In this document: one piece after another, positions 1 to 64,000 of the stretch
How positions within the stretch are numbered: the stretch's first letter is position 1
Layout: every line of letters begins with the position of its first letter
NCBI GenBank assembly: GCA_016703105.1
Contig: JADJCS010000007.1
Span: 143,810 to 207,809 of the forward strand
Reading direction: 5' to 3'
DNA: 64,000 nucleotides
Source of the DNA: Flavobacteriales bacterium
Lineage (GTDB): Bacteria > Bacteroidota > Bacteroidia > Flavobacteriales_F > PHOS-HE28
Translations under genes and position numbers: made by a program
The notes under the pieces: model-generated
Seen by the model: the letters and a program-made list of their open reading frames with translations, nothing else
What the model was told of the DNA's origin: nothing
The model's database searches: none

Positions 1-234
1 ATCCCTCCGGAAGACCGTGAACGCTTTGGGGATGAATTCTGAACCCTTCGGAGGCATCTTTCGGCAGCAAACGTAGCATCACTTACCAGGCCGGTTCCGC
101 CCCGCGGGACCCATCTATGCACCGGTGCCTGTTCCTCGTTCGTTCCGCAGATGCGGGCTGTGGTTGGTCCGTGTACCGAAATTCGCCGAGAGAACAGAGC
201 ACCGGATCGGAGCGGACAATTCTCACAACAGAAC

Positions 235-645
235 ATGGGATGGATGAGGAGAGTCGACAAATGGTTCGGACACGAGACGTTCGTAGTGCCCATGAACGAA
301 TGGGAGCGTGTCGTGTCGATCATCCGCAATGAGCCCATGCGCGAGGTGTACATCATGGGTCCCAGGGATTTCGGCACCACCTGCCAGGTCAACGCCGTAC
401 GATCGCTCCATGTGGTCGATGACAAGGGTCGACCCGCGGACCTCACGATCGATCCGGCGATCGAGGTGGGGATCACGAAGCGCTCAGGCGTCATAAGACG
501 CGGGTATTTCGATGGCATCCACATCAAGGATGACCTGTTGATCCTGCCTCGCTCCCGCTTCCGCTTCGGCATGAAGTTCATTCCGCTTTCGGAGGTGGTG
601 AAAGTCGAGGTGTTCCGGGGGGGCATCGGATTCCGTTACGCATGA
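235..645 (+). CDS. hypothetical protein (ORF 151..645; probable start at internal Met MGWMRR)
   Basis: Long ORF with coding-like composition; no recognisable motif. Start uncertain. Confidence 0.35.
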   Translation: MGWMRRVDKWFGHETFVVPMNEWERVVSIIRNEPMREVYIMGPRDFGTTCQVNAVRSLHVVDDKGRPADLTIDPAIEVGITKRSGVIRRGYFDGIHIKDDLLILPRSRFRFGMKFIPLSEVVKVEVFRGGIGFRYA

Positions 646-729
646 GTCCTGCTCCTGCCCGTCCGCTCCAGACACCAGCCCTTCCAGTGTGAGTTCCGTC
701 ACAGACCGGGAAAGCCGGCCGACCGACCT

Positions 730-1155
730 TTGCGCACCATGAAAAAGCTCCTGTTCCTGTTCATCCTCCTGTTCGCAGTGACAGGTGCCTTCCCGCAGAA
801 TGCCCCGCGCCACCACCGCATCATCATGCAGCTCACCAGCGGCGACACGCTGGTGCACAAGAACCTGATGAAACAGTTCAGGAACATGAAGGAAGCCGCT
901 CCCACCATGCAGCTGGAAGTGGTCTGTCATGGCCCGGGCATGGACATGCTGATGAGCGACCGCAGCATCGTGCAGGAAAAAGTGAAGGAGTTCGCCGCGA
1001 AAGGCATCGTGTTCCTGGCCTGTGAGAACACCATCAAGGAGCGCAGCCTCGACCGGACGAAGGTGGTCCCTGATGCGGGGTACGTGAAGGCCGGGATCAT
1101 CCACATCGTGGAGCGGCAGGAGGACGGCTGGAGCTACATCAAAGCGGGGTTCTGA
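730..1155 (+). CDS. DsrE/DsrF-like sulfur-relay family protein with N-terminal signal peptide
   Basis: Hydrophobic signal-like N-terminus (MKKLLFLFILLFAVTGAF). 'VVCHGPG ... FLACENT' arrangement is typical of the DsrE/YchN-like fold. Sits in a sulfur cluster. Confidence 0.55.
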   Translation: MRTMKKLLFLFILLFAVTGAFPQNAPRHHRIIMQLTSGDTLVHKNLMKQFRNMKEAAPTMQLEVVCHGPGMDMLMSDRSIVQEKVKEFAAKGIVFLACENTIKERSLDRTKVVPDAGYVKAGIIHIVERQEDGWSYIKAGF

Positions 1156-1158
1156 CGC

Positions 1159-2586
1159 ATGCGCATCGCATCCTCGCACCGATCGTCCAATGGTCGGTGG
1201 GGCCTGTCCCTTGTCCTATCGGTCGTGTTCCCCCTCTTCGTGAGCGCCCAGCACAGCGAGCAGGACATCCCCAGTGACGACAGCTTGCGAAGCACCGGCA
1301 AGCTGTACGACATCATGAAGCGGGGCGAAGTGGTGGGACGCTTCCGCCAGTACAATATGCTCACCATCAATGATGGAACACCGACGGACTACCATGCGGT
1401 GGCCTTCGGAGGCACGCTCGGCTTCACTTCGCAACGCTGGCATGGCACGCGCTTCAAGCTCAGCGGTGGCTACACCTTCGACTTGGCGACAAGCGACCTC
1501 ACCGTTCTCGACCCCATTACCGGTGCCAGCAACCGCTACGAGATCGGATTGTATGATGTGAACGACCCGCGCCACACCAACGACCTGGCCTACCTACACG
1601 AATTCCAGTTGGACTGGTTGTCGCGCAATGAACGAACACAGGTGGTGATCGGAAAACAAGAATTGAACACGCCCTTCCTCAACCCACAGGATGGGCGCAT
1701 GCACCCCAGCTTGTTCGAAGGCATCTGGGCACAGCACCGCACGACCCACGGCACAGCGCTACAAGGCGGATGGATCTATCGCGTGGCGCCCCGTGGCGCC
1801 AGCGAATGGTACACGGTGGCCGAGAGCATGTCCGTTTTCCCGGTCGGTCGCAACGTATACGGCGAGGGCGCAGAACATGGGGAACACCTCCAGAGCGCGG
1901 GAATTCTAGCGGCAAGCATCAAACAGAAGGTGTACCGCTCGGTGTCGATCACCGCCTGGAATGTTCACACCGAGAACGTCTTCAACAGCGCGTTGATGCA
2001 ACTTGATGCGGGCAAGAAAGAAGCCCGCTGGAGTGCGTCCACCATGGCCATCCGGCAGGACGCCGCGCATTATCGAGGGCACGGCAACGACAGTCTGTTG
2101 TACATGCCAGCGAGCGAAGCCTCTTGGGCGCTCAGTGGACGATTGCGCAATGTGCTCGGCAAATTCCGCTGGCAGCTGAACTACACGCGCATAACCGCGC
2201 ATGGCCGTTACCTGATGCCGCGCGAGTGGGGCCGCGACCCCTTCTTCACGTTCCTGCCGCGCGAGCGTAACGAAGGAGCCGGAGATGTACACGCAGCTTC
2301 ATTGAACCTGATCTGGAGGGCGGACAACGGCTGGCGGATCCAGGTGGATGGCGGTCTGTACCGGATGCCCGAACTCACCGATGCGCGGCTGAACAAGTTC
2401 GTGATGCCATCCTACACGCAGTTCGATGTGAACGCGCAATACCAGTTCAATGGCGGATGGAAGGGCCTTGCTGCGCAAGTACTGGTGCTGGCGAAGCTTC
2501 CACTGCATAGTAACCTCACTGAACGGCAGTCGATCAACAAGGTGGATATGCTGCACGCGGACCTGATCATCAACTACGTGTTCTGA
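1159..2586 (+). CDS. outer-membrane beta-barrel protein (porin-like), hypothetical
   Basis: Signal peptide. Alternating amphipathic beta-strand pattern rich in aromatics. C-terminal '...NYVF' with terminal Phe, typical of OMPs. Confidence 0.5.
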   Translation: MRIASSHRSSNGRWGLSLVLSVVFPLFVSAQHSEQDIPSDDSLRSTGKLYDIMKRGEVVGRFRQYNMLTINDGTPTDYHAVAFGGTLGFTSQRWHGTRFKLSGGYTFDLATSDLTVLDPITGASNRYEIGLYDVNDPRHTNDLAYLHEFQLDWLSRNERTQVVIGKQELNTPFLNPQDGRMHPSLFEGIWAQHRTTHGTALQGGWIYRVAPRGASEWYTVAESMSVFPVGRNVYGEGAEHGEHLQSAGILAASIKQKVYRSVSITAWNVHTENVFNSALMQLDAGKKEARWSASTMAIRQDAAHYRGHGNDSLLYMPASEASWALSGRLRNVLGKFRWQLNYTRITAHGRYLMPREWGRDPFFTFLPRERNEGAGDVHAASLNLIWRADNGWRIQVDGGLYRMPELTDARLNKFVMPSYTQFDVNAQYQFNGGWKGLAAQVLVLAKLPLHSNLTERQSINKVDMLHADLIINYVF

Positions 2587-2672
2587 CACGCGCGTCGCTC
2601 TGTGATGTCAGTCACCGACGGCGCTTGGCGAACTCCGCACCTTTGTACCGCGAAAGCAAAACACCATAGACC

Positions 2673-2972
2673 ATGTTCAAGACATTGTTCGGTATCGGCC
2701 CCAAAGTGGACCTCGGTCAGAAGATCAAGGAAGGAGCGACCATCGTTGACGTGCGCACGGCGGACGAGTTCCGCAGCGGTCATGTGCAGGGAGCGATCAA
2801 CATCCCGTTGGACCGCATCCAGGACGAGTTGAAGAAGCTCGACAAGAGCAAACCGGTGATCACCTGCTGCCGCAGCGGTGCGCGCAGTGGCATGGCCGCC
2901 GATGAATTGAAGCGCCACGGCTTCGACGTCTACAACGGTGGGCCCTGGACCACCTTGAAGAATTCCATGTGA
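2673..2972 (+). CDS. single-domain rhodanese-like sulfurtransferase
   Basis: Rhodanese active-site loop 'ITCCRSGARS'. ~100 aa. Close paralogue of 11432..11740. Confidence 0.85.
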   Translation: MFKTLFGIGPKVDLGQKIKEGATIVDVRTADEFRSGHVQGAINIPLDRIQDELKKLDKSKPVITCCRSGARSGMAADELKRHGFDVYNGGPWTTLKNSM

Positions 2973-3036
2973 GCATCCATGAGGCATTAGAGCCGTGCCA
3001 TTCGCGCGGTTCCCGCCTTTAACGACCTGGTCGATC

Positions 3037-3429
3037 ATGCGCAACCTCTTCGCTCCCGTCCGACTATCCGCACTGCCGCTTCTGCTGATGGCATGCACCA
3101 TGCCCCAACAAGGCACCAACAGCCTGGATGCGGCCGCCTTTGCCGTCCGCCTTGCGGAAAGCGATGCACAGTTGGTGGATGTGCGCACCGCCGCTGAATA
3201 TGCGGATGGTCACATCGCAGGTTCGCGGAACTTGGATCAGACCAGCGGGCAACTGGCACAGAACGTGAACGAACTGGAGAAGTCGAAACCTGTGCTGCTC
3301 TATTGCGCCTCCGGTCGTCGCAGTGCCGCAGCGCGCGCCTACCTTCAGCAGCAGGGCTTCACCGATGTGGTGGATCTGGCCGGTGGGATCGGCGCATGGG
3401 CCGGGGCTGGAAAGCCCATCGAACGCTGA
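3037..3429 (+). CDS. rhodanese-domain lipoprotein
   Basis: Lipoprotein-like signal 'LLLMAC'. Rhodanese catalytic loop 'LYCASGRRS'. Start trimmed from ORF 2995. Confidence 0.8.
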   Translation: MRNLFAPVRLSALPLLLMACTMPQQGTNSLDAAAFAVRLAESDAQLVDVRTAAEYADGHIAGSRNLDQTSGQLAQNVNELEKSKPVLLYCASGRRSAAARAYLQQQGFTDVVDLAGGIGAWAGAGKPIER

Positions 3430-3450
3430 TCGACGGCGTAGCTTTCGGGC

Positions 3451-4944
3451 ATGAGCGTAGGTGCAGCGCAGCTTGGCTTGCGCCAGAACTGGAAACAGTT
3501 CACCTTGCTCGTCATCGTCAACGCCTTCGTGGGCGGCATGGTGGGTATTGAACGCACGGTGCTGCCCATGCTGGCCGAACAGGACTTCGGCATCGCATCG
3601 CGGACGGCCGCGCTCTCCTTCATCGTGGCCTTCGGTATCAGCAAGGCGCTCAGCAACTACTTCGTGGGCAGACTGGCCGGTCGCTTCGGTCGCAAGTCGA
3701 TGTTGGTAACGGGCTGGTTGCTGGCTTTGCCCGTGCCGTTCATGTTGATCTATGCCGATGCGTGGTCGTGGATCGTGGCCGCCAACATCCTGCTGGGTAT
3801 CCATCAAGGCTTCGCATGGAGCAGCACTGTGGTGATGAAGATGGACCTCGTGGGCGAGAAGGACCGCGGCCTCGCCATGGGCTTGAACGAATTCGCCGGA
3901 TACCTCGCGGTGGCGGCGGTGGCCTTCCTCACCGGCTTGCTCGCTGCGGAATACGGCCCGCGGCCGGTTCCGTTCCAGGTGGGCATCGGTATCGCGGTGG
4001 TGGGCCTGCTGCTCACGGTGCTGTGGGTGAAGGATACTGGACACCATGTACATGCTGAAGCAGCGAAGAGCGCGGTGCCGCTGTTGGAAAAGCCCTTCCT
4101 CGATACCTCAGTACGCCATCGCGTGCTCGGAAGCGTGACGCAGGCGGGACTGGTGAACAACCTGAACGACGGCATGCTCTGGGGCCTGCTGCCGGTACTG
4201 CTGGCCGGGCAGGGCTTCAACACGGCGAGCATCGGGGCCATCGCGGCGGTGTATCCAGCCGTGTGGGGTTTGGGGCAATTGCTCACGGGCAAGCTCGCCG
4301 ACCATGTGGACCGCAAGCTGCTGCTGGTGCTGGGCATGGTGCTGCAAGGGATCGCGATCCTCTTCCTTCCCTATGTGGACGCACAAGGCACGTACATCGC
4401 GCTCAGCGCCACGCTCGGCCTAGGCACCGCGCTGGTCTACCCAACTTTCCTGGCCACCATCGCCGCGCACACACATCCGAAGCAACGCGCCGAGAGCCTC
4501 GGCATATTCCGCCTGTGGCGCGATCTGGGCTACGCCATCGGTGCGCTGCTCACCGGCCTCATCGCCGACCGCTTCGGGCTCACCGCCTCCATCCTCTCCA
4601 TCGGGGTCATCACCGTGATATCCGGTCTACTCGTTTGGTTGCGCATGCCGGCGGAACGTCGCTGCCTGGAGCCCATCGACCTGAAAAAGTGGTTGGAAAA
4701 ACCGGATGTGCGTGTAGTGGATGTGCGTTCCCCGGAAGAGTACGCGAGCGGTCACCTGCCGGAGGCCATCAACATACCCGTGGACCGCCTGCTGGAACAG
4801 GCGCGCACCTGGCCAAAGCGGCAGCGCATCGTTACCGTATGCGCCAAAGGCGGTGGCCGCAGCGCACAGGCTGCGCAGTTGTTGCGCGATGTGGGCTTCG
4901 GAAGGACGTGGTGGTTGTGCGGGGGCACATTGGGATGGAGCTGA
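3451..4944 (+). CDS. MFS transporter fused to C-terminal rhodanese domain
   Basis: About 12 predicted TM helices with MFS-type loop 'GRLAGRFGRK'. The C-terminal ~100 aa carry the rhodanese loop 'VTVCAKGGGRSAQAA' with active-site Cys. Confidence 0.8.
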   Translation: MSVGAAQLGLRQNWKQFTLLVIVNAFVGGMVGIERTVLPMLAEQDFGIASRTAALSFIVAFGISKALSNYFVGRLAGRFGRKSMLVTGWLLALPVPFMLIYADAWSWIVAANILLGIHQGFAWSSTVVMKMDLVGEKDRGLAMGLNEFAGYLAVAAVAFLTGLLAAEYGPRPVPFQVGIGIAVVGLLLTVLWVKDTGHHVHAEAAKSAVPLLEKPFLDTSVRHRVLGSVTQAGLVNNLNDGMLWGLLPVLLAGQGFNTASIGAIAAVYPAVWGLGQLLTGKLADHVDRKLLLVLGMVLQGIAILFLPYVDAQGTYIALSATLGLGTALVYPTFLATIAAHTHPKQRAESLGIFRLWRDLGYAIGALLTGLIADRFGLTASILSIGVITVISGLLVWLRMPAERRCLEPIDLKKWLEKPDVRVVDVRSPEEYASGHLPEAINIPVDRLLEQARTWPKRQRIVTVCAKGGGRSAQAAQLLRDVGFGRTWWLCGGTLGWS

Positions 4945-5029
4945 ACGCCGACCTCCAACCATCAGCACGACACGAAAAAGAACGCCCCGGCCGTTGATGA
5001 CCGGGGCGCCTTGAGCATTGACCGTGGGA

Positions 5030-5680
5030 TCAAGCCGGAGCCAGTTCCCTTTTCGCGAGATAGAAATCGATCAGTTCGATCCCCTTCTCATTGAGGCGTG
5101 CGTCGAGGTCCTTCAAGGTCTTTGGCGGTGGCACGATCACCTTGTCGCCTTTTTTCCAGTTCACGGGCATGGCACAGGCGTTCGCGTCCACGGTCTGCAT
5201 GGCTTCCAGCACACGCTTGATCTCATCCATGTTCCGGCCCACGTTCAGCGGGTAGTACATGATGAGGCGGATGATACCCTTGGGATCGATGAAGAACACG
5301 GCCCGGACCGCAGCGGTGCTGCTCGCATTGTCGTGAAGCATGCCGTAGAGATGGGCCACCTTCATATCGATATCCGCGATGATCGGAAAATCCATGTACA
5401 CACCGGTCTTCTCGCGCACCGCTTGTACCCAGGCCACATGGCTATGGATGCTATCGATGCTCTCGCCGATGAGCTTCGTATTGCGGTCCGCGAACCACTT
5501 CTTCTCCTGGGCGAAGCCGGAGAGCTCGGTGGTGCATACCGGCGTGAAGTCGGCCGGATGTGAGAAGAGAATTGCCCAACTACCCTTGATGTACTCGCTG
5601 AACTTGATCGGGCCGGTCGTGGTGAGGGCCTCGAAATCGGGAGCTTGGTCGCCGATGCGGGGCATGTGTGTGGTTTCCAT
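5030..5680 (-). CDS. 1-Cys peroxiredoxin (Prx6-like)
   Basis: 'FTPVCTTE' peroxidatic-Cys motif; whole-length similarity to 1-Cys Prx. True start may be Met at 5665. Confidence 0.9.
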   Translation of the reverse strand: METTHMPRIGDQAPDFEALTTTGPIKFSEYIKGSWAILFSHPADFTPVCTTELSGFAQEKKWFADRNTKLIGESIDSIHSHVAWVQAVREKTGVYMDFPIIADIDMKVAHLYGMLHDNASSTAAVRAVFFIDPKGIIRLIMYYPLNVGRNMDEIKRVLEAMQTVDANACAMPVNWKKGDKVIVPPPKTLKDLDARLNEKGIELIDFYLAKRELAPA

Positions 5681-5741
5681 GGTCGGGTTTGTTATCCGTC
5701 ACAAAGTGAACGCAATAACCGGTCCCGAAGGGTGACGAACA

Positions 5742-6431
5742 TCACTGAACTTGAACGAAGAGCCGGATCGCCTTCGGGTCGAAGCCCAAGCCGTCCACAT
5801 GCCCCATCCAACTGCGCTCCTTGTTGACCAAGTGTACGTGGATGTTCGTGTCGTGGTGCGTGAACACGGCCTTGTGCATGGTGGAAAAGAAGCCGAGCAT
5901 ATCAGCCTCCACGTCCTTCCGTACGAAGGTCTTCCGCCCCTTGTGGGCATCGTCCGGTGAGCGCACCACCGCACCCAGCGGAAGGTCCACCACATGGATC
6001 TCCGCACGCGCGATCCATCCGGACAACTTGAACGCCATCGGCCTGCTCTCGTGGGCGAACCGACTTGTGAGAAAACCATCCAGCTTCGCAAGACCCGTGA
6101 TGCTGTCCGGTAGCGGCACCTCCACCCATTCCGGCACGTTCGCATGCACAAAGAAGGGTGCGGATGCTTCCCGATCGACCTCTACGGCCAGTGCCGTATC
6201 GGAAGTCGCGCGCGACACATAGGCCACACCGTCCCACAGCAGCAACTCTCCTCGAAGGTGATCGAGGGGACCGATACCGAACGCGCCCTGCTTCGCGATC
6301 GTGTCCATGCGCACCAGCCCCGCGAGCTGACCATTGAACATGGTGTTGCGCATGGCGCCGGTAACGAGCACCTGCGCGGAGACTTCCCATGAACACAGGA
6401 GCAGCAACGCAGCGGTGTAAACCTTCCTCAT
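5742..6431 (-). CDS. acetolactate decarboxylase family protein (with predicted signal peptide)
   Basis: 'TM..G...G......gaFGIGp.d.l.GEl...DG..Y' and 'HVHLV...R.wMGHV' blocks match the ALDC fold (AlsD/BudA). Start set at MRKVYTAALLLL, which removes the overlap with the downstream gene. Confidence 0.7.
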   Translation of the reverse strand: MRKVYTAALLLLCSWEVSAQVLVTGAMRNTMFNGQLAGLVRMDTIAKQGAFGIGPLDHLRGELLLWDGVAYVSRATSDTALAVEVDREASAPFFVHANVPEWVEVPLPDSITGLAKLDGFLTSRFAHESRPMAFKLSGWIARAEIHVVDLPLGAVVRSPDDAHKGRKTFVRKDVEADMLGFFSTMHKAVFTHHDTNIHVHLVNKERSWMGHVDGLGFDPKAIRLFVQVQ

Positions 6432-6471
6432 CAGACCATCGGGAATGACCAATACCAGGTTGCCGACACGA

Positions 6472-8052
6472 TCAACGGATGAACCGCGCAGTGAATACGC
6501 GCTGACCGTGGCGCACCTCGACCATGTACGCACCCGGAGCCAGTTGTTGTAGATCCACCTCAAAGGAACGCTCCGCTCCTTTGGCATGCTCGGCCAGAAC
6601 CTGTACCGCGCGACCGACCGTGTCCAACAGGCGGATGCTATACGCTCCGGTCATGTCGGCTCCGATCGAAACGTGCAACACATCCCCCTCGCGGCGCAAC
6701 CGGATATCCACGGCAGCCCCATCCGGAACTAGAATGGATTGCGCCGGATCGACCAGCAGCACACGGAAGATCCGCGAAGAGGCCTCGCTCTGAACGCCGG
6801 TATTGATGAAGAAAATGTTGCCTGCGGTACTCTCGATCCCACCGACCACATGACCCAGCACGATGGTGTCACCCACGAACATTTGCTGGAGCATGATCCC
6901 GCTCGCGTTCTGCGGTGTTCCCGGCCACGGAACGAACTCGGCGCTGGCACCGAGCAATGCGGGCATTGTCCCGACCTGGGCCTCGATCAGGACACCTTGA
7001 CCATCGCGCTGCACCACGCTGATCGTGTTCACGAAGGGCACGTTGATATCGTCCATCAAGGTGCCGTTCCCATCGAAGTAGTAACGGCCGATACCCCCGA
7101 AGAACACGGACCGCATGGCGTTCGAATTAGCATCGTAGAGGCCCACATGGGCACTGTGGTACTGGTTCAGCAGTTGCTCGAACACCGGCACCACCGTGAC
7201 GTTCGTGTCGATGACGTCCAAGGTGTTCAGCCAGGGAATATCATCCACGTACTGGAACACACCCGTGAAGGCGGTGAAGCCCTCCTCTCCGTTCGGGAAG
7301 ATCTGTGGCAGCATGTTGTAGTCCCGACGGTGCAAGTTCATTGTATCCACCAACTCCCAGTAGTCGTTGATCGCCAGTGAGACACCGTCATCATCGATCG
7401 CGAAGCGGCGCACGGCATTGGTGTACTCCTGAATGAAGCCAGGTCCCTGGTTCGGCCCCATCGGATTGTACCGGCCGATGAAACGTTGCCCACCGACCAG
7501 GTAGAAGCGATCGTCTAGCAAGCGCATCTGGCCACCCGTGACCTCCATTCGCGGATCGGTGAGCTGCCGGAAGAAAGGTGCGATGGGTTGGGAGTTGCGA
7601 ATGGCGTCCATCACCCCGGCCAGATCGATCGCGGTGAGGTTGGGATACGTGATGTGGTCGAGCGCGGTGGGCGAATAGCCATAGCCTCCGGCGCAATACA
7701 GTGTGCTATCGCGCTGCTCGAATTCCATGTTGGTGCTCTGCAGCTGTTCCTCCATGGACTGCGGAAGCGCGGAGATCGGTGCGGACCAGACCTGTTGTGT
7801 CACAGGATCCACCACATAGGCACTTAGGTTGTTCCCGGTGGCGAGGAAGGCGAAAGGAGGCTGCCGACGGTGCAGGCCATCGGTGCGCCCGCCGATGATG
7901 AACCACTGCCCATCGTGCTGCCCCCATGCGAAGGATTGGAGCGCAGGCATGCCCGGCACCGTGACCTCCTCAAGCACCAACTCGCGCCCGTCGAAGTACT
8001 GCGCGGACAGGAATAATGGGAGAAATGCGAAGAGCGAGAGAAGTTGCTTCAT
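6472..8052 (-). CDS. secreted protein with T9SS C-terminal sorting domain
   Basis: Signal peptide MKQLLSLFAFLPLFLSAQ. The C-terminal ~80 aa form a beta-rich domain typical of Por/T9SS CTD. Confidence 0.65.
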   Translation of the reverse strand: MKQLLSLFAFLPLFLSAQYFDGRELVLEEVTVPGMPALQSFAWGQHDGQWFIIGGRTDGLHRRQPPFAFLATGNNLSAYVVDPVTQQVWSAPISALPQSMEEQLQSTNMEFEQRDSTLYCAGGYGYSPTALDHITYPNLTAIDLAGVMDAIRNSQPIAPFFRQLTDPRMEVTGGQMRLLDDRFYLVGGQRFIGRYNPMGPNQGPGFIQEYTNAVRRFAIDDDGVSLAINDYWELVDTMNLHRRDYNMLPQIFPNGEEGFTAFTGVFQYVDDIPWLNTLDVIDTNVTVVPVFEQLLNQYHSAHVGLYDANSNAMRSVFFGGIGRYYFDGNGTLMDDINVPFVNTISVVQRDGQGVLIEAQVGTMPALLGASAEFVPWPGTPQNASGIMLQQMFVGDTIVLGHVVGGIESTAGNIFFINTGVQSEASSRIFRVLLVDPAQSILVPDGAAVDIRLRREGDVLHVSIGADMTGAYSIRLLDTVGRAVQVLAEHAKGAERSFEVDLQQLAPGAYMVEVRHGQRVFTARFIR

Positions 8053-8076
8053 GGGTGTTCTGGTCTAGTTGATCGA

Positions 8077-9279
8077 TCAGCCTTGTGCCCTGCCACGCAG
8101 GATGAAGTTCCAGTACAACCGCGGAAGCACTTCCCGCTTCAACTGGTACATGCTCCAGCGCTCTTTGCTCTGGTCGAAGGGAAATGTCTCCTGGGGTTTG
8201 TTGTCGTAGTCGAACTCCGCGAGCACCAGCTTGCCGTACCCGGTGATCAATGGGCACGAGGTATACCCGTTGTAGTCCGCAGGCAGGGGCTTGTTGGCCA
8301 TGGCCGCGAGCATGTTCGCTACGACGGTGGGCGTTTGCTTGCGGATCGCCGCACCTGTCTTCGAGGTAGGTAAGCCGGCAGCGTCACCGATGCTCCACAC
8401 GTTCGCATGCTTCACATGGCGCAGGCTGTGCTTGTCCACATCCACCCAACCGGCGGCGTTCGCCAATGGGCTCTGCTTGATGAAATCGGGAGCGCTCTGT
8501 GGCGGTGTCACATGGAGCATGTCATAGTCCACCCACTTCACCTCGTCCTTGTTCTTCTCCCCGAAGCCAACGAAACGCGCACGCCTGTTCGGGCCATCGA
8601 TCTCTTCGAGCTTCCAGAAGAAGTTGAGATTGATCCCTCCGCGCTCCACCACCTTCAGCAAGGTCTTCTCATAGCGTGGTATCGCGAAGAGCTTGGTTCC
8701 CCCGCTCCAGTATTGGATGTCCATGTCCTTCAGCACACCTTCCCTGCGCCAATGGTCCGCGGCGAGGTACATGATCTTGTGCGGAGCACCACCGCATTTC
8801 ACGGGCGTGTGCGGGTTGTGGAACACCGCCTTGCCCTTTTTCAAGCCCTTGATGCACTCCCAAGTGTAGGGGGCGTAGGTGAAGCTGTAGTTCGAGCAGA
8901 CGCCGTTCTTCCCGAGGTTCTCCTGCAAGCCCTTCACCCCGTTCCAATCCAACTGGATGCCGGGGCACACGAGCAAGTGATCATAACCGATCGCCTCCCC
9001 ACTCGCCAGCACCACCTCGTTCCGCTCCGGTTGGAACGTGGCCACCTTGTCCTTGATCCACTCCGCTCCCTTTGGAATAAAGTCCTTCTCGTTGCGTTCG
9101 GTGTCCTTGATGTTGAAGGCGCCGCCCCCGACCAAGGTCCAGGCAGGTTGGTAGTAGTGCTTTTCCGAAGGTTCCACGATACCGACCTTCAGCTTGCCGT
9201 TCTTCAATAACAACAAGGCGGCTGCGGAAAGACCAGCGTTCCCGCCACCGATCACGAGGACTTGGAAGTGCTTTGCCAT
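8077..9279 (-). CDS. sqr: sulfide:quinone oxidoreductase (FAD-dependent, type II SQR)
   Basis: N-terminal Rossmann 'VLVIGGGNAG'. Conserved Cys-containing blocks and 'IGDAAG' second dinucleotide motif. Length and overall similarity to SQRDL-type SQR. Start trimmed to MAKHF. Confidence 0.8.
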   Translation of the reverse strand: MAKHFQVLVIGGGNAGLSAAALLLLKNGKLKVGIVEPSEKHYYQPAWTLVGGGAFNIKDTERNEKDFIPKGAEWIKDKVATFQPERNEVVLASGEAIGYDHLLVCPGIQLDWNGVKGLQENLGKNGVCSNYSFTYAPYTWECIKGLKKGKAVFHNPHTPVKCGGAPHKIMYLAADHWRREGVLKDMDIQYWSGGTKLFAIPRYEKTLLKVVERGGINLNFFWKLEEIDGPNRRARFVGFGEKNKDEVKWVDYDMLHVTPPQSAPDFIKQSPLANAAGWVDVDKHSLRHVKHANVWSIGDAAGLPTSKTGAAIRKQTPTVVANMLAAMANKPLPADYNGYTSCPLITGYGKLVLAEFDYDNKPQETFPFDQSKERWSMYQLKREVLPRLYWNFILRGRAQG

Positions 9280-9436
9280 GGCGACCGTGTTAGACGATGC
9301 GAACGTATCGCGACCCCTCACCCCCATCGGTGACGATCCTCACCGAACAGCCATTATCCTGACAAGGATCAGTAAAAGGCCACCGCTCCGCATGGAGTTT
9401 TGTTCCGCCGATGTCAACCATGCGCGGCGAACCACC

Positions 9437-10849
9437 ATGAGGATCGAGCAGATCTATACCGGATGTCTGGCGCACGGCGCCTATTACATCGAGAGCAACG
9501 GCGAAGCGGTCGTGATCGATCCGTTGCGCGAGGTACAACCTTACATCGATCGTGCGACGCGCGACGGTGCGAAGATCAAATACGTGCTGGAGACACACTT
9601 CCACGCGGATTTCGTGAGCGGCCATCTGGACCTGGCGAAGAAGACCGGTGCCACGATCGTGTACGGCCCCACGGCCAAGCCCGGCTTCGAAGCGATGGTA
9701 GCCAACGACGGGCAGGAACTCAACGTGGGCAAGGCGCGCATCCGGGTGATCCATACGCCGGGTCACACATTGGAGAGCACCACCTATTTGCTCATCGATG
9801 AGAGCGGAAAAGAGAAGTGCATCTTCACCGGGGACACGCTCTTCATAGGCGATGTGGGACGCCCGGACCTGGCACAGCATGTGATCGCCGACCTCACCGA
9901 GGACAAGCTGGCGGGTATGCTCTACGACTCGTTGCGGAACAAGATCATGCCTTTGAGCGATGATCTGATCGTGTACCCGAACCACGGTGCCGGCAGCGCG
10001 TGCGGCAAGATGATGAGCAAGGAAACGCAGGATACGCTGGGCCATCAGAAGCGCACGAACTACGCACTACGGCCTGATATGACCAAGGAGGAGTTCAAGA
10101 AAGAACTGCTCACCGGCCTGATGCCGCCTCCGGGCTACTTCCCACAGAACGTACTGATGAACATCAGAGGCTACGAGTCCCTGGACACGGTAATGGAACG
10201 CGCACGTGTGGCGCACTCCCCTGAAGCGTTCGAGGCCGCGGCAGCCGCGCACGAAGCCCTCATCATCGATGCGCGTAGCGCGGGCGACTTCGCAAAGGGC
10301 TTCATTCCCGGTAGCATCAACTTCGGCTTGGATGGCAGCTTTGCGATGTGGGTGGGCGAGATGGTCCCCGACCTCAAGCAGCACATCCTGCTGGTCACCG
10401 ATCCCGGAAAGGAAGAGGAGGCCATGATCCGCCTGAGCCGCATCGGGCACGATGGGCTCGTAGGCTACTTGAAGGGCGGCTTTGAAGCCTGGAAAGCGGC
10501 CGACAAACCCGTGGATACCGTGGCACGGATCACCGCGGAGGACTTCGCCGCGCGGTATGCGCTAAAGCCGTTGGTCTTCGACGTGCGAAAGAAGAGCGAA
10601 TACGAGGCGGAACATGTCGTGGGCGCGGTGAACATCCCGCTCAATGAGTTGAACAACCACCTCGCGGAGGTCCCGAAGGACAAGCCCTTCATCCTGCACT
10701 GCGCCGGAGGCTACCGCAGCATGATCGCTGCGTCGATGCTGAAAGCACGTGGCTGGGAGAACTTCCTGGACGTAGCCGATGGATTCGCGGGGATCAAGAA
10801 CACCAGTGTACCACGCACGGCCTTCGTACAACCGACCACTCTGCTGTAA
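9437..10849 (+). CDS. persulfide dioxygenase (MBL-fold) fused to two rhodanese domains (CstB-like)
   Basis: MBL motif 'HFHADFVSGH'. Two C-terminal rhodanese domains, the second with catalytic Cys 'LHCAGGYRS'. Divergent from sqr. Start at ATG 9437 (MRIEQIYTG). Confidence 0.85.
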   Translation: MRIEQIYTGCLAHGAYYIESNGEAVVIDPLREVQPYIDRATRDGAKIKYVLETHFHADFVSGHLDLAKKTGATIVYGPTAKPGFEAMVANDGQELNVGKARIRVIHTPGHTLESTTYLLIDESGKEKCIFTGDTLFIGDVGRPDLAQHVIADLTEDKLAGMLYDSLRNKIMPLSDDLIVYPNHGAGSACGKMMSKETQDTLGHQKRTNYALRPDMTKEEFKKELLTGLMPPPGYFPQNVLMNIRGYESLDTVMERARVAHSPEAFEAAAAAHEALIIDARSAGDFAKGFIPGSINFGLDGSFAMWVGEMVPDLKQHILLVTDPGKEEEAMIRLSRIGHDGLVGYLKGGFEAWKAADKPVDTVARITAEDFAARYALKPLVFDVRKKSEYEAEHVVGAVNIPLNELNNHLAEVPKDKPFILHCAGGYRSMIAASMLKARGWENFLDVADGFAGIKNTSVPRTAFVQPTTLL

Positions 10850-10876
10850 GCGCGCTGACGTTTCGGACCTGTTTGC

Positions 10877-10905
10877 GCGAAGGGCTACCGGTGGTAGCCC
10901 TTCGC
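10877..10905 (+). terminator. perfect 13-bp stem / 3-nt loop hairpin downstream of the PDO-rhodanese gene
   Basis: GCGAAGGGCTACC-GGT-GGTAGCCCTTCGC, 28 nt after the stop codon. No U-tract. Confidence 0.3.
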
Positions 10906-10994
10906 CTTGACGGGTACGACGTTCGCCATGGTGATGATCGTCACGAAAGGGGCGGATCCTTCATCCGACCTTTGCGGTAGAAACACCACGCACA

Positions 10995-11198
10995 ATGAAG
11001 CCGAACATGGGTACCGCCGATCGCATCGTTCGCATCCTCGTCGCTGCGGTCATCGCCATCTTGTACTTCACCGGAACCGTGAGCGGTACGCTCGGGATCG
11101 TGCTTCTCGTGCTCGCAGGGGTCTTCGTGGCCACCAGCGTAGTGAGCTTCTGCCCGCTTTATGCCCCGTTCGGCATGAGCACATGCCCGAAGAAATGA
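10995..11198 (+). CDS. DUF2892 (YgaP-like) small membrane protein
   Basis: 67 aa, two TM segments, C-terminal 'CPLYAPFGMSTCP' as in DUF2892 proteins that accompany rhodaneses. Confidence 0.6.
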   Translation: MKPNMGTADRIVRILVAAVIAILYFTGTVSGTLGIVLLVLAGVFVATSVVSFCPLYAPFGMSTCPKK

Positions 11199-11428
11199 AG
11201 CGCACGTTGCTACTTACCGGTGTCGGCATCGTTCTCGGTGCGGTCGCTGGCTGGTTCTACTGGAGCCAGTTCGGCTGCACCACGGGCTGTTCCATCACCT
11301 CCAGCCCGGTGAACAGCACTTTGTACGGCGCGTTCATGGGGGGCTTGTTCCTCAACTCGTTCACGAAGCCGGCCAAGAGCCCTTCACCACCAGAGGGGAA
11401 CAACTGCGGCACGAATTCCACCCCCTGA
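11195..11428 (+). CDS. small membrane protein with CxxGC motif (DUF6132-like)
   Basis: ATGA start/stop overlap with the upstream gene. One TM helix followed by 'GCTTGCSITSSPVNSTLYGA'. Confidence 0.45.
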   Translation: MKRTLLLTGVGIVLGAVAGWFYWSQFGCTTGCSITSSPVNSTLYGAFMGGLFLNSFTKPAKSPSPPEGNNCGTNSTP

Positions 11429-11431
11429 CCG

Positions 11432-11740
11432 ATGCTACGCTCGCTCTTCGGGATCGGTCCCAAGGTGGACTTGAAGCAGGTGCTTGCTCAAGGCGCTGTC
11501 ATCCTGGACGTACGTACACCCGAGGAATTCGCGCAGGGGCATGTGCAGGGCTCCATCAATATACCGCTGGACGTCCTTACCCAGAACCTGCACCAATTGG
11601 ACAAGGACAAACCGGTGATCACGTGTTGTCGCAGCGGCATGCGGAGCGGGCAGGCGGTACATGTGCTACAGGACCACGGTTTCACCGTACACAATGGAGG
11701 GCCTTGGACCGAGGTCGATCAACTGGTCAAGCAACGATGA
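11432..11740 (+). CDS. single-domain rhodanese-like sulfurtransferase (paralogue of 2673..2972)
   Basis: 'ITCCRSGMRS' loop. Very similar along its whole length to the 2673 gene (MxxxLFGIGPKVDL..., ...NGGPWT...). Confidence 0.85.
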   Translation: MLRSLFGIGPKVDLKQVLAQGAVILDVRTPEEFAQGHVQGSINIPLDVLTQNLHQLDKDKPVITCCRSGMRSGQAVHVLQDHGFTVHNGGPWTEVDQLVKQR

Positions 11741-11985
11741 GAGCACGCCTATTGACCGACTGGCATGCGATGCGCTGGATGCGGCTCGCCTTCGCCATTG
11801 TCTTCCTGTTCGCCGGCATCGCCCAACACGAGCCGGTGGCCTACGCTGCCGCCGCCTTCTTTGGGTTCCAGGCACTTTTTAACGTAGGCTGTTGCGGTGC
11901 CGCCTGCGCGCCACCGCGCAACAAGGTCGAGCAAGGCACGAGCCGCCCTGCGACAGCGGACGTCAGTTATGAAGAGATCAAATGA
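11737..11985 (+). CDS. small hypothetical membrane protein
   Basis: ATGA overlap with the rhodanese stop; hydrophobic core; Cys-rich 'GCCGAACA'. Weak call. Confidence 0.35.
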   Translation: MRARLLTDWHAMRWMRLAFAIVFLFAGIAQHEPVAYAAAAFFGFQALFNVGCCGAACAPPRNKVEQGTSRPATADVSYEEIK

Positions 11986-12296
11986 CCATGGAGACCAAGA
12001 GCCCTTCCTTTAGCACGCTCATCAACGGTGAAAAGCCGGTGGTGGTGGATTTCTACGCCGAATGGTGCGGCCCATGCAAAATGATGAAGCCGATCCTGGA
12101 TCAGTTCAAAGGGATGGTGGGCGATCGCGCCACCGTGATCAAGGTGGATGTGGACAAGAACCCGGCAGCGGCGCAGGCCTATGGCGTGCGGGGCGTGCCC
12201 ACCCTGGCCATCTTCAAAAAGGGGGAGATCGTCTGGCGGAAGTCCGGCGTGGTGAGCGCCGCCCAACTAGAGGGCGTCCTTCAGCCCTTTCTCTGA
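11982..12296 (+). CDS. trxA: thioredoxin
   Basis: WCGPC active site; 104 aa; Trx fold spacing. Confidence 0.9.
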   Translation: MTMETKSPSFSTLINGEKPVVVDFYAEWCGPCKMMKPILDQFKGMVGDRATVIKVDVDKNPAAAQAYGVRGVPTLAIFKKGEIVWRKSGVVSAAQLEGVLQPFL

Positions 12297-12911
12297 GGCC
12301 GGTTTCCAGTCGGCGGAAAGGTGTACTTCGAGGGAGCCCCGCGAAACGGTGACACGTCCCACTTGCTGAAGTTGATGCAACAGCCGGGTGATCACCTCAC
12401 GCGGTGAGTTGAGTTCTTGCGCGATATCCTGGTGGGTGACCTTCAGGATGTGGTTGCCGGTGGCCTGTACGCGCTTCACCAGGTAGTTCCAGAGCTGTTC
12501 ATCGAGCTTTCGGAAGGCCACCACCTCGATGGTCTCCAACAGTTCGCCGAAGCGCTGGGCCTGCGTGTCGCTCACATACCGTCGCCATTCTGGGTATACC
12601 ATCCATTCCTCCATGTACCGCGCGGGTATCATCAGCAACTCGGCATCCTCCTCCACCACGGCCATCACACTGCTGATGCGTTTCGAAACACAACATGTGA
12701 GGGACATGGCACAGGATTCGCCCGGCAGAATGTGGTAGAGGAAGCGCTCCCGCCCTTCGGGGTCCTGGGCCAGGATGCGCAGGCTGCCCTTCTGTACGAT
12801 CGGGATGTGCGTGATGGGGTCACCGGCGCGCATCAACTCGGCACCCGCCGGTAGGGAACGATGCACCACCACGCTCTCGAACTCGCGCTGCAACTTGGGG
12901 TCGGTGAACAT
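12267..12911 (-). CDS. Crp/Fnr-family transcriptional regulator
   Basis: N-terminal cNMP-binding-like beta-roll, C-terminal HTH 'ITHQDIAQELNSPREVITRLL'. Confidence 0.8.
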   Translation of the reverse strand: MFTDPKLQREFESVVVHRSLPAGAELMRAGDPITHIPIVQKGSLRILAQDPEGRERFLYHILPGESCAMSLTCCVSKRISSVMAVVEEDAELLMIPARYMEEWMVYPEWRRYVSDTQAQRFGELLETIEVVAFRKLDEQLWNYLVKRVQATGNHILKVTHQDIAQELNSPREVITRLLHQLQQVGRVTVSRGSLEVHLSADWKPASEKGLKDAL

Positions 12912-12939
12912 GCGTGCAAAGTAGCACGCCCACCCTCAC

Positions 12940-13401
12940 CTAGCGTGCGTCGGGCACCACCTTGCCGCCGGGTCTGGACACCTTGGACGCATCGTAGTGG
13001 AAGAACATATTCGCCCAAATGATCTTGCTGAGCGCATAGAACCAAGGGGCGATAAGCAAAAGGGGGATCCCGACGGCCAGCATCTGTCCGGCCATGCCAA
13101 GCCCCGGGAAAAGCACGCTGACGGCCACCCACACGGTGGCGAACTCGGCCACGCCCAAGGCGTAGGACACATACATCGCTCCGGTGTAGAAGCCGATCTC
13201 CTTGTCGAACTTCGTTCCGCACACGTTGCAATGGCTGTGCAGGTCGCCTACCCTGGCCAGGTCATAGGGATGCGACACGAAGAACTCGCCTTCATGGCAT
13301 ACTGGGCACTTGAAGGTGAAGATGCTGTACAACTTGGTCCCCTTCCACCGCATACCACAAAGTGACGGAACCTTGTTCAGCCGTTCGGTGAGGATCATCA
13401 C
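12940..13401 (-). CDS. DUF983-like membrane protein with CxxC...CxxC
   Basis: 'CPVCHEG' ... 'CNVCG' zinc-ribbon-like pair followed by two TM helices. Confidence 0.5.
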   Translation of the reverse strand: MMILTERLNKVPSLCGMRWKGTKLYSIFTFKCPVCHEGEFFVSHPYDLARVGDLHSHCNVCGTKFDKEIGFYTGAMYVSYALGVAEFATVWVAVSVLFPGLGMAGQMLAVGIPLLLIAPWFYALSKIIWANMFFHYDASKVSRPGGKVVPDAR

Positions 13402-13426
13402 CCTGGAGGTTTGAACGGCGGTTACC

Positions 13427-14821
13427 TCAGCCTTCGCTGCACATCTTCGCCGGGTCCACCCACTTGTCGAAATCCTCGGCGGTGACGTGGCCGAGCGCCA
13501 GCGCTGCGGCCTTGAGCGTGGTGCCTTCCTTGTGCGCCTTCTTGGCGATCTCGGCCGCCTTGTAGTAGCCGATGTGCGGGTTGAGGCTGGTCACAAGCAT
13601 CAATGAGTTCTCGAGGTGACGCTTGATCACCTCCTTGTTCGGCTCGATGCCTTCCGCACAGCGGTCGTTGAAGCTCACGCAGGCATCACCGAGCAGGCGC
13701 GCGCTCTGTAGCACGTTGGCGGCGATCAGCGGCTTGAAGACGTTCAACTCGAAGTGGCCCTGCATCCCACCGATGCTCACGGCCACATCATTGCCGATCA
13801 CTTGCGCGCAGACCATGGTGAGCGCTTCCGGCTGCGTGGGGTTCACCTTGCCGGGCATGATGGAGGAACCGGGTTCGTTATCGGGGATCACCAGTTCACC
13901 GATGCCGCTGCGTGGGCCGCTGCTGAGGATGCGTATGTCGTTGGCGATCTTCATAAGGGATACGGCGAGGCGCTTCAGCGCACCGCTCAGTTCCACCATC
14001 GCATCGTGCGCGGCGAGTGATTCGAACTTGTTCGGCGCGGTGATGAAGGGTAGGCCGGTCAGCTCGGCGATCTTCTTCGCCACCAGCACGCTGTAGCCCT
14101 TCGGAGCGTTGAGGCCCGTGCCCACGGCGGTGCCGCCGAGCGCCAGTTCCCGCACCATCTCCAGGGCGTTGTTCACCGCGCGGATGCCGTTGTCCAGTTG
14201 CTGCACGTAGCCGCTGAACTCCTGGCCGAGGGTGAGCGGCGTGGCGTCCATGAAGTGCGTGCGGCCGGTCTTCACGATGCTGGCGAAATCCTTCGCCTTC
14301 TTGTCCAGTGTGTCGCGCAGTTTCTTCACTCCCGGCAGTGTGACCTCCGCGGTCAGTTTGTAGGCCGCGATGTGCATCGCGGTGGGATAGGTATCGTTGC
14401 TGCTCTGGCTCTTGTTGACGTCGTCGTTCGGGTTGAGCACCTTCTGCTCATCGGCGAGTTTGCCACCGTTCACCACGTGCGCGCGGTAGGCGATCACCTC
14501 GTTCACGTTCATGTTGCTCTGCGTGCCGCTGCCGGTCTGCCAGATCACCAAGGGGAACTGGTCATCGAGCGCCCCGGTGAGGATCTCGTCACACACCTTG
14601 CCGATCAGGTCGCTCTTCTCCTGTGGCAACTTGCCGAGCTCCACGTTCGTGAGCGCTGCGGCCTTCTTCAGGTAGGCGAAGGCATGTACGATCTCGCGCG
14701 GCATGCTGCCCGGCGGGCCGATCTTGAAGTTGTTGCGGCTGCGCTCGGTCTGCGCGCCCCAGTACTTGTCGGCGGGGACCTTCACCTCGCCCATCGTGTC
14801 CTTTTCGATCCGGTATTCCAT
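13427..14821 (-). CDS. fumC: fumarate hydratase, class II
   Basis: '[13 protein letters not shown]' signature; 464 aa; full-length similarity to FumC. Confidence 0.95.
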
Positions 14822-14908
14822 GAACTCAGTTGTCAGTTGTTCGTTGCCAGTTGTCCGTCATGGTGGTCGGCGCCCCGACAACTACCATCTGACAACCGAC
14901 AACCATCA

Positions 14909-16006
14909 TCACACCTTCTGTGATTGCCCCTGCTGCATCAGAAATGCTTTCAGGAACTCATCGATGTATCCGTTCAGCACATCGTCCACGCTGCTGGTCT
15001 CGTGTTCGGTGCGCACATCCTTCACTAGCTTGTAGGGCTGTAGCACATAATTGCGGATCTGGCTGCCCCACTCGATCTTCTTCTTGCCCGCCTCGATCTC
15101 GCTGCGCTTGCTGCGGCGCCGTTCCAGTTCGGCCTCGTAGAGCTGGCTCTTCAGCAGTTGCAGGGCCTTGGTCTTGTTGTCCAGCTGGCTGCGGGTCTCG
15201 GTGTTCTCGATCACGATGCCTGTGGGCGCGTGGCGCAGGCGCACGCCGGTCTCCACCTTGTTCACGTTCTGTCCACCGGCACCGCCGCTGCGGAAGGTAT
15301 CCCAGGTGATGTCCGCCGGATTGATGTCGATGTCGATGGTCTCGTCCACCAGCGGGAACACGTACACGCTCACGAAACTCGTATGGCGCCGCGCATTGCT
15401 GTCGAACGGACTGATGCGCACCAAGCGATGCACGCCGTTCTCCCCTTTCAGCATGCCGAAGGCGAACTCGCCGTCCACCTCCATGGTGGCCTGCTTGATG
15501 CCCGCTGCGTCACCATCCTGGTAATCAAGGATCCGCGTCTTGTAGCCGTTCTTCTCCGCCCACATGCGGTACATGCGCAGGAGCATCAAGGCCCAATCGT
15601 TGCTCTCGGTGCCCCCGGCGCCGCTGGTGATCTGCACCACGGCGCTCAGCGGGTCCTCCTCCGCGCTGAGCATGTTCTTGAACTCGAGTTCTTCCAACGC
15701 TTCGCTGGCCTTCTTGAACTGGGCGTCGAGTTCTTCCTCGGGCACATCTTTGCTCTTGAAGAAGTCGTAGGTCACCTCCAGGTCGTCCACTTCGCGCTTC
15801 ACGCCTTCGAAGAGCTCCACCCAACGTTTGATCTCGCGGATCTTCTGCATCACTCCGCGGGCCTTCTTCTGGTCGTTCCAGAAGTCGGGGTCCTGGGTGT
15901 ACTTCTCCTCCTCCAGGATCCGCCCGCGCTTCTCCTCGACGTCCAGAAAGCCTTTGAGGGCTTCGAGGCGTTCCTTCAATCCGGTGATCTTGTCGATGGT
16001 GACCAT
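14909..16006 (-). CDS. prfB: peptide chain release factor 2 (single uninterrupted frame)
   Basis: GGQ motif '[10 protein letters not shown]' and SPF motif 'RISPFDS'. 365 aa with no +1 programmed frameshift. Confidence 0.9.
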
Positions 16007-16091
16007 GGGCGCCAGCGCTGGCTGGGGGGCTTTGAGCGCACTGCTTTGGGCAGGCAGGCGGCAAAAGTAAGCGGGGCGCGGTGTTGGGGGA

Positions 16092-16553
16092 TCAGTCCTC
16101 CTCCCGCCCCATCGCCGCCCGCACCAGATCGGGTTCGAAGCCGCGGCCGATCAGGTAGCGCAACGCGCGCATGCCGCGCAGTGGTTCGGGCACGCTGCTC
16201 AGTTTCTGCATTTGCTTCCGCAGCAAATTCACGAGCATCGTCCGGTACTCGCCCACATCAATGGCCTGCAAGCCGAATCGGATGCACGGCGCCGAAACGC
16301 GCTTCTGCTGCAAAGCCTGCTGGATCTTCCGTCGCCCCCAGCCCTTCTGCCGGAACTTGCTCACGGCGAAATGCTCCGCGAAGCGCTTCTCATCCAGGTA
16401 GCGCTCGGCGATCAAGCGTGCGATGATGGGCTCGACCTCGCCCTTATGCGCACCCCATCCGTACAGCTTATCGCGCACCTCCTGCTGGCAGCGCTCCTGC
16501 CGGGCGCAATAGGCACGGGCTTTTGAAAGTGCTTCAGGAACGGGAGCGGCCAT
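16092..16553 (-). CDS. recX: recombination regulator RecX
   Basis: ~150 aa, three-helical-repeat pattern, similarity to RecX. Confidence 0.75.
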
Positions 16554-16587
16554 GGGACGAAGATCGTCACCGTGTCCGGTCTCCTAC

Positions 16588-19044
16588 TCACCGCTTCACC
16601 ACATGCGCCGTCCAGAGATCGGTGGTGGTGCGCACTTGCACAGCATACACACCGGCGTGCCAACCGTCCGTATCCAGCGTCAGCGCTGGACCGTTCATAG
16701 TCGCCTGATATATCATGCGCCCGGCCGCATCGAGCACACGCACGTCGGCATCCTCGACCGAGAAGGCGAGACGTAATTGCAGAAGGTCATCCACGGGATT
16801 GGGGGCCAGCCACAGTTCGCCTGCATCCTTGCCTTCCACGGCGGTCTGCACTTCCACGGCGAACACACTGGGCGGTGTGATCACCGGCGCATTGAAGTCG
16901 AAGTAGATGTTGGCGATGTTGGTCACCGTCTCCCCAGGAAGCAGCCCGGTCACCGGAGCGATCCGGAATTTCGCATACCCGTGGCTGCCCGGCTCGTCGC
17001 TGGTACTGTCCGGCAGCATGATGTCTTCGAACACGATGTTCAGCACGCCATCATCCAGGTACCAGGAGCAGGAATGTGAGCTGCCGATGAAGTGCAGGCT
17101 ATCCTGCACAAGACCGGGTGGCAGTGTATCGGTGATCACCACGCGCTCGGCCAGGTAGGTGCCCGTGTTCTGGAAGCGGATGGTATAGGTGAGCGGCGTG
17201 CCGGCCAGGAGCTCGGGCACATCCATGGTGGGCGGGTCCACCAGCTTGTCGTTGGGGTCGTAGCTGCCGAACACCACGAACGGGAGCTGGGCCGCATTGT
17301 CCGCAGGTGTTGGGTCGGAGCCGGGGATGGTCGCGGCCGCGGCATGCAGGCCCGGTGTACCGATCGGCGTGTTCGCCGGCACATACAAATGCACTTGCAC
17401 CTGCACGCTGCTGCCGGGCAATAGGTTGGTGAACGACCAACTCAACGTGTTGCCCACGATGCTGGCGGGCACCGTGCTGGCGGATGTGTAGGTGAACGCC
17501 GGTTCGTACGTCAACTCCAGGGTGGCATCCGTGGGCGAGGTGCCTTGATGCGTGAGCGTACACCAGACCGTATGAGGAAAGCCAGGACGGGCGAGGTTCG
17601 AGGTAAGATCCACGCGCACATCCGTGGTCCCCGGGATCGGTGCGTAGCCGATATCGATCAGGCTATCCACTTGCAGCGGTGTACTGATGGTGATCGCGTA
17701 GGGCGCCGTGGTGTGGTTGTAATAGAGCACGTTCGTGCCGTCCACCACAAACGCACCTGTATCGAGTGCCAGCATGTAACGGCCGTCATTGTCCGCTCCG
17801 GCAAGGTGCGTGCCCGGAGTTCCGATCACCTGGGCGAGGGGGAATGGCGGCTCACCCGGATCGCGCGTACCGTTCGCATTGTCGTCCCGGAAGACATGGC
17901 CCGTCACGCCCTCGGTGGTGGGACAGTCCGGGGTATTGATCAAGTTGCAGATCGGGAAGTCATCCGCATTGGAAGCGGCGTTCAAATTGGGCGGCAGGTT
18001 CGGGATGCAGGTGGTAGTGGCGGACACCTTCCACTCCGTGACCGAGGATGGCACATAAGGGTAGCAGTCGAAAAGCGTGTTCTCGGTGTTGAGGTAGGTG
18101 AGCGAGGACGGCAGCGGCGGCAACTGCGGCACATTGTTCATGTAGGTGGCCTGAAGCCGCTCCAATCCCGCTGGCAATGCAGGGATCGAGGTGACGTTCG
18201 CCAGGTTGTTCAGCAGCAGTTCGCGCAAGGTGCTGGGCAATGGAGGTATGATGGATCCCAAGGTGGCCCCTCCGTATTCCAGCACCTCCAGTGTCGGCGG
18301 CAGCGCGGGAAGGTCCGGCAGCAGGGGCACCACGGTGGTCACATGCAGTTCCTTCAGCCCGGCGGGTAGCGGACCCAGCACCGCGAGATGCAAGTTGCTT
18401 CCGCAGCTCAAGTAGATCAGACTGTCCGGCAGCACGGGCAGGGCCGGAATGTCCGTTTGCGACACGTTCATGTGGCGCAGTTCGTTCGGTAGCGCCGGCA
18501 ACGATGTCACCGCCTGGTTGCGTTGCACATCCAGATGGCGTAGCGTGGATGGAAGAGCCGGCAATGTGTCGAGGTAATGTCCGTACAGATCCAGGTATTC
18601 CAGATAGGGCGGCAGCGTATCGATCACATCAATGGACTGCAGGCCTGCCGTTGGGTTCCAATACCAATCGTTGCGGATGCTCGGCTCGCGCAGGGAATCG
18701 GGCCAGTGGTCCACGTAGCGGATGCGTGTCTCCGAAAAATCCAGGTGAATGGTGCGCAAGGTGTTCGGCAGATCGGTGAGGGTGTCCTCATAGCCGTAGT
18801 TCAGGCCCAGCACCTCCAGGTTCACGAAGAAGCGGATGCCATCGATGCTGTAGCTCCCGTTGGCATCCAGCACGGTAAGGGCGATCACATCGGGGTGCAG
18901 CGTGTCCAGCACGTTCCCGCTTATGGCGTTCGGCACCGCGTCCAGTAGTTTGTCCAGGAAGTCAGGATCATTGATCACGTACTGCGCCTTGCCACTGAGG
19001 GGCATAAGACCAATAGCGAGGACGAAGGCCGCGAAGTATCTCAT
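16588..19044 (-). CDS. leucine-rich-repeat secreted protein with T9SS C-terminal domain
   Basis: Signal peptide (start trimmed to MRYFAAFVLAIGL). Multiple ~22-aa 'LPxLPxxLxxLxv' LRR units. C-terminal T9SS CTD-like beta domain. Confidence 0.7.
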   Translation of the reverse strand: MRYFAAFVLAIGLMPLSGKAQYVINDPDFLDKLLDAVPNAISGNVLDTLHPDVIALTVLDANGSYSIDGIRFFVNLEVLGLNYGYEDTLTDLPNTLRTIHLDFSETRIRYVDHWPDSLREPSIRNDWYWNPTAGLQSIDVIDTLPPYLEYLDLYGHYLDTLPALPSTLRHLDVQRNQAVTSLPALPNELRHMNVSQTDIPALPVLPDSLIYLSCGSNLHLAVLGPLPAGLKELHVTTVVPLLPDLPALPPTLEVLEYGGATLGSIIPPLPSTLRELLLNNLANVTSIPALPAGLERLQATYMNNVPQLPPLPSSLTYLNTENTLFDCYPYVPSSVTEWKVSATTTCIPNLPPNLNAASNADDFPICNLINTPDCPTTEGVTGHVFRDDNANGTRDPGEPPFPLAQVIGTPGTHLAGADNDGRYMLALDTGAFVVDGTNVLYYNHTTAPYAITISTPLQVDSLIDIGYAPIPGTTDVRVDLTSNLARPGFPHTVWCTLTHQGTSPTDATLELTYEPAFTYTSASTVPASIVGNTLSWSFTNLLPGSSVQVQVHLYVPANTPIGTPGLHAAAATIPGSDPTPADNAAQLPFVVFGSYDPNDKLVDPPTMDVPELLAGTPLTYTIRFQNTGTYLAERVVITDTLPPGLVQDSLHFIGSSHSCSWYLDDGVLNIVFEDIMLPDSTSDEPGSHGYAKFRIAPVTGLLPGETVTNIANIYFDFNAPVITPPSVFAVEVQTAVEGKDAGELWLAPNPVDDLLQLRLAFSVEDADVRVLDAAGRMIYQATMNGPALTLDTDGWHAGVYAVQVRTTTDLWTAHVVKR

Positions 19045-19229
19045 GCTGGTGCTTGTTCGACCAATGGACGGAACAAAAGGTATTGCGTTGCCTCCGTGAA
19101 GCTTGCGGCGAAGGCGAGCAGCATTCCGGAGGATCCTCAAGGGCCCGACCGCGCCGACACATAGCGGCAATAGCGGGAATACCATCTCGCAATACAGCCT
19201 TGGACGAAGGCGGCGTGGACTGAAGGTGG

Positions 19230-20540
19230 TTACGGCAGTTGTGCTGCACGCGTCGCCGTGGGCACCACCCCGCCCACGCTGGTGAGGATCGGATCCCTGT
19301 CGTTGAACGAGCCTGCGTACTTCACGGTGCCGTCCAAATTCACGTCGTTCGGGTTGTACACGCTCGGCAGCGTGCCGGTGGGCACCCCACCGCCAATGGC
19401 CACCAACAGCGGATCGCGGTCGTTACCGGCACCGGCGTACTTGATGGTGCCGTTCCCATTGGTATCACCTGGCCACAGCACGCGGTAGTTGTATAGGGTG
19501 TCCCCCACTTTGCGGGCGTTCACGCCCCAGGTGTTCGTAGCGGCAGCGGTGAAATCCACGCCAGTGTGCGCCGACGGTGTTGCCACAGGAGCGCTCAAGG
19601 CCACCGGCGTAGCCGTCATACACCCCAGATGGTTGCGGTGCCGCACGGCCACGTAGTAATTGCCGGGCGCTACGTTGAACGCGATGGCCGAAGTTCCGTC
19701 CGCTCCGTACACGGATCCCATTTGGCTGACCAACCCCTGCCGGGTGGCCACCACCACCGTTGGATCCATCGCAGAGCGAAGTTCCACGCGGACCCAATCC
19801 ACTGGTCCATCCAAGTTGTTGAAGCTCCACCACGCCGTCGGTGCTACCTCGCCACCACCACCGCCCGCCTGTGCATACCCAAGAGCCGTATAGGGCTCCA
19901 GTGCCGGCAGCAGGTTCTGCAGGCGCAGGTTCGCCGGCATATACCCATTGGAATACGGCCCACCGAGCAGGAGGCGCACCCATAGAAAAGCAGTGGTAGC
20001 CAGCGGGCTGGTCTCTACCATCACATCGTCGAACCACGCGGTTGACGTGCCGTTCGCAGAGACTTCGAGCACGATGCAGAACTCCGCGTTCGGGTCGGAG
20101 GAATGATCCACCGGAGGCAGCACATGCGGGGGCACGGCAAAGGGTCTCCAACCTGTATTGCCTCCAATGGTGTAGTAAGCGTTCGAGCCGTAGGCGCTTC
20201 CATCGTTCAAGTGGACCCAGTCCAGCCATACGCGTTGGTTCACATCCGTATCGCTGGCCTTCATCCAGCTGGAGTAGCGGTAGGCCAGGGCGGAGTTGAA
20301 CGGGATGGGATGATACACGCGGCGCACTGGGTTCAGCGGGTCCACCGCGAGCGCCAGAGCGTTCGCTCCGCTGGCCCCGGGCCCCAATGCGATCGGCTGG
20401 CCATTGTCCTGCACCCAACCGTTCAGGCCGTTGGGCCCTTCAAAGTCGAAATGGTATTGCTGCGCCAGCAAAGGTGCTCCGCACAACACGGGCAACAGGC
20501 CAACGCACCACATCCCAAGGTAGCAGGCGGTGATCTTCAT
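19230..20540 (-). CDS. secreted hypothetical protein with C-terminal dockerin-like Ca-binding repeats
   Basis: Signal peptide (start trimmed to MKITACYLG). Two C-terminal 'D.N.DGT.KYAG..NDRDP' repeats. Confidence 0.5.
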   Translation of the reverse strand: MKITACYLGMWCVGLLPVLCGAPLLAQQYHFDFEGPNGLNGWVQDNGQPIALGPGASGANALALAVDPLNPVRRVYHPIPFNSALAYRYSSWMKASDTDVNQRVWLDWVHLNDGSAYGSNAYYTIGGNTGWRPFAVPPHVLPPVDHSSDPNAEFCIVLEVSANGTSTAWFDDVMVETSPLATTAFLWVRLLLGGPYSNGYMPANLRLQNLLPALEPYTALGYAQAGGGGGEVAPTAWWSFNNLDGPVDWVRVELRSAMDPTVVVATRQGLVSQMGSVYGADGTSAIAFNVAPGNYYVAVRHRNHLGCMTATPVALSAPVATPSAHTGVDFTAAATNTWGVNARKVGDTLYNYRVLWPGDTNGNGTIKYAGAGNDRDPLLVAIGGGVPTGTLPSVYNPNDVNLDGTVKYAGSFNDRDPILTSVGGVVPTATRAAQLP

Positions 20541-20701
20541 CGGTTCGGTGGTTCGGGTAGAAGACGGCGGGCCGCACCAGGCGTTGCCGCGAAGATCCAC
20601 TTTCACGGCGGCACCACCATCCGGACCGGTATATACGGTCCATAACTCTGGGCGCATGCGGTGGCGCGAAGCTTCTATCTTGGTGGGGCAGCGCGCACCC
20701 C

Positions 20702-21364
20702 ATGGCCACCGCCCCGCTACACATCGCCGTGGTGGACGATCACCCCCTCGTCCGCAGAGGCTTCGTGGACATGCTGAGCGGCTGGCCCCAAGGCAAGGTG
20801 GTGGTGGAAGCCGCCAATGGCCTGGACTACGAGGAGCGCTGCGCGGAGGTGGGCCATATCCACCTGGCCGTGGTGGACCTGCGCATGCCCGTGCGCGATG
20901 GCTACGACACCATTGCCTGGATCACCCGCCACCAGCCGCGCACCAAAGCGCTCGCCCTTACCTACGACCCCTGCACGCACAGCGCACAGCGCGCGCTGCG
21001 CTGTGGGGCCCGGGCCTTCCTCGCCAAGGGCATCAGGCGCGAGGAACTGCAACGGGCCTTGCACACGGTGCATACCGCGGACTTCTACTACAACACCTAT
21101 GTGGATCGCGCCCTGCGCCGGCAAGTGGAGGAAGAGGCGGCCATGGCGCACCCGGACAAGCTCATCGCCAGCCTCACCCCGCGCGAAAAGGAGTTCCTCC
21201 TGCTCTACACCGCACCCGGCAGCCCCAGCATCGTGGAAGTGGGGCGACGCATGGGCCTCAAGCCGGAAAGTGCCGAAAAGCTGCGCCAGGCCGTGGTAAG
21301 GCGTCTCGGCATTTCCGACCGGGGGGAAATGGTGCGGTTCGTATTGGTACACGGGGTGAAGTGA
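20702..21364 (+). CDS. two-component response regulator, LuxR/NarL family
   Basis: Receiver domain (DD...D...K pattern: 'VVDDHP', 'VVDLRMP'). C-terminal LuxR HTH 'LTPREKEFLLL...'. Confidence 0.8.
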   Translation: MATAPLHIAVVDDHPLVRRGFVDMLSGWPQGKVVVEAANGLDYEERCAEVGHIHLAVVDLRMPVRDGYDTIAWITRHQPRTKALALTYDPCTHSAQRALRCGARAFLAKGIRREELQRALHTVHTADFYYNTYVDRALRRQVEEEAAMAHPDKLIASLTPREKEFLLLYTAPGSPSIVEVGRRMGLKPESAEKLRQAVVRRLGISDRGEMVRFVLVHGVK

Positions 21365-21474
21365 GCCCGCATGACTATCTACTCCGGCGGGCCGGAGACA
21401 CTTTTTCCTCCGCGCAGGGTCACCGTATTCAGGTGCCGAAGCGTCTCGCGAAGGCAGCCCTCGGGACTCTGCGC

Positions 21475-23124
21475 TTATGGGTGATTCGCTGATGGCCGAG
21501 TGAGTTTGCGCAATTCGGCTAAAGCCGCATTGATCTCATCGCCCTTTGCAGCTATCAGATCCATCAATTCGATCGGGGTCCGCTCATCCACATCCGCTTT
21601 CCGGTTCGGGTTCACGGCCTTCAGGTCGTAAACGCTGTTGAGCCGGTCCTTGCGCTTGGCCTCGTCAAGCTTCGCTGCTTCCTCTTGGGCTTTCTTCTTC
21701 CGCGCATCCAGGTCAATGGTCCAACTGCGTTCACTATCGGTGCGGGTGGGTAGCAGGCGGAAGAACTCCTCGAAGTGGTCCAAGGTCATTGGGTTCTTCT
21801 TGCGGATCTTCAGATCGCTGAGGTCGTAGTACCAGATCTTGCGCGTGGGCTGGCCCTTGGTGAAGAAGAGCAAGTTGGTCTTTACGCCTGCGCCCGCTTG
21901 GGTGAAGACACCACCCGGCAAGCTCACGATGCACCATAAATCACACTCGTTCAAGAGCTTCTGCTTAGTCTTCACGAAGGCATCCTCGTTCGCACGGAAG
22001 AGCACGCCTTCGTCGAGCACGATACCGCAACGGCTCTTGTTCTTCATGTGCTTCAGCAAATGCTGTATGAAGAGCACCTGCGTGCTGCTGGTTTTGTAGG
22101 CGAAGTCCGTTTGCGCCTCCTTGCCCTCCTTGCCGCCGAAGGGTGGGTTCGTGAGGATCACATCGAAGAATTCCGGTGCGCCTTCAAAGAGACCTTCATA
22201 GTCAATGCGACCAGTAAGGGTGTTGCCCCACCAGAGGTTGGGCTTGTCGATGCCGTGCAGGATGAGATTGGCCAGCGCGATGGGAAAAATGAGACCCTCT
22301 TTCTCGCGGCCGAAGAAGGTCTTGTTCTTCAGTGTGGTCAACTGGTTGGCCGTGGCCTTGGCGCCGTAGGTGTTGATCACGTGCTCATAGGCCTCGGCCA
22401 AGAAACCACCGGTACCACACCCCGGGTCATAGATGGTCTCGCCGGGTTTGGGGTCGATAGCCTTGACAACCGCTTTGATCACTTGACGAGGCGTGAAGAA
22501 CTGCCCACCGTCGTTGTTCTTTTCGCCCATCTTCAGCAACAGGCCTTCGTAGACCTGGCTGAGCGCGAAGACGTGCGAGGAATCCATGCTTTCCTGTTGC
22601 AGCTCGTGGACTTTGTCGAGCACATCAAGGAAGTTACGCTCCGTATCCACCCGCACTTTCTCCACGCTGTTCATCACCTCGCTGATCACCTTCTGGCGGG
22701 CGGTGGCGCGCGGATGGTCCTTCAGGCTCTTTAGGTAGGGCAGCAACTTCTCGTTCACGAAGGCGAACAAGGAGCCTTGCGGCGCGGACGTGAGTTCCTC
22801 ACGTTTCTTGGCCTTGGGCGCTGCCCAGTCCTGCCAACGGTATGGCGCGTTGATGCTCGCAGCGAACGCGCGCCCTACGGCCTTGTTCTCGCTCGCCTCC
22901 TGTGTCTCGCGCTCATCCAGGATCCGCAGGAAGAGGATCCACGTGAGTTCGGGGATGTACTGCAACGCGCTGGTGCAGCCACCGCGACGCAGGATGTCGC
23001 AGATGGTCTTCACCGCGCTGTTCACGCTGCTTTGCGAGGACAAGGCACGAGCCATTTCCTTCGGCACGCGCTCCTTCTTCACCTTGCCTGGCGCGGCATT
23101 CTTGCGGGGGTGTCCTTTGGGCAT
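21475..23124 (-). CDS. hsdM: Type I restriction-modification system DNA methyltransferase subunit
   Basis: N6-adenine MTase motifs 'DPGCGTGGFL' (motif I) and 'NPPFGG' (motif IV). 549 aa. Confidence 0.95.
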   Translation of the reverse strand: MPKGHPRKNAAPGKVKKERVPKEMARALSSQSSVNSAVKTICDILRRGGCTSALQYIPELTWILFLRILDERETQEASENKAVGRAFAASINAPYRWQDWAAPKAKKREELTSAPQGSLFAFVNEKLLPYLKSLKDHPRATARQKVISEVMNSVEKVRVDTERNFLDVLDKVHELQQESMDSSHVFALSQVYEGLLLKMGEKNNDGGQFFTPRQVIKAVVKAIDPKPGETIYDPGCGTGGFLAEAYEHVINTYGAKATANQLTTLKNKTFFGREKEGLIFPIALANLILHGIDKPNLWWGNTLTGRIDYEGLFEGAPEFFDVILTNPPFGGKEGKEAQTDFAYKTSSTQVLFIQHLLKHMKNKSRCGIVLDEGVLFRANEDAFVKTKQKLLNECDLWCIVSLPGGVFTQAGAGVKTNLLFFTKGQPTRKIWYYDLSDLKIRKKNPMTLDHFEEFFRLLPTRTDSERSWTIDLDARKKKAQEEAAKLDEAKRKDRLNSVYDLKAVNPNRKADVDERTPIELMDLIAAKGDEINAALAELRKLTRPSANHP

Positions 23125-23129
23125 GCGGG

Positions 23130-23573
23130 TCAGGTCTTCAGCGCGCCCTTGGCCAAGCGATCACGAACGGAATTGCTCAGCATCACAGGAGGCTGCTTAT
23201 CAGAACCTGTCATATCAAGGCATCCATCGAAGCGATCAGGAAAAGGAATGATCTGCGCGTGAGCGCCATTCTCGGGGTCTTCTGCGGGATGGGGATCGTG
23301 GCAAACGCACAAGGCCAATGAGCGCACATGGGCGGTGGCCAAGCGGCACAAGCAGTACTTACCGGGATCCGTTGTCGCCTTCTTGGCCCGTTCCAGCGTG
23401 GTCAATCGCTCTACATCCACAGAAAGCCCACTTTCCCCCTTGTCTTTGCGCAACCGGAATGCCAGCGGTGTCGCCGTTCCATCCTCGCGGAAGTAATTGT
23501 CTCCTTCAGCGTACACCCGGCGCAGCAACATGTCAGCGTCAGCGATCGCCTGCCGTGGTATCCTACTTTCCAT
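23130..23573 (-). CDS. hypothetical protein Z, RM-embedded cargo
   Basis: ORF 23130..23630; start ambiguous, with ATGs at 23573 and 23531. Stop is 6 nt before the hsdM start. No recognisable family. Confidence 0.4.
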   Translation of the reverse strand: MESRIPRQAIADADMLLRRVYAEGDNYFREDGTATPLAFRLRKDKGESGLSVDVERLTTLERAKKATTDPGKYCLCRLATAHVRSLALCVCHDPHPAEDPENGAHAQIIPFPDRFDGCLDMTGSDKQPPVMLSNSVRDRLAKGALKT

Positions 23574-24048
23574 GCAGATGGTCCAACAGGCGGTGCGGGC
23601 GGTACGCACCCTCATAAGGATATTCATCACCCTCGATCAGGAGCAATTCGTTGCCGTCCTCTGCACTGAAGTACACTTGGGCCTGCCGTTTACCAGGGGC
23701 CTTGAACTCGATAAACAGTTCGCCGTTGGGCCCTGCACCGATGTGGTTAGGGATGAAACCAGCGTAGCCCAGGTCCTTCACAGCTCGCTTCGCCATGCGC
23801 ACCGTGGCTTGTGATGGGGCAATGGCACCCATGCCGTCCCAATCTGCCTTGAGTGCGCGTGTGCGTTCGATCCGGGCCAGTTGGTAACGCAACTCTTCGC
23901 TCACGGGGTATGAGAGGTGCGCATCGATCACAGAACTGGTGGCGCTGGAAGAGAACGCGATGGTGAGCAGCCCTTTGATCTTGTCCGACCAAACGCTGGT
24001 GTAATCGTCCACTTGCGTGGGTATGCCAAGGCTAAGCGAAGGAGGCAT
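23563..24048 (-). CDS. hypothetical protein Y, RM-embedded cargo
   Basis: 161-aa ORF with ATG start, tightly packed between X and Z. No recognisable family. Confidence 0.4.
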   Translation of the reverse strand: MPPSLSLGIPTQVDDYTSVWSDKIKGLLTIAFSSSATSSVIDAHLSYPVSEELRYQLARIERTRALKADWDGMGAIAPSQATVRMAKRAVKDLGYAGFIPNHIGAGPNGELFIEFKAPGKRQAQVYFSAEDGNELLLIEGDEYPYEGAYRPHRLLDHLHGK

Positions 24049-24778
24049 GGAAGTCGGGTTGGCAGAAGTCCTTGAAAAGCTTCGAACTCAGATCGTGCGC
24101 AGTGTTACCCCAAGCCAGCAGCCCGGCGCGGTCGAAGGATCCTTTCCGCTGCACGGTGGTTTGCCAGATCAGGCGGTCATCGCCGTCACGATCCGTGCCA
24201 CTGCCGATCTGCAAATGCAGTTGGTCGTCGTCGGGCAGGTCGAACAGCTGCTGAAACGAGACGTCCTTGGGCACCATGCCATGGTCGAATTGGTTGGCGA
24301 AGCCGAAGCGTAGGTGCTTGGAGATGAACGACGCCCAATCGGTGAAGCCATAGTCCTTCACCTTCACACTGTCTATGTACCGCAAGGCCACCTGCTCATA
24401 GGGCAAGGTTCCGTCGTAGGCTTTCTCCAGCATTTCCAACCCGTAGATCAGGGTGGGCTGGTAGCTCTCCTGCCAATCGTAGTTCTTGTCCGTATCGTTC
24501 ACGGTGAACACTCCGGGGCCCAATTGCAGCAACGGGCTGGCACCTGGCTCCTTCCGGAATTGCAGCACCGCCTGCCGTGCGAAGAGGTGCTGAGTAAGCG
24601 GATGGAATGGCAGTCGCTGATCCACATGCGGGAAGCGTTCCTGCACATGGGCTTTTAGCGCACCGGCGGCCAAACTATATTTCTGGTCGTACTCCTGACC
24701 CGTAGCCTGGTCGGTATCCAAGGCCCACCGGGCCTCGAAGATCACTTCTTGCAAGGGGGCGTTCGATAGGCGGCTCAT
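24032..24778 (-). CDS. hypothetical protein X, RM-embedded cargo
   Basis: ~250 aa; start trimmed to MSRLSNAPLQEVIFEARW. Directly downstream of hsdS; no recognisable catalytic motif. Confidence 0.45.
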   Translation of the reverse strand: MSRLSNAPLQEVIFEARWALDTDQATGQEYDQKYSLAAGALKAHVQERFPHVDQRLPFHPLTQHLFARQAVLQFRKEPGASPLLQLGPGVFTVNDTDKNYDWQESYQPTLIYGLEMLEKAYDGTLPYEQVALRYIDSVKVKDYGFTDWASFISKHLRFGFANQFDHGMVPKDVSFQQLFDLPDDDQLHLQIGSGTDRDGDDRLIWQTTVQRKGSFDRAGLLAWGNTAHDLSSKLFKDFCQPDFHASFA

Positions 24779-24864
24779 CAGGAGGTCAACGCAAAGTAAT
24801 CCGGCTTGGTGCGCGCGCAACGGCGAGCCTGCTAAATTGTGTTACACAAAGGCATGTTGGCAAG

Positions 24865-26070
24865 CTACCCGCCTCCGAACACCGCCCCCAACAACTTCCC
24901 GGGCAGTGCCTCGATCACCGCACCTTCTTCGTTGCACTTCGCCACGGTACCCCGGCTTAGCCGGATCGCCTTCTCCAACCGATCCGCGATGGAGCGTTGT
25001 TCAGCCAGCGAAGGCACATGTAGTTGCAGACTCTTGATCGTGGGCATGTACACCGTCTTGTGCGTGGCCCCGCTGGATAGGCCTCGGAAAAAATGCCGCG
25101 ATGCCATGAACGCGTACATCAAGTAGCGAGGGTCCAGTTGTTCGCCGCACACCCAGTTCGCGAAGTCCTGACTGGTAGCCATTTCACGCCCCATGATGGT
25201 GGTGAAGCCTACCGACGCCGTGCGCGAAAGACACACCGTTCCCTTCGGGAGCAGTCGCGCGGCGGAGTTCGCCAAGCCCAACTCGTTCGTGCGTTCACCG
25301 GAGCGCATGGCCACTTCTCCATCCAGCCTGCGCACATCGGAGAGTTGCAACCACTCCACATCGCCATGCCACCATTCGGGATGGTTCCGGCTCGGGGTAT
25401 GGCCGCTTTCCAATCGCGCCAACTTGGTGATCAGTTTCCACGACCAGCCCTTTCGTTCACCTACTTCATCGCTGTCCAGTGCTACCGGAACGATACCATG
25501 GAACGCATCCAGCAACAGCTTTGCTTCCAACCTCCCCGCCGCCGCTACCCGCTCCGCCGCCGCCTTGCGCGCCTTCTCTACTGCCGCCAGCTGCCCTGTG
25601 AGCAAACCCGCGATGCGGTTCTGTTCGTTAGGTCCGTGCTTCGGCACCATCATCTTCATCAACTCTTTCATACTCGCACGGGGCATCCTCGACCCGGTGG
25701 TATCTCTCATAGCTAACTCAACCGCTTCAGGACGCCGCAACAAATAGGAGAGATACTCACGGGAAGTGCCGGGGGTCGGAAGCAAGGGGATGATCTCCGT
25801 CGTACACCTTCCGGGCTGGTCGGGCAGTGCGACTTTGTTCAAGTAGGGCCGAAGCTTCCCATAGAGCACATGGCGTTCATCGTAGTAGAACGTGGTGCTC
25901 TTGCCTTCATCCGCGACCGCATCTTCTGGTTCCTTCAGCAGCCGACCAGTCTGCGCCTCGACGTGCTCCAAGCTGAGGTAGGAAAGTCGGCGGGCCTCTG
26001 CGGAGCCACCTTCAACTATCCTCCTGTCTTCGATGCAGAGTGATAACAGCGGGATGAACTCGCTCTTCAT
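24865..26070 (-). CDS. hsdS: Type I restriction-modification specificity subunit
   Basis: 401 aa with two target-recognition domains separated by conserved coiled-coil spacer regions. ATGA overlap with the upstream hsdR tail. Confidence 0.85.
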   Translation of the reverse strand: MKSEFIPLLSLCIEDRRIVEGGSAEARRLSYLSLEHVEAQTGRLLKEPEDAVADEGKSTTFYYDERHVLYGKLRPYLNKVALPDQPGRCTTEIIPLLPTPGTSREYLSYLLRRPEAVELAMRDTTGSRMPRASMKELMKMMVPKHGPNEQNRIAGLLTGQLAAVEKARKAAAERVAAAGRLEAKLLLDAFHGIVPVALDSDEVGERKGWSWKLITKLARLESGHTPSRNHPEWWHGDVEWLQLSDVRRLDGEVAMRSGERTNELGLANSAARLLPKGTVCLSRTASVGFTTIMGREMATSQDFANWVCGEQLDPRYLMYAFMASRHFFRGLSSGATHKTVYMPTIKSLQLHVPSLAEQRSIADRLEKAIRLSRGTVAKCNEEGAVIEALPGKLLGAVFGGG

Positions 26071-26354
26071 GCCGCAAACATCCGCTTCTTGGTTTCCTCG
26101 AACAATACGGCAGGTTCACCGGCTAATTGCAAGGCCTGCAAGCCACCGGCATTGCGCACGGCAGGCGTTTGAAAGATCTGCGGGTTCTCCAGGCCCTCGG
26201 TGCCTTCCACTTTGAATTGCCCGGCAATGGCCAGCAGTGCAGCGCGCGTCTTCTCCGGCAAGGTGTGCAACCAGTCCTCATGCTTGTAGCGGAAGGCCCC
26301 ACGCGGTCTTCCGCGTGCGCGGCAAGGCACCCCAGCCCAGTTGCGCCAGCACAT
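26067..26354 (-). other. hsdR: out-of-frame C-terminal fragment of hsdR (EcoEI_R_C-like tail)
   Basis: '...YKHEDWLHTLPEKTRAALLAIAGQF...ENPQIFQTPAVRNAGGLQAL' is the conserved HsdR C-terminal domain. The frame shift sits at the C/G run near 26295-26300. Confidence 0.6.
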
Positions 26355-28461
26355 CGTACAGGTCGTAGGCTTCCATGGCGTCCACCAGTTGCACCACAGC
26401 CGGGCTGCAACCGCTGCTCACGAGCAGGTGCATCAGTTCCTCGCGCGTGGGTGGGTCCACCCATTGCTGCCGGAACTCTTCCAAACTGTGCGCTTCCTGC
26501 AAGAGACGTGTGGCCAGGCGCTGGCGGTATTCCTCCACGGGTATCGGCTTGGCCTGCCCATCCACCTCCGCCACGATGAAGTGCCCGGCGGGCGATACAT
26601 GCACGTCGAAGCCATCCACGGTGATGATGCGCGGGGGCTCACCCTCGCCGCCTCCTTCACTTCCTTCACCTTCTTTCTTCGGCTTGGTAATGAACTCCTC
26701 ACCGAATAGCCGCGTGGCGTTGGTGTAATCGTAGAGCCGGAACATCAGCTTCTGGCTCTCGGGGTGCAGGCGTGTGCCGCGCCCCACCATCTGGTAGAAG
26801 CTGATGGGACTCTTGAGGTATTTGAAGAAGACGATGTTGCGGATGATGGGCACATCCACGCCGGTGGTGAGCAGGTCCACCGTGGTGGCGATGAAGTGGC
26901 TGCGGGTGCTGGCGCGCAGGTCCGGCAGTTGGTCGTTGCCACTGCTGGCCGCCGTGCATTTGAAGGCGTACATGTCCAGCCGTTCGGCACCGTTGGCGGT
27001 ACACCATGCGGCGTAGAGGTTGTTCAGCTTCACAGCAACGGCATCGGCATGTGCATCACGGGCGCAGAAGATGATGGTCTTCTGTTCCGGACCGCCGCTT
27101 TCCAACAGGTAGTTGAAGAGGTCCTGGCACATGGCCGCCACGCGGTCCGGCAGCATTAAGCTGTTCTCGTAGGCGGTGCTGGCATAGTGCTCCTGTACGT
27201 CGGCCGTGGTAAGCAGCTCCCCTGTGCGAGCATCGCGTGGTTCGCGCGCCATGATCTCCTCCACGGTAAGGCCGCGCTCATCGATGCTCACGCGACCCTT
27301 CTTTATCTCGCATGCGGCGAGGTAGCCATCCTCCACGGCCTGTGTATAGCTGTACTCATAAACCGGTTCGCCGAAGTATTTCAGGTTGTTGGCGGTGATG
27401 GCCTTGTCGGCCTCGGCTTCCTTGGTGTGTGCCTCAACGGTCAGTTCGCGCGGTGTGGCGGTGAGACCGATCTGCGCGGCCTTCGCGTTGCGCTCCAGCA
27501 CTTTGCTCCACTTGCCCCATGCGCTGCGGTGGCACTCATCGATGACGATGTGTGAAAAGTGGTTCTCGGGATAGAAGGTGGTAAGGAAGGACGCGTCGCC
27601 CTCATCCGTATCGACCCCGAGCGTTTGGTAGGTGGCGATGTGAATGCGTGCGTTCTTGGCGTTGTTGGTCTCGCCCTTCTTGTACACCTCGGCGGCATCG
27701 GCACCGAAGGCGTTGTTGAAGGCACCGAGCGCCTGCGTGCGCAGTTCGTCGCGGTCGCAGAGGAAGAGGGCGCGCGTCATCTGGCCGGAATCGCTCAGGC
27801 GCTTGAGCAGATTCACGGCAATGAAGGTCTTGCCCGCACCGGTGGCGAGCGAGAGCAAGGCGCGCTTAGGTTCACCTGTCTTCTCGCACCGCGCCATCTT
27901 CTCGAACACGGCACGGATGGCGGCATCCTGATAATAGCGGCGCGTGCCTTCGCCGGTGGCATAAGGCTGCAACAGTGGCTTGGCGGCCTCGTCGTTCAAG
28001 CTGAAGCCTTGGGCCGATTCGTAGCGTGTGCGCAATTCATCCGGCCCAGGAAAATCGGACATCGGCATTGCGACCGTGGTCATGCCCGTATGCCTATCGA
28101 ACAGCACGAACATGTGCCCGTTGCTGCTGATAACGAACTGCACGTTCAGCCGTTCGCACTTGGCGTAGCACTTGGCTTGTTCCAGACCATGTCCAGGCAT
28201 CAGGCTTTCCTTCTTCGCTTCCAGTACCGCGAGCGCAACGGGCTGTTTGCCGCCGGTAACGCTCACGCGCAGCACATAATCCACCTTGCCGCTGCGCTGC
28301 CTGCGGGCCTTGTTGTCACCAATAAGGTCGATGCCGCCCGCCGTTTCCTCCCGCCGGATGTGGTCCTCGTTCCACCCGCACCGATAAATGGCGGGGTCGA
28401 TGAGCTTGGCGCGGGTGTCGGCTTCGTTGAACAAGGCGGGTGAAAGTAGGGTGCGGAACAA
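26278..28461 (-). CDS. hsdR: Type I restriction enzyme R subunit (frame breaks near C-terminus)
   Basis: N-terminal nuclease/'DUF' region, SF2 helicase motifs ('LATGAGKT', DEAH-like 'VIDECHRS'). The 727-aa frame ends at 26278; the conserved C-terminal domain continues in another frame. Confidence 0.9.
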   Translation of the reverse strand: MFRTLLSPALFNEADTRAKLIDPAIYRCGWNEDHIRREETAGGIDLIGDNKARRQRSGKVDYVLRVSVTGGKQPVALAVLEAKKESLMPGHGLEQAKCYAKCERLNVQFVISSNGHMFVLFDRHTGMTTVAMPMSDFPGPDELRTRYESAQGFSLNDEAAKPLLQPYATGEGTRRYYQDAAIRAVFEKMARCEKTGEPKRALLSLATGAGKTFIAVNLLKRLSDSGQMTRALFLCDRDELRTQALGAFNNAFGADAAEVYKKGETNNAKNARIHIATYQTLGVDTDEGDASFLTTFYPENHFSHIVIDECHRSAWGKWSKVLERNAKAAQIGLTATPRELTVEAHTKEAEADKAITANNLKYFGEPVYEYSYTQAVEDGYLAACEIKKGRVSIDERGLTVEEIMAREPRDARTGELLTTADVQEHYASTAYENSLMLPDRVAAMCQDLFNYLLESGGPEQKTIIFCARDAHADAVAVKLNNLYAAWCTANGAERLDMYAFKCTAASSGNDQLPDLRASTRSHFIATTVDLLTTGVDVPIIRNIVFFKYLKSPISFYQMVGRGTRLHPESQKLMFRLYDYTNATRLFGEEFITKPKKEGEGSEGGGEGEPPRIITVDGFDVHVSPAGHFIVAEVDGQAKPIPVEEYRQRLATRLLQEAHSLEEFRQQWVDPPTREELMHLLVSSGCSPAVVQLVDAMEAYDLYDVLAQLGWGALPRTRKTAWGLPLQA

Positions 28462-28551
28462 CGCGAGGGTATGCCATTAGCCGTCCCGCGATGCCACGAC
28501 CCAACTGAAATGCCTGCGTTCTTCAGGCGTGGTGCTAACCTGCCTACCCGT

Positions 28552-29382
28552 TCACCCTGCCGTGAGCAGGTTCGCAAGCACATTCGCACCAACGTCCTTG
28601 GCGAATTTGGCGGTGTGCCTGGACACCTCCACCGCCGCCCGCATCAACTTCTCACGGTTGCGGTCTTCAATTGTCCCGATCAGTCGCTCCACCCAGGGTC
28701 GATCTTCCTTAACGATGGCTATCGAAGTACCCTCCATCGCATCGCTTAAAGCCCGTGCATCGCGCAGGAGCAATTGCCAACCTTCTTCGTCGATCACTTC
28801 AGCGTTCTCGATGAATGGAAGCTGCAGCTGCACGGACTTGCGGAAGTGCATGTCCATCTGGGTAGACACAGGGCCTTCGATCAAGTTCAAGTACGAAGCA
28901 CGGAAACTCTCGGTCGGGGTGGCGTTCGCGATGATCTTCACCTTCTGGAATTTTTCGCGGATCAGGTCTTTAGAGATGTAGGTGATAAGCCAAGTGCGGA
29001 ACGTTTCCTTTTTCGAGAGGTAAGCACTGTCGTAGAGCACATGCACGATGCGCTCAGTGCTATAGCTCCGCGCTCCGCTATCATCCCCGTTCAGCTCACG
29101 TGAGTTGTTGAAGAAGCGGATCTGTTGGTTGCGCACTTGCTTGGGGTTTACCCTGAACTCCACCTGCAACGCTTCGACCTTTTCATGGAGTGGAACCCTA
29201 CCCCGCACACCGGCAATAGAAGTGATGGAAAGATTGTGCACGTACACATAGAAATCATTCAGGTCGAAACCCTTCAGACAGCTGATCTCCTTCACTTCGC
29301 TCGCAACCACCTTCAATGTAAATGGGCTGAGGACTTGATCACAGTGGATGCGAAATCCGAAGTAGCGCTCAAGATTCGTCAT
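28552..29382 (-). CDS. hypothetical protein, compositionally atypical (lower GC than surroundings)
   Basis: 276-aa ORF immediately upstream of hsdR. GC by eye ~52-55% against ~65% background. No motif assigned. Confidence 0.5.
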   Translation of the reverse strand: MTNLERYFGFRIHCDQVLSPFTLKVVASEVKEISCLKGFDLNDFYVYVHNLSITSIAGVRGRVPLHEKVEALQVEFRVNPKQVRNQQIRFFNNSRELNGDDSGARSYSTERIVHVLYDSAYLSKKETFRTWLITYISKDLIREKFQKVKIIANATPTESFRASYLNLIEGPVSTQMDMHFRKSVQLQLPFIENAEVIDEEGWQLLLRDARALSDAMEGTSIAIVKEDRPWVERLIGTIEDRNREKLMRAAVEVSRHTAKFAKDVGANVLANLLTAG

Positions 29383-29738
29383 CGGATCGGTCTTGGAGTG
29401 ACGCCAAACTACGCGTTACCACTTGGCGATCCATCGCTCGAGGCCGGGATTCTTGGGATCCAAGGCTCTCGGAAGGGCTTCCGAGAGCTTTATGATCCTA
29501 CAAAGCCCAGCGGTGCATCAGGGAAAGTATAATCGACCCAGCTATAGGTGGCCTTCAGCGATCAGGCCCCTTGGCAGCGGGTGCATTCGCACCGCACAAC
29601 CATTTTACCAAGTAATCAATGAGCTCCGCTTACCTCTTCGTTCCGTTCAAGAAGGCATTCACGACAACCTGTCAACCACTAACCAACCAACCCATTGGCC
29701 CACCAACCCATGGGCTCCGCCCACCTTTTTGATCCGCG

Positions 29739-30116
29739 GACCATGGTCTTCACCGAAGACACCTTGGTCTCCCGGTCCGGGACCATAGTCTCCGAACAGT
29801 AGACGATGGACTCCGGACAACAGACCATGGTCCGCAAGCAGCAGCCAATGGTCTCCGACGCGCGGACGATGGTCTACACCGAAGAGACGATAGTCTCCCG
29901 GTGCGAGACCATGGTCTCCGAATAGCAGACCATGGTCTGCGAGCAGTAGACGATGGTCTCCGACGCGGGGACGATGGTCTACTCCGAAGAGACGATCGTC
30001 TCCCGGCGCGGGACCATGGTCTCCGAACAGCAGACGAGGGTCCGCAAACTCTAGACGATGGTCTGCCACGCGCGGACCATGGTCTACGACGAAGAGACGA
30101 TGGTCTTCCGGTCCGG
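29739..30116. repeat. tandem array of ~18 x 21-bp units (core GACCATGGTC palindrome) with 5-unit (105-bp) higher-order periodicity
   Basis: Read directly: units 'acSatggtctNNNNNNNNNNg' cycle through five tail types (..ccgaagag / ..cccggNNcgNg / ..ccgaacagcag / ..gcgagcagtag / ..ccgacgcgggg) about 3.5 times. Confidence 0.9.
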
Positions 30117-30315
30117 TAGCGCGGCCATGCGCCGGTGTGCCGATGCATTTCCTGGAAAGCGCATGGGGCGCGGCTTACAGGCGGTGATCACCCGGTGTAC
30201 CGGGTAAGGATCGAACCCCGGTACACCGGGGGAAAAAGAACGATCGCCGGGGGCTTTGCGATTCACCGGACATAACCAACGCTTTTGTGGGTACAGCAGG
30301 ACAGGCCCTCACCGC

Positions 30316-30948
30316 ATGAAGAAGATACTCTATACCGTAAAGCTTGGATTCACCAAGTTGACCGCCGCGGCCCTGGTCGGAAAGGGACGCACCAATGTGG
30401 AGATGTTGACGGGCAACGCGACCTACGCAACGCCGATCCCGCCACTCGCCACGATCACCGCCGCTTGCGACACGCTCGATGTGGCGAGCAATGCCTACGA
30501 TTTCTCCCGTAGCCGTTTGGACAAGGAGGACCGCGATGTAGCGTTCGCGGAATTGAAGGGGCTGTTGAAGGAATTGGGTGGCTACGTGCAAGCCATCAGC
30601 AAGGGGGACAAGGATCTGATCTTGAGCGCGGGCTTCGAAGTGGAGAAGGCCGCCAGCCCGATCGGGCAGCTCCCCGCCCCGCCCAATGTACGTGCCCTCG
30701 TAACGCCCTACCCCGAGCGCCTCGAGGTGAAGTGGGGGGGCGTAAAGGGCCGCACCACTTATGAACTGTGGATGACCGATGGTGATCCCAAAGTGGAGGC
30801 GAACTGGAAGCTCCACGCCATCACCAGCAAGAACCGCGCGATGGTGGAAGGCCTCACCAGCAACACCATCTACTTCTTCCGTGTAGTGGCGCAAGGCGCC
30901 GCCGGGGCCAGCCCGGTGAGCGATACCGCCAACGCGAAAGCCGCCTGA
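30316..30948 (+). CDS. hypothetical protein with fibronectin type III-like C-terminal domain
   Basis: Start trimmed to MKKILYTV. C-terminal '...YELWMTDGDP...WKLHAITSKNRAMVEGLTSNTIYFFRVVAQGAAG' resembles an FN3 beta-sandwich. Confidence 0.45.
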   Translation: MKKILYTVKLGFTKLTAAALVGKGRTNVEMLTGNATYATPIPPLATITAACDTLDVASNAYDFSRSRLDKEDRDVAFAELKGLLKELGGYVQAISKGDKDLILSAGFEVEKAASPIGQLPAPPNVRALVTPYPERLEVKWGGVKGRTTYELWMTDGDPKVEANWKLHAITSKNRAMVEGLTSNTIYFFRVVAQGAAGASPVSDTANAKAA

Positions 30949-31023
30949 TCCTTATCCTTCGACGCAGACCCCGGTATCCCTCGCACAAGGGATGCCGGGG
31001 TCGCCGGCGTAGAAAGCGATCCG

Positions 31024-31815
31024 ATGCTTACGATGCACCCGCTCGAAACCCACGAACTGCGCGACGCCGCGCAGCTCTGCCCCCGCGACCCCAACGCCCT
31101 GTTGGGGCATTTGCGTTGGTGCATGTGTACGCCTTACGCGGAAGCGTTCTCCATGCGGCTGGGACCCAAAGTGCTCGGCGTGGCCACTCTGGTACACTTC
31201 GGCACCACCTCGCGCGTGGGCTGCTTCCACATCCACCAGGCGCACCAGCGCAAAGGCTTGGGCACCCTCCTCGCACTGCACTTGCGGAATGTGCAGGATC
31301 AAGAGGATCGCTCCACCCTCATGGTGCAAGCCGCACCGCAGGAGGCCGCTTTCTGGGAACGCCTGGAGTTCACCGAGCAATGCACCTTCACCACGTATGC
31401 GAACGGCCACTTCATCGAAGCCAGCCGCGATGAGGTGGCGCTGATGGAACCCGCGCACACCCTCGCCCTTCTGCACCTGGACAAGCACGCCACAGGTGAG
31501 GACCGGCGCGCGCTACTGCTCGAGCATCAGTACGCCGCCCACGCTTACGTGGAGCAGGGACGCGTGCGCGGCGCCCTGCTGCCGCTGGTGGGCCAGGGCC
31601 TCATCATCGCCGATGCGCCAGCGGTAGGCCTCGAACTGCAACGCTGGCTACCGCCCACCCAGCACCGCATTACCGTGCCTGCGGACAATGCCGCCGCCAA
31701 CGAGCACTTGCGCGAACGCGGCTATGATCCCATCGGTAGTAGTGTGCGGCTGGTGCATGGGTCGGCGCCTGCCTTCAAGGCGGAGATGGTTTTTGCTTGG
31801 CCTTGGGGGAGGTGA
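31024..31815 (+). CDS. GNAT-like acetyltransferase family protein (weak)
   Basis: 'VHPEHQRKGLG'-type acetyl-CoA binding motif, seen here as 'IHQAHQRKGLGTLL'. Confidence 0.35.
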   Translation: MLTMHPLETHELRDAAQLCPRDPNALLGHLRWCMCTPYAEAFSMRLGPKVLGVATLVHFGTTSRVGCFHIHQAHQRKGLGTLLALHLRNVQDQEDRSTLMVQAAPQEAAFWERLEFTEQCTFTTYANGHFIEASRDEVALMEPAHTLALLHLDKHATGEDRRALLLEHQYAAHAYVEQGRVRGALLPLVGQGLIIADAPAVGLELQRWLPPTQHRITVPADNAAANEHLRERGYDPIGSSVRLVHGSAPAFKAEMVFAWPWGR

Positions 31816-31906
31816 GCACTACCGGGCATCCCACATTCCGCAGCACCGGTGCGCGAAGCAGCGAACCTTCCGCACCAACCGTCTGTTCGTTCACCAACTT
31901 CGCCGC

Positions 31907-33244
31907 ATGGTACGTTCCATTCTCTTCGCCCTCCTTTCCCTGGCAGCCGCACCCCACCTGCCTGCGCAATGGGTGCCGGGCGACTCCTTTGGCAGCACCT
32001 ACCACCACCAGGCATGCGCCTTCCACGATGTGGATACGGGCCTCTTCGTCTATGGCACGGACAACCCGAACAGCGGCGAGGGCGGCGTGATCATCACCTG
32101 GTCCGGGTTGACGGACTCCGGCGGCGTGATCTGGTACCAGTCCTTCATGAACCTGGAGGACATCGACGTGCGCATGGGCAGCAACGGCCGGCCCATTTAC
32201 CTGGCAGCGGGGCATAAGCAATACGCGTTCAGTGTGGCGTTGCATCCCTACCTGGCCGGTGGCAACCCCTTCCAGTTCGACAGCGTGCGCACGGGCGACG
32301 CCCGCCACTACCGCGCCATCCGCATGCGCAGTGATATCGTGGCCTTCGCCGGCGGCGGCAATTATGTGGGCGACGGCATCATCGACATGAGCGTGGACAC
32401 CGGCTACACGTGGACGAACATCGCGGTGCTGCCGGGTCAACCCGTTTCGCGTCTGCACTTCGTGGACGACCTGCTGGGCTTCGCGGCCACCGGCGGCTAC
32501 CGGCGCCTGGCCGCTTTCGGCGTGAACGTCCCGGACAGCGGCGCCATCTACCGCACCACCGATGGCGGCTTGAACTGGCTGCAGGTACACCGCGATACCA
32601 TCACCGGTTTCTCCGATGTCGCCTTCAGCTCGCTCACCACCGGTGTGGCCACGCGCAACGATGGGGTGATCCTGCGCACCACGGACGGTGGCACCACCTG
32701 GGTGCCCGCCGTGGTGAACCTGCCCGCCGCCAGCGTGATGACCTCCGTGACCTTCCGTCCGGATGGGACCGGCTTCGCCAGTGCGTACCGCGCAGATGGA
32801 GTGAGCGGCTACATATTGATCAGCACCGATGACGGCCAGACCTGGGACGAGAACTTCAACACGAGCGGCTTCAACCACTCGCGCCGCATCTACGATGTGT
32901 ACTTCTACGATGATGCGCACGGCTATGCGAGCACGCACATCCGACCGCTGCGCACCAGCGGGCTGGTGACGGATGTGCCGGAGATCGTAGAGCAAACCCT
33001 CGTCCTCTACCCGAACCCGGCGATCGATCTCGTGCAGCTGGCGTGGGAGTTGCCGGGTGCCGCGACGGGCGGTGGTCGGTTGTCGGTTGTAAGTGCGCAC
33101 GGGCAGTTGGTCAGCGACTTACCGATCGCACCAAGTACCACGAGCTATACGTTGGATGTCTCGAACTACCCGCCCGGACTTTACCATTTGCACTTGGTGG
33201 TGGATGGGCAGCTGGTGAGCGCGGCGAAGGTGGTCATCGAATAA
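31907..33244 (+). CDS. secreted Ycf48/BNR-repeat-like protein with T9SS C-terminal domain
   Basis: Signal peptide MVRSILFALLSLAAA. Repeated 'TTDGG.NW' / 'TTDGGTTW' / 'STDDGQTW' BNR-like motifs. C-terminal T9SS CTD. Confidence 0.7.
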   Translation: MVRSILFALLSLAAAPHLPAQWVPGDSFGSTYHHQACAFHDVDTGLFVYGTDNPNSGEGGVIITWSGLTDSGGVIWYQSFMNLEDIDVRMGSNGRPIYLAAGHKQYAFSVALHPYLAGGNPFQFDSVRTGDARHYRAIRMRSDIVAFAGGGNYVGDGIIDMSVDTGYTWTNIAVLPGQPVSRLHFVDDLLGFAATGGYRRLAAFGVNVPDSGAIYRTTDGGLNWLQVHRDTITGFSDVAFSSLTTGVATRNDGVILRTTDGGTTWVPAVVNLPAASVMTSVTFRPDGTGFASAYRADGVSGYILISTDDGQTWDENFNTSGFNHSRRIYDVYFYDDAHGYASTHIRPLRTSGLVTDVPEIVEQTLVLYPNPAIDLVQLAWELPGAATGGGRLSVVSAHGQLVSDLPIAPSTTSYTLDVSNYPPGLYHLHLVVDGQLVSAAKVVIE

Positions 33245-33259
33245 CGCGTTCGCGACTCT

Positions 33260-34630
33260 ACACTTGCTGCGATAGATCCACTGAAGAGGACTGAGCAGGA
33301 AGGCAGGTGACCCATCGTTCGCGATAGGAGCGAGTCCTATGAATCCTTATTGGTACCTGTCTTCCACTCGGGTCGGAGGCTCAGATAGAATTTCAGGCAG
33401 TCAGGCCTAATAGAGTCATCAAGCATACGGCCCTTCGCTCAGTCCCTCCAGGGATCATTGGTGTAACTCAAAACTACGAGGACATGGACCTATGTATCGG
33501 GATCGATGTGAGTAAAGCCCACCTGGACCTAGCCTTGATGAACGCATCCGGAGCCGTTTTGGGGACCGAGCGGATCACCAATGAAAGCAAGGCGATCAGA
33601 GCATTGCTGAAGCGATGGCACAAGCAGTTCGGAGTGACCAAGGCCAATGCGCTGTTCTGCCTGGAACCTACGGGGCACTATGGGTACCTGCTGGTGGAAG
33701 AACTCATGCGGGCCGGTCTGCCGACCTGGCTGGCACATCCGCTGGACATCAAGCACAGCATCGGAAGCACACGGGGTAAGAACGATCGGATCGATGCCCA
33801 GCGCATTGCCGATTATGCCCGTAGGCACCACGACAAAGCCCGATTGCTGGGGCCTGGTTCTTTGCGCATGAACAAGCTCAAGCAGCTGCTTACGTGCCGA
33901 CGTCAACTGGTGACGGACAAACGCCGCCATCAGGTGAGGATCAAAGACCTGAACCGCCATGTGGACAGATCGCTCCGAGCTTTGTTCGATCGTCTGAGCC
34001 AAGAGCGGATCGAACAGATCGACACGCAACTGGAGAAGATCGAAGCCGCAATTGTGGACCACATCCATGCCGATCCACGGCTACGCGAGCAGTATGTGCT
34101 GCTCCTTAGCGTGGATGGCGTGGGACCCGTATTGGCAGCGCACCTCCTGGCATGCACCGAAGGCTTTACACGCTTTGCTACCGCCCGCCGCTTAGCCTGT
34201 CAGGCTGGTGTGGCTCCCTACGAGCACTCTTCGGGCTCCAGCATCCATGGTCGCACACGCGTATCTCCACAAGCCGACCGCGTGCTGAAAACGCTGCTGC
34301 ATATGGCAGCACTCGGTGTGATAGCTCGTGCTGGTGAGCTCCAGGACTATTACAAACGAAAGCGTGCTGAAGGCAAGGCCCTATGCTGGTGATCAACGCT
34401 GTGCGCTGCAAGATCCTACATCGCCTGTTCGCAGTGGTCCAACGAGGTACCCCCATTTGTCCGGACCCCACTTGCACAGGTCATAGAATAAGGATCAGCA
34501 CCGAGGGCAACGCCCAAGGTGATGGCCGAAGCGATCTTTAATTCGCGCGTGGGTTGTGCGTGGCAATAAATGATCACGTACGGATCCAACAAGATCGCTT
34601 CGCGCCGACGACGGACGCTCGCGAACGCGG
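33260..34630 (+). mobile_element. IS110-family insertion sequence (boundaries approximate)
   Basis: IS110-type transposase ORF flanked by lower-GC non-coding DNA, sitting between convergent genes. IS110 elements lack clear TIRs, so the ends are estimated. Confidence 0.5.
33484..34392 (+). CDS. IS110-family transposase (C-terminal tail frameshifted; tail continues 34389..~34490 in another frame)
   Basis: N-terminal DEDD-type domain 'IGIDVSK', central 'RGKNDRIDA' motif. The conserved C-terminal 'MLVINAVRCKILHRLFAVVQRG' is encoded out of frame just after the stop. Confidence 0.8.
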   Translation: MDLCIGIDVSKAHLDLALMNASGAVLGTERITNESKAIRALLKRWHKQFGVTKANALFCLEPTGHYGYLLVEELMRAGLPTWLAHPLDIKHSIGSTRGKNDRIDAQRIADYARRHHDKARLLGPGSLRMNKLKQLLTCRRQLVTDKRRHQVRIKDLNRHVDRSLRALFDRLSQERIEQIDTQLEKIEAAIVDHIHADPRLREQYVLLLSVDGVGPVLAAHLLACTEGFTRFATARRLACQAGVAPYEHSSGSSIHGRTRVSPQADRVLKTLLHMAALGVIARAGELQDYYKRKRAEGKALCW

Positions 34631-34646
34631 GTAGGAAAAGAGTTGA

Positions 34647-36197
34647 TCAGAACGGCACTTCGTTCCCTTCGCCGTCCTGGATGCTGAAGCCCAGGTATTG
34701 GTGGCTGCCATCGCCCACCACCTTCACGCTCTTGCGCCAGCGCCACCACCACTTTATGCGGATACTGGGGAAGCCCTGGGTGAAATAGGCCGCGAGGAAA
34801 GGGTGTACCTTGAGCGTGAGGCCGCTCATGTCCTTTTCCACCAACAGGTAGTTCAGCGCGCTCTCGATATCGTCGATCAGCAGCACCGGTGCACGCACCT
34901 CGCCGGTGCCGTTGCAGGTGGGGCAGCTCTCGCTGGTATCGATCTCCGTTTCCGGGCGCACGCGTTGGCGGGTGAGTTCGATCACCCCGAAGCGGCTTGG
35001 TGGAAGTACGTTGTGCTTGGCCTTGTCATCGGCCATGGCATCTTTCAATGCCTTGTGCAGCTCGCGGCGGTGGTCGGCCTCGTAGAGGTCGATGAAGTCG
35101 ATGCAGATGATGCCGCCCATATCGCGCAAGCGCAGCAGGCGGGCGATCTCCTTGGCGGCCTCGATGTTGATGTCCAGGGCGTTCTTCTCCTGGTTCTGGT
35201 TGCCGCCCTTGCGGCTGCCACTGTTCACGTCGATCACGTGCATGGCCTCGGTCTTCTCGATGATCAGGTAGGCGCCGCTGGGCAGAACGACCTGCTTGCC
35301 GAAGGCCTGCTTGATCTGCTTGTTGACCGCGAAATTGTCGAAGATGTCCAGCTTGCCTTTGTAGTGCTTCACGATGCCCTTCTTCTCCGGGGCGATCTTC
35401 TCCAGGGTCTGGTAGACCTCGTCGGCGAGCTGCTCGTTGTTGACGTGTATGCTGGTGAAATCCTTGTTGAGCACATCGCGCAGCACGGCACTGGTGCGGT
35501 CGATCTCGCCCAGCACCCGCTTGGGCGGAATGGCGTTGCGCAGGTTGTGGAACATGGTGTCCCAGCGGGACAGCACGGTCTTCAGGTCGGCTTCGAGCTC
35601 CTCGGTGCCTTTGCCTTCGGCGTTGGTGCGGATGATCACGCCGTGGTTGGCCGGGCGGATGCGCTGCATCAGCTCCTTCAGGCGGCGGCGCTCATCCTCG
35701 TCCTTGATGCGGGTGGAGATGCTCACCTTGTTGATGAAGGGCACCAGCACCATGTAGCGGCCGGCGAGGGTCACTTCCGCGGTGAGCCGAGGGCCCTTGG
35801 TGCTGATGGGCTCCTTGGCGATCTGCACCAGCACGCTCTGGCTGGCGCTGATCACCTCGCTCATCTTGGCGTTCTTCTCGATGTCCGGCTCCAGCTTCCA
35901 GCCGTCCAGGACGGAAGAGCTTATCGTGCCGCTCACCGCGCCCTTGGCGAACTTGAAGCTGTTGCGGTACTGCGGGCCCAGATCGAAGTAGTGCAGGAAG
36001 GCGTCCTTCTCGTGCCCCACATCCACGAAGGCGGCATTGAGGCCGGGGGCCACTTTGCGCACGCGGGCCAGGTAAATATCGCCCACGCTGAAGCCGCGCT
36101 CGGTGCGTTCGCGATGCAGCTCCATGAGGAGCTTGTCGCGCACGACGGCGATGGCCACCTCGCCCGCGGAATCGCGGATAATGAGGTCGACGCTCAC
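34647..36197 (-). CDS. rng: ribonuclease G/E family endoribonuclease
   Basis: N-terminal S1 domain, followed by a catalytic-core region with Zn-link Cys pair 'CPTCNGTG'. 516 aa. Confidence 0.9.
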   Translation of the reverse strand: MSVDLIIRDSAGEVAIAVVRDKLLMELHRERTERGFSVGDIYLARVRKVAPGLNAAFVDVGHEKDAFLHYFDLGPQYRNSFKFAKGAVSGTISSSVLDGWKLEPDIEKNAKMSEVISASQSVLVQIAKEPISTKGPRLTAEVTLAGRYMVLVPFINKVSISTRIKDEDERRRLKELMQRIRPANHGVIIRTNAEGKGTEELEADLKTVLSRWDTMFHNLRNAIPPKRVLGEIDRTSAVLRDVLNKDFTSIHVNNEQLADEVYQTLEKIAPEKKGIVKHYKGKLDIFDNFAVNKQIKQAFGKQVVLPSGAYLIIEKTEAMHVIDVNSGSRKGGNQNQEKNALDINIEAAKEIARLLRLRDMGGIICIDFIDLYEADHRRELHKALKDAMADDKAKHNVLPPSRFGVIELTRQRVRPETEIDTSESCPTCNGTGEVRAPVLLIDDIESALNYLLVEKDMSGLTLKVHPFLAAYFTQGFPSIRIKWWWRWRKSVKVVGDGSHQYLGFSIQDGEGNEVPF

Positions 36198-36388
36198 TTA
36201 GGGAAGGGTGTAGGAAGCATGGTGCATCATCCGTTGGGATGTGCGCATCCAAGGCACAGGGTATAGCGCCACCGCAGGGCGGGCGCCCTGGGCCAAGGAG
36301 GGATCCCTAGCGGACCTTCTTCTTGTGCCGGTTCTTCCGCAGGCGCTTCTTGCGCTTGTGGGTAGCCATTTTGTGGCGCTTCCTTTTC

Positions 36389-36904
36389 TTACCGCAGGGC
36401 ATGTTCCTGTTCTTCTAGTTTATTTCTCAATCCTTCGAGCGCCCGATCGGTGGCCTGGAGGGCCTCCGCATCGGTCGTTCGTGTACGATACGTTTCAAAG
36501 GCGGTGATGGCGGCAGTGGTGCTGTCCATCATCGCGTAACTCTGCCCCAATAGCGACCAGGCCTCCGGGAACTTCCCTTCCTGGTCCAGTTCCACCACCT
36601 GGCGGAACCGGCCAACGGCCTTGTCCACTTGCCCGCTTTGAAGACTGAAGAGGCCCAGGTGCCAGTGTACTTCGGCTTCCTCCGGATGTTCCTCGGCCAA
36701 TTGCCGCAGGATCATGATCCCCTGCATGGGCTGGGTGCCGTTCACCAGGGCGATCGCTTCGTCCAGCTTCACCCGCAAGGGCGAAACCTCAGCGGCTTTC
36801 GCGTTCTCGCCGGTCTTCGGCGTACGGGGCAGCAACATCAAAAGAACGACCACCACCACAGCACCGGCGATAGCCAGCCACTGGGGTTTCCCCAAATTCC
36901 TCAT
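36389..36904 (-). CDS. tetratricopeptide-repeat protein with N-terminal TM anchor
   Basis: TM helix 'WLAIAGAVVVVVLLMLL', then TPR-like helical repeats. Confidence 0.5.
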   Translation of the reverse strand: MRNLGKPQWLAIAGAVVVVVLLMLLPRTPKTGENAKAAEVSPLRVKLDEAIALVNGTQPMQGIMILRQLAEEHPEEAEVHWHLGLFSLQSGQVDKAVGRFRQVVELDQEGKFPEAWSLLGQSYAMMDSTTAAITAFETYRTRTTDAEALQATDRALEGLRNKLEEQEHALR

Positions 36905-37191
36905 CCCTGCTTCACGCGGTTCTTCACCTTGTCGATGAAGACGTCCGCGGGCTTGAAGGAAGGCACGTCATGGGCGGGGATCACGATGGTGGTGTTCTGG
37001 GAGAGGATACGGCCGGTCTTCTGGGCGCGGTGTTTCACCACGAAGCTGCCGAAGCCGCGCAGATGGACATCCTCGCCCTTCTCCAGGCTGTTCTTCACCT
37101 CTTCCATGAAAGCCTCGATGGTCACCAAAACGGCGTTCCGCTCTACGCCCGTCCTCTTTGCCAAAATGCTGACCAGTTCTGCCTTCGTCAT
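36901..37191 (-). CDS. hup: DNA-binding protein HU
   Basis: 'MTKAELVSILA...GFGSFVVKHRAQKTGR' HU/IHF signature. Start trimmed to MTKAEL. Confidence 0.85.
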   Translation of the reverse strand: MTKAELVSILAKRTGVERNAVLVTIEAFMEEVKNSLEKGEDVHLRGFGSFVVKHRAQKTGRILSQNTTIVIPAHDVPSFKPADVFIDKVKNRVKQG

Positions 37192-37259
37192 CCCGTACCT
37201 TGTTTGGGGCCGCGAAGATAGCGTTCCAAATGGAACCCGCAATGCATCTTTGTGCCTGT

Positions 37260-38309
37260 ATGTCAAGCCTTTCATGGTTCAGCGCGGCCCTGGCCCCGTG
37301 GTACGCGACCCACAAGCGCGATCTACCCTGGCGACGCACCAAGGACCCCTACCGGATCTGGTTGAGCGAAGTGATCTTGCAACAGACGCGGGTGGACCAG
37401 GGGCTTCCCTACTACCTGCGGTTCGTAGAGCGCTTCCCGGATGTCCGCTCGCTGGCCGGAGCGGAAGAGGACCAGGTGCTTCGGCTATGGCAGGGGCTCG
37501 GCTACTACAGCCGGGCGCGTAACCTCTTGTTCGCGGCCCGGCAGGTGCAGGAACAGCACGGGGGAAAGTTCCCTACGGGCTTCGATGGTTTGCGCGGGCT
37601 TCGCGGCATCGGTGACTACACGGCTGCGGCCATTGCCAGCATCGCTTTCGGGGAACAACAGGCGGTGGTGGACGGGAACGTGTACCGCGTGCTGGCGCGC
37701 GTGTTCGGCATCCGCACGCCCGTGGACAGCAGCGCGGGCGCGAAAGAGTTCCGGGCCCTGGCGAACGCCCTGATCCCGGCTATAAAACCCGGGGACCACA
37801 ACCAGGCTGTGATGGAATTGGGGGCGACGGTCTGCCTCCCCCGGGAGCCCCGCTGCCCGGATTGTCCGCTGGCCGCGAAGTGCCTCGCCCGGCGGGAGGA
37901 CCGCATCACGGAACTGCCGGTGAAGCAGGGGCGCACCAAGATCCGCCGTCGGCATTTCAACTACCTGCTGCTGGATCGGAAAGGCGGTGCCATGCTCCGC
38001 AAGCGCGCCGGCAAGGATATCTGGCAGGGATTGTACGAGCCCCCGCTCCATGAAAGCGACCGCACACTTACGCGCACGGCCTTGCTGAAGCACCTGAACA
38101 CGGAATATGGCGGCACATGGAAAGTGGTGCGCACGGAAAACGCGGTCACGCACCTTCTCTCCCACCAGCGCCTGCACATCACCTTCTGGCACGTGGCGGC
38201 CCCGGCCGGTTACCGCAAGCCGGCGGATTGGAAATGGGTGCCTTTGGCCAAGCTTGACGCGCACCCCCTGCCCCGGCCGGTGGAGCGCTACTTCGAGCAG
38301 ACCCTGTGA
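37260..38309 (+). CDS. mutY: A/G-specific adenine DNA glycosylase
   Basis: HhH-GPD motif, [4Fe-4S] Cys ligands 'CLPREPRCPDCPLAAKC', C-terminal NUDIX-like domain. Start approximate. Confidence 0.85.
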   Translation: MSSLSWFSAALAPWYATHKRDLPWRRTKDPYRIWLSEVILQQTRVDQGLPYYLRFVERFPDVRSLAGAEEDQVLRLWQGLGYYSRARNLLFAARQVQEQHGGKFPTGFDGLRGLRGIGDYTAAAIASIAFGEQQAVVDGNVYRVLARVFGIRTPVDSSAGAKEFRALANALIPAIKPGDHNQAVMELGATVCLPREPRCPDCPLAAKCLARREDRITELPVKQGRTKIRRRHFNYLLLDRKGGAMLRKRAGKDIWQGLYEPPLHESDRTLTRTALLKHLNTEYGGTWKVVRTENAVTHLLSHQRLHITFWHVAAPAGYRKPADWKWVPLAKLDAHPLPRPVERYFEQTL

Positions 38310-38372
38310 ACAACTTGGCGCGGAAGATGCGCGGGTCCCGGCGCTACCTTTGGGCAGCTATCCATACCCACC

Positions 38373-38840
38373 ATGAGCGGAGTGAACAAAGTGATCCTGA
38401 TCGGTAACCTGGGTGCCGACCCCGAAGTGCGGCATCTGCAGAACGGCGCCACGGTCGCCAACTTCCGCATCGCCACCAGCGAGACCTATAAAGACAAGAC
38501 CACCGGCGAGAAGCGCGAGCAGACCGAGTGGCACAGCATCGTGGCCTGGCGCGGCCTCGGCGAGATCACGGAGAAATACCTGCGCAAAGGGAGTAAAGTG
38601 TATGTGGAAGGCAAGTTGCGCACGCGCACGTGGCAGGATCGCGACGGCAACAACAAGTACACCACCGAGGTGCATGCGGAGGAGATGACCTTGCTGGACC
38701 GCCCCACCGGTGAACCACGCCCCGAACTGCAAAGCGCACCGGCCAGCCAGGCAGGTTCCGCGCCGCGTCGCGCGGAAGCGGCCACCACCTCCGCACCTTC
38801 CGGCAGTGGGCCGGAAGAAATGGACGATCTACCCTTCTGA
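38373..38840 (+). CDS. ssb: single-stranded DNA-binding protein
   Basis: OB-fold N-terminus '[15 protein letters not shown]', acidic C-terminal tail 'DDLPF'. Confidence 0.9.
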
Positions 38841-38867
38841 GCGGAGGCATTCGTTGGCCCCTGAGGG

Positions 38868-40193
38868 ATGGAGCCGCCGTCGATGACCCTGATCCTTTTT
38901 ATGGTCGGCTCCCTGGAGCCCATCACCATGGTGGCCCTGGCGGTGATCGCCCTGCTGCTGGTGGGATCCGCGGCGATGTCGGCCAGCGAGGTGGCCTTGT
39001 TCAGCCTGAGCCCGACCCAGCTGCGCGATCTGCGCGAACGGGGTGGTAACCGGGGGGGCCGGGTGATCGAACTGCTCAGCAGGCCGCGCCGCTTGCTGGC
39101 CACGATCGTGATCGCGAACAATTTGCTGAACCTCACCATCGTGGTGTTGAGCACCTTGGTACTGGAAGAGGTGGTCCAGAGCGCGGGTGTGCCCGTTTAC
39201 CTGGTCTTCGCGCTGCAGGTGCTCGTAGTGGCCTTCGTGATCGTGCTGGTCGGCGAGGTGCTGCCCAAGATCTACGCGGCACGCCATGCGATGCGTGTGG
39301 CCCAGAACATGGCTCCTGTGCTCAGCGTGTTGCGCATTACGCTCACGCCGGTGAACGAACTTCTGGTCCGCAGCACCTCCTTTTTGGAGAAGCGCTTGCG
39401 CCCGCGTTCGAACCATACGCTATCGGTGGACAGCCTCGGCCATGCGTTGGAGCTGACCCATGACGCCAGCACCACCGCCGAGGAACAGCGGATCTTGAAG
39501 GGCATTGTGAAGTTCGGCCGGGTGGAAGTACGGCAGGTGATGCGCCCGCGCACCAACATGATCGCGTTCGACAAGGACCTGAGCTTCGCCGAGCTGCTCT
39601 CCGCGATCGTGGAAAGCGGTTTCTCTCGCGTGCCGGTCTACGAGGAGACCCTGGACCGGGTGATCGGCATACTGCACATCAAGGACGTGCTGCCCCATAT
39701 CGACCAGCAGGACCTGAACTGGCACCTCAAATTGCGCGAGCCCTATTACGTGCCGGAGACGAAAAAGCTGGACGATCTGCTGCAAGAGTTCCAGAAGAAG
39801 AAGGTACACCTGGCCATCGTGGTGGACGAATACGGAGGCACCTCCGGCTTGATCACCTTGGAGGATGTGATCGAGGAGATCGTGGGCGACATCACCGATG
39901 AGTTCGATGACGAGGACCTGGTCTACAGCAAGCTGGACGACCACACCTGGGTGTTCGAGGGAAGGACGCCCTTGAACGATATGTACCGCATCATGGGGAT
40001 CGACGGGGAGGTGTTCGAGGAGAACAAAGGAGATAGCGGCACGATCGGCGGGTTCGTGCTGGAACTCACCGGCCGGATCCCGAAGAAAGGCGAGCGGGCC
40101 ACCTTGCGGAACTTCACCTTCGCGGTGGAATCCTCGGACAACAAACGCGTGCGGCGGGTGAAGATCATGGTGAACGATGAGGGCCGTGGCTGA
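38868..40193 (+). CDS. gldE: gliding-motility-associated protein GldE (DUF21-CBS-CorC family)
   Basis: N-terminal 4-TM DUF21, tandem CBS domains, C-terminal CorC/HlyC transporter-associated domain. Lies immediately upstream of gldD as in Flavobacterium. Confidence 0.75.
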   Translation: MEPPSMTLILFMVGSLEPITMVALAVIALLLVGSAAMSASEVALFSLSPTQLRDLRERGGNRGGRVIELLSRPRRLLATIVIANNLLNLTIVVLSTLVLEEVVQSAGVPVYLVFALQVLVVAFVIVLVGEVLPKIYAARHAMRVAQNMAPVLSVLRITLTPVNELLVRSTSFLEKRLRPRSNHTLSVDSLGHALELTHDASTTAEEQRILKGIVKFGRVEVRQVMRPRTNMIAFDKDLSFAELLSAIVESGFSRVPVYEETLDRVIGILHIKDVLPHIDQQDLNWHLKLREPYYVPETKKLDDLLQEFQKKKVHLAIVVDEYGGTSGLITLEDVIEEIVGDITDEFDDEDLVYSKLDDHTWVFEGRTPLNDMYRIMGIDGEVFEENKGDSGTIGGFVLELTGRIPKKGERATLRNFTFAVESSDNKRVRRVKIMVNDEGRG

Positions 40194-40782
40194 CCTACGT
40201 CTGGGGCTCTGCGCGTTGCTGCTCTTCAGTTGCGGCGGCGATCCGATACCCAAGCCGCGCGGGTACTTCCGGATCGATCTGCCCGCGAAGGCCTATGTGC
40301 CTTACCGATCCGCCTGTTTCAGCGCGGAGGTCCCGTCCTTCTCGCGGTTCGTTCCCCGTGCCATGGAGGGACAGAAGTGCTGGGGCGACCTGGACTATGG
40401 CCCGTACCGTGCGCAAGTACACTTGACCTACCGCAGTGTGGTCGGCGACCTCGGACAACTGATCGAGGATGCCCACGATTTCAGAGCGAAGCATGAGAGC
40501 AAGGCGGTGCGGATACGCTCGGAGCGCATATTGAACGACAGCGCACGGGTGTACGGCACCTACTTCGATGTGGAGGGCAATGTGGCCAGTCCGCTGGTGT
40601 TCTACCTCACGGACAGCACTTCGAACTTCCTGTACGGGTCGCTCTACTTCCGCACGCGGCCCAATGCCGATTCACTGGCGCCGATCACCGATCGGATCCG
40701 GGAGGACATGCGCCACTTCGCGCGCACGCTCCGTTGGAACGATGGTCCCGGTTCTGTGCAGCAGGCGCAGGATCACCGTTAG
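40177..40782 (+). CDS. gldD: gliding-motility lipoprotein GldD
   Basis: Lipoprotein signal 'LLLFSCGG'. ~190-aa GldD-like sequence. Overlaps the gldE 3' end by 17 nt. Confidence 0.65.
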   Translation: MRAVADLRLGLCALLLFSCGGDPIPKPRGYFRIDLPAKAYVPYRSACFSAEVPSFSRFVPRAMEGQKCWGDLDYGPYRAQVHLTYRSVVGDLGQLIEDAHDFRAKHESKAVRIRSERILNDSARVYGTYFDVEGNVASPLVFYLTDSTSNFLYGSLYFRTRPNADSLAPITDRIREDMRHFARTLRWNDGPGSVQQAQDHR

Positions 40783-41748
40783 CAGCAGGAGCGCACCGAG
40801 CTGGTGGAGCACGCCAAGCACCAGGTCCACCTGCGTAAGCACGGTGAACACCCCAAGTAGGAACTGGAGCACGACCGCCCCGATCAACCAAGAGGCCAGC
40901 GCCACCGCAGCGCGCAGGAAACGTAGCGCATAGACCACACAGCCTGCGGCCACCAGCCAGGCCAGGTTGCGGTGTACGAACTGAACACCATCGCGATGGT
41001 CCGCGAGATCGTGGAGCCAGTTACCGGTGGCGCGCACGTTCTCCGGCATGAACTCACCGTTCATGAGCGGCCAGGTGTTGTACATGTGCCCCGCATCGAG
41101 CCCGGCGGTGAAGGCACCGTACACGATCTGGAGCACGAGCAAAGCGAGCAGCACCCTTACCCAACGCCCTGCCGGCGTCCCGTCCGTTCCCCAACGCCTG
41201 CGCCCGTCCCGAAGATCGAACACGGTCCAGAGCACCAGACCGAAAACGGAGAAGGCGGCCACCAGATGGATGGCCAGGCGGAAGTGGCTCACATCCGGGT
41301 TCTTCTCCAAGCCGCTGGCCACCATGAACCAGCCCAGGGCGCCTACGAGGCCACCGCCCACCAGGATCCAGATCGAGCGCGTCATCAGCCATCCTTCCAG
41401 GAGGCCGCGCCGCCAGAACACGGCGAAAGGGATCGCGAACACCAGGCCCATCAGCCGCCCCCAGTTGCGGTGCAGGAATTCCCAGAAGAAGATCCGCTTG
41501 AACCCGGCGAGGTCCATGTCCTCGTTCTTCAGGGTGTATTCCGGGATCCGTTTGTATTTAGTGAAGGCCTCTTGCCATGCCGCTTCGTCCATCGGTGGCA
41601 GCGCCCCCATGATCGGCTTCCACTCCGTGATACTGAGCCCGCTATCCGTGAGCCGCGTGATGCCACCGATCACCACCATGCATGCGATCAGCACACAGCC
41701 GGTGATCAGCCAGGTGATCACTGGTCTTCGGTCCTTCGCATGCTGCAT
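40672..41748 (-). CDS. ctaA: heme A synthase (COX15/CtaA family)
   Basis: 8 predicted TM helices with conserved His pairs. 358 aa. 3' end overlaps gldD convergently by ~110 nt. Confidence 0.75.
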   Translation of the reverse strand: MQHAKDRRPVITWLITGCVLIACMVVIGGITRLTDSGLSITEWKPIMGALPPMDEAAWQEAFTKYKRIPEYTLKNEDMDLAGFKRIFFWEFLHRNWGRLMGLVFAIPFAVFWRRGLLEGWLMTRSIWILVGGGLVGALGWFMVASGLEKNPDVSHFRLAIHLVAAFSVFGLVLWTVFDLRDGRRRWGTDGTPAGRWVRVLLALLVLQIVYGAFTAGLDAGHMYNTWPLMNGEFMPENVRATGNWLHDLADHRDGVQFVHRNLAWLVAAGCVVYALRFLRAAVALASWLIGAVVLQFLLGVFTVLTQVDLVLGVLHQLGALLLLTVILRLLHRTGTIVPTERAREVAHVLPDPIGDRRQ

Positions 41749-41843
41749 CGAGGGTCAAAATTACCCGGCCGACCGGGCAATAGGCAGTGCCACGCTAACG
41801 AAAAAGGGGCCGAAGCCCCTTTCACCTTTTCAGCATATGAGGT

Positions 41844-42386
41844 TCAAGCACCCAACAAGCGGGACAACACCCGCAGCAAGCTCGGCATCACCACGGCAGG
41901 AAGAGCGGCGCTCACACTGCGGGCGGCCCCTTCCACTTCCGCCGCTTTCTCGTCCTTTTTCTCCTCCTGGACGGGCGCATCGCCAACCACCTGCTTGGTG
42001 ATGTTCACGGCCATCACCTTGTACTGGCCGTCATGGATCTTTTGGACGGCCTCGACCAGTTGGGCGTCGTTCACTTGAGCGGGATCGAAGGTGACGATGG
42101 CATGGTCCACGGCCTCACCCTCCTCGAACTTGATCTCGGTACCCGCCACGCCGGTCAAGACCGCCAGCGCCTTCTTGATCGACCCGCCGCACATCATTTC
42201 GCAACTCATACCCTCCACGCTCAGGTCCGCGAAGGTGACCGGGGTTCCGGACGTGATCGCCACCTCGCTCACCGTGCGCGCGACGCCCGCGATAGCAGCG
42301 GCCGCACCGGCATCGGACGACGGGGCCTGGGAACAGGCGAAGAGCCCGGCAAGGGCGGTGGAGAGGAAGAGGGCGCGGGTATCCAT
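41844..42386 (-). CDS. heavy-metal-associated (HMA) domain lipoprotein
   Basis: Start trimmed to MDTRALFLSTALAGLFAC (lipobox). HMA 'GMSCEMMCGGS' metal-binding motif. Confidence 0.6.
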   Translation of the reverse strand: MDTRALFLSTALAGLFACSQAPSSDAGAAAAIAGVARTVSEVAITSGTPVTFADLSVEGMSCEMMCGGSIKKALAVLTGVAGTEIKFEEGEAVDHAIVTFDPAQVNDAQLVEAVQKIHDGQYKVMAVNITKQVVGDAPVQEEKKDEKAAEVEGAARSVSAALPAVVMPSLLRVLSRLLGA

Positions 42387-42498
42387 GGGATCGGGCGTTG
42401 GGTATGGATGGGACGCTTGAGGGAACGGAATTGTTACAAAAGTAGTGTGGGCGGACTGAACTAATGATGCAGGACCCGCCGGAATACCTTCGCTGCGG

Positions 42499-43407
42499 AT
42501 GAACATGGCACGCCAGGGACCCGATCGCGTCGCCTGGGGCCTGTTGCTGTTGCTGGCGCTGATCTGGGGCAGCTCCTTCATCCTTATGAAGCGGGGGCTC
42601 TTCCACGAAGGGGTGCCCGTGCTCGGGCCCTTCCAAATGGCGTCCGCCCGGTTGGCGATCGCTTGGGCCGCATTGGCCCCCCTGCTCTTCCGGTACGCGC
42701 CGTTGCTGCGCCAGCACTGGCTCCCGTTACTGGCCACCGGAGTATTGGGGAACGGGATCCCCGCCTTCCTCTTCGCAGCGGCCCAAACGCATATCGACAG
42801 CGCCTTGAGCGGCATGTTGAACAGCCTAACCCCACTGTTCACCATGCTGGTGGGGGCCCTCTTCTTCGGAACTCGAATGCGCGGTTGGCACATTGCCGGG
42901 ATCCTGGTGGGTCTCTGCGGGGCGGTCGGGCTCATCGCCATGAAGAGCGCTGACGGGCTTCCCACTTGGTCGGGTTACGCCGTGCTCCCCGTGCTGGGCA
43001 CCGTATGCTACGGCTGTAGCGCCAACATCGTGAAGCGGCACCTCTACATGTTGCCCTCAGCGGCCACGGCCTGTCTTGCGCTTTCATTCGTGGGTCCGAT
43101 CGGGCTGGCGGGCGCTTTTGGGGATGGGCTTCCGCAGACCCTCGATACGCAGCCGCATGCCTGGACCTCGCTCGGATATGTCGCCCTTCTGGCCGTCATG
43201 AGTTCCGCACTGTCCCTGGTGCTCTGGAACGCACTATTGAAACGCACCTCGGCGGTATGGGCCAGTAGCGTGACCTACCTGATGCCCGTGGTAGCCATCG
43301 GCTGGGGACTGTTGGACGGCGAGGTGCTTAGCCTGGTCCAGATGCTCATGATCGGCGTAGTGCTGGGTGGCGTGTATATGGTGAACCGCGCCGAACGCGT
43401 AGAGTGA
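42499..43407 (+). CDS. EamA/DMT-family transporter
   Basis: 10 predicted TM helices in two EamA repeats. Confidence 0.75.
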   Translation: MNMARQGPDRVAWGLLLLLALIWGSSFILMKRGLFHEGVPVLGPFQMASARLAIAWAALAPLLFRYAPLLRQHWLPLLATGVLGNGIPAFLFAAAQTHIDSALSGMLNSLTPLFTMLVGALFFGTRMRGWHIAGILVGLCGAVGLIAMKSADGLPTWSGYAVLPVLGTVCYGCSANIVKRHLYMLPSAATACLALSFVGPIGLAGAFGDGLPQTLDTQPHAWTSLGYVALLAVMSSALSLVLWNALLKRTSAVWASSVTYLMPVVAIGWGLLDGEVLSLVQMLMIGVVLGGVYMVNRAERVE

Positions 43408-43456
43408 GCGACCCAAGAGCCGTTGGCATAAACCTGCCCCTCTCAACTGGACTACC

Positions 43457-45007
43457 TCACTCGCACACCACCTTGGCCTGCCCCAAGCGCTGCCCATTGC
43501 GGGACGCCACGACCATATAGAGCCCTGGTTTAAGGTTGCCCCGATCCAGTACCACCGTAGGCCCATCGATAAGGGCAGGCTCTTCGCGCACCAAATGGCC
43601 CATGGCATCGAACCATTGCAAATGGTCCGGATAGCCCCGGCCGTGCATATCGAGCACGGCGTGTTGTGCCATCGGTTGCGGGCGAATGCTCAGATCCCCG
43701 TCATGTGATGTACGTTCAGGTTCCACCCGTGTAGGGTTGTCCTCCAAGTAGCGCTTGCAGAACGTGGGTAGACCGAATATAGTGCTAGACAGAAAATGGA
43801 AGGTCAGCGTTGGTTGTTGCTGCACCATGGGGTCATAAGGCAACAGATTGCCGTAGTAGAAGAAGTTCGCGGCGCCGATCGCGATCCCGAAGATCAGTTG
43901 TCCGTTGGGCGCCAATTGTATCAGCGAACCATGGCGCCGAGCGACTTGATATACCGCGTTCCCAACGCCGCCATGGAACTGGACCAGCGATCCTTGTATC
44001 GTGGTTTGATCCATGGAGCTAATGTTCAATTGAAGTGGGTACCAGCCATCTGCGCTGTATGTGGAATCCGTTGGCGGAAGGGTATCCCATTCAGCTAGAT
44101 ACAGGTACTGTCCCGTGGTATCGAACTCCAATCCCATGAAGTGCCTCGCAGGATACCATATCAATTCGGTAACATAGATCGTATCCGTTCCGATGATGCC
44201 CATTGAAATGTTCGTAACTGAATTGAATACCGTGGCAAATGGGCTGGTGGCCACCGTCCCTGCGGCCGCATCGAACTGATAGATCTCCACGGTGGTGGTG
44301 GTATCCGGCGGAGGGCCGTGCGTCACCATGGCCAACACATCACCCTGAACGTTGAACTTCATCGGGCCCCAGAAATCCATGCTCTCGGTGGGTGTGGCGC
44401 TGGGGAGGAAGTTGCTACCCGCATGGGTGATCACCGGCTGTGGAGCGATGCCGGTGGCAGTGAGCAGATAGGACTCGAACGCGTCTGTCCCGTCCACATG
44501 CTGCATGATCCAATATCCGGTGTTGTCCGCGTTCGGGGTGGCGGCCAGTTTCGCCGTCACGCTGTCCGCGTACCAAAAGGTGTTGCCGACCACCGCGCCC
44601 AGGCCGTTGTTCAGGCTCATGTCCACCTCCACCGCCCCCCCGCGATGGTTCGGCAAGTCCTCGTTGATCAGCACGTAGTAGCGGTCCGGATAGGCCGGCT
44701 TGGGGAGCATCATGAATTGCGCGGGCTGGCCCCAGCCCAAGCTGGCTGCGTCTCCCCCAGGTATCATCTGGAAAAGGGCATCACGGATACCAGCACTATC
44801 CGCCACCAGAATGAAATTCCCGCTGGTGTCGCTGATACAGCCGGAGCGCGTACCCACCGGATGGCTGCTCACCATGGCAGAGACCATTGGCGTGCTGAAG
44901 TTCATCCAGATGTCCCGGCCAAGGATCCAGTTCTCATTGTGGCGCTGGGCTTGTGCGCAGAAGACCAGGCCTAGTGTCTGTAGGAAGAAGACGGTGATCC
45001 GTTTCAT
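43457..45007 (-). CDS. secreted protein with T9SS C-terminal sorting domain
   Basis: Signal peptide (start trimmed to MKRITVFFLQTLGLVFCAQA). C-terminal CTD '...LKPGLYMVVASRNGQRLGQAKVVCE'. Confidence 0.65.
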   Translation of the reverse strand: MKRITVFFLQTLGLVFCAQAQRHNENWILGRDIWMNFSTPMVSAMVSSHPVGTRSGCISDTSGNFILVADSAGIRDALFQMIPGGDAASLGWGQPAQFMMLPKPAYPDRYYVLINEDLPNHRGGAVEVDMSLNNGLGAVVGNTFWYADSVTAKLAATPNADNTGYWIMQHVDGTDAFESYLLTATGIAPQPVITHAGSNFLPSATPTESMDFWGPMKFNVQGDVLAMVTHGPPPDTTTTVEIYQFDAAAGTVATSPFATVFNSVTNISMGIIGTDTIYVTELIWYPARHFMGLEFDTTGQYLYLAEWDTLPPTDSTYSADGWYPLQLNISSMDQTTIQGSLVQFHGGVGNAVYQVARRHGSLIQLAPNGQLIFGIAIGAANFFYYGNLLPYDPMVQQQPTLTFHFLSSTIFGLPTFCKRYLEDNPTRVEPERTSHDGDLSIRPQPMAQHAVLDMHGRGYPDHLQWFDAMGHLVREEPALIDGPTVVLDRGNLKPGLYMVVASRNGQRLGQAKVVCE

Positions 45008-45149
45008 GAGCCACATGCTAAGCTCGCATGAAGAGAGCTTCGACAGGCTTTCCATTCGAGGATCAAGGCCGATAGACTCTAGCCACCTCAGTTGGGAGAG
45101 ATCCCTTTCGAGTACGACGAAGCTCGGTGACCATTGCCATCTTTGCCAC

Positions 45150-45896
45150 ATGTACGAAGGCAAGAAGGTGATCGTGGTGCTGCCCGCCTATCGCGCGGCC
45201 CTGACCCTGCAGCAGACCTATGCCGAGATCCCCTTCCCCTTGGTGGATGAGGTGGTGCTGGTGGACGACAAGAGCCCGGACAACACCGTGGACGTCGCAC
45301 ACACGCTGGGGATCAAGCACATTGTGGTACACCAGGTGAACCGCGGTTATGGTGGCAACCAGAAGAGCTGCTACGACAAGGCGCTGGAACTCGGCGGCGA
45401 CATCATTGTGATGCTCCACCCGGACTACCAGTACACGCCCTAGCTGCTGGTGAGCATGATCGCCTTGATCGGCAACGAGGTCTACCCGGTCGTCTTCGGC
45501 TCGCGGATCCTCGGGAAAGGTGCGCTCCGTGGTGGCATGCCACTCTACAAGTACATCTTCAATCGCATGCTCACCCTCACGCAGAATGTGCTGATGGGCC
45601 AGAAGCTGAGCGAGTACCACACCGGCTATCGCGCCTACGCGGGCCATGTGCTGCGCAGCATCGATTACAACCGGCTCTCGGACGATTTCGTGTTCGACAA
45701 CCAGATCGTCGGGCAGATCTTCTGGAAGGGGTATGAGGTGGCGGAGATCACGTGCCCCACGAAGTACTTCGACGAGGCCAGTAGCATCAACTTCAGCCGG
45801 AGCATGACCTATGGCTTCGGGGTGCTGAACGTGAGCTTCCGCTACTTCCTCGCGCGTACCGGCATCCTCGGCTGGCCACTGCTGGGTAAACGATAA
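45150..45896 (+). CDS. family-2 glycosyltransferase (DPM1/GtrB-like) interrupted by in-frame TAG at 45441-45443
   Basis: 'VLVDDKSPDNT' DxD-region and 'HPDYQYTP*LLVSMIALIGNEVYPVVFGSRIL' are continuous across the amber codon. Confidence 0.75.
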
Positions 45897-45899
45897 GCC

Positions 45900-47512
45900 A
45901 TGCTTTCGCTGGGCAAAGCGCGGATCCAACTGCTCATCGCGCTGGGCGCCTTGCTCCTTTTCGTGCCCGGCCTCGGAGCCGTCCATCTCTTCGATTGGGA
46001 CGAGATCAACTTCGCCGAGATCGCGCGCGAGATGGTGGTGAGCGGGGACTGGTCGCGCCCCACCATGGGTTTCGAGCCCTTCCATGAGAAGCCACCGCTT
46101 TTCATGTGGATGCAGGCGGCGTGCATGAACGCTTTCGGCATCGGCGAGTTCGCCGCCCGGCTGCCCAACGCCTTGTGTGGTGCGCTGACGTTGGTGGTGC
46201 TGTTCCGCATCGGGTCCCAGGAGCGTGATCCGATCTTCGGATGGCTGTGGGTCATAGCGTACGTAGGTTCCATTCTCCCCACCTCTACTTCCACAGTGGT
46301 ATCATCGATCCGTGGTTCAACCTCTTCATCTTCCTCGGGCTCTACACCTTCATCCGCTCGGTGCGGGAGCGATCATTGCGACAGTCGATCCTCAGCGGCG
46401 CTCTGGTCGGGCTGGCGGTGATGACGAAAGGCCCTGCGGCCATCATCATCGTCGGGCTTGCGGTATTCACCTACTGGGCGCTGCAACGCTTCAAGGTGTT
46501 CTTCTCCTGGGCCCATATCGGTGCCATGCTGCTCTCGATGGTGTTCATCATCGCGCTCTGGTTCGGTATTGATCTCCTGCGACACGGCCCGGACTTCACC
46601 GTGGCGTTCTTCGAACGTCAGGTCGCCTTGTTCACCGAGGAGGATGCCGGACACGGAGGCTTCTTTGGATATCACTTCGTGGTTCTATTGATCGGTTGTT
46701 TCCCTGCTTCGCTGTTCGCGTTGCAGGAGTTGTTGAAGCCGACGAAGGAAGGGGACGAGCGCCGTGCTTTCCGCACCTGGATGATGATCCTCTTCTGGGT
46801 GGTGCTGATCCTGTTCAGCGTGGTAAGCACCAAGATCGTCCACTACAGCAGCCTGTGTTATTTTCCGCTCACCTATCTGGCCGCCCTTCAAGTGGAGCGG
46901 ATCTGGAAGAAGCAGGAGGGCTTCGGTTGGTCGCGCTTCGCCATGGGCGTGATCGGCAACATCATCGCGCTCGCGGTGGTCGTCCTCCCCTTCGCGGCGA
47001 TGCGTATCGAACGGCTCAAGCCGCTCTTCTCCGCCGATCGGTTCGCGCAAGGGAACCTCGCGGCGAATGTGCGTTGGACCGGTCTGGAGGCCGTCGCCGG
47101 CGCGGTGCTGTTCGCAGCGCTGCTCGCGGCGCATGTGTTGCACAGCAAGGGCAGGTTCCGCCAGAGTTTGTTAGTGAGCTTCGGCGGTGTGGTCCTCTTC
47201 ATCTGGTGTGCGCTGTACTTCTTCGTGAACAACATCGAAGGCTACTCACAACGGGCGGCCGTCGAGTTCTTCGAAGCGCGGCAGGACGAACCGTGCTACC
47301 TCCTTACCAAGAACTACAAAAGCTACGTGCCGGAGTTCTATGGGCGGATGCGTGAACCACAACCCAACGAGGAGGTCCTGCTGGGCGGGCCGATCGATAG
47401 ACCGGTCTACCTCTCCTGCAAGATCACCTCTATGGCGGAAGTGGAAGCGTTGGGAACGTTCCACGAACTCTACCGCAAGAACGGCTTCGTCTTTTTCAAG
47501 CGGGAACCTTGA
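45900..47512 (+). CDS. GT39/ArnT-like (PMT_2) membrane glycosyltransferase, one frameshift near 46277-46286
   Basis: N-terminal frame 45900..~46285 and frame 46241..47512 together give a ~530-aa 12-TM ArnT-like protein. The break is at a CCCC run. Confidence 0.7.
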
Positions 47513-47532
47513 CCGGGAGCCCAACATCGCAC

Positions 47533-48213
47533 ATGAAGGCACACATCCACACTCCGACCAACGATCCCCGACAAAGCATCGACTTCTACACGCGCCTTGG
47601 TTTCACACGGTTATCGGAGGATCCGATGTTGTTCACCGATGGAAGCACGGTGATCGAGGTGGATCCAGACCGGCGCGCGCGTGCGGGTGTGCGTTGCTAC
47701 CACACCGATCCCTCGGCGATCATCGCGAAGCTGGGCGTGAAGGCCCATCCCATCAAAGGCGGCCATGTGGTGAGCGATCCGAGCGGGATATGGGTGTACA
47801 TCATGGAAGGAAAGGCGCCGAAGGTGGATATGGCGGGCGTGGCCACAAGCCTGCTCGGCGATTTCGCCGGGCTCAGTGTTGAAAGCACGGACGTCGCACG
47901 ATCGCTCACCTTCTGGAAGGCGTTCGGTCTGGAGGTCACCATGGGTAGTGCGGAACAAGGTTGGGTGTCCCTGGGTGGTGAAGGCTGGCCGGGAGTGAGC
48001 ATCATGGCCCCGCTGAACTGCCCGCATCTGTTCTTCAACCCCTCGCTCACCTACTTCAACGGCAAGGAGGGCAATCCAAAGGTGATCGCGAACGTGCGGA
48101 AGGCAGGGATCCCGATCACCGAGGAGATCACGCATTTCAACAAGGAGGGCATCGCGGACAACATCATCGTGCGCGATCCAGGCGGCCTCGGGTTCTTTCT
48201 CTTCAACGACTGA
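47533..48213 (+). CDS. VOC (glyoxalase/bleomycin-resistance fold) family protein
   Basis: Two beta-alpha-beta-beta-beta modules; weak motif-level call. Confidence 0.5.
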   Translation: MKAHIHTPTNDPRQSIDFYTRLGFTRLSEDPMLFTDGSTVIEVDPDRRARAGVRCYHTDPSAIIAKLGVKAHPIKGGHVVSDPSGIWVYIMEGKAPKVDMAGVATSLLGDFAGLSVESTDVARSLTFWKAFGLEVTMGSAEQGWVSLGGEGWPGVSIMAPLNCPHLFFNPSLTYFNGKEGNPKVIANVRKAGIPITEEITHFNKEGIADNIIVRDPGGLGFFLFND

Positions 48214-48216
48214 CCT

Positions 48217-49382
48217 ATGGAACCTGACCTGTCCCACATTCTTACCCATCTCGGCGAGGACCGCGAGCGCGGCTACGACGCGGTGGTGCCACCCATCGTG
48301 CAGAGCGGGAACTTCACGTATCCCACCGTGGCGGCGATGCGGGCCACGGTGCAGCAGGAGTTCGACAAGCCCCTTTTACACACGCGGCTTCAATCCGACC
48401 GTGGCGGTGCTGCGGAAGAAGATCGCCGCGCTGGAACGCGCCGAAGATGCGATGGTGTTCAGTAGCGGGAGCGCGGCCATAGCGGCGGCGGTGATCAGCT
48501 TCGTGAAGGCGGGCGATCACATCGTCTGTGTGCGCAAGCCCTACAGTTGGACGAAGAAGCTCCTGGCGGAACTCCTCTCCCGTTTCGGTGTGGATCACAC
48601 CTTCGTAGATGGCACCGATCCGGAGAACTACCGGCGCGCGATCCAGCCGAACACCAAGTTCTTCATCCTCGAAAGCCCGAACTCGCTCACCTTCGAACTA
48701 CAGGACCTGGCAGCGGTGAGCGCGATCGCGAAAGAGCACCGGATCGTTACACTTTGCGACAACAGCTTCAACAGCCCGCTGTTCCAGCGACCCATCGCGC
48801 ACGGCATCGACATGGTGGCGCACAGCGCGACCAAGTACTTGAACGGCCACAGCGACGTGGTGGCCGGCGTGCTCGCCGGAAGCCATGAACACATGCGCCA
48901 AGTCATGGCGAAGGAATTCATGACGCTGGGCGCGGCACCCTCGCCGCACGACGCCTGGTTGCTGATCCGTGGCCTGCGCACGCTGGAGCTACGCATGCAC
49001 CGCAGCGCCGATTCCGCGGAGAAGGTGGCGCGCTTTCTGGAAGGCCATCCGAAGGTGGCCCGGCGTGCACTGGCCGGGGCTGGAGAGCCATCCGCAACAT
49101 GTGCTCGCAAAGCGACAAATGGATCGCGTGGCCGGACTGATGAGCATTGAACTCGACGCACCCGATGAAGCCGCTGTGGAACGCTTCTGCGATGCGCTCA
49201 AGACCTTCCTGATCGCGGTAAGCTGGGGCGGGTACGAAAGCTTGCAGTGGCCCGTGTGCGCACTGAAGGGACCCAGCGGTTACTATACTGACCTACCCTT
49301 CACCATGGTGCGGCTCTACATCGGCTTGGAGGATCCCGATCTTCTCATCCGGGACCTGGAGCAGGCCTTGGCGCGGATCTAA
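48217..49382 (+). pseudogene. PLP-dependent Cys/Met-metabolism enzyme (cystathionine gamma-synthase/beta-lyase family) split over three frames
   Basis: Conserved blocks 'FNPTVAVLRKKIAALE', 'SATKYLNGHSDVVAG' (PLP-Lys), 'YPGLESHPQHVLAKRQM' lie in successive frames. Breaks at C-runs ~48370-48373 and ~49040-49042. Confidence 0.75.
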
Positions 49383-49580
49383 AGGCGCACTCGCGCAGAA
49401 GTCGCCGCACAGATCGAGAACCGACGCGATGTGGAGATGGCTATTGTGATCGAGAGGAACGATGCTGTGTAAGCCAACAGGGCACTTGTCATGGACACTT
49501 CAAGGTAACTGGACCGTTCGGTCGGGTAGCTGAACTCCATGGGAGAAATACCGGCAACGTTCAGATTCCTGCCTCCAAGG

Positions 49581-52019
49581 TCAGAACGTCGCTCGCAAGG
49601 CGACTATGAAGTTCCTACCCGGCGAAGTCATGCCGGACGAGTAGGTTCGATAGCGCGCATCGAGCACATTCTCTACGCCCACCGAAAGCAACACCGCGGG
49701 TGTCACACGGATGCTCCCTTTCACATCCAGCACTTGCCAAGGCGGGCAGAACGGGTCACCCGCAGCATCCAGTGCGTAAATGGGTTTGTCCTTCTCGGTG
49801 GGAGCCAGTTCCTCAGTAGTGAAGCCATCACTGAAAGAGAAGAGCGCCCGCAGATCAACGCGCCCATGTGCCCAGCGTAAGCCGATCCGCCCGAAGGATG
49901 GGGGTGAATGACGCAGCGGTACTACGCTCACTCCATCCTCCGCATCCTCCGAACCTGACTGGCCCGTGTACCGGACCTCTGCGGAGAAACCCGCGAACAA
50001 TATCGCTTCCATGGAAAAGGTCCCGCCCCATACGCGGGCTTGCGCGACGTTCTGGATCGCATCCACGCGGCTCAGGGAGCCTTCATAGAAAATGCTGTCC
50101 GCACCGTTCAGATCATAAGGCCTGCGCACCATGACATCGTCCACGAGGATGTAGAAAAGTGAACCGCTCAGCTTGACACGGTCCAGGATCGTCTTCTCCA
50201 CGCTCAACTCCGCACTATAGGCATACTCCGGTCCGAGATCCGGGTTGGGCACGATCACTGTGCCGGGCTCATTGGAGAACACCTTACCCACGTCATCTAT
50301 GTTCGGGGAACGGAAGCCCGTGCTCAGGTCGATCGCGAGTTTCCATGCGGTCCCCGGTCGCCACGCAGCGCCCATGTTGCCGGTGAGCGCGCCATTGTTC
50401 AGCGAAGTATGCGTGGTCGGATAAGGGAACAGCGTCGTATCGAAAGTCGCCTCAAGACCCGAGCGGCTGTAACGCGCTCCTGCGGAAAGCGTGAGGCGTT
50501 GCGTCAAGTCAGCCATCGCGCCGACATACACCGAACCGGTCCACCACGTCGATCCATCGGGATAACGCGCATTGATGTTCTGATAGGCATCGTCCACCGT
50601 CTCATGCTGTGCCGCGTGGGAACCGACCAGGTTGTGGATGGCCTCCGCGCCGTAGAGCAGTTGAACACGCTTGCCGAGGAACTTCTGCAGATCGAGGTTC
50701 AGCCAAAGACCATCGACTTGTTCCTTCTGAAGAGTGATCTCTGTTTGTCTGAACCCGCGTTGTGTCCGGCTTTCGTCATACCGCTGGGAAGCGATCACGA
50801 GATGCGCCTTTGTCCATGGGCCACGTTTCGCGATGTGGCTTACCTCACCGCTGATCATCCGCCAGGCCTGTGGCCCGTAGTTCCACACCGCCCACCGCGC
50901 TGATCCATCGCCCCGTGCTGTGATCATCGCGTCATAGCGCGGATGATCGCTGGTTGTGGTGTAATAGCCGTTGAGCCCGACCTCCAGCCCGTGGATCGGA
51001 CGGTAGGCGAGCTTCGCCATGTAGGCGTAGTTCTCGAAGGCCGTTCCCATTTGGAGCTTGGGATCCACGTTCACCACCTGGCTATCCACCCCGTTGAACG
51101 TTCTGACGTACCACGGGCGCAAGTAGTCATCCAAGCCATCGGAGCCCATGCGCAGATCGCCGTACCCGGTAAGCGAAGCACTACCGACGAAGGCGAACTT
51201 GCGCGAACCGATGCCGAGGTCCACATGCCCCGCTAGCTCGTTCGCTGCGCTTGCCGATCGCAGATAGCTCGTACCGCGCACCAGCAAGCCACTGTCCGCA
51301 CTGAAACCTGGCCGCAGCAGCCGGAAGTCCATAACCCCACCGATGGCGTCACTACCATAGGTCATGGCCCCTGGCCCGTATACCACTTCGGCATGCTCCA
51401 CCGCGTGTACGTCCACGTTGATCACGTTCTGCAAATTGCCAGCGCGGTAGATGGCGTTGTTCATCCGCACGCCGTCCACGACGATGAGCACGCGGTTGGC
51501 CGCGAAGCCGCGCAGCATGGGACTCCCCCCGGCCTGCTGTGTCTTTTGCACGAACACCTCCCCGCTTTGCTGCAGCAGGTCCGCGCTAGTACCCGGGTTG
51601 TGGAACGCAACATCCGCCGCGCGCATCACGGTGATCCGATCCGGTACCCGTGTACCATCCTGCTCCCAGCGATTGGCGCTCACCACCATTTCGGGCATCT
51701 GGAAAGGAACGACCACCAGGGCCACCCGATAGCCACGACGGACCACGTCGTCCCAAGCGATCCGCACTACAGGATGGCCTGGAACGATGAACGACAAAGT
51801 GTCCGATCCCAGGTCCGCGACGACCCTCACTTGCCCGTTCACGTTGGTCGTACCGAGAGGCCGGCTGAACTTGGCGAGGACCTGAACGCCCTCCAATGGG
51901 CGGTCCGCACCCTCCTCCACCACGGTGATGGTCTGCGCCTGTAGCAGGAGCGTCCCCGCCAGGGTGCAAAGGGAACATATGACGCTGCGAAGCACCACGG
52001 CCCAACAAATGAAACGCAC
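49581..52019 (-). CDS. TonB-dependent receptor (intact)
   Basis: Signal peptide, plug domain, 22-strand barrel pattern, C-terminal '...ALRATF'. 812 aa; GTG start. Confidence 0.9.
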   Translation of the reverse strand: MRFICWAVVLRSVICSLCTLAGTLLLQAQTITVVEEGADRPLEGVQVLAKFSRPLGTTNVNGQVRVVADLGSDTLSFIVPGHPVVRIAWDDVVRRGYRVALVVVPFQMPEMVVSANRWEQDGTRVPDRITVMRAADVAFHNPGTSADLLQQSGEVFVQKTQQAGGSPMLRGFAANRVLIVVDGVRMNNAIYRAGNLQNVINVDVHAVEHAEVVYGPGAMTYGSDAIGGVMDFRLLRPGFSADSGLLVRGTSYLRSASAANELAGHVDLGIGSRKFAFVGSASLTGYGDLRMGSDGLDDYLRPWYVRTFNGVDSQVVNVDPKLQMGTAFENYAYMAKLAYRPIHGLEVGLNGYYTTTSDHPRYDAMITARGDGSARWAVWNYGPQAWRMISGEVSHIAKRGPWTKAHLVIASQRYDESRTQRGFRQTEITLQKEQVDGLWLNLDLQKFLGKRVQLLYGAEAIHNLVGSHAAQHETVDDAYQNINARYPDGSTWWTGSVYVGAMADLTQRLTLSAGARYSRSGLEATFDTTLFPYPTTHTSLNNGALTGNMGAAWRPGTAWKLAIDLSTGFRSPNIDDVGKVFSNEPGTVIVPNPDLGPEYAYSAELSVEKTILDRVKLSGSLFYILVDDVMVRRPYDLNGADSIFYEGSLSRVDAIQNVAQARVWGGTFSMEAILFAGFSAEVRYTGQSGSEDAEDGVSVVPLRHSPPSFGRIGLRWAHGRVDLRALFSFSDGFTTEELAPTEKDKPIYALDAAGDPFCPPWQVLDVKGSIRVTPAVLLSVGVENVLDARYRTYSSGMTSPGRNFIVALRATF

Positions 52020-52105
52020 TGGCCCGGATGTAACGAGTACACCCGGGCCAGCTTGTTGCGCGCCGCGAGAACGTCAGAACGAAGCGCGCAATATGTGTGC
52101 GGTGA

Positions 52106-52639
52106 TCACATGGTCTTCCGCATTCGCTTCGGCCCGTACCAGAGCCAGAAGCCAGTGATCGTGAAGGTCACCAATGCCGTACCCATGACGCTCGTGTAGA
52201 CGAGTTTGAACCATTCGCCTTTGATGCCGAAGAGATGGTCCACGATGGAACCGTCATGCACATTCTCGATGAAGTCCGATCGGCGCCGTTCAATATGCAA
52301 AAGCTCTCCGGTTGTGGCATCCAACTGGATCCCCCAGAAGTGATCGAGGAAGACGAACTTGACCATTCCCTTCTCTGGCCGCACATCGATGCGCTCAAGA
52401 TCGAGGGCGAGCGTGGAAGAGATCGAATCATGCAATATGCGGCAAGCGTTCCGGTGCAGGCTGGTGATCGGCAACCAGTTGGCCATATCTGTGGAGGCGC
52501 CTGTGTAGGACTTCGGTAGGATAATGCCGTTGCTATGTTTCTTCCAACCCAACAGAAGACCGGTGCCAGCGACCACGAAAAAGAAAGCGAAGAGGCACGC
52601 GCCGGTGATGCGGTGGACCTTGCGAAAGGTCCGCAACAC
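52106..52639 (-). CDS. PepSY-associated TM helix protein
   Basis: 'RKVHRITGACLFAFFFVVAGTGLLLGW' PepSY_TM N-terminal motif. Start approximate (non-ATG). Confidence 0.5.
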   Translation of the reverse strand: MLRTFRKVHRITGACLFAFFFVVAGTGLLLGWKKHSNGIILPKSYTGASTDMANWLPITSLHRNACRILHDSISSTLALDLERIDVRPEKGMVKFVFLDHFWGIQLDATTGELLHIERRRSDFIENVHDGSIVDHLFGIKGEWFKLVYTSVMGTALVTFTITGFWLWYGPKRMRKTM

Positions 52640-52731
52640 ACGCGCCTGGCGCCTCCTGGGGGTCTGAACATCAGGGTGAGAGGGTCGGTGGGGGCCGCAG
52701 AGCCCCACCTCGATCCGCCTGGGTCTCGTGA

Positions 52732-55184
52732 TCAGAACGAAGCGCGCAATGCCAGTAGGAAGTTGCGTCCCGGCGCCGTGATACCGGATGAGTATGGCCG
52801 GTAGCGCTGGTCGGTGATGTTTTCCACGCCGGCCGTCACTTGCAAGGCCTTCACGATCTGATAGCTCCCCTTGAAGTTGAGGGTGTACCAACTAGGCGCA
52901 TAGGGATCACCGTTGTCATCCAAGGCATAGATCGGCGTCTTGGCCTGCTCGCTGGGTGCCAGGTCATCAAAGGTGAATCCCGCGCTGAAGTCCGCGTACA
53001 GCCTGAGCCGGATCTTCTTGCGTTCCCAACTAAGCCCTGCGCTGCCGAACGCGGGCGGGCAGTGCCGGAGGGGAACGTCGATGATGTTATCGTCATCCTG
53101 CTCCACGCCATCCTGCCAGTTGTAACGTGCATCGAGCCCGATACCAAGCCCAAGTTTCGCGTCCACGGCGATCAAGAAACCCAGCACGGTAGCCTGCGCG
53201 GCGTTCTGGATCGCATCCACTCGGCTCAACTCACCATCGTACATGATGCTGTCCTGCCCATTGAGTTCGTAGGGACGCCGGACCATTGCGTTGTCCAGCA
53301 GGATGTAGTACCCGTTCGCACGCAACCGCACGCGATCCCAAGCACCTTCTCGATGCCGATCTCGGCGGTATAGGCATACTCCGGTCCGAGTTCCGGGTTC
53401 GGTACGATCACCGCGCCCGGTTCACTGTCGAACACCTTGCCGATGTCATCGATGTTGGGCGAACGGAAACCCGTGCTCAGATCCAGCGAGAATTTCCAAG
53501 CCGTTCCAGGGCGATAGGCCAGGCCAAGGTTCCCGGTGAGCGCATTGTTGTTCAAGCTCGTCGCGGTAACGGGATAGGGGAACAACGAGGTGTCGAACGC
53601 GCACTTCAGCGCCGACCAATTGAAACGCGCACCGCCGGATAGGGTGAACCGCTCACTGGGATCGCGCATGGCGCCGACGTAGACCGAGCCCGTATTCCAA
53701 GAGGAACCATCGGGATAGCGGGAATTGATGACCTCGAACTCGCCGTTCTCCTGATCCACGCGTTGCCGGGTGGACCCTACGTCGTTGGTGACGAACTCGG
53801 CTCCATAGAGCAATTGCGTGCGAGCCCCAGGTCCTTCTGCAGGTCGAGATTGCCCCAGATGCCGGATACCTGTTCCGCCTGCGTGCGGAGCCGTGAGTTC
53901 CCGAAATTCCGATCGTTCCGGCTCTCCTCATAGTCCTGGTAAGCGACGGTGAGGCGTGCCGTGCTCCATGGACCACGCTTGGCCTGATGCTGAATACGCA
54001 AGCTGCCCATCAGCCAGTCCTGCGGTCCATAATACCACTCAGCGGAGCGCGGAGCGTCGTTGCGCAGTTCGATGAGCCTGTCGTAGCGCGGCACATCACT
54101 GGTCGTGCTGTAGTAGAAGTTCGCCCCGATCTCCAGCGATGCGACTGGGCGATAGGCGAGCTTGCCCATGAAGTTCATGTTGTCATAGGCGCTTCCCACT
54201 TGGAGTTCGGGATCGCTATTGATCACCATGCTATCCGCACCATTGATCACCTCGGAATACCAGGGGCGCAGATAATCGTCGGGGCCTTGTGTGCCCATGC
54301 GTAGATCCCCGAACCGAGTGAAGGAGGCGCTACCCACGAAGGCGAGTTTGCGTCCACCAAGGCCGAGGTCGAGATGCCCTCCGTACTCGCTCGCAGCGGA
54401 ACCATATCGTGCTGCGGCTCCTCCTCGGAACAACAGCGTGCTGTCCGCACTGAACTTGGGGCTCAAAAGGTGAAAGTCCATGACTCCACCGATGGCATCG
54501 CTTCCGTAGGTCATGGCCCCCGGGCCATGGATCACTTCGGCCCGTTCCAGTGCGTACGGATCGGCGCTGATCACGTTCTGCAGGTTCCCTGCCCGGTAGA
54601 TGGCGTTGTTCATACGCACCCCGTCGACCACGATCAGCACACGGTTGGCCGCGAAGCCTCGAAGCATAGGACTGCCTCCACCCAATTGGCTTTTCTGCAT
54701 GAAAACCTCTCCGGTCTGTTGGAGCATATCGGCCGCGGTGCCGGGGTTGTTGAACACGATATCGCGCGGCTTGATCACAGTGATCTGATCGGGCACACGG
54801 TCCGCTTCTTGTTCCCAACGGTTGGCGCTGATGACCACTTCGTTCAATGGGAACGCCGCAGCGGTAAGCACGATGCGGTTCTCGCTCTTGGCCAAGTCGC
54901 CAAAGGCCACGGTGTTGGGCCCATAACCGAGCAGGTGGAGATGCAGACTATCCGAGCCCGCGAGGGATGCGATGGAGGCGCGACCGCGTACATCCGTCAG
55001 CACAGGGGCATTCGCATCGGCTCCTGTAATGGAGACCCCTCCAGGGGTCGGTCCGTATCCTGATCGACCACGGTTATGGTCTTGCGCATTGAGACGCCAC
55101 CGCAGCGAACGTCAATAGGACGATGATGGTCCTTGATGTGATCATGTGAAAGGTGAAAGAATGGACCAAGGAAACCCACATCAT
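52732..55184 (-). pseudogene. TonB-dependent receptor paralogue with >=4 frameshifts
   Basis: The signal-peptide frame, the 82-aa fragment, and the 408-aa, 195-aa and 199-aa ORFs are collinear with the intact receptor at 49581..52019 but lie in different frames. Confidence 0.8.
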
Positions 55185-55535
55185 GACCTCCCCTTAGGAG
55201 GACACGACATCGCCGCCCGACCTTGGTGAAAAGGCGGCTATGCAAGCAGATCGATGATCAAGCCTTGGGCGGGGGCACCTGCACATTGCGGACACCGCTC
55301 AACAGCGTGGCCCGTTCACAGGGATACCGAACGGACATCGGGGTTCGAACCGGAGAGAAGCTGAAGGGGGCTTCGTCGGGGACCGCTTTGCAGAACGCCA
55401 GGATGTGGCCGGTTTGCTGGCGCCCCATGCCCCGTGTACCCATCGCCAGGTCAGTGGGAAAGACGGCGCATGGCGCGCCAAGATAACAGGTCGACGTCGG
55501 TCCTTTTGGCGCTCGGAGGACAACGGCCGCTCTGT

Positions 55536-57731
55536 TCAGGGATCGGTCGGGTTTGCGGCCCGGATATCAAGCACCGCACGGGCAGCAGCGTGCCCGTGAT
55601 CGAGAAGCCGCTCCAATTCAGCGGCACGCTCTATCGGTACGATCAAGTCGTTCACTTGGAGGGCTGACCGCAATAGGACCTGCCGTTCGTCGATCCGATC
55701 AAGGTTGCACCTGTACTGCGTACTTCCGCAGGTATCCACGCCGACAATGGCGGATCGAAGGTCCACATCCACGGGCCGGTCGAAACCCACCTGGATCGAC
55801 AGTTCATCACGCTGCGCGAAATCCCAATGGAACGGAAGATCACGACCCGCCGCTCGAAACCCCTCGGGCAGGGCATGCTCCAGAAGACCCGAGAGATCGA
55901 GTTGCCAGGTATCCTCACCGGTGGCAGAGAGAGCCTGCGATAGATCGAGCTCCATCTCAATGGCCTGCCGGAAGGGCGGGTCGGTTTGCAGTGGGGCCAT
56001 CCGCTGGTCGATCAACCGGGCATGGGGTGAATGGTCCGGCCGATGACCGTATGCGGGGAGCACTGTGCTATCCACTTCATTGAACAAGTAACTGGCGCGC
56101 CCAAGTGTGCTGAACTGACCCATGAGGAGAACGCGCACGTGAACATGTACGGTGCGTTGCGCGAGGTCCACCTCCATATCGAAATGGACCTCACGCACAT
56201 TCTCATATGGGGGTGCAATGGGCAGGTCGGTGAAAACCGGATGCACCGGCCCATCGCTCACAAGCAGCCCCAAGTTGTTCAACAACGCGGATGTCCCTTG
56301 CCAATAGAAAGGGAACTCGTTCGCCATAAGACCCGACCGGGAACACTTGGGGTGCATCCACAGAAGGCCATCACCATCGCGCACCGCGAGGAGGAACTCG
56401 TTGCCCCAAAGCGGGGATATGTAGCGATCGTCCATTCGACCCACGCGCGCATCCAAGACGTAGGCCGAGGTGTAATCCACGAAATAGTGGTCGATGATCT
56501 TGGCATAGAGATCATACCGGCTGATGGCCCGTAAGCGGCTCTCGTTCACCTGGTCCCCCATCCGCGGTCGGCCCGTCCAGTGATCATTGTCGTACCAGGC
56601 ATTGTCCGGTTCGAAAGTGAACCTTGTGGCGATCCGTTCGTGGATCCGTTCGATGCGCCGAGCGACCGGTTCTTGTCCCTGGCCAAGGGTTGTGGATCGT
56701 ATGAAGTCCTTGAGCAGCTCGTTCTGATGATCGGGTACGTTCTTGCGCGCCACCTGCTTCCACCAGAGCGCCTTGTCCTCTCGCTCACGCAGCACATACA
56801 TCCAATACGGCTGCTGAACAGGGATACCACTGAGGTGGTCACGTCGCCAGTAACGTGGGTCATCCGGTTCGAGGCGTACCACGATGTGGGGTAAAAGATC
56901 GGCCGGGCGTGCGTTCACTTCATCCATACAAGCGGGCAGATCCTCCATGTGCCAAGTGCATCGTATTTCATCGCCTTCCTCCTGGCGCTCGGTGGCAGGC
57001 CAACCCATGAGCACAAGGCCATGCTTGCGATGGTACACGATCTCGGTGCGCTGAGCCCTGATGGGCAGTGTCCCATGGAAGAAGACCCGCCAACTGGTAA
57101 GCCGGGACCAATTGTCCACCCAATAGCGTGCGCGCCATCCGTAGCTCCGCGGTGCGTTCAGATCGTACGGCACCATATATTTCCATCGGAACTCGACCAC
57201 GTCGCCCGTGCGGATCCCCGCTACATCGAGCAAGTAGCTCCATGCTTCTTCGTTCGTGATCGGGGTCCGCACCTTGGCGCGCTGCACGCTTCCCGTAACG
57301 TGAAGTTCCTCCCATGATCCGTCTGGGCGCACGACCCGGGCCGCGAAAAGATCCAACCGGACGTTGAACCAAAGGGGATGCGCCTGCCCGTTCGGATCCG
57401 CTGGACCTGAAAGTTGACGATCGGAAAGGGGATCCAAACTCTCTGGGACAGTGACATGCCCGAAGGCCCGGATGCTCGCCTGATCGGTGAAGCGTATTAC
57501 CCTACGCCGCTCGAAGAACACACTGAGGAACTCCGGTTTGATATTGCGCAGGCGGATGGACAAGGCCTCGTCCAAGATCTCCGGACCAGCCGCTATGCCG
57601 ACCGACCAGGACGGATCCCAGGCGGGATCCACACTCCAGTCATACTGCGCGCGGAGAATGGATAGATCTTGGGCCTCGATCGCGCTCATCAGCACGATCG
57701 CGAGGATGGCCGATGTGCAACGCGGGAACAC
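55536..57731 (-). CDS. large secreted hypothetical protein
   Basis: 731-aa ORF, signal peptide MFPRCTSAILAIVLMSAIEAQ (GTG start). No family assigned. Confidence 0.5.
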   Translation of the reverse strand: MFPRCTSAILAIVLMSAIEAQDLSILRAQYDWSVDPAWDPSWSVGIAAGPEILDEALSIRLRNIKPEFLSVFFERRRVIRFTDQASIRAFGHVTVPESLDPLSDRQLSGPADPNGQAHPLWFNVRLDLFAARVVRPDGSWEELHVTGSVQRAKVRTPITNEEAWSYLLDVAGIRTGDVVEFRWKYMVPYDLNAPRSYGWRARYWVDNWSRLTSWRVFFHGTLPIRAQRTEIVYHRKHGLVLMGWPATERQEEGDEIRCTWHMEDLPACMDEVNARPADLLPHIVVRLEPDDPRYWRRDHLSGIPVQQPYWMYVLREREDKALWWKQVARKNVPDHQNELLKDFIRSTTLGQGQEPVARRIERIHERIATRFTFEPDNAWYDNDHWTGRPRMGDQVNESRLRAISRYDLYAKIIDHYFVDYTSAYVLDARVGRMDDRYISPLWGNEFLLAVRDGDGLLWMHPKCSRSGLMANEFPFYWQGTSALLNNLGLLVSDGPVHPVFTDLPIAPPYENVREVHFDMEVDLAQRTVHVHVRVLLMGQFSTLGRASYLFNEVDSTVLPAYGHRPDHSPHARLIDQRMAPLQTDPPFRQAIEMELDLSQALSATGEDTWQLDLSGLLEHALPEGFRAAGRDLPFHWDFAQRDELSIQVGFDRPVDVDLRSAIVGVDTCGSTQYRCNLDRIDERQVLLRSALQVNDLIVPIERAAELERLLDHGHAAARAVLDIRAANPTDP

Positions 57732-57734
57732 GAC

Positions 57735-59039
57735 CTACTTCTTTCTCATAAAGATACGGATGGGTACTCCAGTATACGGGAAGTGGTGGCGGATCTTGTT
57801 CTCTAAGAACCTCAGGTAAGGGCCCTTCACGTATTGCGGCAGGTTGCAGTAAAAAGCGAACGAGGGTACGACCGTAGGCAATTGGTTCACGAACTTGATA
57901 CGGATCACCTTGCCCTTGTTCATGGGCGGCGGCAGCCGCTCGATCTCCGGGAGCATGATGTCGTTCAACTTCCGCGTGGGGATCTTCCGCCTGCGGGCCT
58001 CCCACACTTCCATGGCCTGCTCCATCACCTTGTGGATACGCTGCTTTTCCAGCACCGATGTGAACACGATGGGCACATCGTTGAAGGGAGCGAGCCGCGC
58101 GCGGATCTGGGCCTCGAACTCCTTGGCGCTGTTGGTCTCTTTCTGCACCAAGTCCCATTTGTTCACCACCACCACAAGGCCTTTGCCGTTCTTCTCGATC
58201 ATGGAGAAGATGTGGAGGTCCTGTTGATGGACCCCTTCGGTGGCATCAATGAGCAGAAGGCACACATCGCTATCCTCGATGGCGCGGATGGAACGGATCA
58301 CACTGTAGAACTCGATATCCTCATCCACGCGCTGGCGTTTGCGTATGCCTGCGGTGTCCAGAAGCACCACATCGAAGCCGAACACCGTGTAGCGCGTGTT
58401 GATCGGATCGCGCGTGGTGCCGGCGATCGGCGTCACGATATTCTGCACGCGGCCCAGTAACGCGTTAACGAGAGAGGATTTCCCTACGTTCGGGCGACCC
58501 ACGATCGCGAGCTTCGGCACATCGGGCAGGGCCTCCTCACTGGGTTTGGTGAAGCTGGCTACAAGTGCATCCAGGAATTCGCCGGTACCCGCTCCGCTCT
58601 GTGCGCTGATGCAATAGACCTCGCCCATGCCGAGCGAATAGAGTTCAGCGGCGGCGTACTGCTTATCGTTCGTGTCCACCTTGTTGCCCAGCAGAAGCAC
58701 CGGTTTACGCGCTTTGCGCAACATGCGGACGATGGCTTCGTCCAATGCGGTGAGGCCGGTCATTACATCCACCATGAAAAGGATGGAATCGGATTCATCG
58801 ATGGCCAGTTCCACCTGACGACGGATCTCTTCCTCGAACACGTCATCACCACCGGGAACGTAGCCTCCCGTATCGATCACACTAAAGACGGTGCCGTTCC
58901 ATTCGGCCTTGCCGTAGTGCCTGTCACGCGTGGTGCCGGCCGTGGGGTCCACGATGGCCTCCTGCCGTTCGGTGAGCCGGTTGAAGAGCGTACTCTTTCC
59001 GACGTTCGGTCTTCCGACGATGGCGACGATGTTGCTCAT
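57735..59039 (-). CDS. der: ribosome-biogenesis GTPase Der (EngA), tandem GTPase domains
   Basis: Two G-domains ('GRPNVGKST', 'GRPNVGKSS') and a C-terminal KH-like domain. ATG at 59039 overlaps the era stop. Confidence 0.9.
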   Translation of the reverse strand: MSNIVAIVGRPNVGKSTLFNRLTERQEAIVDPTAGTTRDRHYGKAEWNGTVFSVIDTGGYVPGGDDVFEEEIRRQVELAIDESDSILFMVDVMTGLTALDEAIVRMLRKARKPVLLLGNKVDTNDKQYAAAELYSLGMGEVYCISAQSGAGTGEFLDALVASFTKPSEEALPDVPKLAIVGRPNVGKSSLVNALLGRVQNIVTPIAGTTRDPINTRYTVFGFDVVLLDTAGIRKRQRVDEDIEFYSVIRSIRAIEDSDVCLLLIDATEGVHQQDLHIFSMIEKNGKGLVVVVNKWDLVQKETNSAKEFEAQIRARLAPFNDVPIVFTSVLEKQRIHKVMEQAMEVWEARRRKIPTRKLNDIMLPEIERLPPPMNKGKVIRIKFVNQLPTVVPSFAFYCNLPQYVKGPYLRFLENKIRHHFPYTGVPIRIFMRKK

Positions 59040-59914
59040 CAGTATCCGTAGCGTTTCAATTTCGCGGCATCCTGGCGCCAATCAGGATCGACTTTCACAC
59101 GAAGATCGAGGAAGACCTGCACCCCGAGGAAGCGTTCGATCGCCTTGCGGGCCTCCGTACCCAACTTGCGCAAGGCGATGCCGCCGCGGCCGATCACTAT
59201 CCCCTTCTGGCTTTCGCGCATCACGATCACATCGGCCTGGATGTGGGTGATCTTCTCCTTCTCCTCGAAGCTGTTCACCACCACCTCGGTGCTATAGGGG
59301 ATCTCTTTCTGGTAATAGGCCAGGATCTTCTCCCGGATCATCTCGCTCACGAAGAAGCGCATGTTCCGATCGCTCAGTTCATCCTTCGGGAAATAGGCCG
59401 GGTGCTCCGGTAGTTGCTCGATGAGGTGTTGGCGCAACTCATCGACCCGGAACCCGTGCAGCGCGGAGATGGGCACGACCTTCGCGGCGGGCAAAGCCTT
59501 TTGCCAAAGCTCGAGGGACTCGAGCACGGCAGCCTCGTCGCCCCGGTCCATTTTGTTCACCAAGAGCAACAACGGGCCATTGAACCGCTGCGCACGCTGC
59601 AGGACATTCTCCGAGCGCTCAGGGCGTTGACCGAGTTCTACGAGCACCAGGAGGATGTCGGCGTCCTTGAGCGCACTGTCCACTGCATCCATCATGCGTT
59701 CATGCATGGGATACTGCGGGTCAAGGATCCCCGGGGTGTCACTCAGGACCAATTGGTGGTCCTCCCCATTGAGAATACCCAGGATGCGGTGACGTGTGGT
59801 CTGCGCCTTGGGATTGGTGATCACCAATTGTTCACCGAGCAGGGCGTTGAGCAGGGTGCTCTTGCCCACGTTCGGCTCACCAATGATGTTCACGTATCCG
59901 GCTTTGTGCGCCAT
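59039..59914 (-). CDS. era: GTPase Era
   Basis: G1 'GEPNVGKST', G3 'DTPG', G4 'NKMD', C-terminal KH domain. Confidence 0.9.
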   Translation of the reverse strand: MAHKAGYVNIIGEPNVGKSTLLNALLGEQLVITNPKAQTTRHRILGILNGEDHQLVLSDTPGILDPQYPMHERMMDAVDSALKDADILLVLVELGQRPERSENVLQRAQRFNGPLLLLVNKMDRGDEAAVLESLELWQKALPAAKVVPISALHGFRVDELRQHLIEQLPEHPAYFPKDELSDRNMRFFVSEMIREKILAYYQKEIPYSTEVVVNSFEEKEKITHIQADVIVMRESQKGIVIGRGGIALRKLGTEARKAIERFLGVQVFLDLRVKVDPDWRQDAAKLKRYGY

Positions 59915-59996
59915 GGGTCGATACCGCGAAGTTCGCGGTACTTGGGTCGGGGTGGTCGGGAACGCGAAGGCCCGGCTTGCACCGGGCCTTCCTTTG

Positions 59997-60069
59997 TAGC
60001 GGGGGTAGGACTCGAACCTACGGCCTTCGGGTTATGAGCCCGACGAGCTACCATCTGCTCCACCCCGCA
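59997..60069 (-). tRNA. initiator tRNA-Met (anticodon CAT)
   Basis: Cloverleaf read from the reverse complement: 7-bp acceptor stem with a 1:72 mismatch, three G-C pairs in the anticodon stem, loop CUCAUAA, TPsiC arm GGTTCGAGTCC. No CCA encoded. Confidence 0.75.
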
Positions 60070-60118
60070 CTAGGGGGGCAAATGTAGCAATGATCGGGCG
60101 CCTCTCTGGGAATAAGTT

Positions 60119-62050
60119 TCAGTTCGCCGTTTCGGCCAGGGCTTCGAGCTTGGCGGCGGCATCCTCCCATTCGGCCATGGTACTGGCGATGCGTTGCGCC
60201 AGCTCCCCGAGGCGGGCATATCCCTTGTCAACCTCGGAAGCGGCTACACCGCTCGTCATAACACGGGCCTGAAGAGCTTTCTCCTCCTGCTCCAAGGTGG
60301 CCAACTGTTTCTCCAGACGCTCCACCTGGTTCTGCAAGCGGCGCCGCTCCTTGTCGCGTTCCTTCTTCTCGTGGTAATCGTTCTTCGACCCGCTTTCCTG
60401 GCGGGCTGCCGCTTGTCGGGCACTACTGGCCCCCATGTCGGCCGTTTGCAGTGCCTTGCGCTTCTCGATCAGCTCCAGGATGTCCATGTGCTGGTCCCGG
60501 ATGCGCAGGTCATCCAATTCGAGAAGGCGATTGGTGAGGCCGGTGAGGAAATCGCGATCATGGCTCACGAGCAGGAAGGTGCCGTCGTAGTTCTTCAGGG
60601 CTTCCTTCAGCACATCCTTGCTCTGAATGTCCAAGTGGTGGGTGGGCTCATCGAGCAGCAGGAAGTTGAGCGGTCGCAACAACATGCAGCAGAGGGCCAG
60701 ACGCGCGCGCTCACCGCCGCTCAGCACTTTCACCTTCTTGTCGACATCCTCTCCGCTGAACATGAACGCACCCAGCATAGCACGCACGCGTACTCGGTTG
60801 TCCTCGCTGGCAGCATCTTCCGCCGTTTCCAACACCGTGCGCTGCGGGGTCATGCGCTCGGGCATGTCCTGGGCGTAATATCCAACGATCACGTTGTGAC
60901 CCAGACGGATCTCACCTTCATAGGGCTCCTCGCCCACGATCATGCGCACCAAGGTGCTTTTGCCGGTGCCATTGGCCCCGACCAACGCGAGGTGCTCCCC
61001 TTTGGCGATGGTCAGTTCAGCGTTCTGGAAGATCTTCTTCGGGCCGTAGGACTTGCTGACGTTCTTCACCTCCGCCACCAACTTCCCGCTGTTCGGAGCG
61101 GGAGGGAATTTCACCAACATCTTCCGTAGGTCCTCATCCTCCACCTCGATGCGGTCAAGCTTCTCCAGCTTGGTGATAAGGCTCTGCGCGAAAGCCGCCT
61201 TGCTCGCCTTCGCCCGGAATTTGTTGATGAGATCGGTGGTTTCCTTGATGTAGCGCTGTTGGTCCTTGGCCGCAGCGGATTGCTGCTCGCGCTCCACCTT
61301 GCGCAATTCCACGTATTGGGTCCAAGGCACCTTGCGATCGATGAGTTCGCCACCGGTGACCTCCAAGGTGCGTTTGGTAAGGCGGTCTAGAAAGGTCTTG
61401 TCGTGTGAGATCAGGACCAACGCGGCAGGATAGGTCCGCAGCAGGTCTTCCAACCACTGGATGGCGGGCAGATCGAGGTGGTTGGTGGGCTCGTCGAGGA
61501 GGAGCAGGTCGGGCTGCATGAGCAGGATACGTGCGAGTTCCGCCCGCATCCGCCAGCCACCGCTCAACTCTGACAGCGGGCGATGCATATCCTGCCCCAC
61601 GAAGCCGATGCCTTTCAGCATGCGCTCGATCTGCATGTCATGGTCCGCTGCGCCCAAGGCATTGAGCCGGTCATGCGCGTGGGCCAGCAAGGTGGCCAGC
61701 TCCATGGCCTCCTCGTCGGTGATGGTGCCCTCCAATTCCTTCTCGATGCGGGCCAGGGAAGCGTTCAAGGCCTGCGCCTCTTCGAACGCCTTCTCCGCGA
61801 CCTGCCAGGGTGTGAGTTTCAGGTCATGGTCCATCTGCTGTGGCAGATAGCCCATGGTGAGCTCCTTCGGCTTGCCCACCGTGCCCTTGTCGAACTGTTG
61901 CTGGCCCGCGAGGATCTTGAGCAGGGTGCTCTTACCCGCACCGTTCCGCCCCACCAAACCAATGCGGTCATCACTTCCGATGAAGAACGAAACCTCATCG
62001 AACATGGGCCGTTGGCCGAAGTGCAAGGTCAGTCTCGATACGTCGATCAT
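60119..62050 (-). CDS. ABC-F family ATPase (tandem ABC domains, no TMD)
   Basis: Two Walker A motifs ('GRNGAGKST', 'GANGTGKST'), two signature 'LSGG' motifs, charged inter-domain linker and C-terminal coiled coil. Confidence 0.9.
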
Positions 62051-62162
62051 CGCGGTGCTCTAGCCCCCGAGCTCGGCCGGTGAAGTATGCCTGCTGGAGA
62101 AAGGGGCGCAAAAGTAGCGAAGCCCCGGGATCCGGGGCTTCGTAAGGCTCATAGGGGAAAGA

Positions 62163-63029
62163 TCAGAAGTTCCAGAGATCGTGCTCGAACTCAAAGAGGG
62201 ATTGCTTGATCTCCTCCCCTTCAAGCAGCGCATCAAGACCGGTCCGGTACACCCCGATCTTCCGATCGTACACGTTGCTCCACTTTGTAATGGTGCTCGA
62301 GAACTGGCGCTTCCAGAAGATATCCTCGAAACTGCGCCGTTCCGCATCGTTCTCCCGGTTGAAGACCTCCCAGTTGGCGAAGACATACCTGCACTCTGGG
62401 AAGTACAGCCAGAATAGGGTTTGGAATCCCTTGGATTCACCATCCTGTCCCTTCTTTTCGATCATCGGCGCAATGCCAATGATCCGGATATCGATCTTGC
62501 TGCGTTGCTTATCGAAGATCCAATCCTCCTTGATCCTGTACCGTTTGACATCCGAGGATTCCAGAGATATCTCTTGAATCACCTGCTGCATATCACCAGG
62601 GTTGTCCGGATCCTCGGTGTACGAAGTGTCCAAACGCATGAACATGGTCTTCAGATCGGATGGAAGTAAGGGTGTCTTGAATTCGTCCTCTTCGACCAAG
62701 TCCCCGGCATAGTACGCTGTGATACTTCCGTCGGTGAGCAGTCCCTGACGGATCACATCGAACAGACTCTTTCGATCGCTGATAGGGGTGATCGGATAAT
62801 ACAGCGGATGGTTGATCTTCTCGCGCATATCGATCTCCCGCCAAACACGTCGAGCGTACATGACATCCGCTTCACGAATGTGGGTATAAGGGACTACCCG
62901 TTTTGTCTTCGTATGCTCCTTTATGTACGCACCGTCCAAGACCGTTTGGGCTTGCACTGGAGCCATGACCATCACAAAGATCACGATCGGACCAAGTATC
63001 CGAATTGCGCTGGGCTGGTGCTTCTTCAT
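62163..63029 (-). CDS. gldN: gliding-motility protein GldN
   Basis: Signal peptide; ~290 aa; similarity to GldN; immediately downstream of gldM. Confidence 0.8.
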   Translation of the reverse strand: MKKHQPSAIRILGPIVIFVMVMAPVQAQTVLDGAYIKEHTKTKRVVPYTHIREADVMYARRVWREIDMREKINHPLYYPITPISDRKSLFDVIRQGLLTDGSITAYYAGDLVEEDEFKTPLLPSDLKTMFMRLDTSYTEDPDNPGDMQQVIQEISLESSDVKRYRIKEDWIFDKQRSKIDIRIIGIAPMIEKKGQDGESKGFQTLFWLYFPECRYVFANWEVFNRENDAERRSFEDIFWKRQFSSTITKWSNVYDRKIGVYRTGLDALLEGEEIKQSLFEFEHDLWNF

Positions 63030-63044
63030 GGCTTCTAGGATTGA

Positions 63045-64000
63045 TCAGGTGACCTTCAAAGACAGCGATCCGATGCTGGTGATGGTACCATCCGGCTTCT
63101 TCACCTTGATGTTATCGATGTACACCTTCGCACCGGCCTTTACTTTCTTGAGCATGTCCTTTTGTTCCTGAGAGACCTTATTGCCCTTTGCGGACTTCTC
63201 GGCGTAAGTCCCCCCCATCGTCACACCAATGTTGAATTCGATCACCTCGAACTTCAGATCGAACTCAAAGCCTTCCATCTTCGCGATCACGCCGAGCGCG
63301 GCAGTTAGTTCAGATGCTTTGATCGTCGCATCACTCACTCCCTTCCCTCCGAACTGCGGTGTCGGGTTCGGTACGGACTTCACCCGGAATTTAACACCCG
63401 GCATGCTCTTGCGTTGGCCCCCAGGCATCTCCACGCTTACGCTCACAGTAGCTTCAGTGCCTTTGCCCGGCTTCACGATATAGCCCTGGGCCCCTTTGGT
63501 GATACTACCGTTGTCAATGCTGGGCTGGATCTTGTCCGCCGAGAATCCGGGAACGCTCACATCCACCGGGTTGTCGATGCCGCGGTAGAACACGTTCATC
63601 TTGGTAGGGCTGACCACAAGGTTGGGCTGCGCCACCTCGTAGTTCGCATAGAACGGATAACGCCGCTCCTCCTGTCCCGCCTGCTTGAACTTGATGATAC
63701 CCTTCCATTCCTTGGCACCCACGCCCTGGCCGGGGAGGCGCAGTTTTCCTTTGCCATCGGCTCCGATGGGAACAACTTCCTTATCGCCGATCACCTCCAT
63801 TTTCACCGTGTCGATGGTGCCGTTCTTCGACAACTCGACCACCGGATGGTTGAGCGGGTCGTATCCAGCCAGGTACACATCGGCCCGGAACGAATCGCCG
63901 ACCGTGATGTAATTGCTCACCGGCAGAACGACCGGTGCCAGCTCGGAGAATTTCATTGCAGCTCCTTCCACATCGCCCATGAGGAAACCCACGCATTCGT
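63045..64000 (-). CDS. gldM: gliding-motility protein GldM (3' portion; gene continues past window end)
   Basis: C-terminal ~315 aa of a GldM-like protein; ORF open to the window edge. Confidence 0.75.
   Translation of the reverse strand, partial: ECVGFLMGDVEGAAMKFSELAPVVLPVSNYITVGDSFRADVYLAGYDPLNHPVVELSKNGTIDTVKMEVIGDKEVVPIGADGKGKLRLPGQGVGAKEWKGIIKFKQAGQEERRYPFYANYEVAQPNLVVSPTKMNVFYRGIDNPVDVSVPGFSADKIQPSIDNGSITKGAQGYIVKPGKGTEATVSVSVEMPGGQRKSMPGVKFRVKSVPNPTPQFGGKGVSDATIKASELTAALGVIAKMEGFEFDLKFEVIEFNIGVTMGGTYAEKSAKGNKVSQEQKDMLKKVKAGAKVYIDNIKVKKPDGTITSIGSLSLKVT

Follow-up and report, generated by a model that had tools for sequence, protein, structure and literature searches.

Heterotrophic bacteria convert toxic sulfide to sulfite and thiosulfate by means of a sulfide:quinone reductase (SQR), a persulfide dioxygenase (PDO) and rhodaneses. 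The cst and BigR operons encode SQR, persulfide dioxygenase/CstB and rhodaneses together with a TauE/SafE exporter. To our knowledge, the passage of sulfite and thiosulfate across the membrane is known for TauE-type candidates only. In the YeeE/YeeD (TsuA/TsuB) system, a sulfur-compound transporter is combined with a small cytoplasmic single-Cys sulfurtransferase, which binds on the cytoplasmic side and is either the product of a neighboring gene or a C-terminal fusion (PMC11073785). SoxT1A, Rhd442 and DsrE3C provide a precedent for the order transporter, rhodanese, DsrE (PMC11582611).

Here we describe an MFS permease fused to a rhodanese domain, encoded in a 64-kb stretch of Flavobacteriales DNA (the window). 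By analogy of function only, the fusion is a variant of the transporter-plus-sulfurtransferase theme of YeeE-YeeD, and YeeE-like genes share islands with the MFS family. The two systems differ in fold and partner (YeeE/YedE and a TusA-like protein versus MFS and rhodanese), in the natural linker (at least 40 residues versus about 6 between the MFS core and the rhodanese domain in the AlphaFold2 model) and in setting (an assimilatory importer versus a stress or detoxification context). As in the cst and BigR operons, SQR-like proteins, PDO with rhodanese domains, rhodaneses, thioredoxin and ArsR- or CsoR-like regulators are encoded around the MFS genes. The transporter described for those operons is TauE/SafE or YeeE-like, whereas the MFS protein is not homologous to TauE, and no description of an MFS transporter in operons of this type was found in the open-access literature. 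Our tentative reading assigns the fusion protein to the membrane step in sulfane-sulfur detoxification, most probably as an exporter of sulfite or thiosulfate whose tethered rhodanese handles sulfur at the cytoplasmic mouth; substrate, transport direction, domain function and the cytoplasmic position of the domain are what we infer.

Architecture of the fusion protein

The fusion gene is a single ORF that starts with ATG and encodes 497 residues without stop or frameshift (Table 1). A domain search, the check proposed in an earlier note on this DNA, detects both MFS_1 (1.7e-48, 165.7 bits, cut-off 33.4) and Rhodanese (PF00581; residues 410-497, 8.6e-18, 65.1 bits, cut-off 22.2) in Pfam. The AlphaFold2 model (pLDDT 86, pTM 0.80) comprises 12 long helices within residues 14-398, followed by an α/β domain at residues 405-497. 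ORF, Pfam domains and model thus bear out the description given in that note, an MFS permease of about 12 TM helices fused to a rhodanese. The databases contain one 497-residue protein that is 99% identical and, besides it, over 100 full-length homologs with the fusion. These independent sequences rule out a frameshift or assembly artefact, including the interruption between the two parts that the note had named as the finding that would overturn it. The architecture had also been called uncommon, which does not hold: nearly all of the best 120 database matches are fused, and all are named merely "MFS transporter".

The MFS core consists of two six-helix bundles (residues 14-46, 50-79, 81-100, 105-134, 139-168 and 173-192; 224-253, 258-285, 288-308, 312-339, 346-375 and 377-398) joined by a central cytoplasmic loop with loop helices at residues 197-222. 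Motif-A-like cytoplasmic loops are found between TM2 and TM3 (GRLAGRFGRK) and between TM8 and TM9 (GKLADHVDRK). Judging from these loops and the 12 helices, the rhodanese domain would be cytoplasmic. Several polar or charged residues in the predicted helices are invariant (E147, N236/N237/N239/D240, R354/R357/D358), and the presence of Arg354 and Arg357 together with Asp/Glu would fit an anion/H+ mechanism.

A Foldseek search against the PDB gave matches confined to the MFS half, to the generic transporters VMAT/VAChT, OxlT (TM 0.86) and NorA; the nearest solved structures are the drug and amine antiporters LtaA, VMAT and NorA. Among the best 25 of 61 NCBIfam matches, no named MFS subfamily reached its cut-off (top score 68.8 bits, cut-offs 131-900). 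Neither Sulf_transp nor TusA was matched by Pfam in the 497-residue protein. DHA antiporters carry the motif GxxxGPxxGG in TM5. By eye, this motif was not seen in residues 139-168, and a classical DHA antiporter was discarded; the result is no argument on the direction of transport.

The rhodanese domain and its active-site loop

The closest PDB sequences to the rhodanese domain are 1yt8, 3tp9 and BpPRF (5ve3). Cys464 (codon 4840-4842), in the motif VCAKGGGRS at residues 463-471, occupies the position of the catalytic Cys in alignments with PDB rhodaneses and is conserved in 113 of 113 homologs. The assignment of the catalytic Cys to this motif in the earlier note is thus upheld, and an inactive Cys-less variant, its second possible refutation, is ruled out. 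The C, GGG, R and S positions of the loop are conserved in all but one of the 113 homologs, the exception having GGE.

The loop CAKGGGR is one residue longer than in the aligned PDB rhodaneses (vcakgggrs versus vcr-aggrs), and the HMMER alignments to 3tp9 and 5ve3 require a one-residue gap in the target. It is therefore a 7-residue CX5R loop, in contrast to the 6-residue loops of the neighboring rhodaneses in the window and to the 6-residue CX4[R/T/S] loop of thiosulfate sulfurtransferase-type rhodaneses (GlpE/PspE/RhdA-like). The NCBIfam GlpE and PspE models score far under their cut-offs. This loop, unlike that of proven thiosulfate sulfurtransferases, counts against our preferred reading. 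An extra loop residue has been linked to lost thiosulfate selectivity, as Forlani 2003 is cited in PMC10135228.

Two other rhodanese proteins invite comparison. E. coli YgaP likewise has a catalytic rhodanese tethered at the cytoplasmic face of the inner membrane, and a YgaP-like_TM protein is encoded in the same island as the fusion, but YgaP is no transporter, and its membrane part is just a pair of C-terminal TM helices. Its active-site loop is of the 6-residue type, and its structures match the rhodanese domain weakly (PDB sequence search, E ~2e-3). E. coli SelU/MnmH has a similar loop (CARGGQRS versus CAKGGGRS), but the fusion lacks a P-loop/tRNA-modifying domain, and selenium genes are absent from its surroundings; residues 415-444 alone match the NCBIfam SelU/MnmH model, through a generic N-terminal DVR..H segment (40.9 bits, cut-off 241).

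The domain contains two further conserved cysteines, Cys405 and Cys490. Both are present in 111 sequences and neither in 9, so that gain and loss of the two are coupled; the few sequences that seem to deviate are artefacts of pattern matching or truncation. Such behavior is expected of a bridge-forming pair, and the probable cytoplasmic location makes a structural disulfide unlikely. The domain might thus be a thiol switch (Cys464 with Cys405/Cys490) that lies off the substrate path and opens or closes the permease when modified by sulfane sulfur, through di-, tri- or tetrasulfide bridges, or by As(III). ArsR-type persulfide sensors act via sulfur bridges between two Cys (PMC11582611), the very short tether to TM12 in the model would suit mechanical coupling, and a switch would account for the presence of the fusion in both sulfur and arsenic operons. 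On the other hand, many members of the MFS family have no rhodanese domain and some partner rhodaneses have no Cys pair, so such a switch is not essential to transport, and both the DsrE gene next to it and a catalytic-type loop that is fully conserved point to sulfur transfer rather than to sensing alone. We consider a purely regulatory role improbable.

The probable operon and the sulfur island in the window

The fusion gene probably closes an operon that begins with the DsrE/DsrF-like gene and continues with an OprD-like porin and two rhodaneses, with successive gaps of 3, 86, about 22-64 and 21 nt, the last of them separating the lipoprotein-type rhodanese from the MFS gene. The two stand-alone rhodaneses noted earlier in front of the fusion are thus both present. 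Downstream, a GC-rich hairpin with a T-run is the terminator of the convergent peroxiredoxin gene and probably also marks the end of this operon. A scan for sigma-70 promoters found none, a pattern that is not informative for Bacteroidota promoters. Homologs of the DsrE/DsrF-like protein adjoin the MFS gene at three other loci (L060, L071, L072).

Genes for SQR, PDO with two rhodanese domains and thioredoxin are located 3-7 kb from the fusion gene. The SQR-like flavoprotein matches the type III SQR model of NCBIfam with 3.1e-65 and 220 bits, under the cut-off of that selenoprotein-specific model. The PDO-type protein is 58% identical to a 471-residue cluster that adjoins MFS relatives. The following five-gene block is colinear with a block adjoining an 89%-identical ortholog at locus L085, and the Crp/Fnr-family regulator at the island border is 84% identical to the one at the same place in L085. 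PDO is not directly upstream of the MFS gene in the window, where this position is taken by the rhodaneses, the porin and the DsrE-like gene; it lies 4.5 kb downstream, with four minus-strand genes between.

Table 1. Features of the fusion gene, its probable operon and the adjoining sulfur island, in window coordinates.
Feature	Position	Strand	Basis
Secreted DsrE/DsrF-like protein, signal peptide	730..1155	+	Pfam DsrE 3.8e-4, under cut-off
OprD-like outer-membrane porin	1159..2586	+	Pfam OprD, 29.4 bits (cut-off 25)
Stand-alone cytoplasmic rhodanese, 99 aa, 6-residue loop CRSGAR(S)	2673..2972	+	ORF, Pfam
Lipoprotein-type rhodanese, lipobox LLLMAC, loop CASGRR(S)	3037..3429 (alternative start 2995)	+	ORF, Pfam
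MFS-rhodanese fusion gene	3451..4944	+	Intact ORF, Pfam MFS_1 and Rhodanese, AlphaFold2 model, 99%-identical homolog (P0001)
MFS permease core, residues 1-400, 12 TM helices	3451..4650	+	AlphaFold2 helices, conservation, Foldseek
Rhodanese domain, residues 405-497, probably cytoplasmic	4663..4941	+	Pfam (410-497), AlphaFold2 α/β fold
Cys405 codon, start of rhodanese domain	4663..4665	+	Co-varies with Cys490
Active-site loop C464-A-K-G-G-G-R-S471, 7-residue CX5R(S)	4840..4863	+	Homolog alignment, PDB alignment
Cys490 codon, WLCGGT motif	4918..4920	+	Glu (LEGG) there in relatives without the Cys pair
GC-rich hairpin and T-run, terminator of convergent peroxiredoxin gene	4981..5010	-	Sequence
SQR-like flavoprotein	8077..9327	-	NCBIfam type III SQR, Pfam Pyr_redox_2
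PDO-type MBL-fold protein with two rhodanese domains, 471 aa from ATG 9434	9434..10849	+	Pfam Lactamase_B, Rhodanese (two)
Five genes: YgaP-like TM, small Cys-motif membrane ORF, rhodanese (102 aa), second Cys-motif ORF, thioredoxin	10995..12296	+	Pfam
Crp/Fnr-family regulator, island border	12267..12911	-	Pfam cNMP_binding, HTH_Crp_2

Relatives and their gene neighborhoods

We provisionally define a PDO-linked MFS family by at least 47% identity over a 400-residue core and the invariant motifs VNNLNDGM, FRLWRDLGY and GLNEFAGY; the window protein has both the identity and the three motifs. Members share 47-60% identity and range from Bacteroidota to Proteobacteria, Actinobacteria, Deinococcus and haloarchaeal plasmids. 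A first impression from the GTDB scan, that the family is restricted to Bacteroidota, was overturned by a plasmid search. The family is uncharacterised: searches of the open-access literature for MFS-rhodanese fusions, for PDO with MFS and for rhodaneses in ars operons returned no publication on it.

Rhodaneses of the CxxGGxRS subtype are either fused to the MFS protein or encoded by a separate gene of 101-116 residues that overlaps or abuts the end of the MFS gene. The split form is found for example at loci L038, L049, L065, L066, L068, L070, L091 and L092 and on an Azotobacter plasmid, and the split clade keeps the gene order crp-MFS-rhd-dsrE. The best 120 matches of a profile of this subtype are solely stand-alone or MFS-linked rhodaneses. 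Taken together, fused and split forms define a rhodanese subtype whose loop has 7 residues and whose Cys pair co-varies.

In the bacterial loci examined, the MFS gene usually comes right after the dioxygenase gene. Of 10 annotated plasmid loci, 8 have an MBL-fold/PDO gene directly upstream of the MFS gene; they represent Gamma-, Alpha- and Betaproteobacteria, Actinobacteria, Deinococcus and Bacteroidota. The arrangement is also seen in 12 of 80 GTDB loci, and this adjacency recurs across at least five phyla. PDO-adjacent members are known for example from Azotobacter salinestris, Janthinobacterium and Haliscomenobacter. Other neighbors include DsrE, ArsR-rhodanese and CsoR/CstR-like regulators, TauE, YeeE-like halves, thioredoxin and SQR. 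A Hymenobacter plasmid carries a porin-DsrE-MFS module in which a "DsrE family protein" is encoded directly upstream of the MFS gene. This cross-phylum family is habitually found downstream of PDO, and we read the permease as a step of sulfane-sulfur detoxification. The general idea of the earlier note, that sulfurtransferase chemistry is coupled to the transport of a sulfur compound, fits both these PDO neighborhoods and the fusion and fission with the rhodanese.

Some observations weigh against this reading. About half of the 80 GTDB loci have no marker gene within 8 kb, a Burkholderia plasmid locus has an unrelated context, and several loci also encode TauE or YeeE-like transporters, so that the MFS protein is not always the sole candidate carrier. 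The loci without markers and the unrelated plasmid locus, together with the solved structures LtaA, VMAT and NorA, could instead point to a generic drug or metabolite efflux pump, with an incidental rhodanese and coincidental sulfur and arsenic neighbors. This is extremely unlikely given the recurrence of the PDO-MFS adjacency across phyla, the dedicated rhodanese subtype that is fused or split, and core residues that are invariant at 50-60% identity across phyla.

Association with arsenic operons

Of the nine closest orthologs (76-90% identity), five terminate arsR-arsM-(arsC)-acr3(-dinB/chrA) operons with no sulfur gene nearby, and three of the five overlap the preceding gene by 4 nt. The ArsM and Acr3 proteins at these loci exceed the NCBIfam cut-offs, and the ArsR proteins encoded upstream carry a CVC/CIC motif, which we take to bind As(III). 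A pure sulfite/thiosulfate exporter leaves these operons unexplained. An alternative is that the CX5R domain acts as an arsenate reductase of the Cdc25/Acr2 or ArsC kind or binds As(III) at a three-Cys site, and that the MFS half extrudes arsenite, methylarsenite or arsenic-sulfur species, analogous to fused efflux-pump/ArsC proteins. The three invariant Cys and the nearby thioredoxin gene would be in line with this, presumably resembling the Cys relay of thioredoxin-coupled ArsC. The loop also conforms to C-X5-R-(S/T), a signature shared by phosphatases and arsenate reductases, and, as in Cdc25/Acr2, is a CX5R loop on a rhodanese fold (PMC10135228).

Several findings argue against an arsenic enzyme. 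Val463 precedes Cys464, whereas Cdc25/Acr2 proteins have a His at this position, in HCX5R (PMC10135228), and there is no detectable sequence kinship, Cdc25/Acr2 being absent from the 37 PDB sequence matches (E<=0.01). The ars operons concerned already have arsC and acr3. The window contains no ars gene anywhere in its 64 kb, and association with PDO and DsrE, not with ars genes, characterises both the wider family and the split clade. The family-wide context is sulfur, not arsenic. The arsenic MFS pumps ArsJ and ArsK are absent from the best 25 of the 61 NCBIfam matches (weakest E 6e-8; the presence of these models in the library is unconfirmed), and the MFS models among these 25 are all under their cut-offs, so that the MFS half is not readily recognised as ArsJ or ArsK. 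Arsenate reduction or arsenic extrusion thus appears a doubtful function for the fusion.

Both contexts might be reconciled if the 7-residue-loop rhodanese and the MFS permease were specialised for thio-oxyanions whose central atom is larger than sulfur, such as monothioarsenate or possibly seleno- or thiophosphate-like compounds. In that case the domain would transfer sulfane sulfur onto arsenite or remove it from thioarsenate, with the permease as carrier of the product; this would explain why one ortholog group (76-90% identity) occurs in sulfide-oxidation operons or at the end of ars operons. Sulfur-dependent arsenic detoxification has long been proposed (Couture 2012, as cited in PMC6620896 and PMC4220137), and an SQR-arsenic link in Synechocystis is attributed to Nagy 2014, as cited in PMC4307280. 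We regard such a thio-oxyanion module as very unlikely; if it were real, it would represent the first enzyme and transporter for sulfur-dependent arsenic detoxification. Found also in arsenic operons and metal-resistance islands, the rhodanese subtype gives access to the overlap of sulfide and metalloid stress, which is poorly understood.

Proposed role and direction of transport

According to our preferred reading, sulfane-sulfur detoxification with efflux, the protein would be a 12-helix permease of the inner membrane, with cytoplasmic N- and C-termini and a catalytic-type rhodanese attached to the last helix. SQR and PDO would convert sulfide via persulfide to sulfite, and the permease would expel the resulting oxyanion, most likely sulfite and/or thiosulfate. 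The tethered rhodanese may form thiosulfate from sulfite and the Cys464 persulfide, or may pass sulfane sulfur to or from DsrE-type carriers. Since a secreted DsrE-like protein, an OprD-like porin and a lipoprotein rhodanese are also products of the probable operon, the pathway appears to span the whole cell envelope. The MFS family is thus a concrete and testable candidate for the transport of sulfide-detoxification products.

The same arrangement could be used in the opposite direction. A sulfane-sulfur compound such as thiosulfate or polysulfide, once it had entered via the porin and been handled by the periplasmic DsrE-like protein and the lipoprotein rhodanese, would be imported, and the tethered rhodanese would trap it as a Cys persulfide for DsrE and PDO, as in YeeE-YeeD or SoxT1A-Rhd442-DsrE3C. 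Both of these precedents are importers, which counts against efflux: YeeD is the obligatory cytoplasmic partner of YeeE and is naturally fused to it in Corynebacterium pollutisoli (PMC11073785), and SoxT1A passes imported sulfur to the rhodanese and then to DsrE3C (PMC11582611), an order identical to the MFS-rhd-dsrE order of the split clade. The outer-membrane porin and the exported sulfurtransferases of the window operon also fit uptake, as does the very short tether of the AlphaFold2 model, which would hold the acceptor at the transporter exit. However, the associated regulators are of stress type (ArsR-rhodanese, CsoR/CstR-like and As(III)-type ArsR), and the genes are located in plasmid resistance islands and in ars operons, whose known membrane proteins are efflux systems. 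This stress-type regulation and the resistance-island location argue for detoxification and efflux over assimilation. YeeE-like proteins, a known importer type, co-occur with the MFS protein in 8 loci, and bringing more sulfane sulfur into a detoxification cassette would be counter-intuitive. Uptake and capture is thus possible but rather unlikely.

Other rhodaneses with a CX5R loop

A HMMER search with the rhodanese domain alone placed mainly proteins with 4-16 rhodanese repeats at the top and recovered little else but a set of stand-alone CX5R rhodaneses. One CX5R rhodanese (P0187), read by eye, has a C-terminal hydrophobic tail that resembles a YgaP-type TM segment.

The MFS-rhodanese protein and its operon

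The MFS-rhodanese gene is one open frame of 497 codons starting with ATG, which bears out the single uninterrupted fusion described in the earlier note. Pfam places MFS_1 on residues 1 to ~400 (1.7e-48) and a rhodanese domain on residues 410-497 (8.6e-18), both far over the curated cut-offs. The motif VCAKGGGRS quoted in that note was found, with Cys464 encoded by nt 4840-4842, and two rhodanese genes do lie ahead of the ORF. The product is a bona fide MFS permease joined to a bona fide Cys-containing rhodanese; it reached no named MFS subfamily. A sequencing artefact was rejected as the source of the fusion, because a Flavobacteriales MAG encodes a 497-aa protein 99% identical to it and more than 100 further full-length fused homologs exist.

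An AlphaFold2 model with 16 homologs as input (mean pLDDT 86, pTM 0.80) comprises twelve long helices plus two short ones in the central loop (residues 14-398) and an α/β domain (residues 405-497), with only ~6 residues between the last helix and the first rhodanese strand. MFS motif-A-like loops follow TM2 (GRLAGRFGRK) and TM8 (GKLADHVDRK). From the twelve helices and these two loops, both termini, and thus the rhodanese domain, are predicted to be cytoplasmic. Arg354 and Arg357 are invariant and, with E147, D240 and D358, lie in predicted helices; these residues would suit an anion/H+ mechanism.

Positions of features in the window
Position	Strand	Feature	Remarks
730-1155		Secreted DsrE-like protein	probable operon 730-4944
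1159-2586		OprD-like porin	same operon
2673-2972		Cytoplasmic rhodanese	same operon
3037-3429		Lipoprotein rhodanese	same operon; start possibly 2995; signal LLLMAC
3451-4944	+	MFS-rhodanese	probably last in operon
4981-5010		Hairpin	terminator of convergent peroxiredoxin gene
5742-6587	-	Secreted alpha-acetolactate-decarboxylase-like protein	AAL_decarboxy, 8.5e-19 (Pfam)
6472-8052	-	Type IX C-terminal sorting domain protein
11195-11428	+	Small predicted membrane ORF	Cys motif GCTTGC
11737-11985	+	Small predicted membrane ORF	Cys motif GCCGAAC
16588-19185	-	Type IX C-terminal sorting domain protein
19230-20657		ORF	no Pfam match, E<=1e-3
21475-28461	-	Type I restriction-modification system	small unannotated ORFs between genes
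21475-23124	-	HsdM-like methylase
24865-26070	-	Specificity subunit
26278-28461	-	Helicase/restriction subunit
31688-33244	+	Type IX C-terminal sorting domain protein
34698-36266		ORF	no Pfam match, E<=1e-5
41844-42965		ORF	no Pfam match, E<=1e-5
43457-45163		ORF	no Pfam match, E<=1e-5
45063-46085		ORF	no Pfam match, E<=1e-5
46241-47512		ORF	no Pfam match, E<=1e-5
55536-57731		ORF	no Pfam match, E<=1e-5
62163-63992	-	GldN, part of GldM	window end

The 8 kb past the operon include an SQR-like flavoprotein (type III sulfide:quinone reductase model, 220 bits), a protein joining a persulfide dioxygenase (PDO) to two rhodaneses (PDO-Rhd-Rhd), a YgaP-like TM protein, a further rhodanese, a thioredoxin and a Crp regulator. 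The two small Cys-motif ORFs, which have no Pfam name, flank a 102-aa rhodanese between the YgaP-like gene and the thioredoxin; they recur at the same positions in the related locus L085 (43% and 46% identity). Outside this region the window carries genes ordinary for a Bacteroidota chromosome (fumarase, RF, RecX, type I restriction, TonB receptors, EngA, GldM/GldN), and the sorting-domain proteins together with GldN/GldM confirm that this chromosome is that of a gliding member. The seven ORFs lacking a Pfam match (340-731 aa) have gene-like codon bias.

Distribution of the fusion

The architecture had been called uncommon, a view that does not hold. A search with the protein gave at least 8000 candidates. 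Among the 120 best matches, almost every one is ~500 aa with MFS and rhodanese, and none of these 120 bears a functional name. Scanning one genome per species revealed relatives at 595 loci or more. The best 80 of these, mostly from Bacteroidota with a few from Acidobacteriota, Myxococcota and one deltaproteobacterium, include 12 in-frame fusions and 10 split forms, in which an MFS gene (409-444 aa) is followed by a separate rhodanese gene (101-110 aa) at spacings from a 47-nt overlap to a 22-nt gap (six pairs measured); the remainder encode a 400-aa MFS without a CX5R-type rhodanese. By tblastn, 122 plasmids matched the MFS core at 47-60% identity; their hosts include Proteobacteria, Actinobacteria, Deinococcus and Halobacterium, and a Bacteroidota-only core was rejected on these matches. 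The architecture is common but uncharacterised, and no paper on the family was found in the literature searched.

Gene neighbourhoods and likely function

At the 80 loci we grouped the flanking ORFs into clusters and used Pfam to name these; marker genes were tabulated with the MFS cores arranged in neighbour-joining order. A Crp-type regulator lies ~65 nt upstream of the MFS in 24 of the 80, and small rhodaneses are recurrent neighbours. Also found were DsrE (11/80), ArsR-HTH fused to rhodanese (9/80), a PDO-like rhodanese-MBL protein directly upstream (9/80), a 471-aa PDO-Rhd-Rhd protein (8/80), TauE (7/80) and two YeeE-like half-proteins (7/80 and 6/80). The order crp-MFS-rhd-dsrE is conserved in the split clade. 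The alpha-acetolactate-decarboxylase-like protein is another recurring neighbour, without obvious tie to sulfur chemistry: homologs stand directly after the MFS in one locus (L036, 34% identity) and after the MFS-rhodanese pair in another (L092, 1801-2493).

The pattern is clearest on annotated plasmids, where an MBL-fold/PDO gene immediately precedes the MFS in 8 of 10 loci inspected. Gene orders are ArsR-DsrE-MBL-MFS-Rhd (Azotobacter), ArsR then DsrE-MBL-MFS (Janthinobacterium), ArsR then MBL-MFS-...-DsrE (Methylocystis), ArsR then MBL-MFS (Bradyrhizobium), MBL-MFS-ArsR (Deinococcus) and MBL-MFS (Haliscomenobacter). Two Arthrobacter plasmids carry a metal-sensitive (CsoR/CstR-like) regulator, TauE, rhodaneses, thioredoxin, a ~470-aa protein in the CstB position (annotated MBL-fold on one, rhodanese-like on the other) and the MFS. 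A Hymenobacter plasmid has cytochrome c, OprD porin and DsrE before the MFS; the context on a Burkholderia plasmid is unrelated (1/10). Many PDO-MFS cassettes lie in Hg, Cu or Cr resistance islands, which suggests that mobile metal(loid) resistance islands regularly include persulfide handling. The islands at five plasmid loci (L094, L096-L099) carry MerT/MerTP, GDCCVxC proteins, copper proteins, P-type ATPases, chromate transporters, a SoxB gene and class I SAM methyltransferases.

The strongest signal family-wide is the MFS as habitual partner of PDO and sulfur-carrier proteins, under stress-type regulators and often with no other transporter in the cassette. PDO produces its sulfite in the cytoplasm. 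Our leading and simplest, still tentative, reading is that the MFS may remove the oxyanion product of the PDO pathway, sulfite and/or thiosulfate, with the tethered or adjacent rhodanese acting at its cytoplasmic mouth, where it would either join sulfite with a persulfide into thiosulfate or pass sulfane sulfur to and from DsrE. The reverse direction, import and capture by analogy with YeeE-YeeD and SoxT1A-Rhd442-DsrE3C, would suit the porin and exported sulfurtransferases of the window operon but agrees less readily with stress regulation and with resistance islands, and seems rather unlikely. YeeE-YeeD is functionally the most similar arrangement and is likewise fused in some species, whereas its transporter and sulfurtransferase folds are both unrelated. 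That the MFS is a generic efflux pump is highly improbable. The family is a testable candidate for the transport step still missing from heterotrophic sulfide oxidation.

Arsenic operons and the rhodanese subtype

The closest relatives (76-90% identity) are all fused and come from Flavobacteriales MAGs, and for most of them the setting is not a sulfur operon. In four (L003, L081, L086, L088) the gene is last in arsR-arsM-(arsC-like)-acr3(-dinB-chrA)-MFS-Rhd, overlapping the preceding gene by 4 nt in the latter three. ArsM, Acr3 and the chromate transporter score over NCBIfam cut-offs, and the ArsR proteins have CVC/CIC motifs. L085 has ars genes upstream and, downstream, the window's YgaP_TM-Rhd-Trx-Crp block, then ArsR, PDO-Rhd and YeeE genes. 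One protein, with little change, therefore serves in arsenic as well as in sulfur settings. The overlapping gene in L086 (5883-7004) is of the chromate-efflux family. In two Cyclobacteriaceae genomes (L027, L029), members of that family also occur at ~3 kb from MFS genes that are unfused. Published work offers a frame for this: in Synechocystis an ArsR-like repressor controls an SQR operon that is classed among arsenic resistance systems (PMC4307280), monothioarsenate is similar to thiosulfate, and SelD/SelU-like proteins have been put forward as makers of thioarsenate (PMC6620896; PMC4220137).

The C-x-K-G-G-G-R-S loop is essentially invariant in 113 aligned homologs. Counted from Cys to Arg it has seven residues, against six in the three surrounding window rhodaneses (CRSGAR, CASGRR, CAGGYR), and HMMER has to open a one-residue gap to align it with solved rhodaneses (vcakgggrs against vcr-aggrs). 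In the split-form partners the loop is the same (CGKGGGRS); it reads CNLGGSRS in the Azotobacter plasmid partner and CARGGQRS in E. coli SelU. According to a review (PMC10135228), active loops of the rhodanese fold come in two types, Cx4R/T and Cx5R, and Cdc25 has the second. The MFS-fused rhodanese has neither the six-residue loop of thiosulfate sulfurtransferases nor the HCX5R of Cdc25/Acr2, and the protein falls outside SelU by its domains. An arsenic-specific role would account for the CX5R(S) loop and for the gene's place in ars operons, but leaves the family-wide sulfur context unexplained and sits poorly with the lack of His before Cys and of any ars genes detected within the 64-kb window; we consider it unlikely.

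Cys405, at the domain start, and Cys490, in WLCGGT, are invariant in fused proteins. Over fused and stand-alone members both are present in 111 cases and both absent in 9, most of which have Glu at the second position (as in LEGG); apparent exceptions are pattern-matching artefacts or truncated sequences. This co-variation suggests a functional pair. The domain might then be a thiol-switch gate of the permease, which would also account for the dual sulfur/arsenic context; this leaves members without a rhodanese domain unexplained and appears quite improbable.

The family singles out an unexplained rhodanese subtype bridging sulfur and arsenic operons. The best 120 matches of a subtype profile search are only stand-alone rhodaneses (~105 aa) or MFS-linked ones. 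Two of three stand-alone members on long contigs lie directly after an MFS gene, and the third adjoins a cysteine desulfurase. One CX5R-type rhodanese of 166 aa, P0187, has a C-terminal hydrophobic tail that, read by eye, resembles a YgaP-like TM segment; if it is one, the subtype would be membrane-anchored in a second way too.

Follow-up and report, generated by a model that had tools for sequence, protein, structure and literature searches.

In a survey of 185 Bacteroidetes genomes, 22 type II sulfide:quinone oxidoreductases (SQRs) and 194 type III persulfide dioxygenases (PDOs) were counted, and a type III PDO from Zunongwangia was active together with an SQR in E. coli (Xia et al. 2017, PMC5702731). 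Type III PDO genes are thus nearly universal in Bacteroidetes, and we found no description of their regulation in the open-access literature. Reviews to August 2026 recognize dedicated persulfide sensors of the CsoR, ArsR and Fis types only (PMC13467558), and the ygaVP genes of E. coli are derepressed by sulfide (PMC9774250). A search of the open-access literature for a Crp-type class of persulfide sensor found none; one loosely related case is a CRP-like motif upstream of the sulfide-induced psrABC of Chlorobaculum.

Both genes of the divergent pair proposed in the initial annotation of the window (the whole 64-kb stretch of DNA analysed) lie where they had been placed, with sqr at 8077..9279 on the minus strand (400 aa, ATG at 9279), pdo at 9437..10849 on the plus strand (470 aa) and a gap of 157 nt (9280..9436) between them. 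The type of the SQR, which had been left to profile searches, is apparent from Pfam and from a match to human SQOR (6mp5, E 2.7e-113) that covers 395 residues (3-397). The FAD-binding GxGxxG motif is present as GGGNAG at residue 11, and the redox cysteine pair is kept in VKC162GGAP and YTSC342PL, which align with the VKC and YTSC of human SQOR, the reference redox cysteines being human C201 and C379. With C162 and C342 in place, the protein is set apart from other flavoprotein disulfide reductases that have no such pair, and homology and motifs confirm it as a full-length type II SQR, for which sulfide-dependent quinone reduction is predicted. Immediately downstream is a gene for a T9SS-sorted protein of 526 aa (6472..8052, minus strand), which comes after sqr in 8-10 loci and for which a search for a functional domain or a link to sulfur found none despite more than 3000 homologues. 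The last gene in the sqr transcription unit encodes a secreted acetolactate-decarboxylase-like protein (5742..6431, minus strand; Pfam AAL_decarboxy, E 8.5e-19).

The product of pdo (9437..10849) matches 3tp9 (E 7e-73) and a chain of 3r2u (E 1e-53) across its metallo-beta-lactamase (MBL) domain and both of its rhodanese domains. The 3r2u protein, labelled in the database as a metallo-beta-lactamase family protein, is one that we take to be S. aureus CstB. An MBL protein without the metal ligands of a PDO had been named as the case that would speak against this assignment; the HxHxD, HTPGH and GD motifs are all kept, as T53-HFHAD, H106-TPGH110 and G132-D133, and these Fe-binding motifs are conserved relative to 3tp9 and 3r2u. 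C189 in GAGSACGK corresponds to the GAGSxCGK cysteine also seen in the 3r2u chain, and the middle rhodanese domain carries D322 (a dead pseudo-rhodanese), while the last carries C422 in HCAGGYRS (a live one). Pfam, the structure-sequence matches and these motifs confirm the protein as a type III, CstB-like PDO with an MBL domain and two rhodanese domains. The sqr/pdo enzyme pair is therefore confirmed as real but ordinary, being already known from Bacteroidetes.

A shared operator had been suggested for the 9280..9436 region, and one is found there, with further copies at five more of the cluster's promoters. The sequence GTGA-N6-TCAC occurs in 7 exact copies in the 64-kb window compared to 1.13 expected; six of the seven are intergenic in the sulfur cluster, and each of these six stands exactly 22 nt 5' of a Bacteroidota -7 box (nAnnTTTG). 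Organisms of this type use -33/-7 promoters, and a sigma-70 promoter scan yielded nothing useful. The remaining exact copy, at 34972, lies within an open reading frame read by eye as RNase E/G, has no -7 box and was discarded as chance, as were relaxed matches at 26447, 61857 and 62862, which are at chance level (4.65 per window).

The leftmost box, GTGAGTTCCGTCAC (689..702, plus strand), with its -7 box GACCTTTG at 725..732, is the predicted promoter of dsrE-porin, which comprises a DsrE-like protein with a signal peptide (739..1155, plus strand) and an OprD-like outer-membrane porin (1159..2586, plus strand; Pfam OprD, 29.4 bits). The DsrE assignment is weak, with a Pfam match (E 3.8e-4) of 21 bits under a cut-off of 22.7, and dsrE is the first gene behind a box in 5 loci; its ATG at 739 follows the -7 box so closely that a near-leaderless transcript is implied. 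The box GTGATGTCAGTCAC (2602..2615, plus strand; -7 box CACCTTTG at 2638..2645) is predicted to serve the single-domain rhodanese RhodA (2673..2972), RhodB, a rhodanese that carries a signal or lipoprotein peptide (3037..3429; Pfam Rhodanese, E 9e-22), and an MFS transporter with a C-terminal rhodanese fusion (3451..4944; Pfam MFS_1 and Rhodanese), all on the plus strand. On the minus strand, GTGATGTTCGTCAC (5732..5745), with the -7 box TCACTTTG at 5702..5709, is the predicted promoter of a 1-Cys peroxiredoxin gene, prx (5030..5680; Pfam AhpC-TSA and 1-cysPrx_C).

In the sqr/pdo gap, box 1 (GTGAGGATCGTCAC in minus-strand letters, 9330..9343), with the -7 box TACGTTCG at 9300..9307, forms a predicted class II-type sqr promoter on the minus strand. 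It stands 29 bp upstream of box 2 (CTGACAAGGATCAG, 9359..9372, plus strand; -7 box GAGTTTTG at 9395..9402), the predicted pdo promoter, which is a weaker variant of the form CTGA-N6-TCAG and the seventh box of the cluster, with the same geometry as the six exact ones. An inverted repeat in the same gap (9384-9429) was rejected as it is not conserved in either of two close relatives (L005 and L010). To the right, GTGATGATCGTCAC (10931..10944, plus strand), again with GACCTTTG as its -7 box (10967..10974), is the predicted promoter of the ygaP-TM operon. This encodes, on the plus strand, a YgaP-like transmembrane protein (DUF2892; 10995..11198; Pfam YgaP-like_TM, E 3e-23), a small membrane protein that resembles DUF6132 and carries a CxxxC motif (11195..11428, start codon uncertain), the single-domain rhodanese RhodC (11432..11740; Pfam), a further small membrane protein, outside any Pfam family, that has a GCCG motif and is conserved in this operon (11737..11985), and a thioredoxin, trx (11982..12296; Pfam). 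Finally, GTGATGATCCTCAC (13388..13401, minus strand; -7 box TCACTTTG at 13358..13365) is the predicted promoter of the ZnTM-crp operon, in which a Zn-ribbon (CxxC...CxxC) membrane protein, weakly DUF983-like (12940..13353, minus strand), is co-transcribed with a Crp/Fnr-family regulator gene, crp (12267..12911, minus strand); this placement implies positive autoregulation.

Pfam bears out the neighbours that the initial annotation had listed (a DsrE-like protein, weakly, the MFS-rhodanese fusion, the 1-Cys peroxiredoxin, DUF2892, thioredoxin and the Crp/Fnr regulator) but three stand-alone rhodaneses are present, not four, so that together with the MFS fusion and the two domains within the PDO the cluster holds six rhodanese domains. 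The coherent regulon that it had proposed gains support from the shared operator and the adjacent Crp/Fnr gene. No riboswitch or other RNA family was matched in 1..16500 (Rfam, E <= 0.1), so a riboswitch does not account for the conserved leaders. The initial annotation also held that the cluster extends unusually far for a Bacteroidota genome. Relatives mostly carry its modules split up, and the contiguous version is seen only in the closest genomes (L004, L005 and L010). The nearest genomes include the Flavobacteriales MAGs JADJRW01 and JAGNSU01.

The same arrangement recurs across 80 related genome loci (1.29 Mb), in which 189 boxes were found compared to 23-34 in controls, and 130 composite promoters of box and -7 element compared to 0-1. 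The boxes cluster near crp, lying within 2 kb of it in 70 of the 80 loci, and exact copies stand directly upstream of 48/54 YgaP-TM orthologues and 24/28 prx orthologues. In 127 oriented flanks the -7 box sits at a single fixed offset, starting 29.5 nt from the box centre, compared to 0-7 flanks for any other offset, and no TTG of a -33 element is conserved at positions 14-20. In the sqr/pdo gap, the spacers have diverged around two boxes and two -7 elements that do not vary, and tandem boxes with a separation of 28-29 bp are a feature of pdo promoters. Invariant spacing without a -33/-35 element is characteristic of class II activation by CRP and FNR, and repressor operators usually float. 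The layout observed here, with its fixed distance, a box centre at about -41.5 from predicted start sites and no -33 element, matches that of class II activator-dependent promoters.

The regulator has the domains of its family, Pfam PF00027 (cNMP-binding-like, E 6e-12) and PF13545 (HTH_Crp_2, E 2e-8), and its fold matches include CRP, FNR and 3dv8, with HcpR (9day) also among the structural matches. It does not have the makings of a cAMP-binding CRP, as the cassette contacts (G71, E72, R82 and S83) are gone in the aligned segment GESCAMSLTCCVSKRIS, and its NCBIfam CRP score is 34 bits against a cut-off of 266. Its three cysteines in total, C67, C73 and C74, all fall in the cNMP phosphate-binding cassette, where they occupy the CRP I70/G71 and E77/E78 positions; the sequence has no cysteine before residue 67 and hence no N-terminal cysteine cluster of the FNR type ([4Fe-4S]). 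C67 is invariant in 139/139 family representatives and the C-x5-CC motif is found in 76/83 and 76/80 loci, with C73 and C74 variable across the wider family and all three cysteines in just 51/139 representatives. The AlphaFold model is moderate (pLDDT 76) and disordered at residues 73-76. None of the proteins encoded in the 0.7-13.4 kb cluster showed a domain of the CstR/CsoR, SqrR/BigR/ArsR or FisR type.

Helix and box sequences vary together in nature. The recognition helix in the window is R171-E-V-I-T-R176, and among about 160 loci with a readable helix, regulators with R-E-V-x-x-R accompany 145 GTGA..TCAC promoters and 0 GTAA..TTAC promoters, whereas those with R-V-V-x-S-R accompany 81 GTAA..TTAC promoters and 1 GTGA..TCAC promoter. 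The helix position that varies between E and V aligns with E181 of CRP. Classical altered-specificity mutants of CRP E181 were reportedly described by Ebright et al. in 1984, and the natural covariation of E-to-V with G-to-A parallels them and offers a ready-made specificity test.

The genes behind the boxes are largely concerned with sulfur. In close relatives, the first genes are ygaP-TM, prx, sqr, tauE-pdo, dsrE and rhodanese genes, and distant relatives have pdo (24), tauE (20), sqr (9), sulP (7), yeeE/yedE (6), rhodanese (6) and cydA (2) in this position. Over about 160 Bacteroidota loci taken together, the regulator is associated with similar kinds of sulfur genes, the predicted targets being pdo, tauE, sqr, rhodaneses, yeeE, sulP, cydA, prx and trx. 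Of the 64 informative distant loci, 19 have no sulfur gene within 8 kb. The genes listed for the known persulfide sensors are the set found behind these boxes (PMC13467558).

Taken together, we consider it probable, at roughly 60%, that the cluster is one sulfide regulon that includes sqr and pdo and is switched on in class II fashion by the adjacent Crp/Fnr protein in response to sulfane sulfur. In this proposal, the type II SQR would make sulfane sulfur and the CstB-like PDO-rhodanese would oxidise the persulfide to thiosulfate and sulfite, with the two genes representing two of seven promoters in a regulon of about 18 genes (0.7-13.4 kb). At every promoter, a dimer of the regulator would bind a palindrome of 14 bp (GTGAyGATCrTCAC) whose centre lies about 41.5 bp before the expected start, and activate transcription, that of its own operon included. 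In the sqr/pdo gap, box 1 would drive sqr leftward and the weaker box 2, 29 bp off, would drive pdo rightward. The inducer is most likely sulfide-derived sulfane sulfur, which would be sensed by the three cysteines that replace cAMP-binding residues in the pocket. We infer binding from the pairing of helix and box, and activation rather than repression from the geometry and the missing -33 element; the target genes and the altered pocket likewise suggest what the signal is and what the cysteines do.

The regulator and its boxes could work as proposed and respond to something else, either peroxide or disulfide stress, low oxygen, sulfite or thiosulfate, or sulfide perceived through a heme, an Fe-S cluster or a metal held by the cysteines. 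This alternative is on the unlikely side, with real points in its favour. The prx and trx genes are among the commonest targets and are also what an oxidative or disulfide-stress regulon might contain, cytochrome bd turns up among the distant targets, and cofactor-bearing sensors exist in the Crp family, with HcpR and FNR among the structural matches of this protein. Heme is held in CooA and HcpR, and H60 of the regulator is invariant in the close clade, but it is not kept in the wider family, in which 83/139 representatives have Y, and the N-terminal cysteine cluster of FNR is missing. The commonest targets are moreover sulfur-specific (pdo, tauE, sqr, rhodaneses and yeeE/yedE), and catalase, SOD and OxyR-type targets are absent. 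A purpose other than detoxification, namely energy gain or sulfur acquisition through lithoheterotrophic use of sulfide or thiosulfate, with the porin, the periplasmic DsrE and rhodanese and the MFS-rhodanese importing sulfur compounds, is compatible with the main explanation and seems quite unlikely. SQR passes electrons to the quinone pool, the regulon includes a porin, periplasmic sulfur carriers and transporters, and SulP and YeeE/YedE importers occur in distant regulons; against this, the cluster in the window has no sox, dsr or hdr-like genes, the sulfite exporter gene tauE is a core target, and sqr is found beside the regulator in only 11/80 close and 13/64 informative distant loci.

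The promoter architecture bears on two further readings. With the exception of FisR, those dedicated persulfide sensors that have been characterised (CstR and the SqrR/BigR/YgaV types) repress (PMC13467558, PMC9774250), and the box overlaps the place of a would-be -33 element, where a Crp-family repressor could likewise block RNA polymerase until the signal arrives. We regard this as improbable, given that the spacing is base-exact both in the close promoters (about 130) and in the distant ones (81), that the TTG of a -33 element is missing as in class II CRP/FNR activation, and that the pdo promoters carry tandem boxes. The fixed spacing to the -7 box also resembles that of sigma elements, and the boxes might then be an upstream element of an alternative sigma factor, or sites of some other factor, and not be bound by the neighbouring Crp protein at all. 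This is very hard to reconcile with a perfect 14-bp palindrome, which implies a dimeric binder, with a GTGA-N6-TCAC core shared with the E. coli CRP consensus TGTGA-N6-TCACA, with the proximity of the boxes to crp, and with a G-to-A switch in the box exactly where it is expected upon the E-to-V change at the E181-equivalent residue.

Activation by the Crp/Fnr protein, as preferred here, would set the locus apart from the described systems to differing degrees. The cst operon of S. aureus (cstR; tauE-cstA-cstB-sqr) has the same enzyme logic of a type II SQR with a CstB-type PDO-Rhod-Rhod protein, and likewise has multiple sulfurtransferase domains, including DsrE-like ones, and a TauE exporter, which is present here in relatives. 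In contrast, its regulator CstR is a CsoR-family repressor with a cysteine pair, whereas the present cluster has a Crp/Fnr-family protein and class II-type promoters, and adds a porin, periplasmic carriers, prx, trx and small cysteine-containing membrane proteins. YgaP of E. coli, a rhodanese fused to a transmembrane domain, is split in the core operon here into a YgaP-like membrane protein and a rhodanese. The regulators of E. coli ygaVP and of the SqrR/BigR systems are ArsR-family repressors, unrelated to the Crp type in family, operator and mode of control. FisR of Cupriavidus is an activator of a sqr/pdo unit (PMC13467558), which is the role proposed here, but it belongs to the AAA+ enhancer-binding proteins and works at sigma-54 promoters, as opposed to a Crp-fold dimer at primary-sigma -7 promoters. 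With class II E. coli CRP/FNR the regulator has in common the two-domain fold, the R-E-x-x-x-R helix, the GTGA-N6-TCAC core and a centre near -41.5, and it differs in lacking the cAMP-binding residues and the FNR Fe-S cysteines, in its three cassette cysteines and in the Bacteroidota -7 element.

We put at even odds the broader proposal that Crp/Fnr proteins with this cysteine triad are a fourth, Bacteroidota-wide class of dedicated sulfide/persulfide sensors, acting as activators with cysteines in the former cyclic-nucleotide pocket and exerting class II control over pdo, sqr, tauE, rhodanese and sulfur-transporter genes. If true, this would amount to a new sensing design, a Crp-fold activator whose pocket is lined with cysteines, and the promoter code of a box 22 nt before a -7 element would predict which genes respond to sulfide in any genome or metagenome of Bacteroidota, with a reach across gut, marine and wastewater lineages. 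Compared to the identical pair of type II SQR and type III PDO described for Bacteroidetes by Xia et al. 2017, in which regulation was not described (PMC5702731), what appears to be new here is the operator and the apparent switch-on by a Crp-family regulator, itself uncharacterised, whose pocket contains three cysteines.

The initial annotation described a divergent SQR and persulfide dioxygenase (PDO)-rhodanese pair at the heart of a sulfide-detoxification cluster. Both the observation and its interpretation hold overall, with the two open reading frames lying exactly where they were annotated, the enzyme identities confirmed by alignment and the neighboring genes by Pfam. The sqr product (8077..9279, minus strand; 400 amino acids counted from the ATG at 9279) is, as judged from its sequence, a type II SQR. 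Human mitochondrial SQOR aligns with it over residues 3-397 (E 2.7e-113), and it contains the FAD motif GGGNAG and keeps both cysteines of the redox pair, C162 (VKCGGAP) and C342 (YTSCPL). The pdo product (9437..10849, plus strand; 470 amino acids) can be aligned over its full length with two solved proteins of MBL + rhodanese + rhodanese architecture (3tp9, E 7e-73; 3r2u, which we take to be S. aureus CstB, E 1e-53), and its metal-ligand motifs are intact (HFHAD starting at residue 54, HTPGH ending at residue 110, and G-D133). It also carries a cysteine, C189, in GAGSAC189GK; the catalytic cysteine of the middle rhodanese is replaced by aspartate (D322), and the last rhodanese has a cysteine (C422). 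This enzyme pair is ordinary for Bacteroidetes and has been documented before, with 22 type II SQRs and 194 type III PDOs among 185 Bacteroidetes genomes and a flavobacterial type III PDO shown to be active (Xia et al., PMC5702731). It is the regulatory layer, not the enzyme pair, that merits follow-up.

The initial annotation suggested looking for a shared operator in the 157-bp gap between sqr and pdo (9280..9436), and this gap does contain a perfect palindrome, GGTGACGATCCTCACC, with the same core found at five other cluster promoters. GTGA-N6-TCAC boxes occur seven times in the 64-kb window versus 1.13 expected, a count reached in none of the shuffles. Six of the seven are intergenic within the cluster, each with a Bacteroidota -7 element on a single side and a start codon within 4-27 nt after it. 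The genes predicted to be driven are dsrE-like (box at 689, plus strand), rhodA (2602, plus), the peroxiredoxin gene prx (5732, minus), sqr (9330, minus), the YgaP-like transmembrane gene ygaP-TM (10931, plus) and a Zn-ribbon gene followed by crp (13388, minus). The seventh box, at 34972, was set aside, as it lies inside an open reading frame read by eye as RNase E/G and has no -7 element. When two box mismatches are tolerated, the cluster gains one site, CTGACAAGGATCAG at 9359, with a -7 element, GAGTTTTG, at 9395..9402 with identical spacing, 34 nt before the pdo ATG. The gap therefore has two putative operators 29 bp apart, of which box 1 (9330) would serve sqr and box 2 (9359) pdo. In the four genomes with the divergent sqr/pdo arrangement, the two boxes and their -7 elements do not vary, in contrast to the diverged spacers between them. 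Same-clade PDO genes elsewhere have a variant box (CTGA or ATGA) in the proximal position, and an exact box often precedes it by 28-29 bp. The pdo leader also holds a six-codon upstream open reading frame, ATGCGCGGCGAACCACCATGA (MRGEPP*; 9416..9439), whose stop overlaps the pdo ATG; conservation among the window and three relatives (L004, L005 and L010) covers this leader but not the spacer upstream of it.

In order to define the promoter geometry, 80 loci were fetched from genome contigs encoding relatives of the Crp gene, and the position of the -7 consensus TAnnTTTG (10.1101/172254) was scanned relative to each box with one mismatch allowed. The element begins 29 positions after the box center (22 nt after TCAC) in 127 oriented flanks, versus 0-7 flanks at any other offset. 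A frequency matrix built from 134 unique promoters gives GTGAyGATCrTCAC - 22 nt - gAcCTTTG, and no TTG is conserved at the -33 position. If the -7 8-mer spans -12 to -5, the box center is predicted at -41.5, which we equate with the position of class II CRP/FNR activation. Across all loci the central six bases favor yGATCr, with GATC in about 70% of promoters, so that the whole 14-mer is palindromic. Against 23-34 exact boxes in Markov controls, the 80 non-redundant loci (1.29 Mb) contain 189; composite promoters (box plus correctly spaced -7 element) number 130, against 0-1. At least one composite promoter is present in 70 of the 80, concentrated within 2 kb of crp. The first gene behind it is ygaP-TM (40 loci), prx (24), DUF6132 (14), sqr (11), the Zn-ribbon gene (11), tauE followed by pdo (5), dsrE (5) or rhodanese (5). 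Exact boxes immediately precede 48/54 ygaP-TM, 24/28 prx and 10/11 sqr genes; for pdo, a box is found either immediately before the gene or in operon range in 36/41 cases. The invariant partner of the regulator is a convergent operon, ygaP-TM - DUF6132 - rhodanese - small CC membrane protein - thioredoxin.

The window regulator (12267..12911, minus strand) is a two-domain Crp/Fnr protein whose only cysteines, C67, C73 and C74, all lie within the segment GESCAMSLTCCVSKR; an FNR-type N-terminal cysteine cluster is absent from its sequence. The segment aligns with the CRP phosphate-binding cassette, with cysteines at the I70/G71 and E77/E78 positions, and a structure model puts them in a short helix and a loop modeled with low confidence. 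C-x5-CC is found in 76/83 genome loci, with C-x5-CS in one subclade. The wider family comprises 106 representative clusters (50% identity) at E <= 1e-30; among 139 aligned representatives C67 is invariant (139/139), and 51 have all three cysteines. The best solved relative, 3dv8, is an uncharacterized structural-genomics protein. In one orthologue (L005, JADJDP010000003.1) the conserved Cys73 codon is replaced by TGA (ACC TGA TGC), which could reflect selenocysteine coding, a pseudogene or an error in the long-read assembly; a second Crp copy of this MAG is on L052.

Metagenome contigs were additionally searched using 42 aligned distant family members, all with the three cysteines and 33-46% identical to the window regulator. 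Of the 80 distant loci, 76 keep C-x5-CC. Among the 64 informative loci, 45 have a sulfur gene no more than 8 kb away, namely pdo (30), rhodanese (37) or sqr (13). In the promoters of pdo and sqr here, GTAAC-N4-GTTAC palindromes stand 22 nt from canonical TAnnTTTG boxes, as the GTGA boxes do from theirs. When about 160 loci with a readable recognition helix were sorted by helix, R-E-V-[IV]-[TS]-R (106 loci) accompanied 145 GTGA..TCAC and 0 GTAA..TTAC promoters, and R-V-V-[IV]-S-R (50 loci) 1 and 81, respectively; these 81 composites in metagenome loci compare with 0-3 in controls. The switched E/V residue aligns with CRP E181, and E181V/L/K are the classical CRP specificity mutants at that base pair (G:C to A:T, position 7). 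Together, the covariation, the palindromic form, the clustering by crp and the box before the regulator's own operon make a strong assignment of the regulator as the putative binding protein for these boxes. The window would contain a regulon of seven promoters under an uncharacterized Cys-triad Crp-family protein, acting through predicted class II-type promoters. This layer, with its matching helix/box switch, is conserved in Flavobacteriales, Chitinophagales, Sphingobacteriales and Cytophagales contigs, and we found no description of it in the open-access literature.

Among the neighbors, Pfam bore out the annotated MFS-rhodanese fusion, YgaP-like (DUF2892) transmembrane protein (10995..11198, plus strand), thioredoxin, 1-Cys peroxiredoxin (5030..5680, minus) and Crp/Fnr protein, and added an OprD-like porin and a DUF6132-like protein; the DsrE-like match is present but weak, and the stand-alone rhodaneses number three rather than four. 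The Zn-ribbon (CxxC...CxxC) membrane protein (12940..13353, minus), whose gene shares a transcription unit with crp in about 40% of close genome loci and some distant loci, may be an accessory sensor or partner. The 3' ends of the convergent trx (plus) and crp (minus) genes share 30 nt (12267..12296; 18 nt in the relative L001), and transcription of either could therefore interfere with the other. Between sqr and prx, on the same strand, lie a T9SS-sorted 526-aa protein (6472..8052), found after sqr in 8-10 genomes, and a secreted acetolactate-decarboxylase-like protein (5742..6431). Farther away are peptide chain release factor 2 (14909..16006; by eye and from a PCRF/RF-1 Pfam call on the 88% identical L001 orthologue), whose N-terminus may lie in another frame through the programmed +1 frameshift usual for prfB, a type I restriction-modification methyltransferase (21475..23124; PADLOC MTase_I, E 9e-189) and an IS110-family transposase-like open reading frame (33484..34392; translation judged by eye).

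As to the inducing signal, the first genes behind distant composite promoters are pdo (24 loci), tauE (20), sqr (9), sulP (7), the Zn-ribbon gene (7), rhodanese (6), yeeE/yedE (6), the regulator itself (5) and cydA (2), with prx and trx once each. Composite promoters immediately precede cydA (cytochrome bd subunit I) and a DinB-family gene at L119 and a second metagenome locus, and cydA in this position suggests that sulfide-resistant respiration is part of the wider regulon. The distant set agrees with the one that a 2026 review gives for dedicated persulfide sensors, namely SQR, PDO, sulfurtransferases, TauE and YeeE/YedE; as sensor classes, that review names the CsoR, ArsR and Fis families only (PMC13467558). 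From this gene set and two analogies, we infer that the signal would be sulfide-derived sulfane sulfur, read by the pocket cysteines of the regulator. Alternatively, the three cysteines may bind heme, Fe-S or a metal, or the regulator may sense oxidants. The two analogies support a link to sulfide: in Azospira under H2S a DUF2892 gene is up about 10-fold (PMC5358917), and in E. coli ygaVP, which encodes an ArsR-type sensor and YgaP, is derepressed by sulfide, with YgaP there being a rhodanese fused to the same transmembrane domain as in the YgaP-like protein described here (PMC9774250).

Follow-up and report, generated by a model that had tools for sequence, protein, structure and literature searches.

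A conserved three-gene cassette within a Type I restriction-modification operon of a Flavobacteriales bacterium is a candidate toxin-antitoxin or anti-phage module

The window analysed in this study, a 64,000-nucleotide stretch of DNA from a Flavobacteriales bacterium, contains three small genes, here called X, Y and Z, that lie between hsdS and hsdM of a Type I restriction-modification (R-M) operon. The same trio occurs in dozens of unrelated bacteria, and we consider it a credible candidate for a new module of toxin-antitoxin or anti-phage function. In the explanation that we prefer, to which we assign about an even chance, XYZ forms a three-part system of the toxin-antitoxin or abortive-infection kind, whose effector has an atypical NAD fold. 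We infer that Z would be toxic and would use NAD+, that Y would act as its antitoxin and X as a sensor, and that the outcome would be protection against phages.

Reading of the open reading frames (ORFs) and their junctions gives the minus-strand order hsdR, hsdS, X, Y, Z, hsdM. The gene order, the ORF limits and the tight or overlapping junctions are those of the original prediction, save that the gap between the Z stop codon and the hsdM ATG (23124), which it gave as 6 nt, is 5 nt by our count. The features of the locus are:

26067..28461, minus strand: hsdR, EcoAI-like Type I restriction subunit (NCBIfam restrict_EcoAI, E 4e-127)
24865..26070, minus strand: hsdS, Type I specificity subunit, directly upstream of the cassette (Pfam Methylase_S, E 2e-16; PADLOC Specificity_I, E 2e-63)
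24779..24864, minus strand: hsdS-X spacer of 86 nt, containing a sigma-70-like match (24863->24836, TTGCCA-16-CACAAT)
24032..24778, minus strand: X, 248 aa, first cassette gene, TIGR04255 family (NCBIfam)
23563..24048, minus strand: Y, 161 aa, middle cassette gene, no family match
23130..23573, minus strand: Z, 147 aa, last cassette gene, predicted ADP-ribosyltransferase fold, candidate toxin/effector
21475..23124, minus strand: hsdM, Type I methyltransferase (Pfam N6_Mtase, E 1.5e-55, and HsdM_N; PADLOC MTase_I, E 9e-189)

HsdM, HsdS and HsdR were all identified by Pfam, NCBIfam and PADLOC, and hsdR is frameshifted. Its main frame runs from 28461 to 26278, and the C-terminal ~80 codons continue in another frame to 26067. 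This second-frame segment aligns with the C-terminus of a close homologue from another locus (L052), ending in ...RLFAA and a stop codon, and a GGGG run adjoins the frameshift, ~80 codons before the natural stop; the hsdR gene is either a real pseudogene or the victim of an assembly indel in this metagenome-assembled genome (MAG). The stop codon of the hsdR tail overlaps the hsdS start codon (ATGA), X and Y overlap by 17 nt and Y and Z by 11 nt, and no terminator is predicted between hsdS and hsdM. As far as can be read from the DNA, the cassette and the hsd genes probably form one transcript. The sigma-70-like match in the 86-nt spacer is also compatible with XYZ having its own promoter; it is weak (9/12 consensus) and is the sole match in the 8.6-kb region scanned, where such matches are not enriched over shuffled sequences, and the consensus used omits Bacteroidota promoters. 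The R-M/cassette segment (~21.5-29.5 kb) has a GC content of 0.52-0.62 versus 0.61-0.66 in its flanks, as would be expected of an island gained by transfer. A search around 23130-24864 for the scars of an insertion turned up no convincing direct or inverted repeats on either side. A 276-aa ORF upstream of hsdR proved to be unrelated to the 276-aa ORF that adjoins the cassette in another locus (L015).

The strongest evidence that X, Y and Z belong together comes from their conservation elsewhere. A set of 80 metagenomic loci was fetched with a profile of X, and all loci were scanned with HMMs of X, Y and Z. This revealed 66 distinct cassettes in which the three genes are intact, overlapping and in the same order, with GC contents ranging from 26 to 58%, which supports the view that the trio is a real and co-inherited set. 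Y and Z follow on the same strand downstream of the X homologue in 69 of the 71 loci with at least 1300 bp of downstream sequence, the two exceptions being distant TIGR04255 genes on IMG/VR contigs, and wherever the cassette is complete, Y is its middle gene. The reverse look-up, starting from a distant Z protein (P0272), led again to X-Y-Z. Moreover, the modal X-Y overlap across the cassettes, calculated with the start codon nearest each upstream stop, is 17 nt, the same value as in the window. Matrices of pairwise identity, one for each of the three proteins, correlate with r = 0.71-0.81, a level reached in 0 of 999 permutations. The conservation of the trio and the correlated divergence of its proteins show that the three genes are passed on, and kept by selection, as a unit. 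The alternative that the genes are remnants, raised when they were first noticed, was checked and can be set aside: they are neither fragments of a known gene nor housekeeping genes, and the idea of a split second hsdS was rejected, as they show no Methylase_S similarity and are intact and conserved in the 66 cassettes.

Decay within the cassette is uneven. Z alone is truncated or frameshifted in 2 of ~52 cassettes (L011/L012 and L082), and Y is never lost alone. In this tiny sample, drawn from metagenome assemblies, the pattern agrees, if weakly, with the idea that Z is the component that does harm.

The genomic surroundings of the cassette are diverse, and each context retrieved from a Z or X homologue contained all three overlapping genes. 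In one setting an MmeI-like Type IIG enzyme and Mrr precede XYZ; in another, hsdR-hsdM-hsdS and a Ymh gene come before it and a PIN toxin-antitoxin system after it. Elsewhere it is next to HEPN and GmrSD genes, to helicase, NOV_C and SNF2 genes or, in Ca. Brocadia, to transposases, and in several loci it lies between plain metabolic genes. Among 110 non-redundant immediate neighbours, the commonest Pfam families, each of R-M or helicase type, are N6_Mtase, N6_N4_Mtase, Eco57I, Methylase_S and ResIII (5 each) and Helicase_C (4), and PADLOC finds subunits of both Type I and Type III R-M systems. Family counts overlap, and ~20 of the 110, about a fifth, bear an R-M or helicase domain. Measured against general expectation, R-M genes of Types I, III and IIG are in our judgement over-represented directly beside the cassette, far beyond the level that random genes would reach. 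The original prediction had the trio as cargo of the R-M operon, and this enrichment bears out part of that claim; the other part falls, since most copies lie outside R-M operons, many of them with no R-M gene in the available sequence and some among metabolic genes. The cassette is autonomous and mobile, and is not R-M cargo as such.

One locus (L052) is especially informative about how the window came to its present arrangement. Its Type I system is nearly the same as that of the window (HsdM E 5e-184, HsdR E 2e-196), and hsdR, hsdS and hsdM directly adjoin one another in that order. As these genes are contiguous there, the unusual R-S-M order is native to the R-M family of the window, and XYZ appears to have been inserted at the hsdS/hsdM junction. 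The same locus also has an XYZ cassette, of a different lineage (37% identity), which is convergent with hsdM and lies ~7 nt from the end of its ORF; because the lineage differs, XYZ and Type I systems have been joined more than once. In two further loci (L031 and L070) the trio comes directly after hsdS. True embedding between hsdS and hsdM is seen only in the window and in one identical contig (L019).

These contexts bear on two other explanations of the cassette. In the first, XYZ would be selfish, serving to addict the host to the genomic island that carries it or to stabilise that island, with no protection against phages, and its position in the hsd operon would be an accident of its insertion into an island. 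We regard this as unlikely, though it is the alternative that survives best: R-M genes recur as immediate neighbours of the cassette in independent lineages, XYZ has twice independently become associated with the same Type I family, and many toxin-antitoxin modules with a similar distribution proved to be anti-phage, such as DarTG and CmdTAC (PMC11618068). Selfish and anti-phage roles of XYZ are not mutually exclusive.

The second explanation takes the embedding as essential. Here XYZ would be a PrrC-like, R-M-dependent guard, silenced by the intact Type I complex and triggered when a phage anti-restriction protein disables that complex. The location inside the hsd operon, the 5-nt junction with hsdM and the uninterrupted stretch from hsdS to hsdM, together with the recurrence of the trio immediately behind hsdS or abutting hsdM, would suit such a guard, and Type I R-M operons are well known to harbour defence genes (TgvAB, PMC11411939; doi 10.1101/2024.01.29.577857). 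However, a guard of this kind would be found almost exclusively inside Type I R-M operons, and XYZ is not: only about a fifth of its immediate neighbours have an R-M or helicase domain, many cassettes stand without an R-M gene in the available sequence, and the hsdS/hsdM embedding is restricted to this genome and its identical contig. Furthermore, the hsdR gene of the window is frameshifted. We thus hold an R-M-dependent guard to be improbable.

The preferred explanation, a tripartite toxin-antitoxin or abortive-infection module, draws chiefly on Z. The start codon chosen for Z agrees with a 147-aa database protein, 99% identical, from a Flavobacteriales MAG. Z belongs to a family of ~336 clusters at 50% identity, within which it is one of the long forms, having an additional Cys-containing insert of ~25 residues (residues ~111-133) and a C-terminal helix. 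Searches of Pfam, NCBIfam, PHROGs, PADLOC and PDB sequences returned nothing for Z, and Pfam was also blank for 82 of its relatives. Structure prediction with AF2 was confident when the 82-sequence family alignment was supplied (pLDDT 90.5, pTM 0.86), as against a pLDDT of 37 with just 11 close homologues. Structural matches to the confident model include the type VI secretion system (T6SS) toxin Tse2 (6.0, second-best), AvrPphF (5.6), the RES toxins (5.1) and DarT (4.9), as well as OspC3, toxins of the pertussis, cholera and diphtheria types, and others. Foldseek searches of the PDB and BFVD with the same model gave nothing significant (best PDB E 1.4; one viral protein, E 2e-3), although their top ranks were occupied by the same classes. 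Z is assigned the split beta-sheet, NAD+-binding fold of ADP-ribosyltransferases (ARTs) at the level of predicted structure.

Conservation maps onto this predicted fold in a suggestive way. Over 213 family sequences, six residues are conserved to at least 95%: R18, R19, S51, P94, N102 and H105. Of these, R18, R19 and S51 reach at least 97%, and the Asn102-x-Ala-His105 motif ranges from 95 to 100%. In the model, R18 and R19 lie on the first core strand (LLRRV) and S51 on the next (GLSVD), and the N-x-A-H motif occupies a loop and the start of a later strand, with no Glu there; these assignments to beta-1, beta-2 and a beta-5-equivalent strand were derived from the DSSP string. ARTs of the R-S-E class bear Arg, Ser-Thr-Ser and Glu at strand positions matching the conserved residues of Z. 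Z lacks the catalytic Glu/Asp/Gln that is canonical in ARTs, and may therefore be wholly unable to transfer ADP-ribose. Tse2 is not known to have ART activity. Two readings of short motifs in Z did not hold up. RLATAH had been offered as a hint of a HEPN domain, but R76 and H81 are below 60% conservation in the 213 members and the predicted fold is of the alpha/beta ART type, so that the spacing is a matter of chance; likewise, the 'EGD.Y..G' pattern shared with Y had been read as relatedness, and is attributed to chance, profile comparison of Y and Z by hhalign giving a probability of 0.1%. For X and Z, the hhalign probability was at most 0.3%.

A further alternative takes the module as non-toxic and as part of nucleic-acid or NAD+ metabolism. 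Z would then be a minimal Tpt1/KptA-like, NAD+-dependent phosphotransferase or an RNA-end-modifying enzyme engaged in RNA repair, with X and Y handling substrates. We find this improbable. Z does not show the combination that marks Tpt1/KptA, a two-lobe architecture whose N-terminal RNA-binding lobe bears an Arg-His-Arg-Arg tetrad, together with a match to the family HMM. Another alternative is a secreted interbacterial toxin with its immunity protein, as in Tse2/Tsi2, Z being delivered to competitors and Y protecting the producer. This is very improbable, as an N-terminal trafficking domain is absent from Z, none of the neighbourhoods examined contains T6SS, Rhs, PAAR or LXG genes, and toxin-immunity pairs have nothing that corresponds to X, the conserved third gene.

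Y is the fastest-evolving protein of the trio, with a median identity of 29%. Its N-terminal ~60 aa are variable and its core is conserved (NWDxxGA ... PGPNGE). Pfam, NCBIfam, PHROGs and PADLOC contain nothing that matches Y, and Pfam was also blank for 9 of its relatives. In the PDB, a single stretch of 43 residues gave a signal, to the GHMP-kinase C-terminal domain of mevalonate diphosphate decarboxylase, with an E-value in the profile search of 2.8e-4 for the chain and 0.028 for the stretch. We read this short match as a local motif rather than as a sign of homology. No DNA-binding domain can be recognised in Y, whereas type II antitoxins typically have one. Y is a candidate antitoxin or adaptor.

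X, by contrast with the initial view that none of the three proteins could be assigned, is a full-length member of NCBIfam TIGR04255. It scores 77.9 bits (E 1e-21) against a curated cutoff of 30 bits, and its residues 3-247 align to positions 1-251 of the 252 of the profile. Its ATG start is backed by a database protein (P0016) of 248 aa, 100% identical, from a Flavobacteriales MAG, and both NCBI and JGI label identical or related proteins 'TIGR04255 family protein'. The family is named yet uncharacterised; the searchable literature yielded no paper mentioning TIGR04255, IPR026349 or CHP04255. X has no match in Pfam, PADLOC, PHROGs or, by profile search, PDB sequences. Among the 103 X homologues found, invariant residues include E11, E15, W18, D31, Q85, N94, Y100, Y134 and H228. 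The polar ones among them would suit an enzyme as well as a binding protein, and X may be a sensor or regulator or, alternatively, a reversing enzyme.

Under the tripartite-module explanation, the overlapping and translationally coupled genes would keep the amounts of X, Y and Z at a constant ratio. Y, with its variable N-terminal tail, would keep Z inactive. X would sense or relay a trigger such as phage infection, or would stabilise or regulate the complex, or could reverse the modification. Z, once released, would use NAD+ to modify or deplete a target, which might be nucleic acid, protein or NAD+ itself, and the cell would be arrested.

The description of the set as new, made at the outset, is borne out by PADLOC-DB v2.0.0: even with the PDC guilt-by-embedding models included, none of X, Y and Z found a match at E <= 0.1, in searches in which the flanking HsdM, HsdS and HsdR matched strongly. 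PADLOC-DB covers DarT and CmdTAC. The closest known parallel to XYZ is one of organisation. CmdTAC is a toxin-antitoxin-chaperone anti-phage system with an ADP-ribosyltransferase toxin, in which the third protein senses infection (PMC11618068). Like it, XYZ has three genes, comprising an ART-fold effector (predicted, for Z), a neutralising partner (for which Y is the candidate) and a third protein, and is compact, mobile and found in defence contexts. However, no sequence relationship to CmdTAC was detected, as none of the three proteins has a PADLOC match; the third protein of CmdTAC is a SecB-like chaperone whereas X is a TIGR04255 protein of ~250 aa; and in XYZ the effector comes last and lacks the catalytic Glu.

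DarTG, ParST and RES-Xre are, with CmdTAC, the nearest in logic. XYZ differs from the two-gene systems with ART-fold or NAD+-using toxins, DarTG, ParST, RES-Xre and MbcTA, in having a third conserved gene and in lacking a macrodomain, Xre/HTH or DUF2384 antitoxin. The conserved signature of Z, Arg-Arg / Ser / Asn-x-Ala-His, also differs from the H-Y-E, R-S-E or R-E-S signatures in these systems. The omega-epsilon-zeta systems are toxin-antitoxin operons of a three-gene type and offer an analogy to XYZ, although there is no homology and X has no recognisable DNA-binding domain. By genomic placement the nearest parallels are PrrC, TgvAB and the 'guilt-by-embedding' candidates. With PrrC/EcoprrI and TgvAB, XYZ shares physical embedding in a Type I hsd operon and probable co-transcription, whereas the proteins are unrelated and XYZ lies mostly outside R-M operons (PMC11411939; doi 10.1101/2024.01.29.577857).

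XYZ is one among hundreds of uncharacterised gene sets in defence islands. If the proposal is confirmed, it would provide the first functional context for TIGR04255 and two new protein families, Y and Z, and a three-component ART-fold module would join the NAD+-centred conflict systems represented by DarTG, CmdTAC, RES-Xre and ParST. That an invariant His takes the place of the catalytic Glu would then be of interest to enzymologists, as it may imply a chemistry other than classical ADP-ribosyl transfer. The insertion of XYZ at the hsdS/hsdM junction is moreover a clean natural example that is useful for 'guilt-by-embedding' discovery.

A scan of genome contigs with a narrow Z alignment retrieved one locus only. 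In the phage and plasmid collections there were no X homologues, and a Z homologue was present only on one Hymenobacter plasmid. On this plasmid (pHA), a DUF4209 protein stands in the place of X and is followed by a Y-like and Z-like pair, and a HipBA toxin-antitoxin system adjoins. The distant TIGR04255 genes on the two contigs of the IMG/VR viral collection are, for their part, followed by two unrelated small ORFs. Together, the pHA arrangement and these distant TIGR04255 loci suggest that the cassette is modular.

The cassette formed by X (TIGR04255 family), Y and Z, which lies between hsdS and hsdM in the window, has been joined independently to the same restriction-modification family in another genome. 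The loci compared here are the following:

L052 5998-12741, Type I system with contiguous hsdR-hsdS-hsdM, and XYZ
L005 6921-7700 and 10432-10800, and L004 15500-16127, small conflict genes near cassettes
L101 3540-6333, Y-like and Z-like pair, Hymenobacter sp. APR13 plasmid pHA (NZ_CP006588.1)
L099 674-2503 and L100 5869-7740, distant TIGR04255 homologues, IMG/VR contigs

The L052 Type I system is nearly identical to that of the window (HsdM E 5e-184, HsdR E 2e-196). Its XYZ genes belong to a different lineage (37% identity) and are convergent with hsdM, about 7 nt from the end of the hsdM ORF. Other conflict genes also adjoin cassette copies: in the L005/L004 set, a Hypoth_Ymh gene (PF09509) sits between hsdS and X, a PIN-domain toxin-antitoxin (TA) gene lies just downstream of a cassette copy, and an MNT/HepT pair is found near one. 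These neighbours support a defence/TA island as the setting of the cassette.

On plasmid pHA, a 618-aa DUF4209 protein takes the place of the TIGR04255 protein ahead of a protein resembling Y (E 5e-13) and a Z-like ORF (E 1e-33, with no listed annotation), which suggests that the first gene of the module is exchangeable. A HipBA TA system adjoins this pair. In the two IMG/VR contigs, the TIGR04255 homologues are at 26-30% identity, and the two small ORFs that follow them matched neither the Y or Z HMMs nor Pfam. The third ORFs of both contigs have in common a '...QGD...SQ(C/S)C(E/D)' pattern, their similarity being not significant (E 0.2). About 1 kb downstream in L099, a long minus-strand ORF resembles a phage large terminase, judged by eye alone.

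Within the window, four further features were considered:

23205-23309, Z residues 89-123, long-form clade
26067-26354, minus strand, 3' end of hsdR, with a frameshift near 26297-26300
28552-29382, minus strand, 276-aa ORF directly upstream of hsdR
29781-30112, tandem repeat array, period 21 nt (about 15 copies), super-period 105 nt (x3)

In alignment A1, C89, C91, H92, C118 and D120 are near-invariant in the long-form Z clade, around the clade-specific insert; the short-form majority of the family is devoid of this insert. These residues could form a metal-binding site, in a segment (residues 89-123) where the predicted Z model has its lowest confidence (pLDDT about 71).

The hsdR reading frame breaks about 80 codons short of the natural stop. 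The C-terminal segment carries on in a different frame and can be aligned to the C-terminal end of the close L052 homologue (...RLFAA*). Since a GGGG run adjoins the frameshift site, the break could stem from an indel in the MAG assembly, or hsdR could be a genuine pseudogene here or contain a phase-variable tract.

GC content is at its lowest for the island (0.52-0.56) where the 276-aa ORF lies. This ORF had no match in Pfam, PADLOC or PHROGs. Its sole NCBIfam match was a sub-threshold one to a sigma factor (E 0.022), and it did not resemble the 276-aa ORF beside the L015 cassette. The tandem array lies just upstream of both the 28552-29382 ORF and hsdR. The palindrome AGACCATGGTCT occurs within its units, and the array gives rise to spurious ORFs of repetitive sequence on either strand. 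The whole could be an array of binding sites.

Follow-up and report, generated by a model that had tools for sequence, protein, structure and literature searches.

In the window (the whole 64-kb stretch of contig JADJCS010000007.1 analysed here), we located by six-frame translation and by alignment to related assemblies 11 frameshifting indel sites and one in-frame TAG across six genes: hsdR, an IS110-family transposase, the glycosyltransferases GT2 and GT39, a PLP enzyme and TonB-dependent receptor 2 (TBDR-2). A preliminary description of this DNA had named the same six genes, and all are confirmed as disrupted; its list lacked the second lesions in hsdR and in the transposase, and a 323/324-nt deletion near TBDR-2.

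The hsdR gene (26067..28461, minus strand), which encodes a type I restriction subunit of 798 aa when intact, carries two 1-nt C deletions (plus-strand sequence) 10 nt apart, at 26296-26300 (C5 to C4) and at 26310-26311 (C3 to C2). The extra C is present at both sites in four out of four relatives (L005-L008, two of them short-read contigs), and ResIII and EcoEI_R_C domains are found in the intact hsdR relatives. The IS110-family transposase (33484..34491, plus strand) has lost a C at 34379-34381 (C4 to C3), by which it is truncated at 34392, and has gained a C at 34450-34454 (C4 to C5), 73 nt further downstream. Its counterpart in L005 has C4 at both sites, reading ...QRGTPFVRTPLAQVIE*, and a frameshift of its own at 33974, while L006 (JADJUU) shows 55 private indel events within the element.

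The GT2 gene (45150..45896, plus strand; 248 aa) is interrupted by the TAG at 45441-45443, an A to T substitution in an AAG (Lys) codon; all four relatives (L001, L002, L003 and L021) have A at 45441, and the Pfam domain Glycos_transf_2 was found in the GT2 relatives. The GT39/PMT_2 gene (45900..47512, plus strand; 537 aa) has lost one nt from the C run at 46277-46280 (C5 to C4), which is C5 in L001-L003 and in the JGI contig L021. In the gene for the Cys/Met-metabolism PLP enzyme (48217..49382, plus strand; 387 aa), an extra T (T3 to T4, 48374-48377) adjoins a CCCC run, and a net +1 change occurs amid a patch of five substitutions at 49063-49067, the actual position of the second site, which had been put at 49040-42.

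TBDR-2 (52732..55145, minus strand; 805 aa) was said to be hit at four or more sites: alignment to relatives located four, each with a net loss of one nt, at 53338, 53821-53825, 55035 (C5 to C4) and 55083-55093, and four out of four relatives are intact there. Upstream of TBDR-2 lies the remnant of a 179-aa gene (55258..55471, minus strand), its frame broken by two deletions, the one of 323/324 nt at 55452/55453 and another of 3 nt at 55466; it is full length in L001, L002, L009 and L010.

Seven of the 11 coding indels are simple run-length changes, six in C runs (26300, 26310, 34381, 34454, 46276 and 55035) and one in a T run; the other four, at 49063-49067, 53338, 53821-53825 and 55083-55093, are complex, that is, net changes of +1 or -1 amid clustered substitutions. 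No coding indel falls in a G run (0 of 11). The claim that everything except the TAG is a +/-1 indel in a C or G run thus holds for the six C-run events, and does not hold for G runs, for the T run or for the four complex sites. The affected runs measure just 3-5 nt and occur at scattered positions in the genes, and the events show a strong bias for plus-strand pyrimidines (11 of 12).

In addition, five window-specific 1-nt indels, overlooked in the earlier inventory, are intergenic: an extra C (plus strand) at 3026, absent from nine out of nine relatives; a missing T at 5017 (10 of 10 relatives differ); an extra T at 30953 and an extra G at 33453 (two of two relatives differ in each case); and a missing C (C5 to C4) at 52702, in a terminator-like stem (three of three differ). 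The intergenic share of events is 5/16, against about 11.5% expected (P = 0.03, with the intergenic fraction being our own estimate). Such an excess is expected of real, selection-filtered variants and counts against an artefact.

The coding events are unevenly distributed. Alignment of relatives over 1-21 kb, 34.6-45 kb and 55.5-64 kb (excluding 36667-37534, where there is no relative) uncovered no window-specific coding indel, so these housekeeping blocks are as clean as previously described. The remaining ~44 kb of coding sequence contains none of the 11 indels, nor the TAG (P about 4e-4 to 4e-3). Three of the gaps among the 11 events are 100 nt or less (10, 50 and 73 nt; P = 3.5e-4), and the events occupy five of 27 bins of 2.4 kb (P = 4e-4 for uniform placement and P = 5e-4 for placement restricted to C/G runs of at least 3 nt), by which the suspected clustering proves to exceed chance. 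Composition, which had been offered as a possible cause, does not account for it: C/G runs of at least 4 nt are rarer in disrupted than in intact regions (4.9 vs 6.0 per kb). A local factor must therefore underlie the unevenness, with read coverage and strain mixing as candidates. The association of indel sites with local substitution density was not significant (P = 0.12), and the strain-mixing part of the mechanism is accordingly weakly supported.

The lesions occur in the window alone: at each site, the related assemblies that cover it (2-10 overall, 2-4 at coding sites) are intact. Among these assemblies are the short-read contigs L007, L008, L010 and L021, the last of which shows C5 at 46276 and AAG at 45441. 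The hit genes had been regarded as accessory DNA, but they are not strain-specific: each related assembly with coverage of hsdRSM, GT2, GT39, the PLP enzyme and TBDR-2 has them in intact form, with the sole exception of TBDR-2 in JADJJC. The sister Nanopore MAGs have private 1-nt indels as well: eight in JADJJC, four of them within TBDR-2, and 56 in JADJUU, with the IS110 region accounting for 55. In the short-read contigs, the only private 1-nt indels seen were paired ones in a single divergent allele (L018). The density of events in the window (17 in 64 kb, or 2.7 per 10 kb) is comparable to that in JADJJC (2.3 per 10 kb). Run length is constant across all relatives for 11 of 11 C/G runs of at least 6 nt and for 66 of 67 of at least 5 nt; the longest, five runs of 7 nt, lie outside the disrupted genes and are likewise invariant.

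The window ORF at 53777-55003 (minus strand), a TBDR-2 fragment, matches GenBank MBK6754010.1 without a difference, even in its out-of-frame tail ARNCSMEPSSSPTT; that entry is annotated as a MAG protein of a Flavobacteriales bacterium and clusters with proteins on contigs of the PromethION R9 MAGs of Singleton 2021. The match directly shows membership of the MBK-accession batch of MAGs, within which interpolation of accessions points to JADJCS as the most likely bin. According to that source (PMC8012365), JADJCS is bin Aved_18-Q3-R54-62_BATAC.626, the species representative of an uncultured Flavobacteriales PHOS-HE28 species from Danish activated sludge, with bin-wide mean depths of 7.3x (Illumina) and 16.5x (Nanopore), a polymorphic rate of 3.1% and a strain heterogeneity of 100, and Supplementary Data 3 lists JADJUU, JADJJC, JADJAP and JADJFW. 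It also describes a CANU assembly of PromethION R9 reads (Guppy 2.2.3 flip-flop), polished with Racon, with medaka twice and then in one Illumina Racon round, and gives caveats on residual homopolymer indels in Nanopore MAGs. With coverage modelled as Poisson around a mean of 7.3x, ~1.5 kb of the 64 kb is predicted to lie at 2x or less.

The broken genes retain the substitution pattern of purifying selection. Compared to L005, hsdR differs by 39 SNPs (35 synonymous, four non-synonymous), while the PLP enzyme gene has 14 SNPs (12 and two) and TBDR-2 has 92 (68 and 24), so that 74-90% of substitutions are synonymous in these three broken genes, versus 60% in an intact neighbour gene. Editing nine bases is enough to regain ORFs of full length, free of stops, in four genes: +2 nt for hsdR (796/799 aa identical), +1 nt for GT39 (536/538), -2 nt for the PLP enzyme (384/388, the repaired patch reading KVARVHWPGL) and +4 nt for TBDR-2 (779/806). 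Relaxed selection was sought in TBDR-2, hsdR and the PLP enzyme and was not seen.

The finding is thus an ordinary one: the broken genes almost certainly reflect single-base errors left in the consensus rather than real gene loss. Of the two explanations put forward in the preliminary description, sequencing or assembly error is favoured by the Nanopore R9 origin with ~7x Illumina polishing, the private lesions, the indels in sister MAGs and the mostly synonymous substitutions, and we consider it highly probable that the frame disruptions as a whole are residual errors of a Nanopore R9.4.1 MAG and not lost genes. R9.4.1 assemblies are known to keep homopolymer indels that fragment gene calls unless they are polished with short reads (PMC9262707). 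The window resembles such assemblies in the seven of its 11 coding indels that are +/-1 changes in short homopolymers, mainly deletions, in that the split ORFs are full length in short-read assemblies of the same species, and in having a lesion set private to the assembly, as do its sister MAGs, from a lightly Illumina-polished R9 source. It differs in that the surviving indels are in 3-5-nt runs of a few patches instead of in the longest runs, that four out of 11 are complex changes at haplotype-variable spots, and that the pyrimidine bias is marked and on one strand. A strand-symmetric error model does not predict that bias, which counts against an artefact.

Such errors could persist if, at ~7x Illumina depth in a strain-mixed population, short patches were matched by too few short reads for correction. 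These patches would keep the Nanopore consensus, in which short C and T runs may be under- or over-called, and where haplotypes differ by several bases, chimeric joins of +1 or -1 might survive. Patchiness of this kind would account for pairs of events 10-75 nt apart, the pile-up in few genes and the 44 kb of clean neighbours. The six or seven "pseudogenes" of the window should not be taken as biology, and the same caution is due for other split ORFs in the JADJCS genome and in its sister MAGs. In lightly polished Nanopore MAGs, surviving errors may be patchy, independent of homopolymer length or density, and may strike one gene repeatedly in imitation of gene decay. Three questions discriminate between the two without reads: are the lesions private, are the substitutions mostly synonymous, and does a minimal repair give a full ORF?

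Two lesions, the GT2 nonsense substitution (A to T) and the 323/324-nt deletion, are atypical of Nanopore errors and may be true minority or strain variants. They lie in hit loci, one beside GT39 and the other beside TBDR-2, which counts against the artefact. There is an even chance that the truth is mixed, with most 1-nt indels being artefacts while the TAG at 45441 and the 55452 deletion, together with some of the intergenic indels, none of these being of the homopolymer type, are real in the assembled strain or in a minority haplotype. The polymorphism and strain heterogeneity of the MAG population speak for this, as do 441 window substitutions seen in no relative, by which the window represents a distinct haplotype; against it, a lone A to T change could itself be an erroneous consensus call in a patch that polishing missed.

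Genuine recent pseudogenisation would mean that one strain has lost hsdR, the GT2-GT39 pair, the PLP enzyme and the TBDR-2 uptake operon by slipped-strand indels, with lesions in essential genes being purged; if so, the strain-level loss would extend to a restriction enzyme, a glycosylation pair and one receptor out of two paralogues, and would be of modest interest. Disruptions restricted to plausibly dispensable genes, the nonsense codon adjoining a frameshifted GT39, the deletion upstream of TBDR-2, the intergenic over-representation and the break of TBDR-2 at other positions in JADJJC all fit this account, and several disabling lesions per gene are indeed seen in true pseudogenes of host-restricted or recently bottlenecked bacteria. 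At usual indel-to-substitution ratios, five indels would be accompanied by tens of random, mostly non-synonymous changes, some of them stops. The repaired ORFs, contrary to this, show no stops, and TBDR-2 (four hits), hsdR and the PLP enzyme (two each) nevertheless keep their synonymous bias. Unlike in true pseudogenes, no lesion is shared with any relative and events cluster within 10-100 nt, which independent mutations would not lead one to expect, in an error-prone, low-coverage Nanopore MAG whose sister assemblies have similar private indels. The runs themselves also speak against slippage, the second explanation of the preliminary description: those of 3-5 nt are poor substrates, whereas the 6-7-nt runs never vary. 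We therefore regard such gene loss as unlikely. Distinctly unlikely, too, is the narrower proposal that the GT2 nonsense, the 323/324-nt deletion and the TBDR-2 frameshifts are real, that PHOS-HE28 populations of two separate treatment plants (those of the window and of JADJJC) are independently losing the TBDR-2 operon, and that the pyrimidine indels reflect a replication-strand-specific slippage bias instead of a polishing artefact.

Phase variation, in which the C runs would serve as contingency tracts and turn genes for restriction, glycosylation and receptors on or off, recalls the classical loci of Neisseria, Haemophilus and Campylobacter in gene class (R-M, LOS glycosyltransferases, TonB-dependent receptors) and in frame loss by +/-1 changes in C runs, which most simple events are, but it is made very improbable by tracts of 3-5 nt (those of known contingency loci usually reach at least 7-8 nt, and would be expected in the 5' coding region or the promoter), by a single tract length per site across all relatives, by five invariant 7-nt C/G runs, and by two to four lesions in several genes, some complex and non-repeat, from which one switch could not restore the frame. 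The classes of element that are hit, namely a restriction enzyme, glycosyltransferases, an outer-membrane receptor and an IS, do decay or phase-vary in other bacteria, and this choice of targets counts against the artefact.

All disruptions listed in the preliminary description were recovered on six-frame translation of the window. In hsdR, the EcoEI_R_C-like C-terminal tail shifts to another frame past ~26300; the IS110 transposase runs into a stop at 34392, with its conserved tail (PMLVINAVRCKILHRLFAVVQRGTP) in a different frame. GT2 carries an in-frame TAG (45441-45443), GT39/PMT_2 changes frame near 46277, the Cys/Met PLP enzyme does so twice, and TBDR-2, a TonB-dependent receptor, at least four times. 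These lesions were compared with syntenic contigs of 96-99.9% nucleotide identity, which were retrieved by exact match to intact window proteins (plus one JGI contig found by pattern scan) and jointly span the whole window except 36667-37534. The relatives include four Singleton 2021 Nanopore MAGs (JADJUU, JADJJC, JADJAP and JADKDC), a later MAG (CAWKVM) and several short-read contigs (megahit/Logan). In them, hsdR (789-798 aa), GT2 (248 aa), PMT_2 (537 aa), the PLP enzyme (387 aa) and TBDR-2 (805-818 aa) are full length, the sole exception being TBDR-2 of JADJJC.

Against these relatives, C runs changed length in hsdR (26300, C5 to C4; 26310, C3 to C2), IS110 (34381, C4 to C3; 34454, C4 to C5), GT39 (46276, C5 to C4) and TBDR-2 (55035, C5 to C4), and a T run in the PLP enzyme gene (48374, T3 to T4). 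The latter gene also has a net +1 within five substitutions at 49063-49067, and TBDR-2 a net -1 in each of three substitution clusters (53338, 53821-53825 and 55083-55093). The disruptions are present in the sequence but had been partly misdescribed: C or G runs had been given as the site of every indel, yet of the 11 coding frameshifts six fall in C runs and one in a T run, four are complex, and G runs are not hit at all. The related assemblies bear out that the housekeeping blocks are devoid of coding disruptions. Five further events are intergenic: +C at 3026, -T at 5017, +T at 30953 (4 nt past a stop codon), +G at 33453, and 16 nt absent relative to all relatives at 52670-52702, between TBDR-2 and a PepSY_TM gene. 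The last loss takes in one C (C5 to C4) of the right arm of a terminator-like hairpin, GGTGGGGGC...GCCCCCACC.

Two lesions are of another kind. The TAG in GT2 arises from an A to T change at 45441 (AAG to TAG). Immediately upstream of TBDR-2, a gene for a conserved predicted membrane protein of 179 aa, full length in four relatives (L001, L002 (JADJJC), L009 and L010), has lost most of its sequence and its frame to a 323/324-nt deletion and a 3-nt deletion at 55452-55466, leaving a remnant at 55258-55471 on the minus strand. No obvious microhomology was seen at the junction of the 323/324-nt deletion, which may be a true structural variant. That the TAG, the large deletion or both belong to the assembled haplotype is about an evenly balanced proposition.

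The frame disruptions as a whole are very probably a known type of assembly artefact, i.e., residual consensus errors. Supplementary Data 3 of PMC8012365 lists JADJCS as the species-representative MAG of PHOS-HE28 cluster 277, with Illumina and Nanopore coverage of 7.3x and 16.5x, respectively, a polymorphic-site rate of 3.1% and a strain heterogeneity of 100. For this dataset, the sequencing details in the same paper specify PromethION R9 flow cells, Guppy 2.2.3 flip-flop basecalling, assembly with CANU, and polishing with Racon, twice with medaka and in one Illumina Racon round with --include-unpolished (PMC8012365). In R9.4.1 consensus sequences, indels in homopolymers persist and break up gene calls where no short-read polishing is applied, a step that low-coverage bins require (PMC9262707). 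Under a Poisson model with a mean of 7.3x, ~1.5 kb of the 64 kb would be covered at 2x or less. A search with the repaired TBDR-2 led to a 90%-identity protein cluster that includes a MAG-derived "TonB-dependent receptor plug domain-containing protein" of 408 aa (MBK6754010.1), which matches window ORF 53777-55003 at every residue, even in the out-of-frame tail.

The lesions are private to the window, none being common to any relative. Short-read contigs are intact in hsdR (L007, L008), GT2/GT39 (L021) and TBDR-2 (L010). A pattern with flexible run lengths for the hsdR frameshift allele had no match in JGI metagenomes; the one contig there that matched the GT39 pattern, L021, is intact, with C5 and with AAG at 45441. 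Sister assemblies carry errors of their own: of the eight private 1-nt indels in JADJJC, four lie in TBDR-2 at positions other than those of the window, and the IS110 region of JADJUU shows 55 private indel events. The density of private indels is about the same in the window (2.7 per 10 kb) and in JADJJC (2.3 per 10 kb). Short-read contigs have no private 1-nt indels except paired ones in a divergent allele of L018.

In JADJJC, opposite 1-nt indels in TBDR-2 pair up at window-equivalent 53535/53613 (78 nt apart) and 54780/54809 (29 nt apart), so that this receptor is split too (426 + 371 aa), at sites different from those in the window. The window and CAWKVM both contain the IS110 element (33260-34500), with a frameshift of its own at 33974 in the CAWKVM copy, and the JADJUU copy is garbled; this looks like either an insertion polymorphism or a repeat badly handled by long-read consensus.

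The events are biased by strand. Among the 12 simple events of the window (1-nt indels), 11 change a C or T on the plus strand (P = 0.006). C and G runs occur with equal frequency. In the sister Nanopore MAGs, private 1-nt events show the same pyrimidine bias in nine of 10 cases (pooled 20/22, P = 1.2e-4). Polisher asymmetry and a replication-strand effect are inseparable here, since every Nanopore contig, as it happens, is oriented like the window. Three of the six C deletions lie within CCCCCAC.

The clustering of the 11 coding events exceeds expectation: three gaps measure 100 nt or less (P = 3.5e-4), the median distance to the nearest neighbour is 73 nt, and the events occupy only five of 27 bins of 2.4 kb (P = 4e-4 for uniform placement; P = 5e-4 if placed only on C/G runs of at least 3). 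Local strain divergence is only weakly supported as the cause: window-unique SNPs within 150 nt of events average 3.7, compared with 2.1 in the background (P = 0.12), and the fit is confined to TBDR-2 and the second site in the PLP enzyme gene, without extending to hsdR, IS110 or GT39. Mispolishing of TBDR-2 caused by repeats is unlikely, as a second receptor, presumably the TBDR-1 paralogue, encoded on the contig of a close TBDR-2 homologue, shares only ~57% protein identity with that homologue. Composition was ruled out, because the hit genes contain slightly fewer C/G runs of at least 4 per kb (4.9) than the remainder (6.0); as long runs also hardly vary, with the same length in every relative for 11 of 11 runs of at least 6 and 66 of 67 runs of at least 5, the clustering is not accounted for by homopolymer content or by run length. 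Spacings within the close pairs are 10, 50 and 73 nt, which does not fit an origin by independent mutations; the pairs would instead fit patches left uncorrected by the short reads.

The broken genes otherwise bear the marks of selection. Synonymous and non-synonymous substitutions number 68 and 24 in TBDR-2, 35 and 4 in hsdR, and 12 and 2 in the PLP enzyme gene, a synonymous share no lower than in the intact 717/731-aa neighbour (53 and 36). Minimal repair (+2, +1, -2 and +4 nt) yields full-length ORFs without stops, 96.7-99.7% identical in amino acids to relatives. If four independent frameshifts in one gene were real, usual indel-to-substitution ratios would normally lead one to expect many random substitutions alongside them.

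Of the two explanations put forward in the preliminary description, sequencing or assembly error is therefore favoured by the origin of the data, the privacy of the lesions, the sister assemblies, the selection signature and the fine-scale pairing. Genuine slipped-strand pseudogenisation of the broken genes is unsupported, the lesions being private and closely paired, the substitutions mostly synonymous and the repaired ORFs free of stops. We still grant it a slim chance because genes of the classes hit undergo decay or phase variation elsewhere, Nanopore errors do not typically resemble the TAG or the 323/324-nt deletion, each of which adjoins frameshifted genes, intergenic events are over-represented (5/16 against an assumed intergenic fraction of 11.5%, P = 0.03), and the link with local strain divergence is weak overall. 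Phase variation is rejected, since the tracts are only 3-5 nt long and identical in length in all relatives, and several of the genes have more than one lesion, some of them outside repeats.

The window has a G+C content of ~60% and, from Pfam labels on syntenic relatives, harbours gliding/T9SS genes (GldL/M/N, PorP/SprF), a sulfur-oxidation cluster and a type I restriction-modification system. The dense sulfur-oxidation neighbourhood (1-14900), kept in all relatives, includes several rhodanese genes, a Lactamase_B+rhodanese (persulfide dioxygenase-like) gene, Pyr_redox_2 (SQR-like), an MFS-rhodanese fusion and thioredoxin; in relatives, genes for a SoxA/TsdA-like cytochrome and sulfur transport lie directly upstream. 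The gene for an OprD-like porin of 475 aa (1159-2586) is highly polymorphic over 1500-2100 (210 polymorphic sites in one kb). The divergent L018 allele at this segment, with paired, compensating indels, fits a genuine allelic variant of a surface protein. Another 475-aa gene (window ORF 19230-20657) is full length, and an apparent stop-creating SNP relative to CAWKVM (L005) was therefore put down to the SNPs having been scored individually. Inside the restriction-modification operon, between hsdS and hsdM (23130-24820), lie two to three small ORFs without a Pfam match (248, 161 and 161/147 aa in relatives), invariant in sequence across strains.
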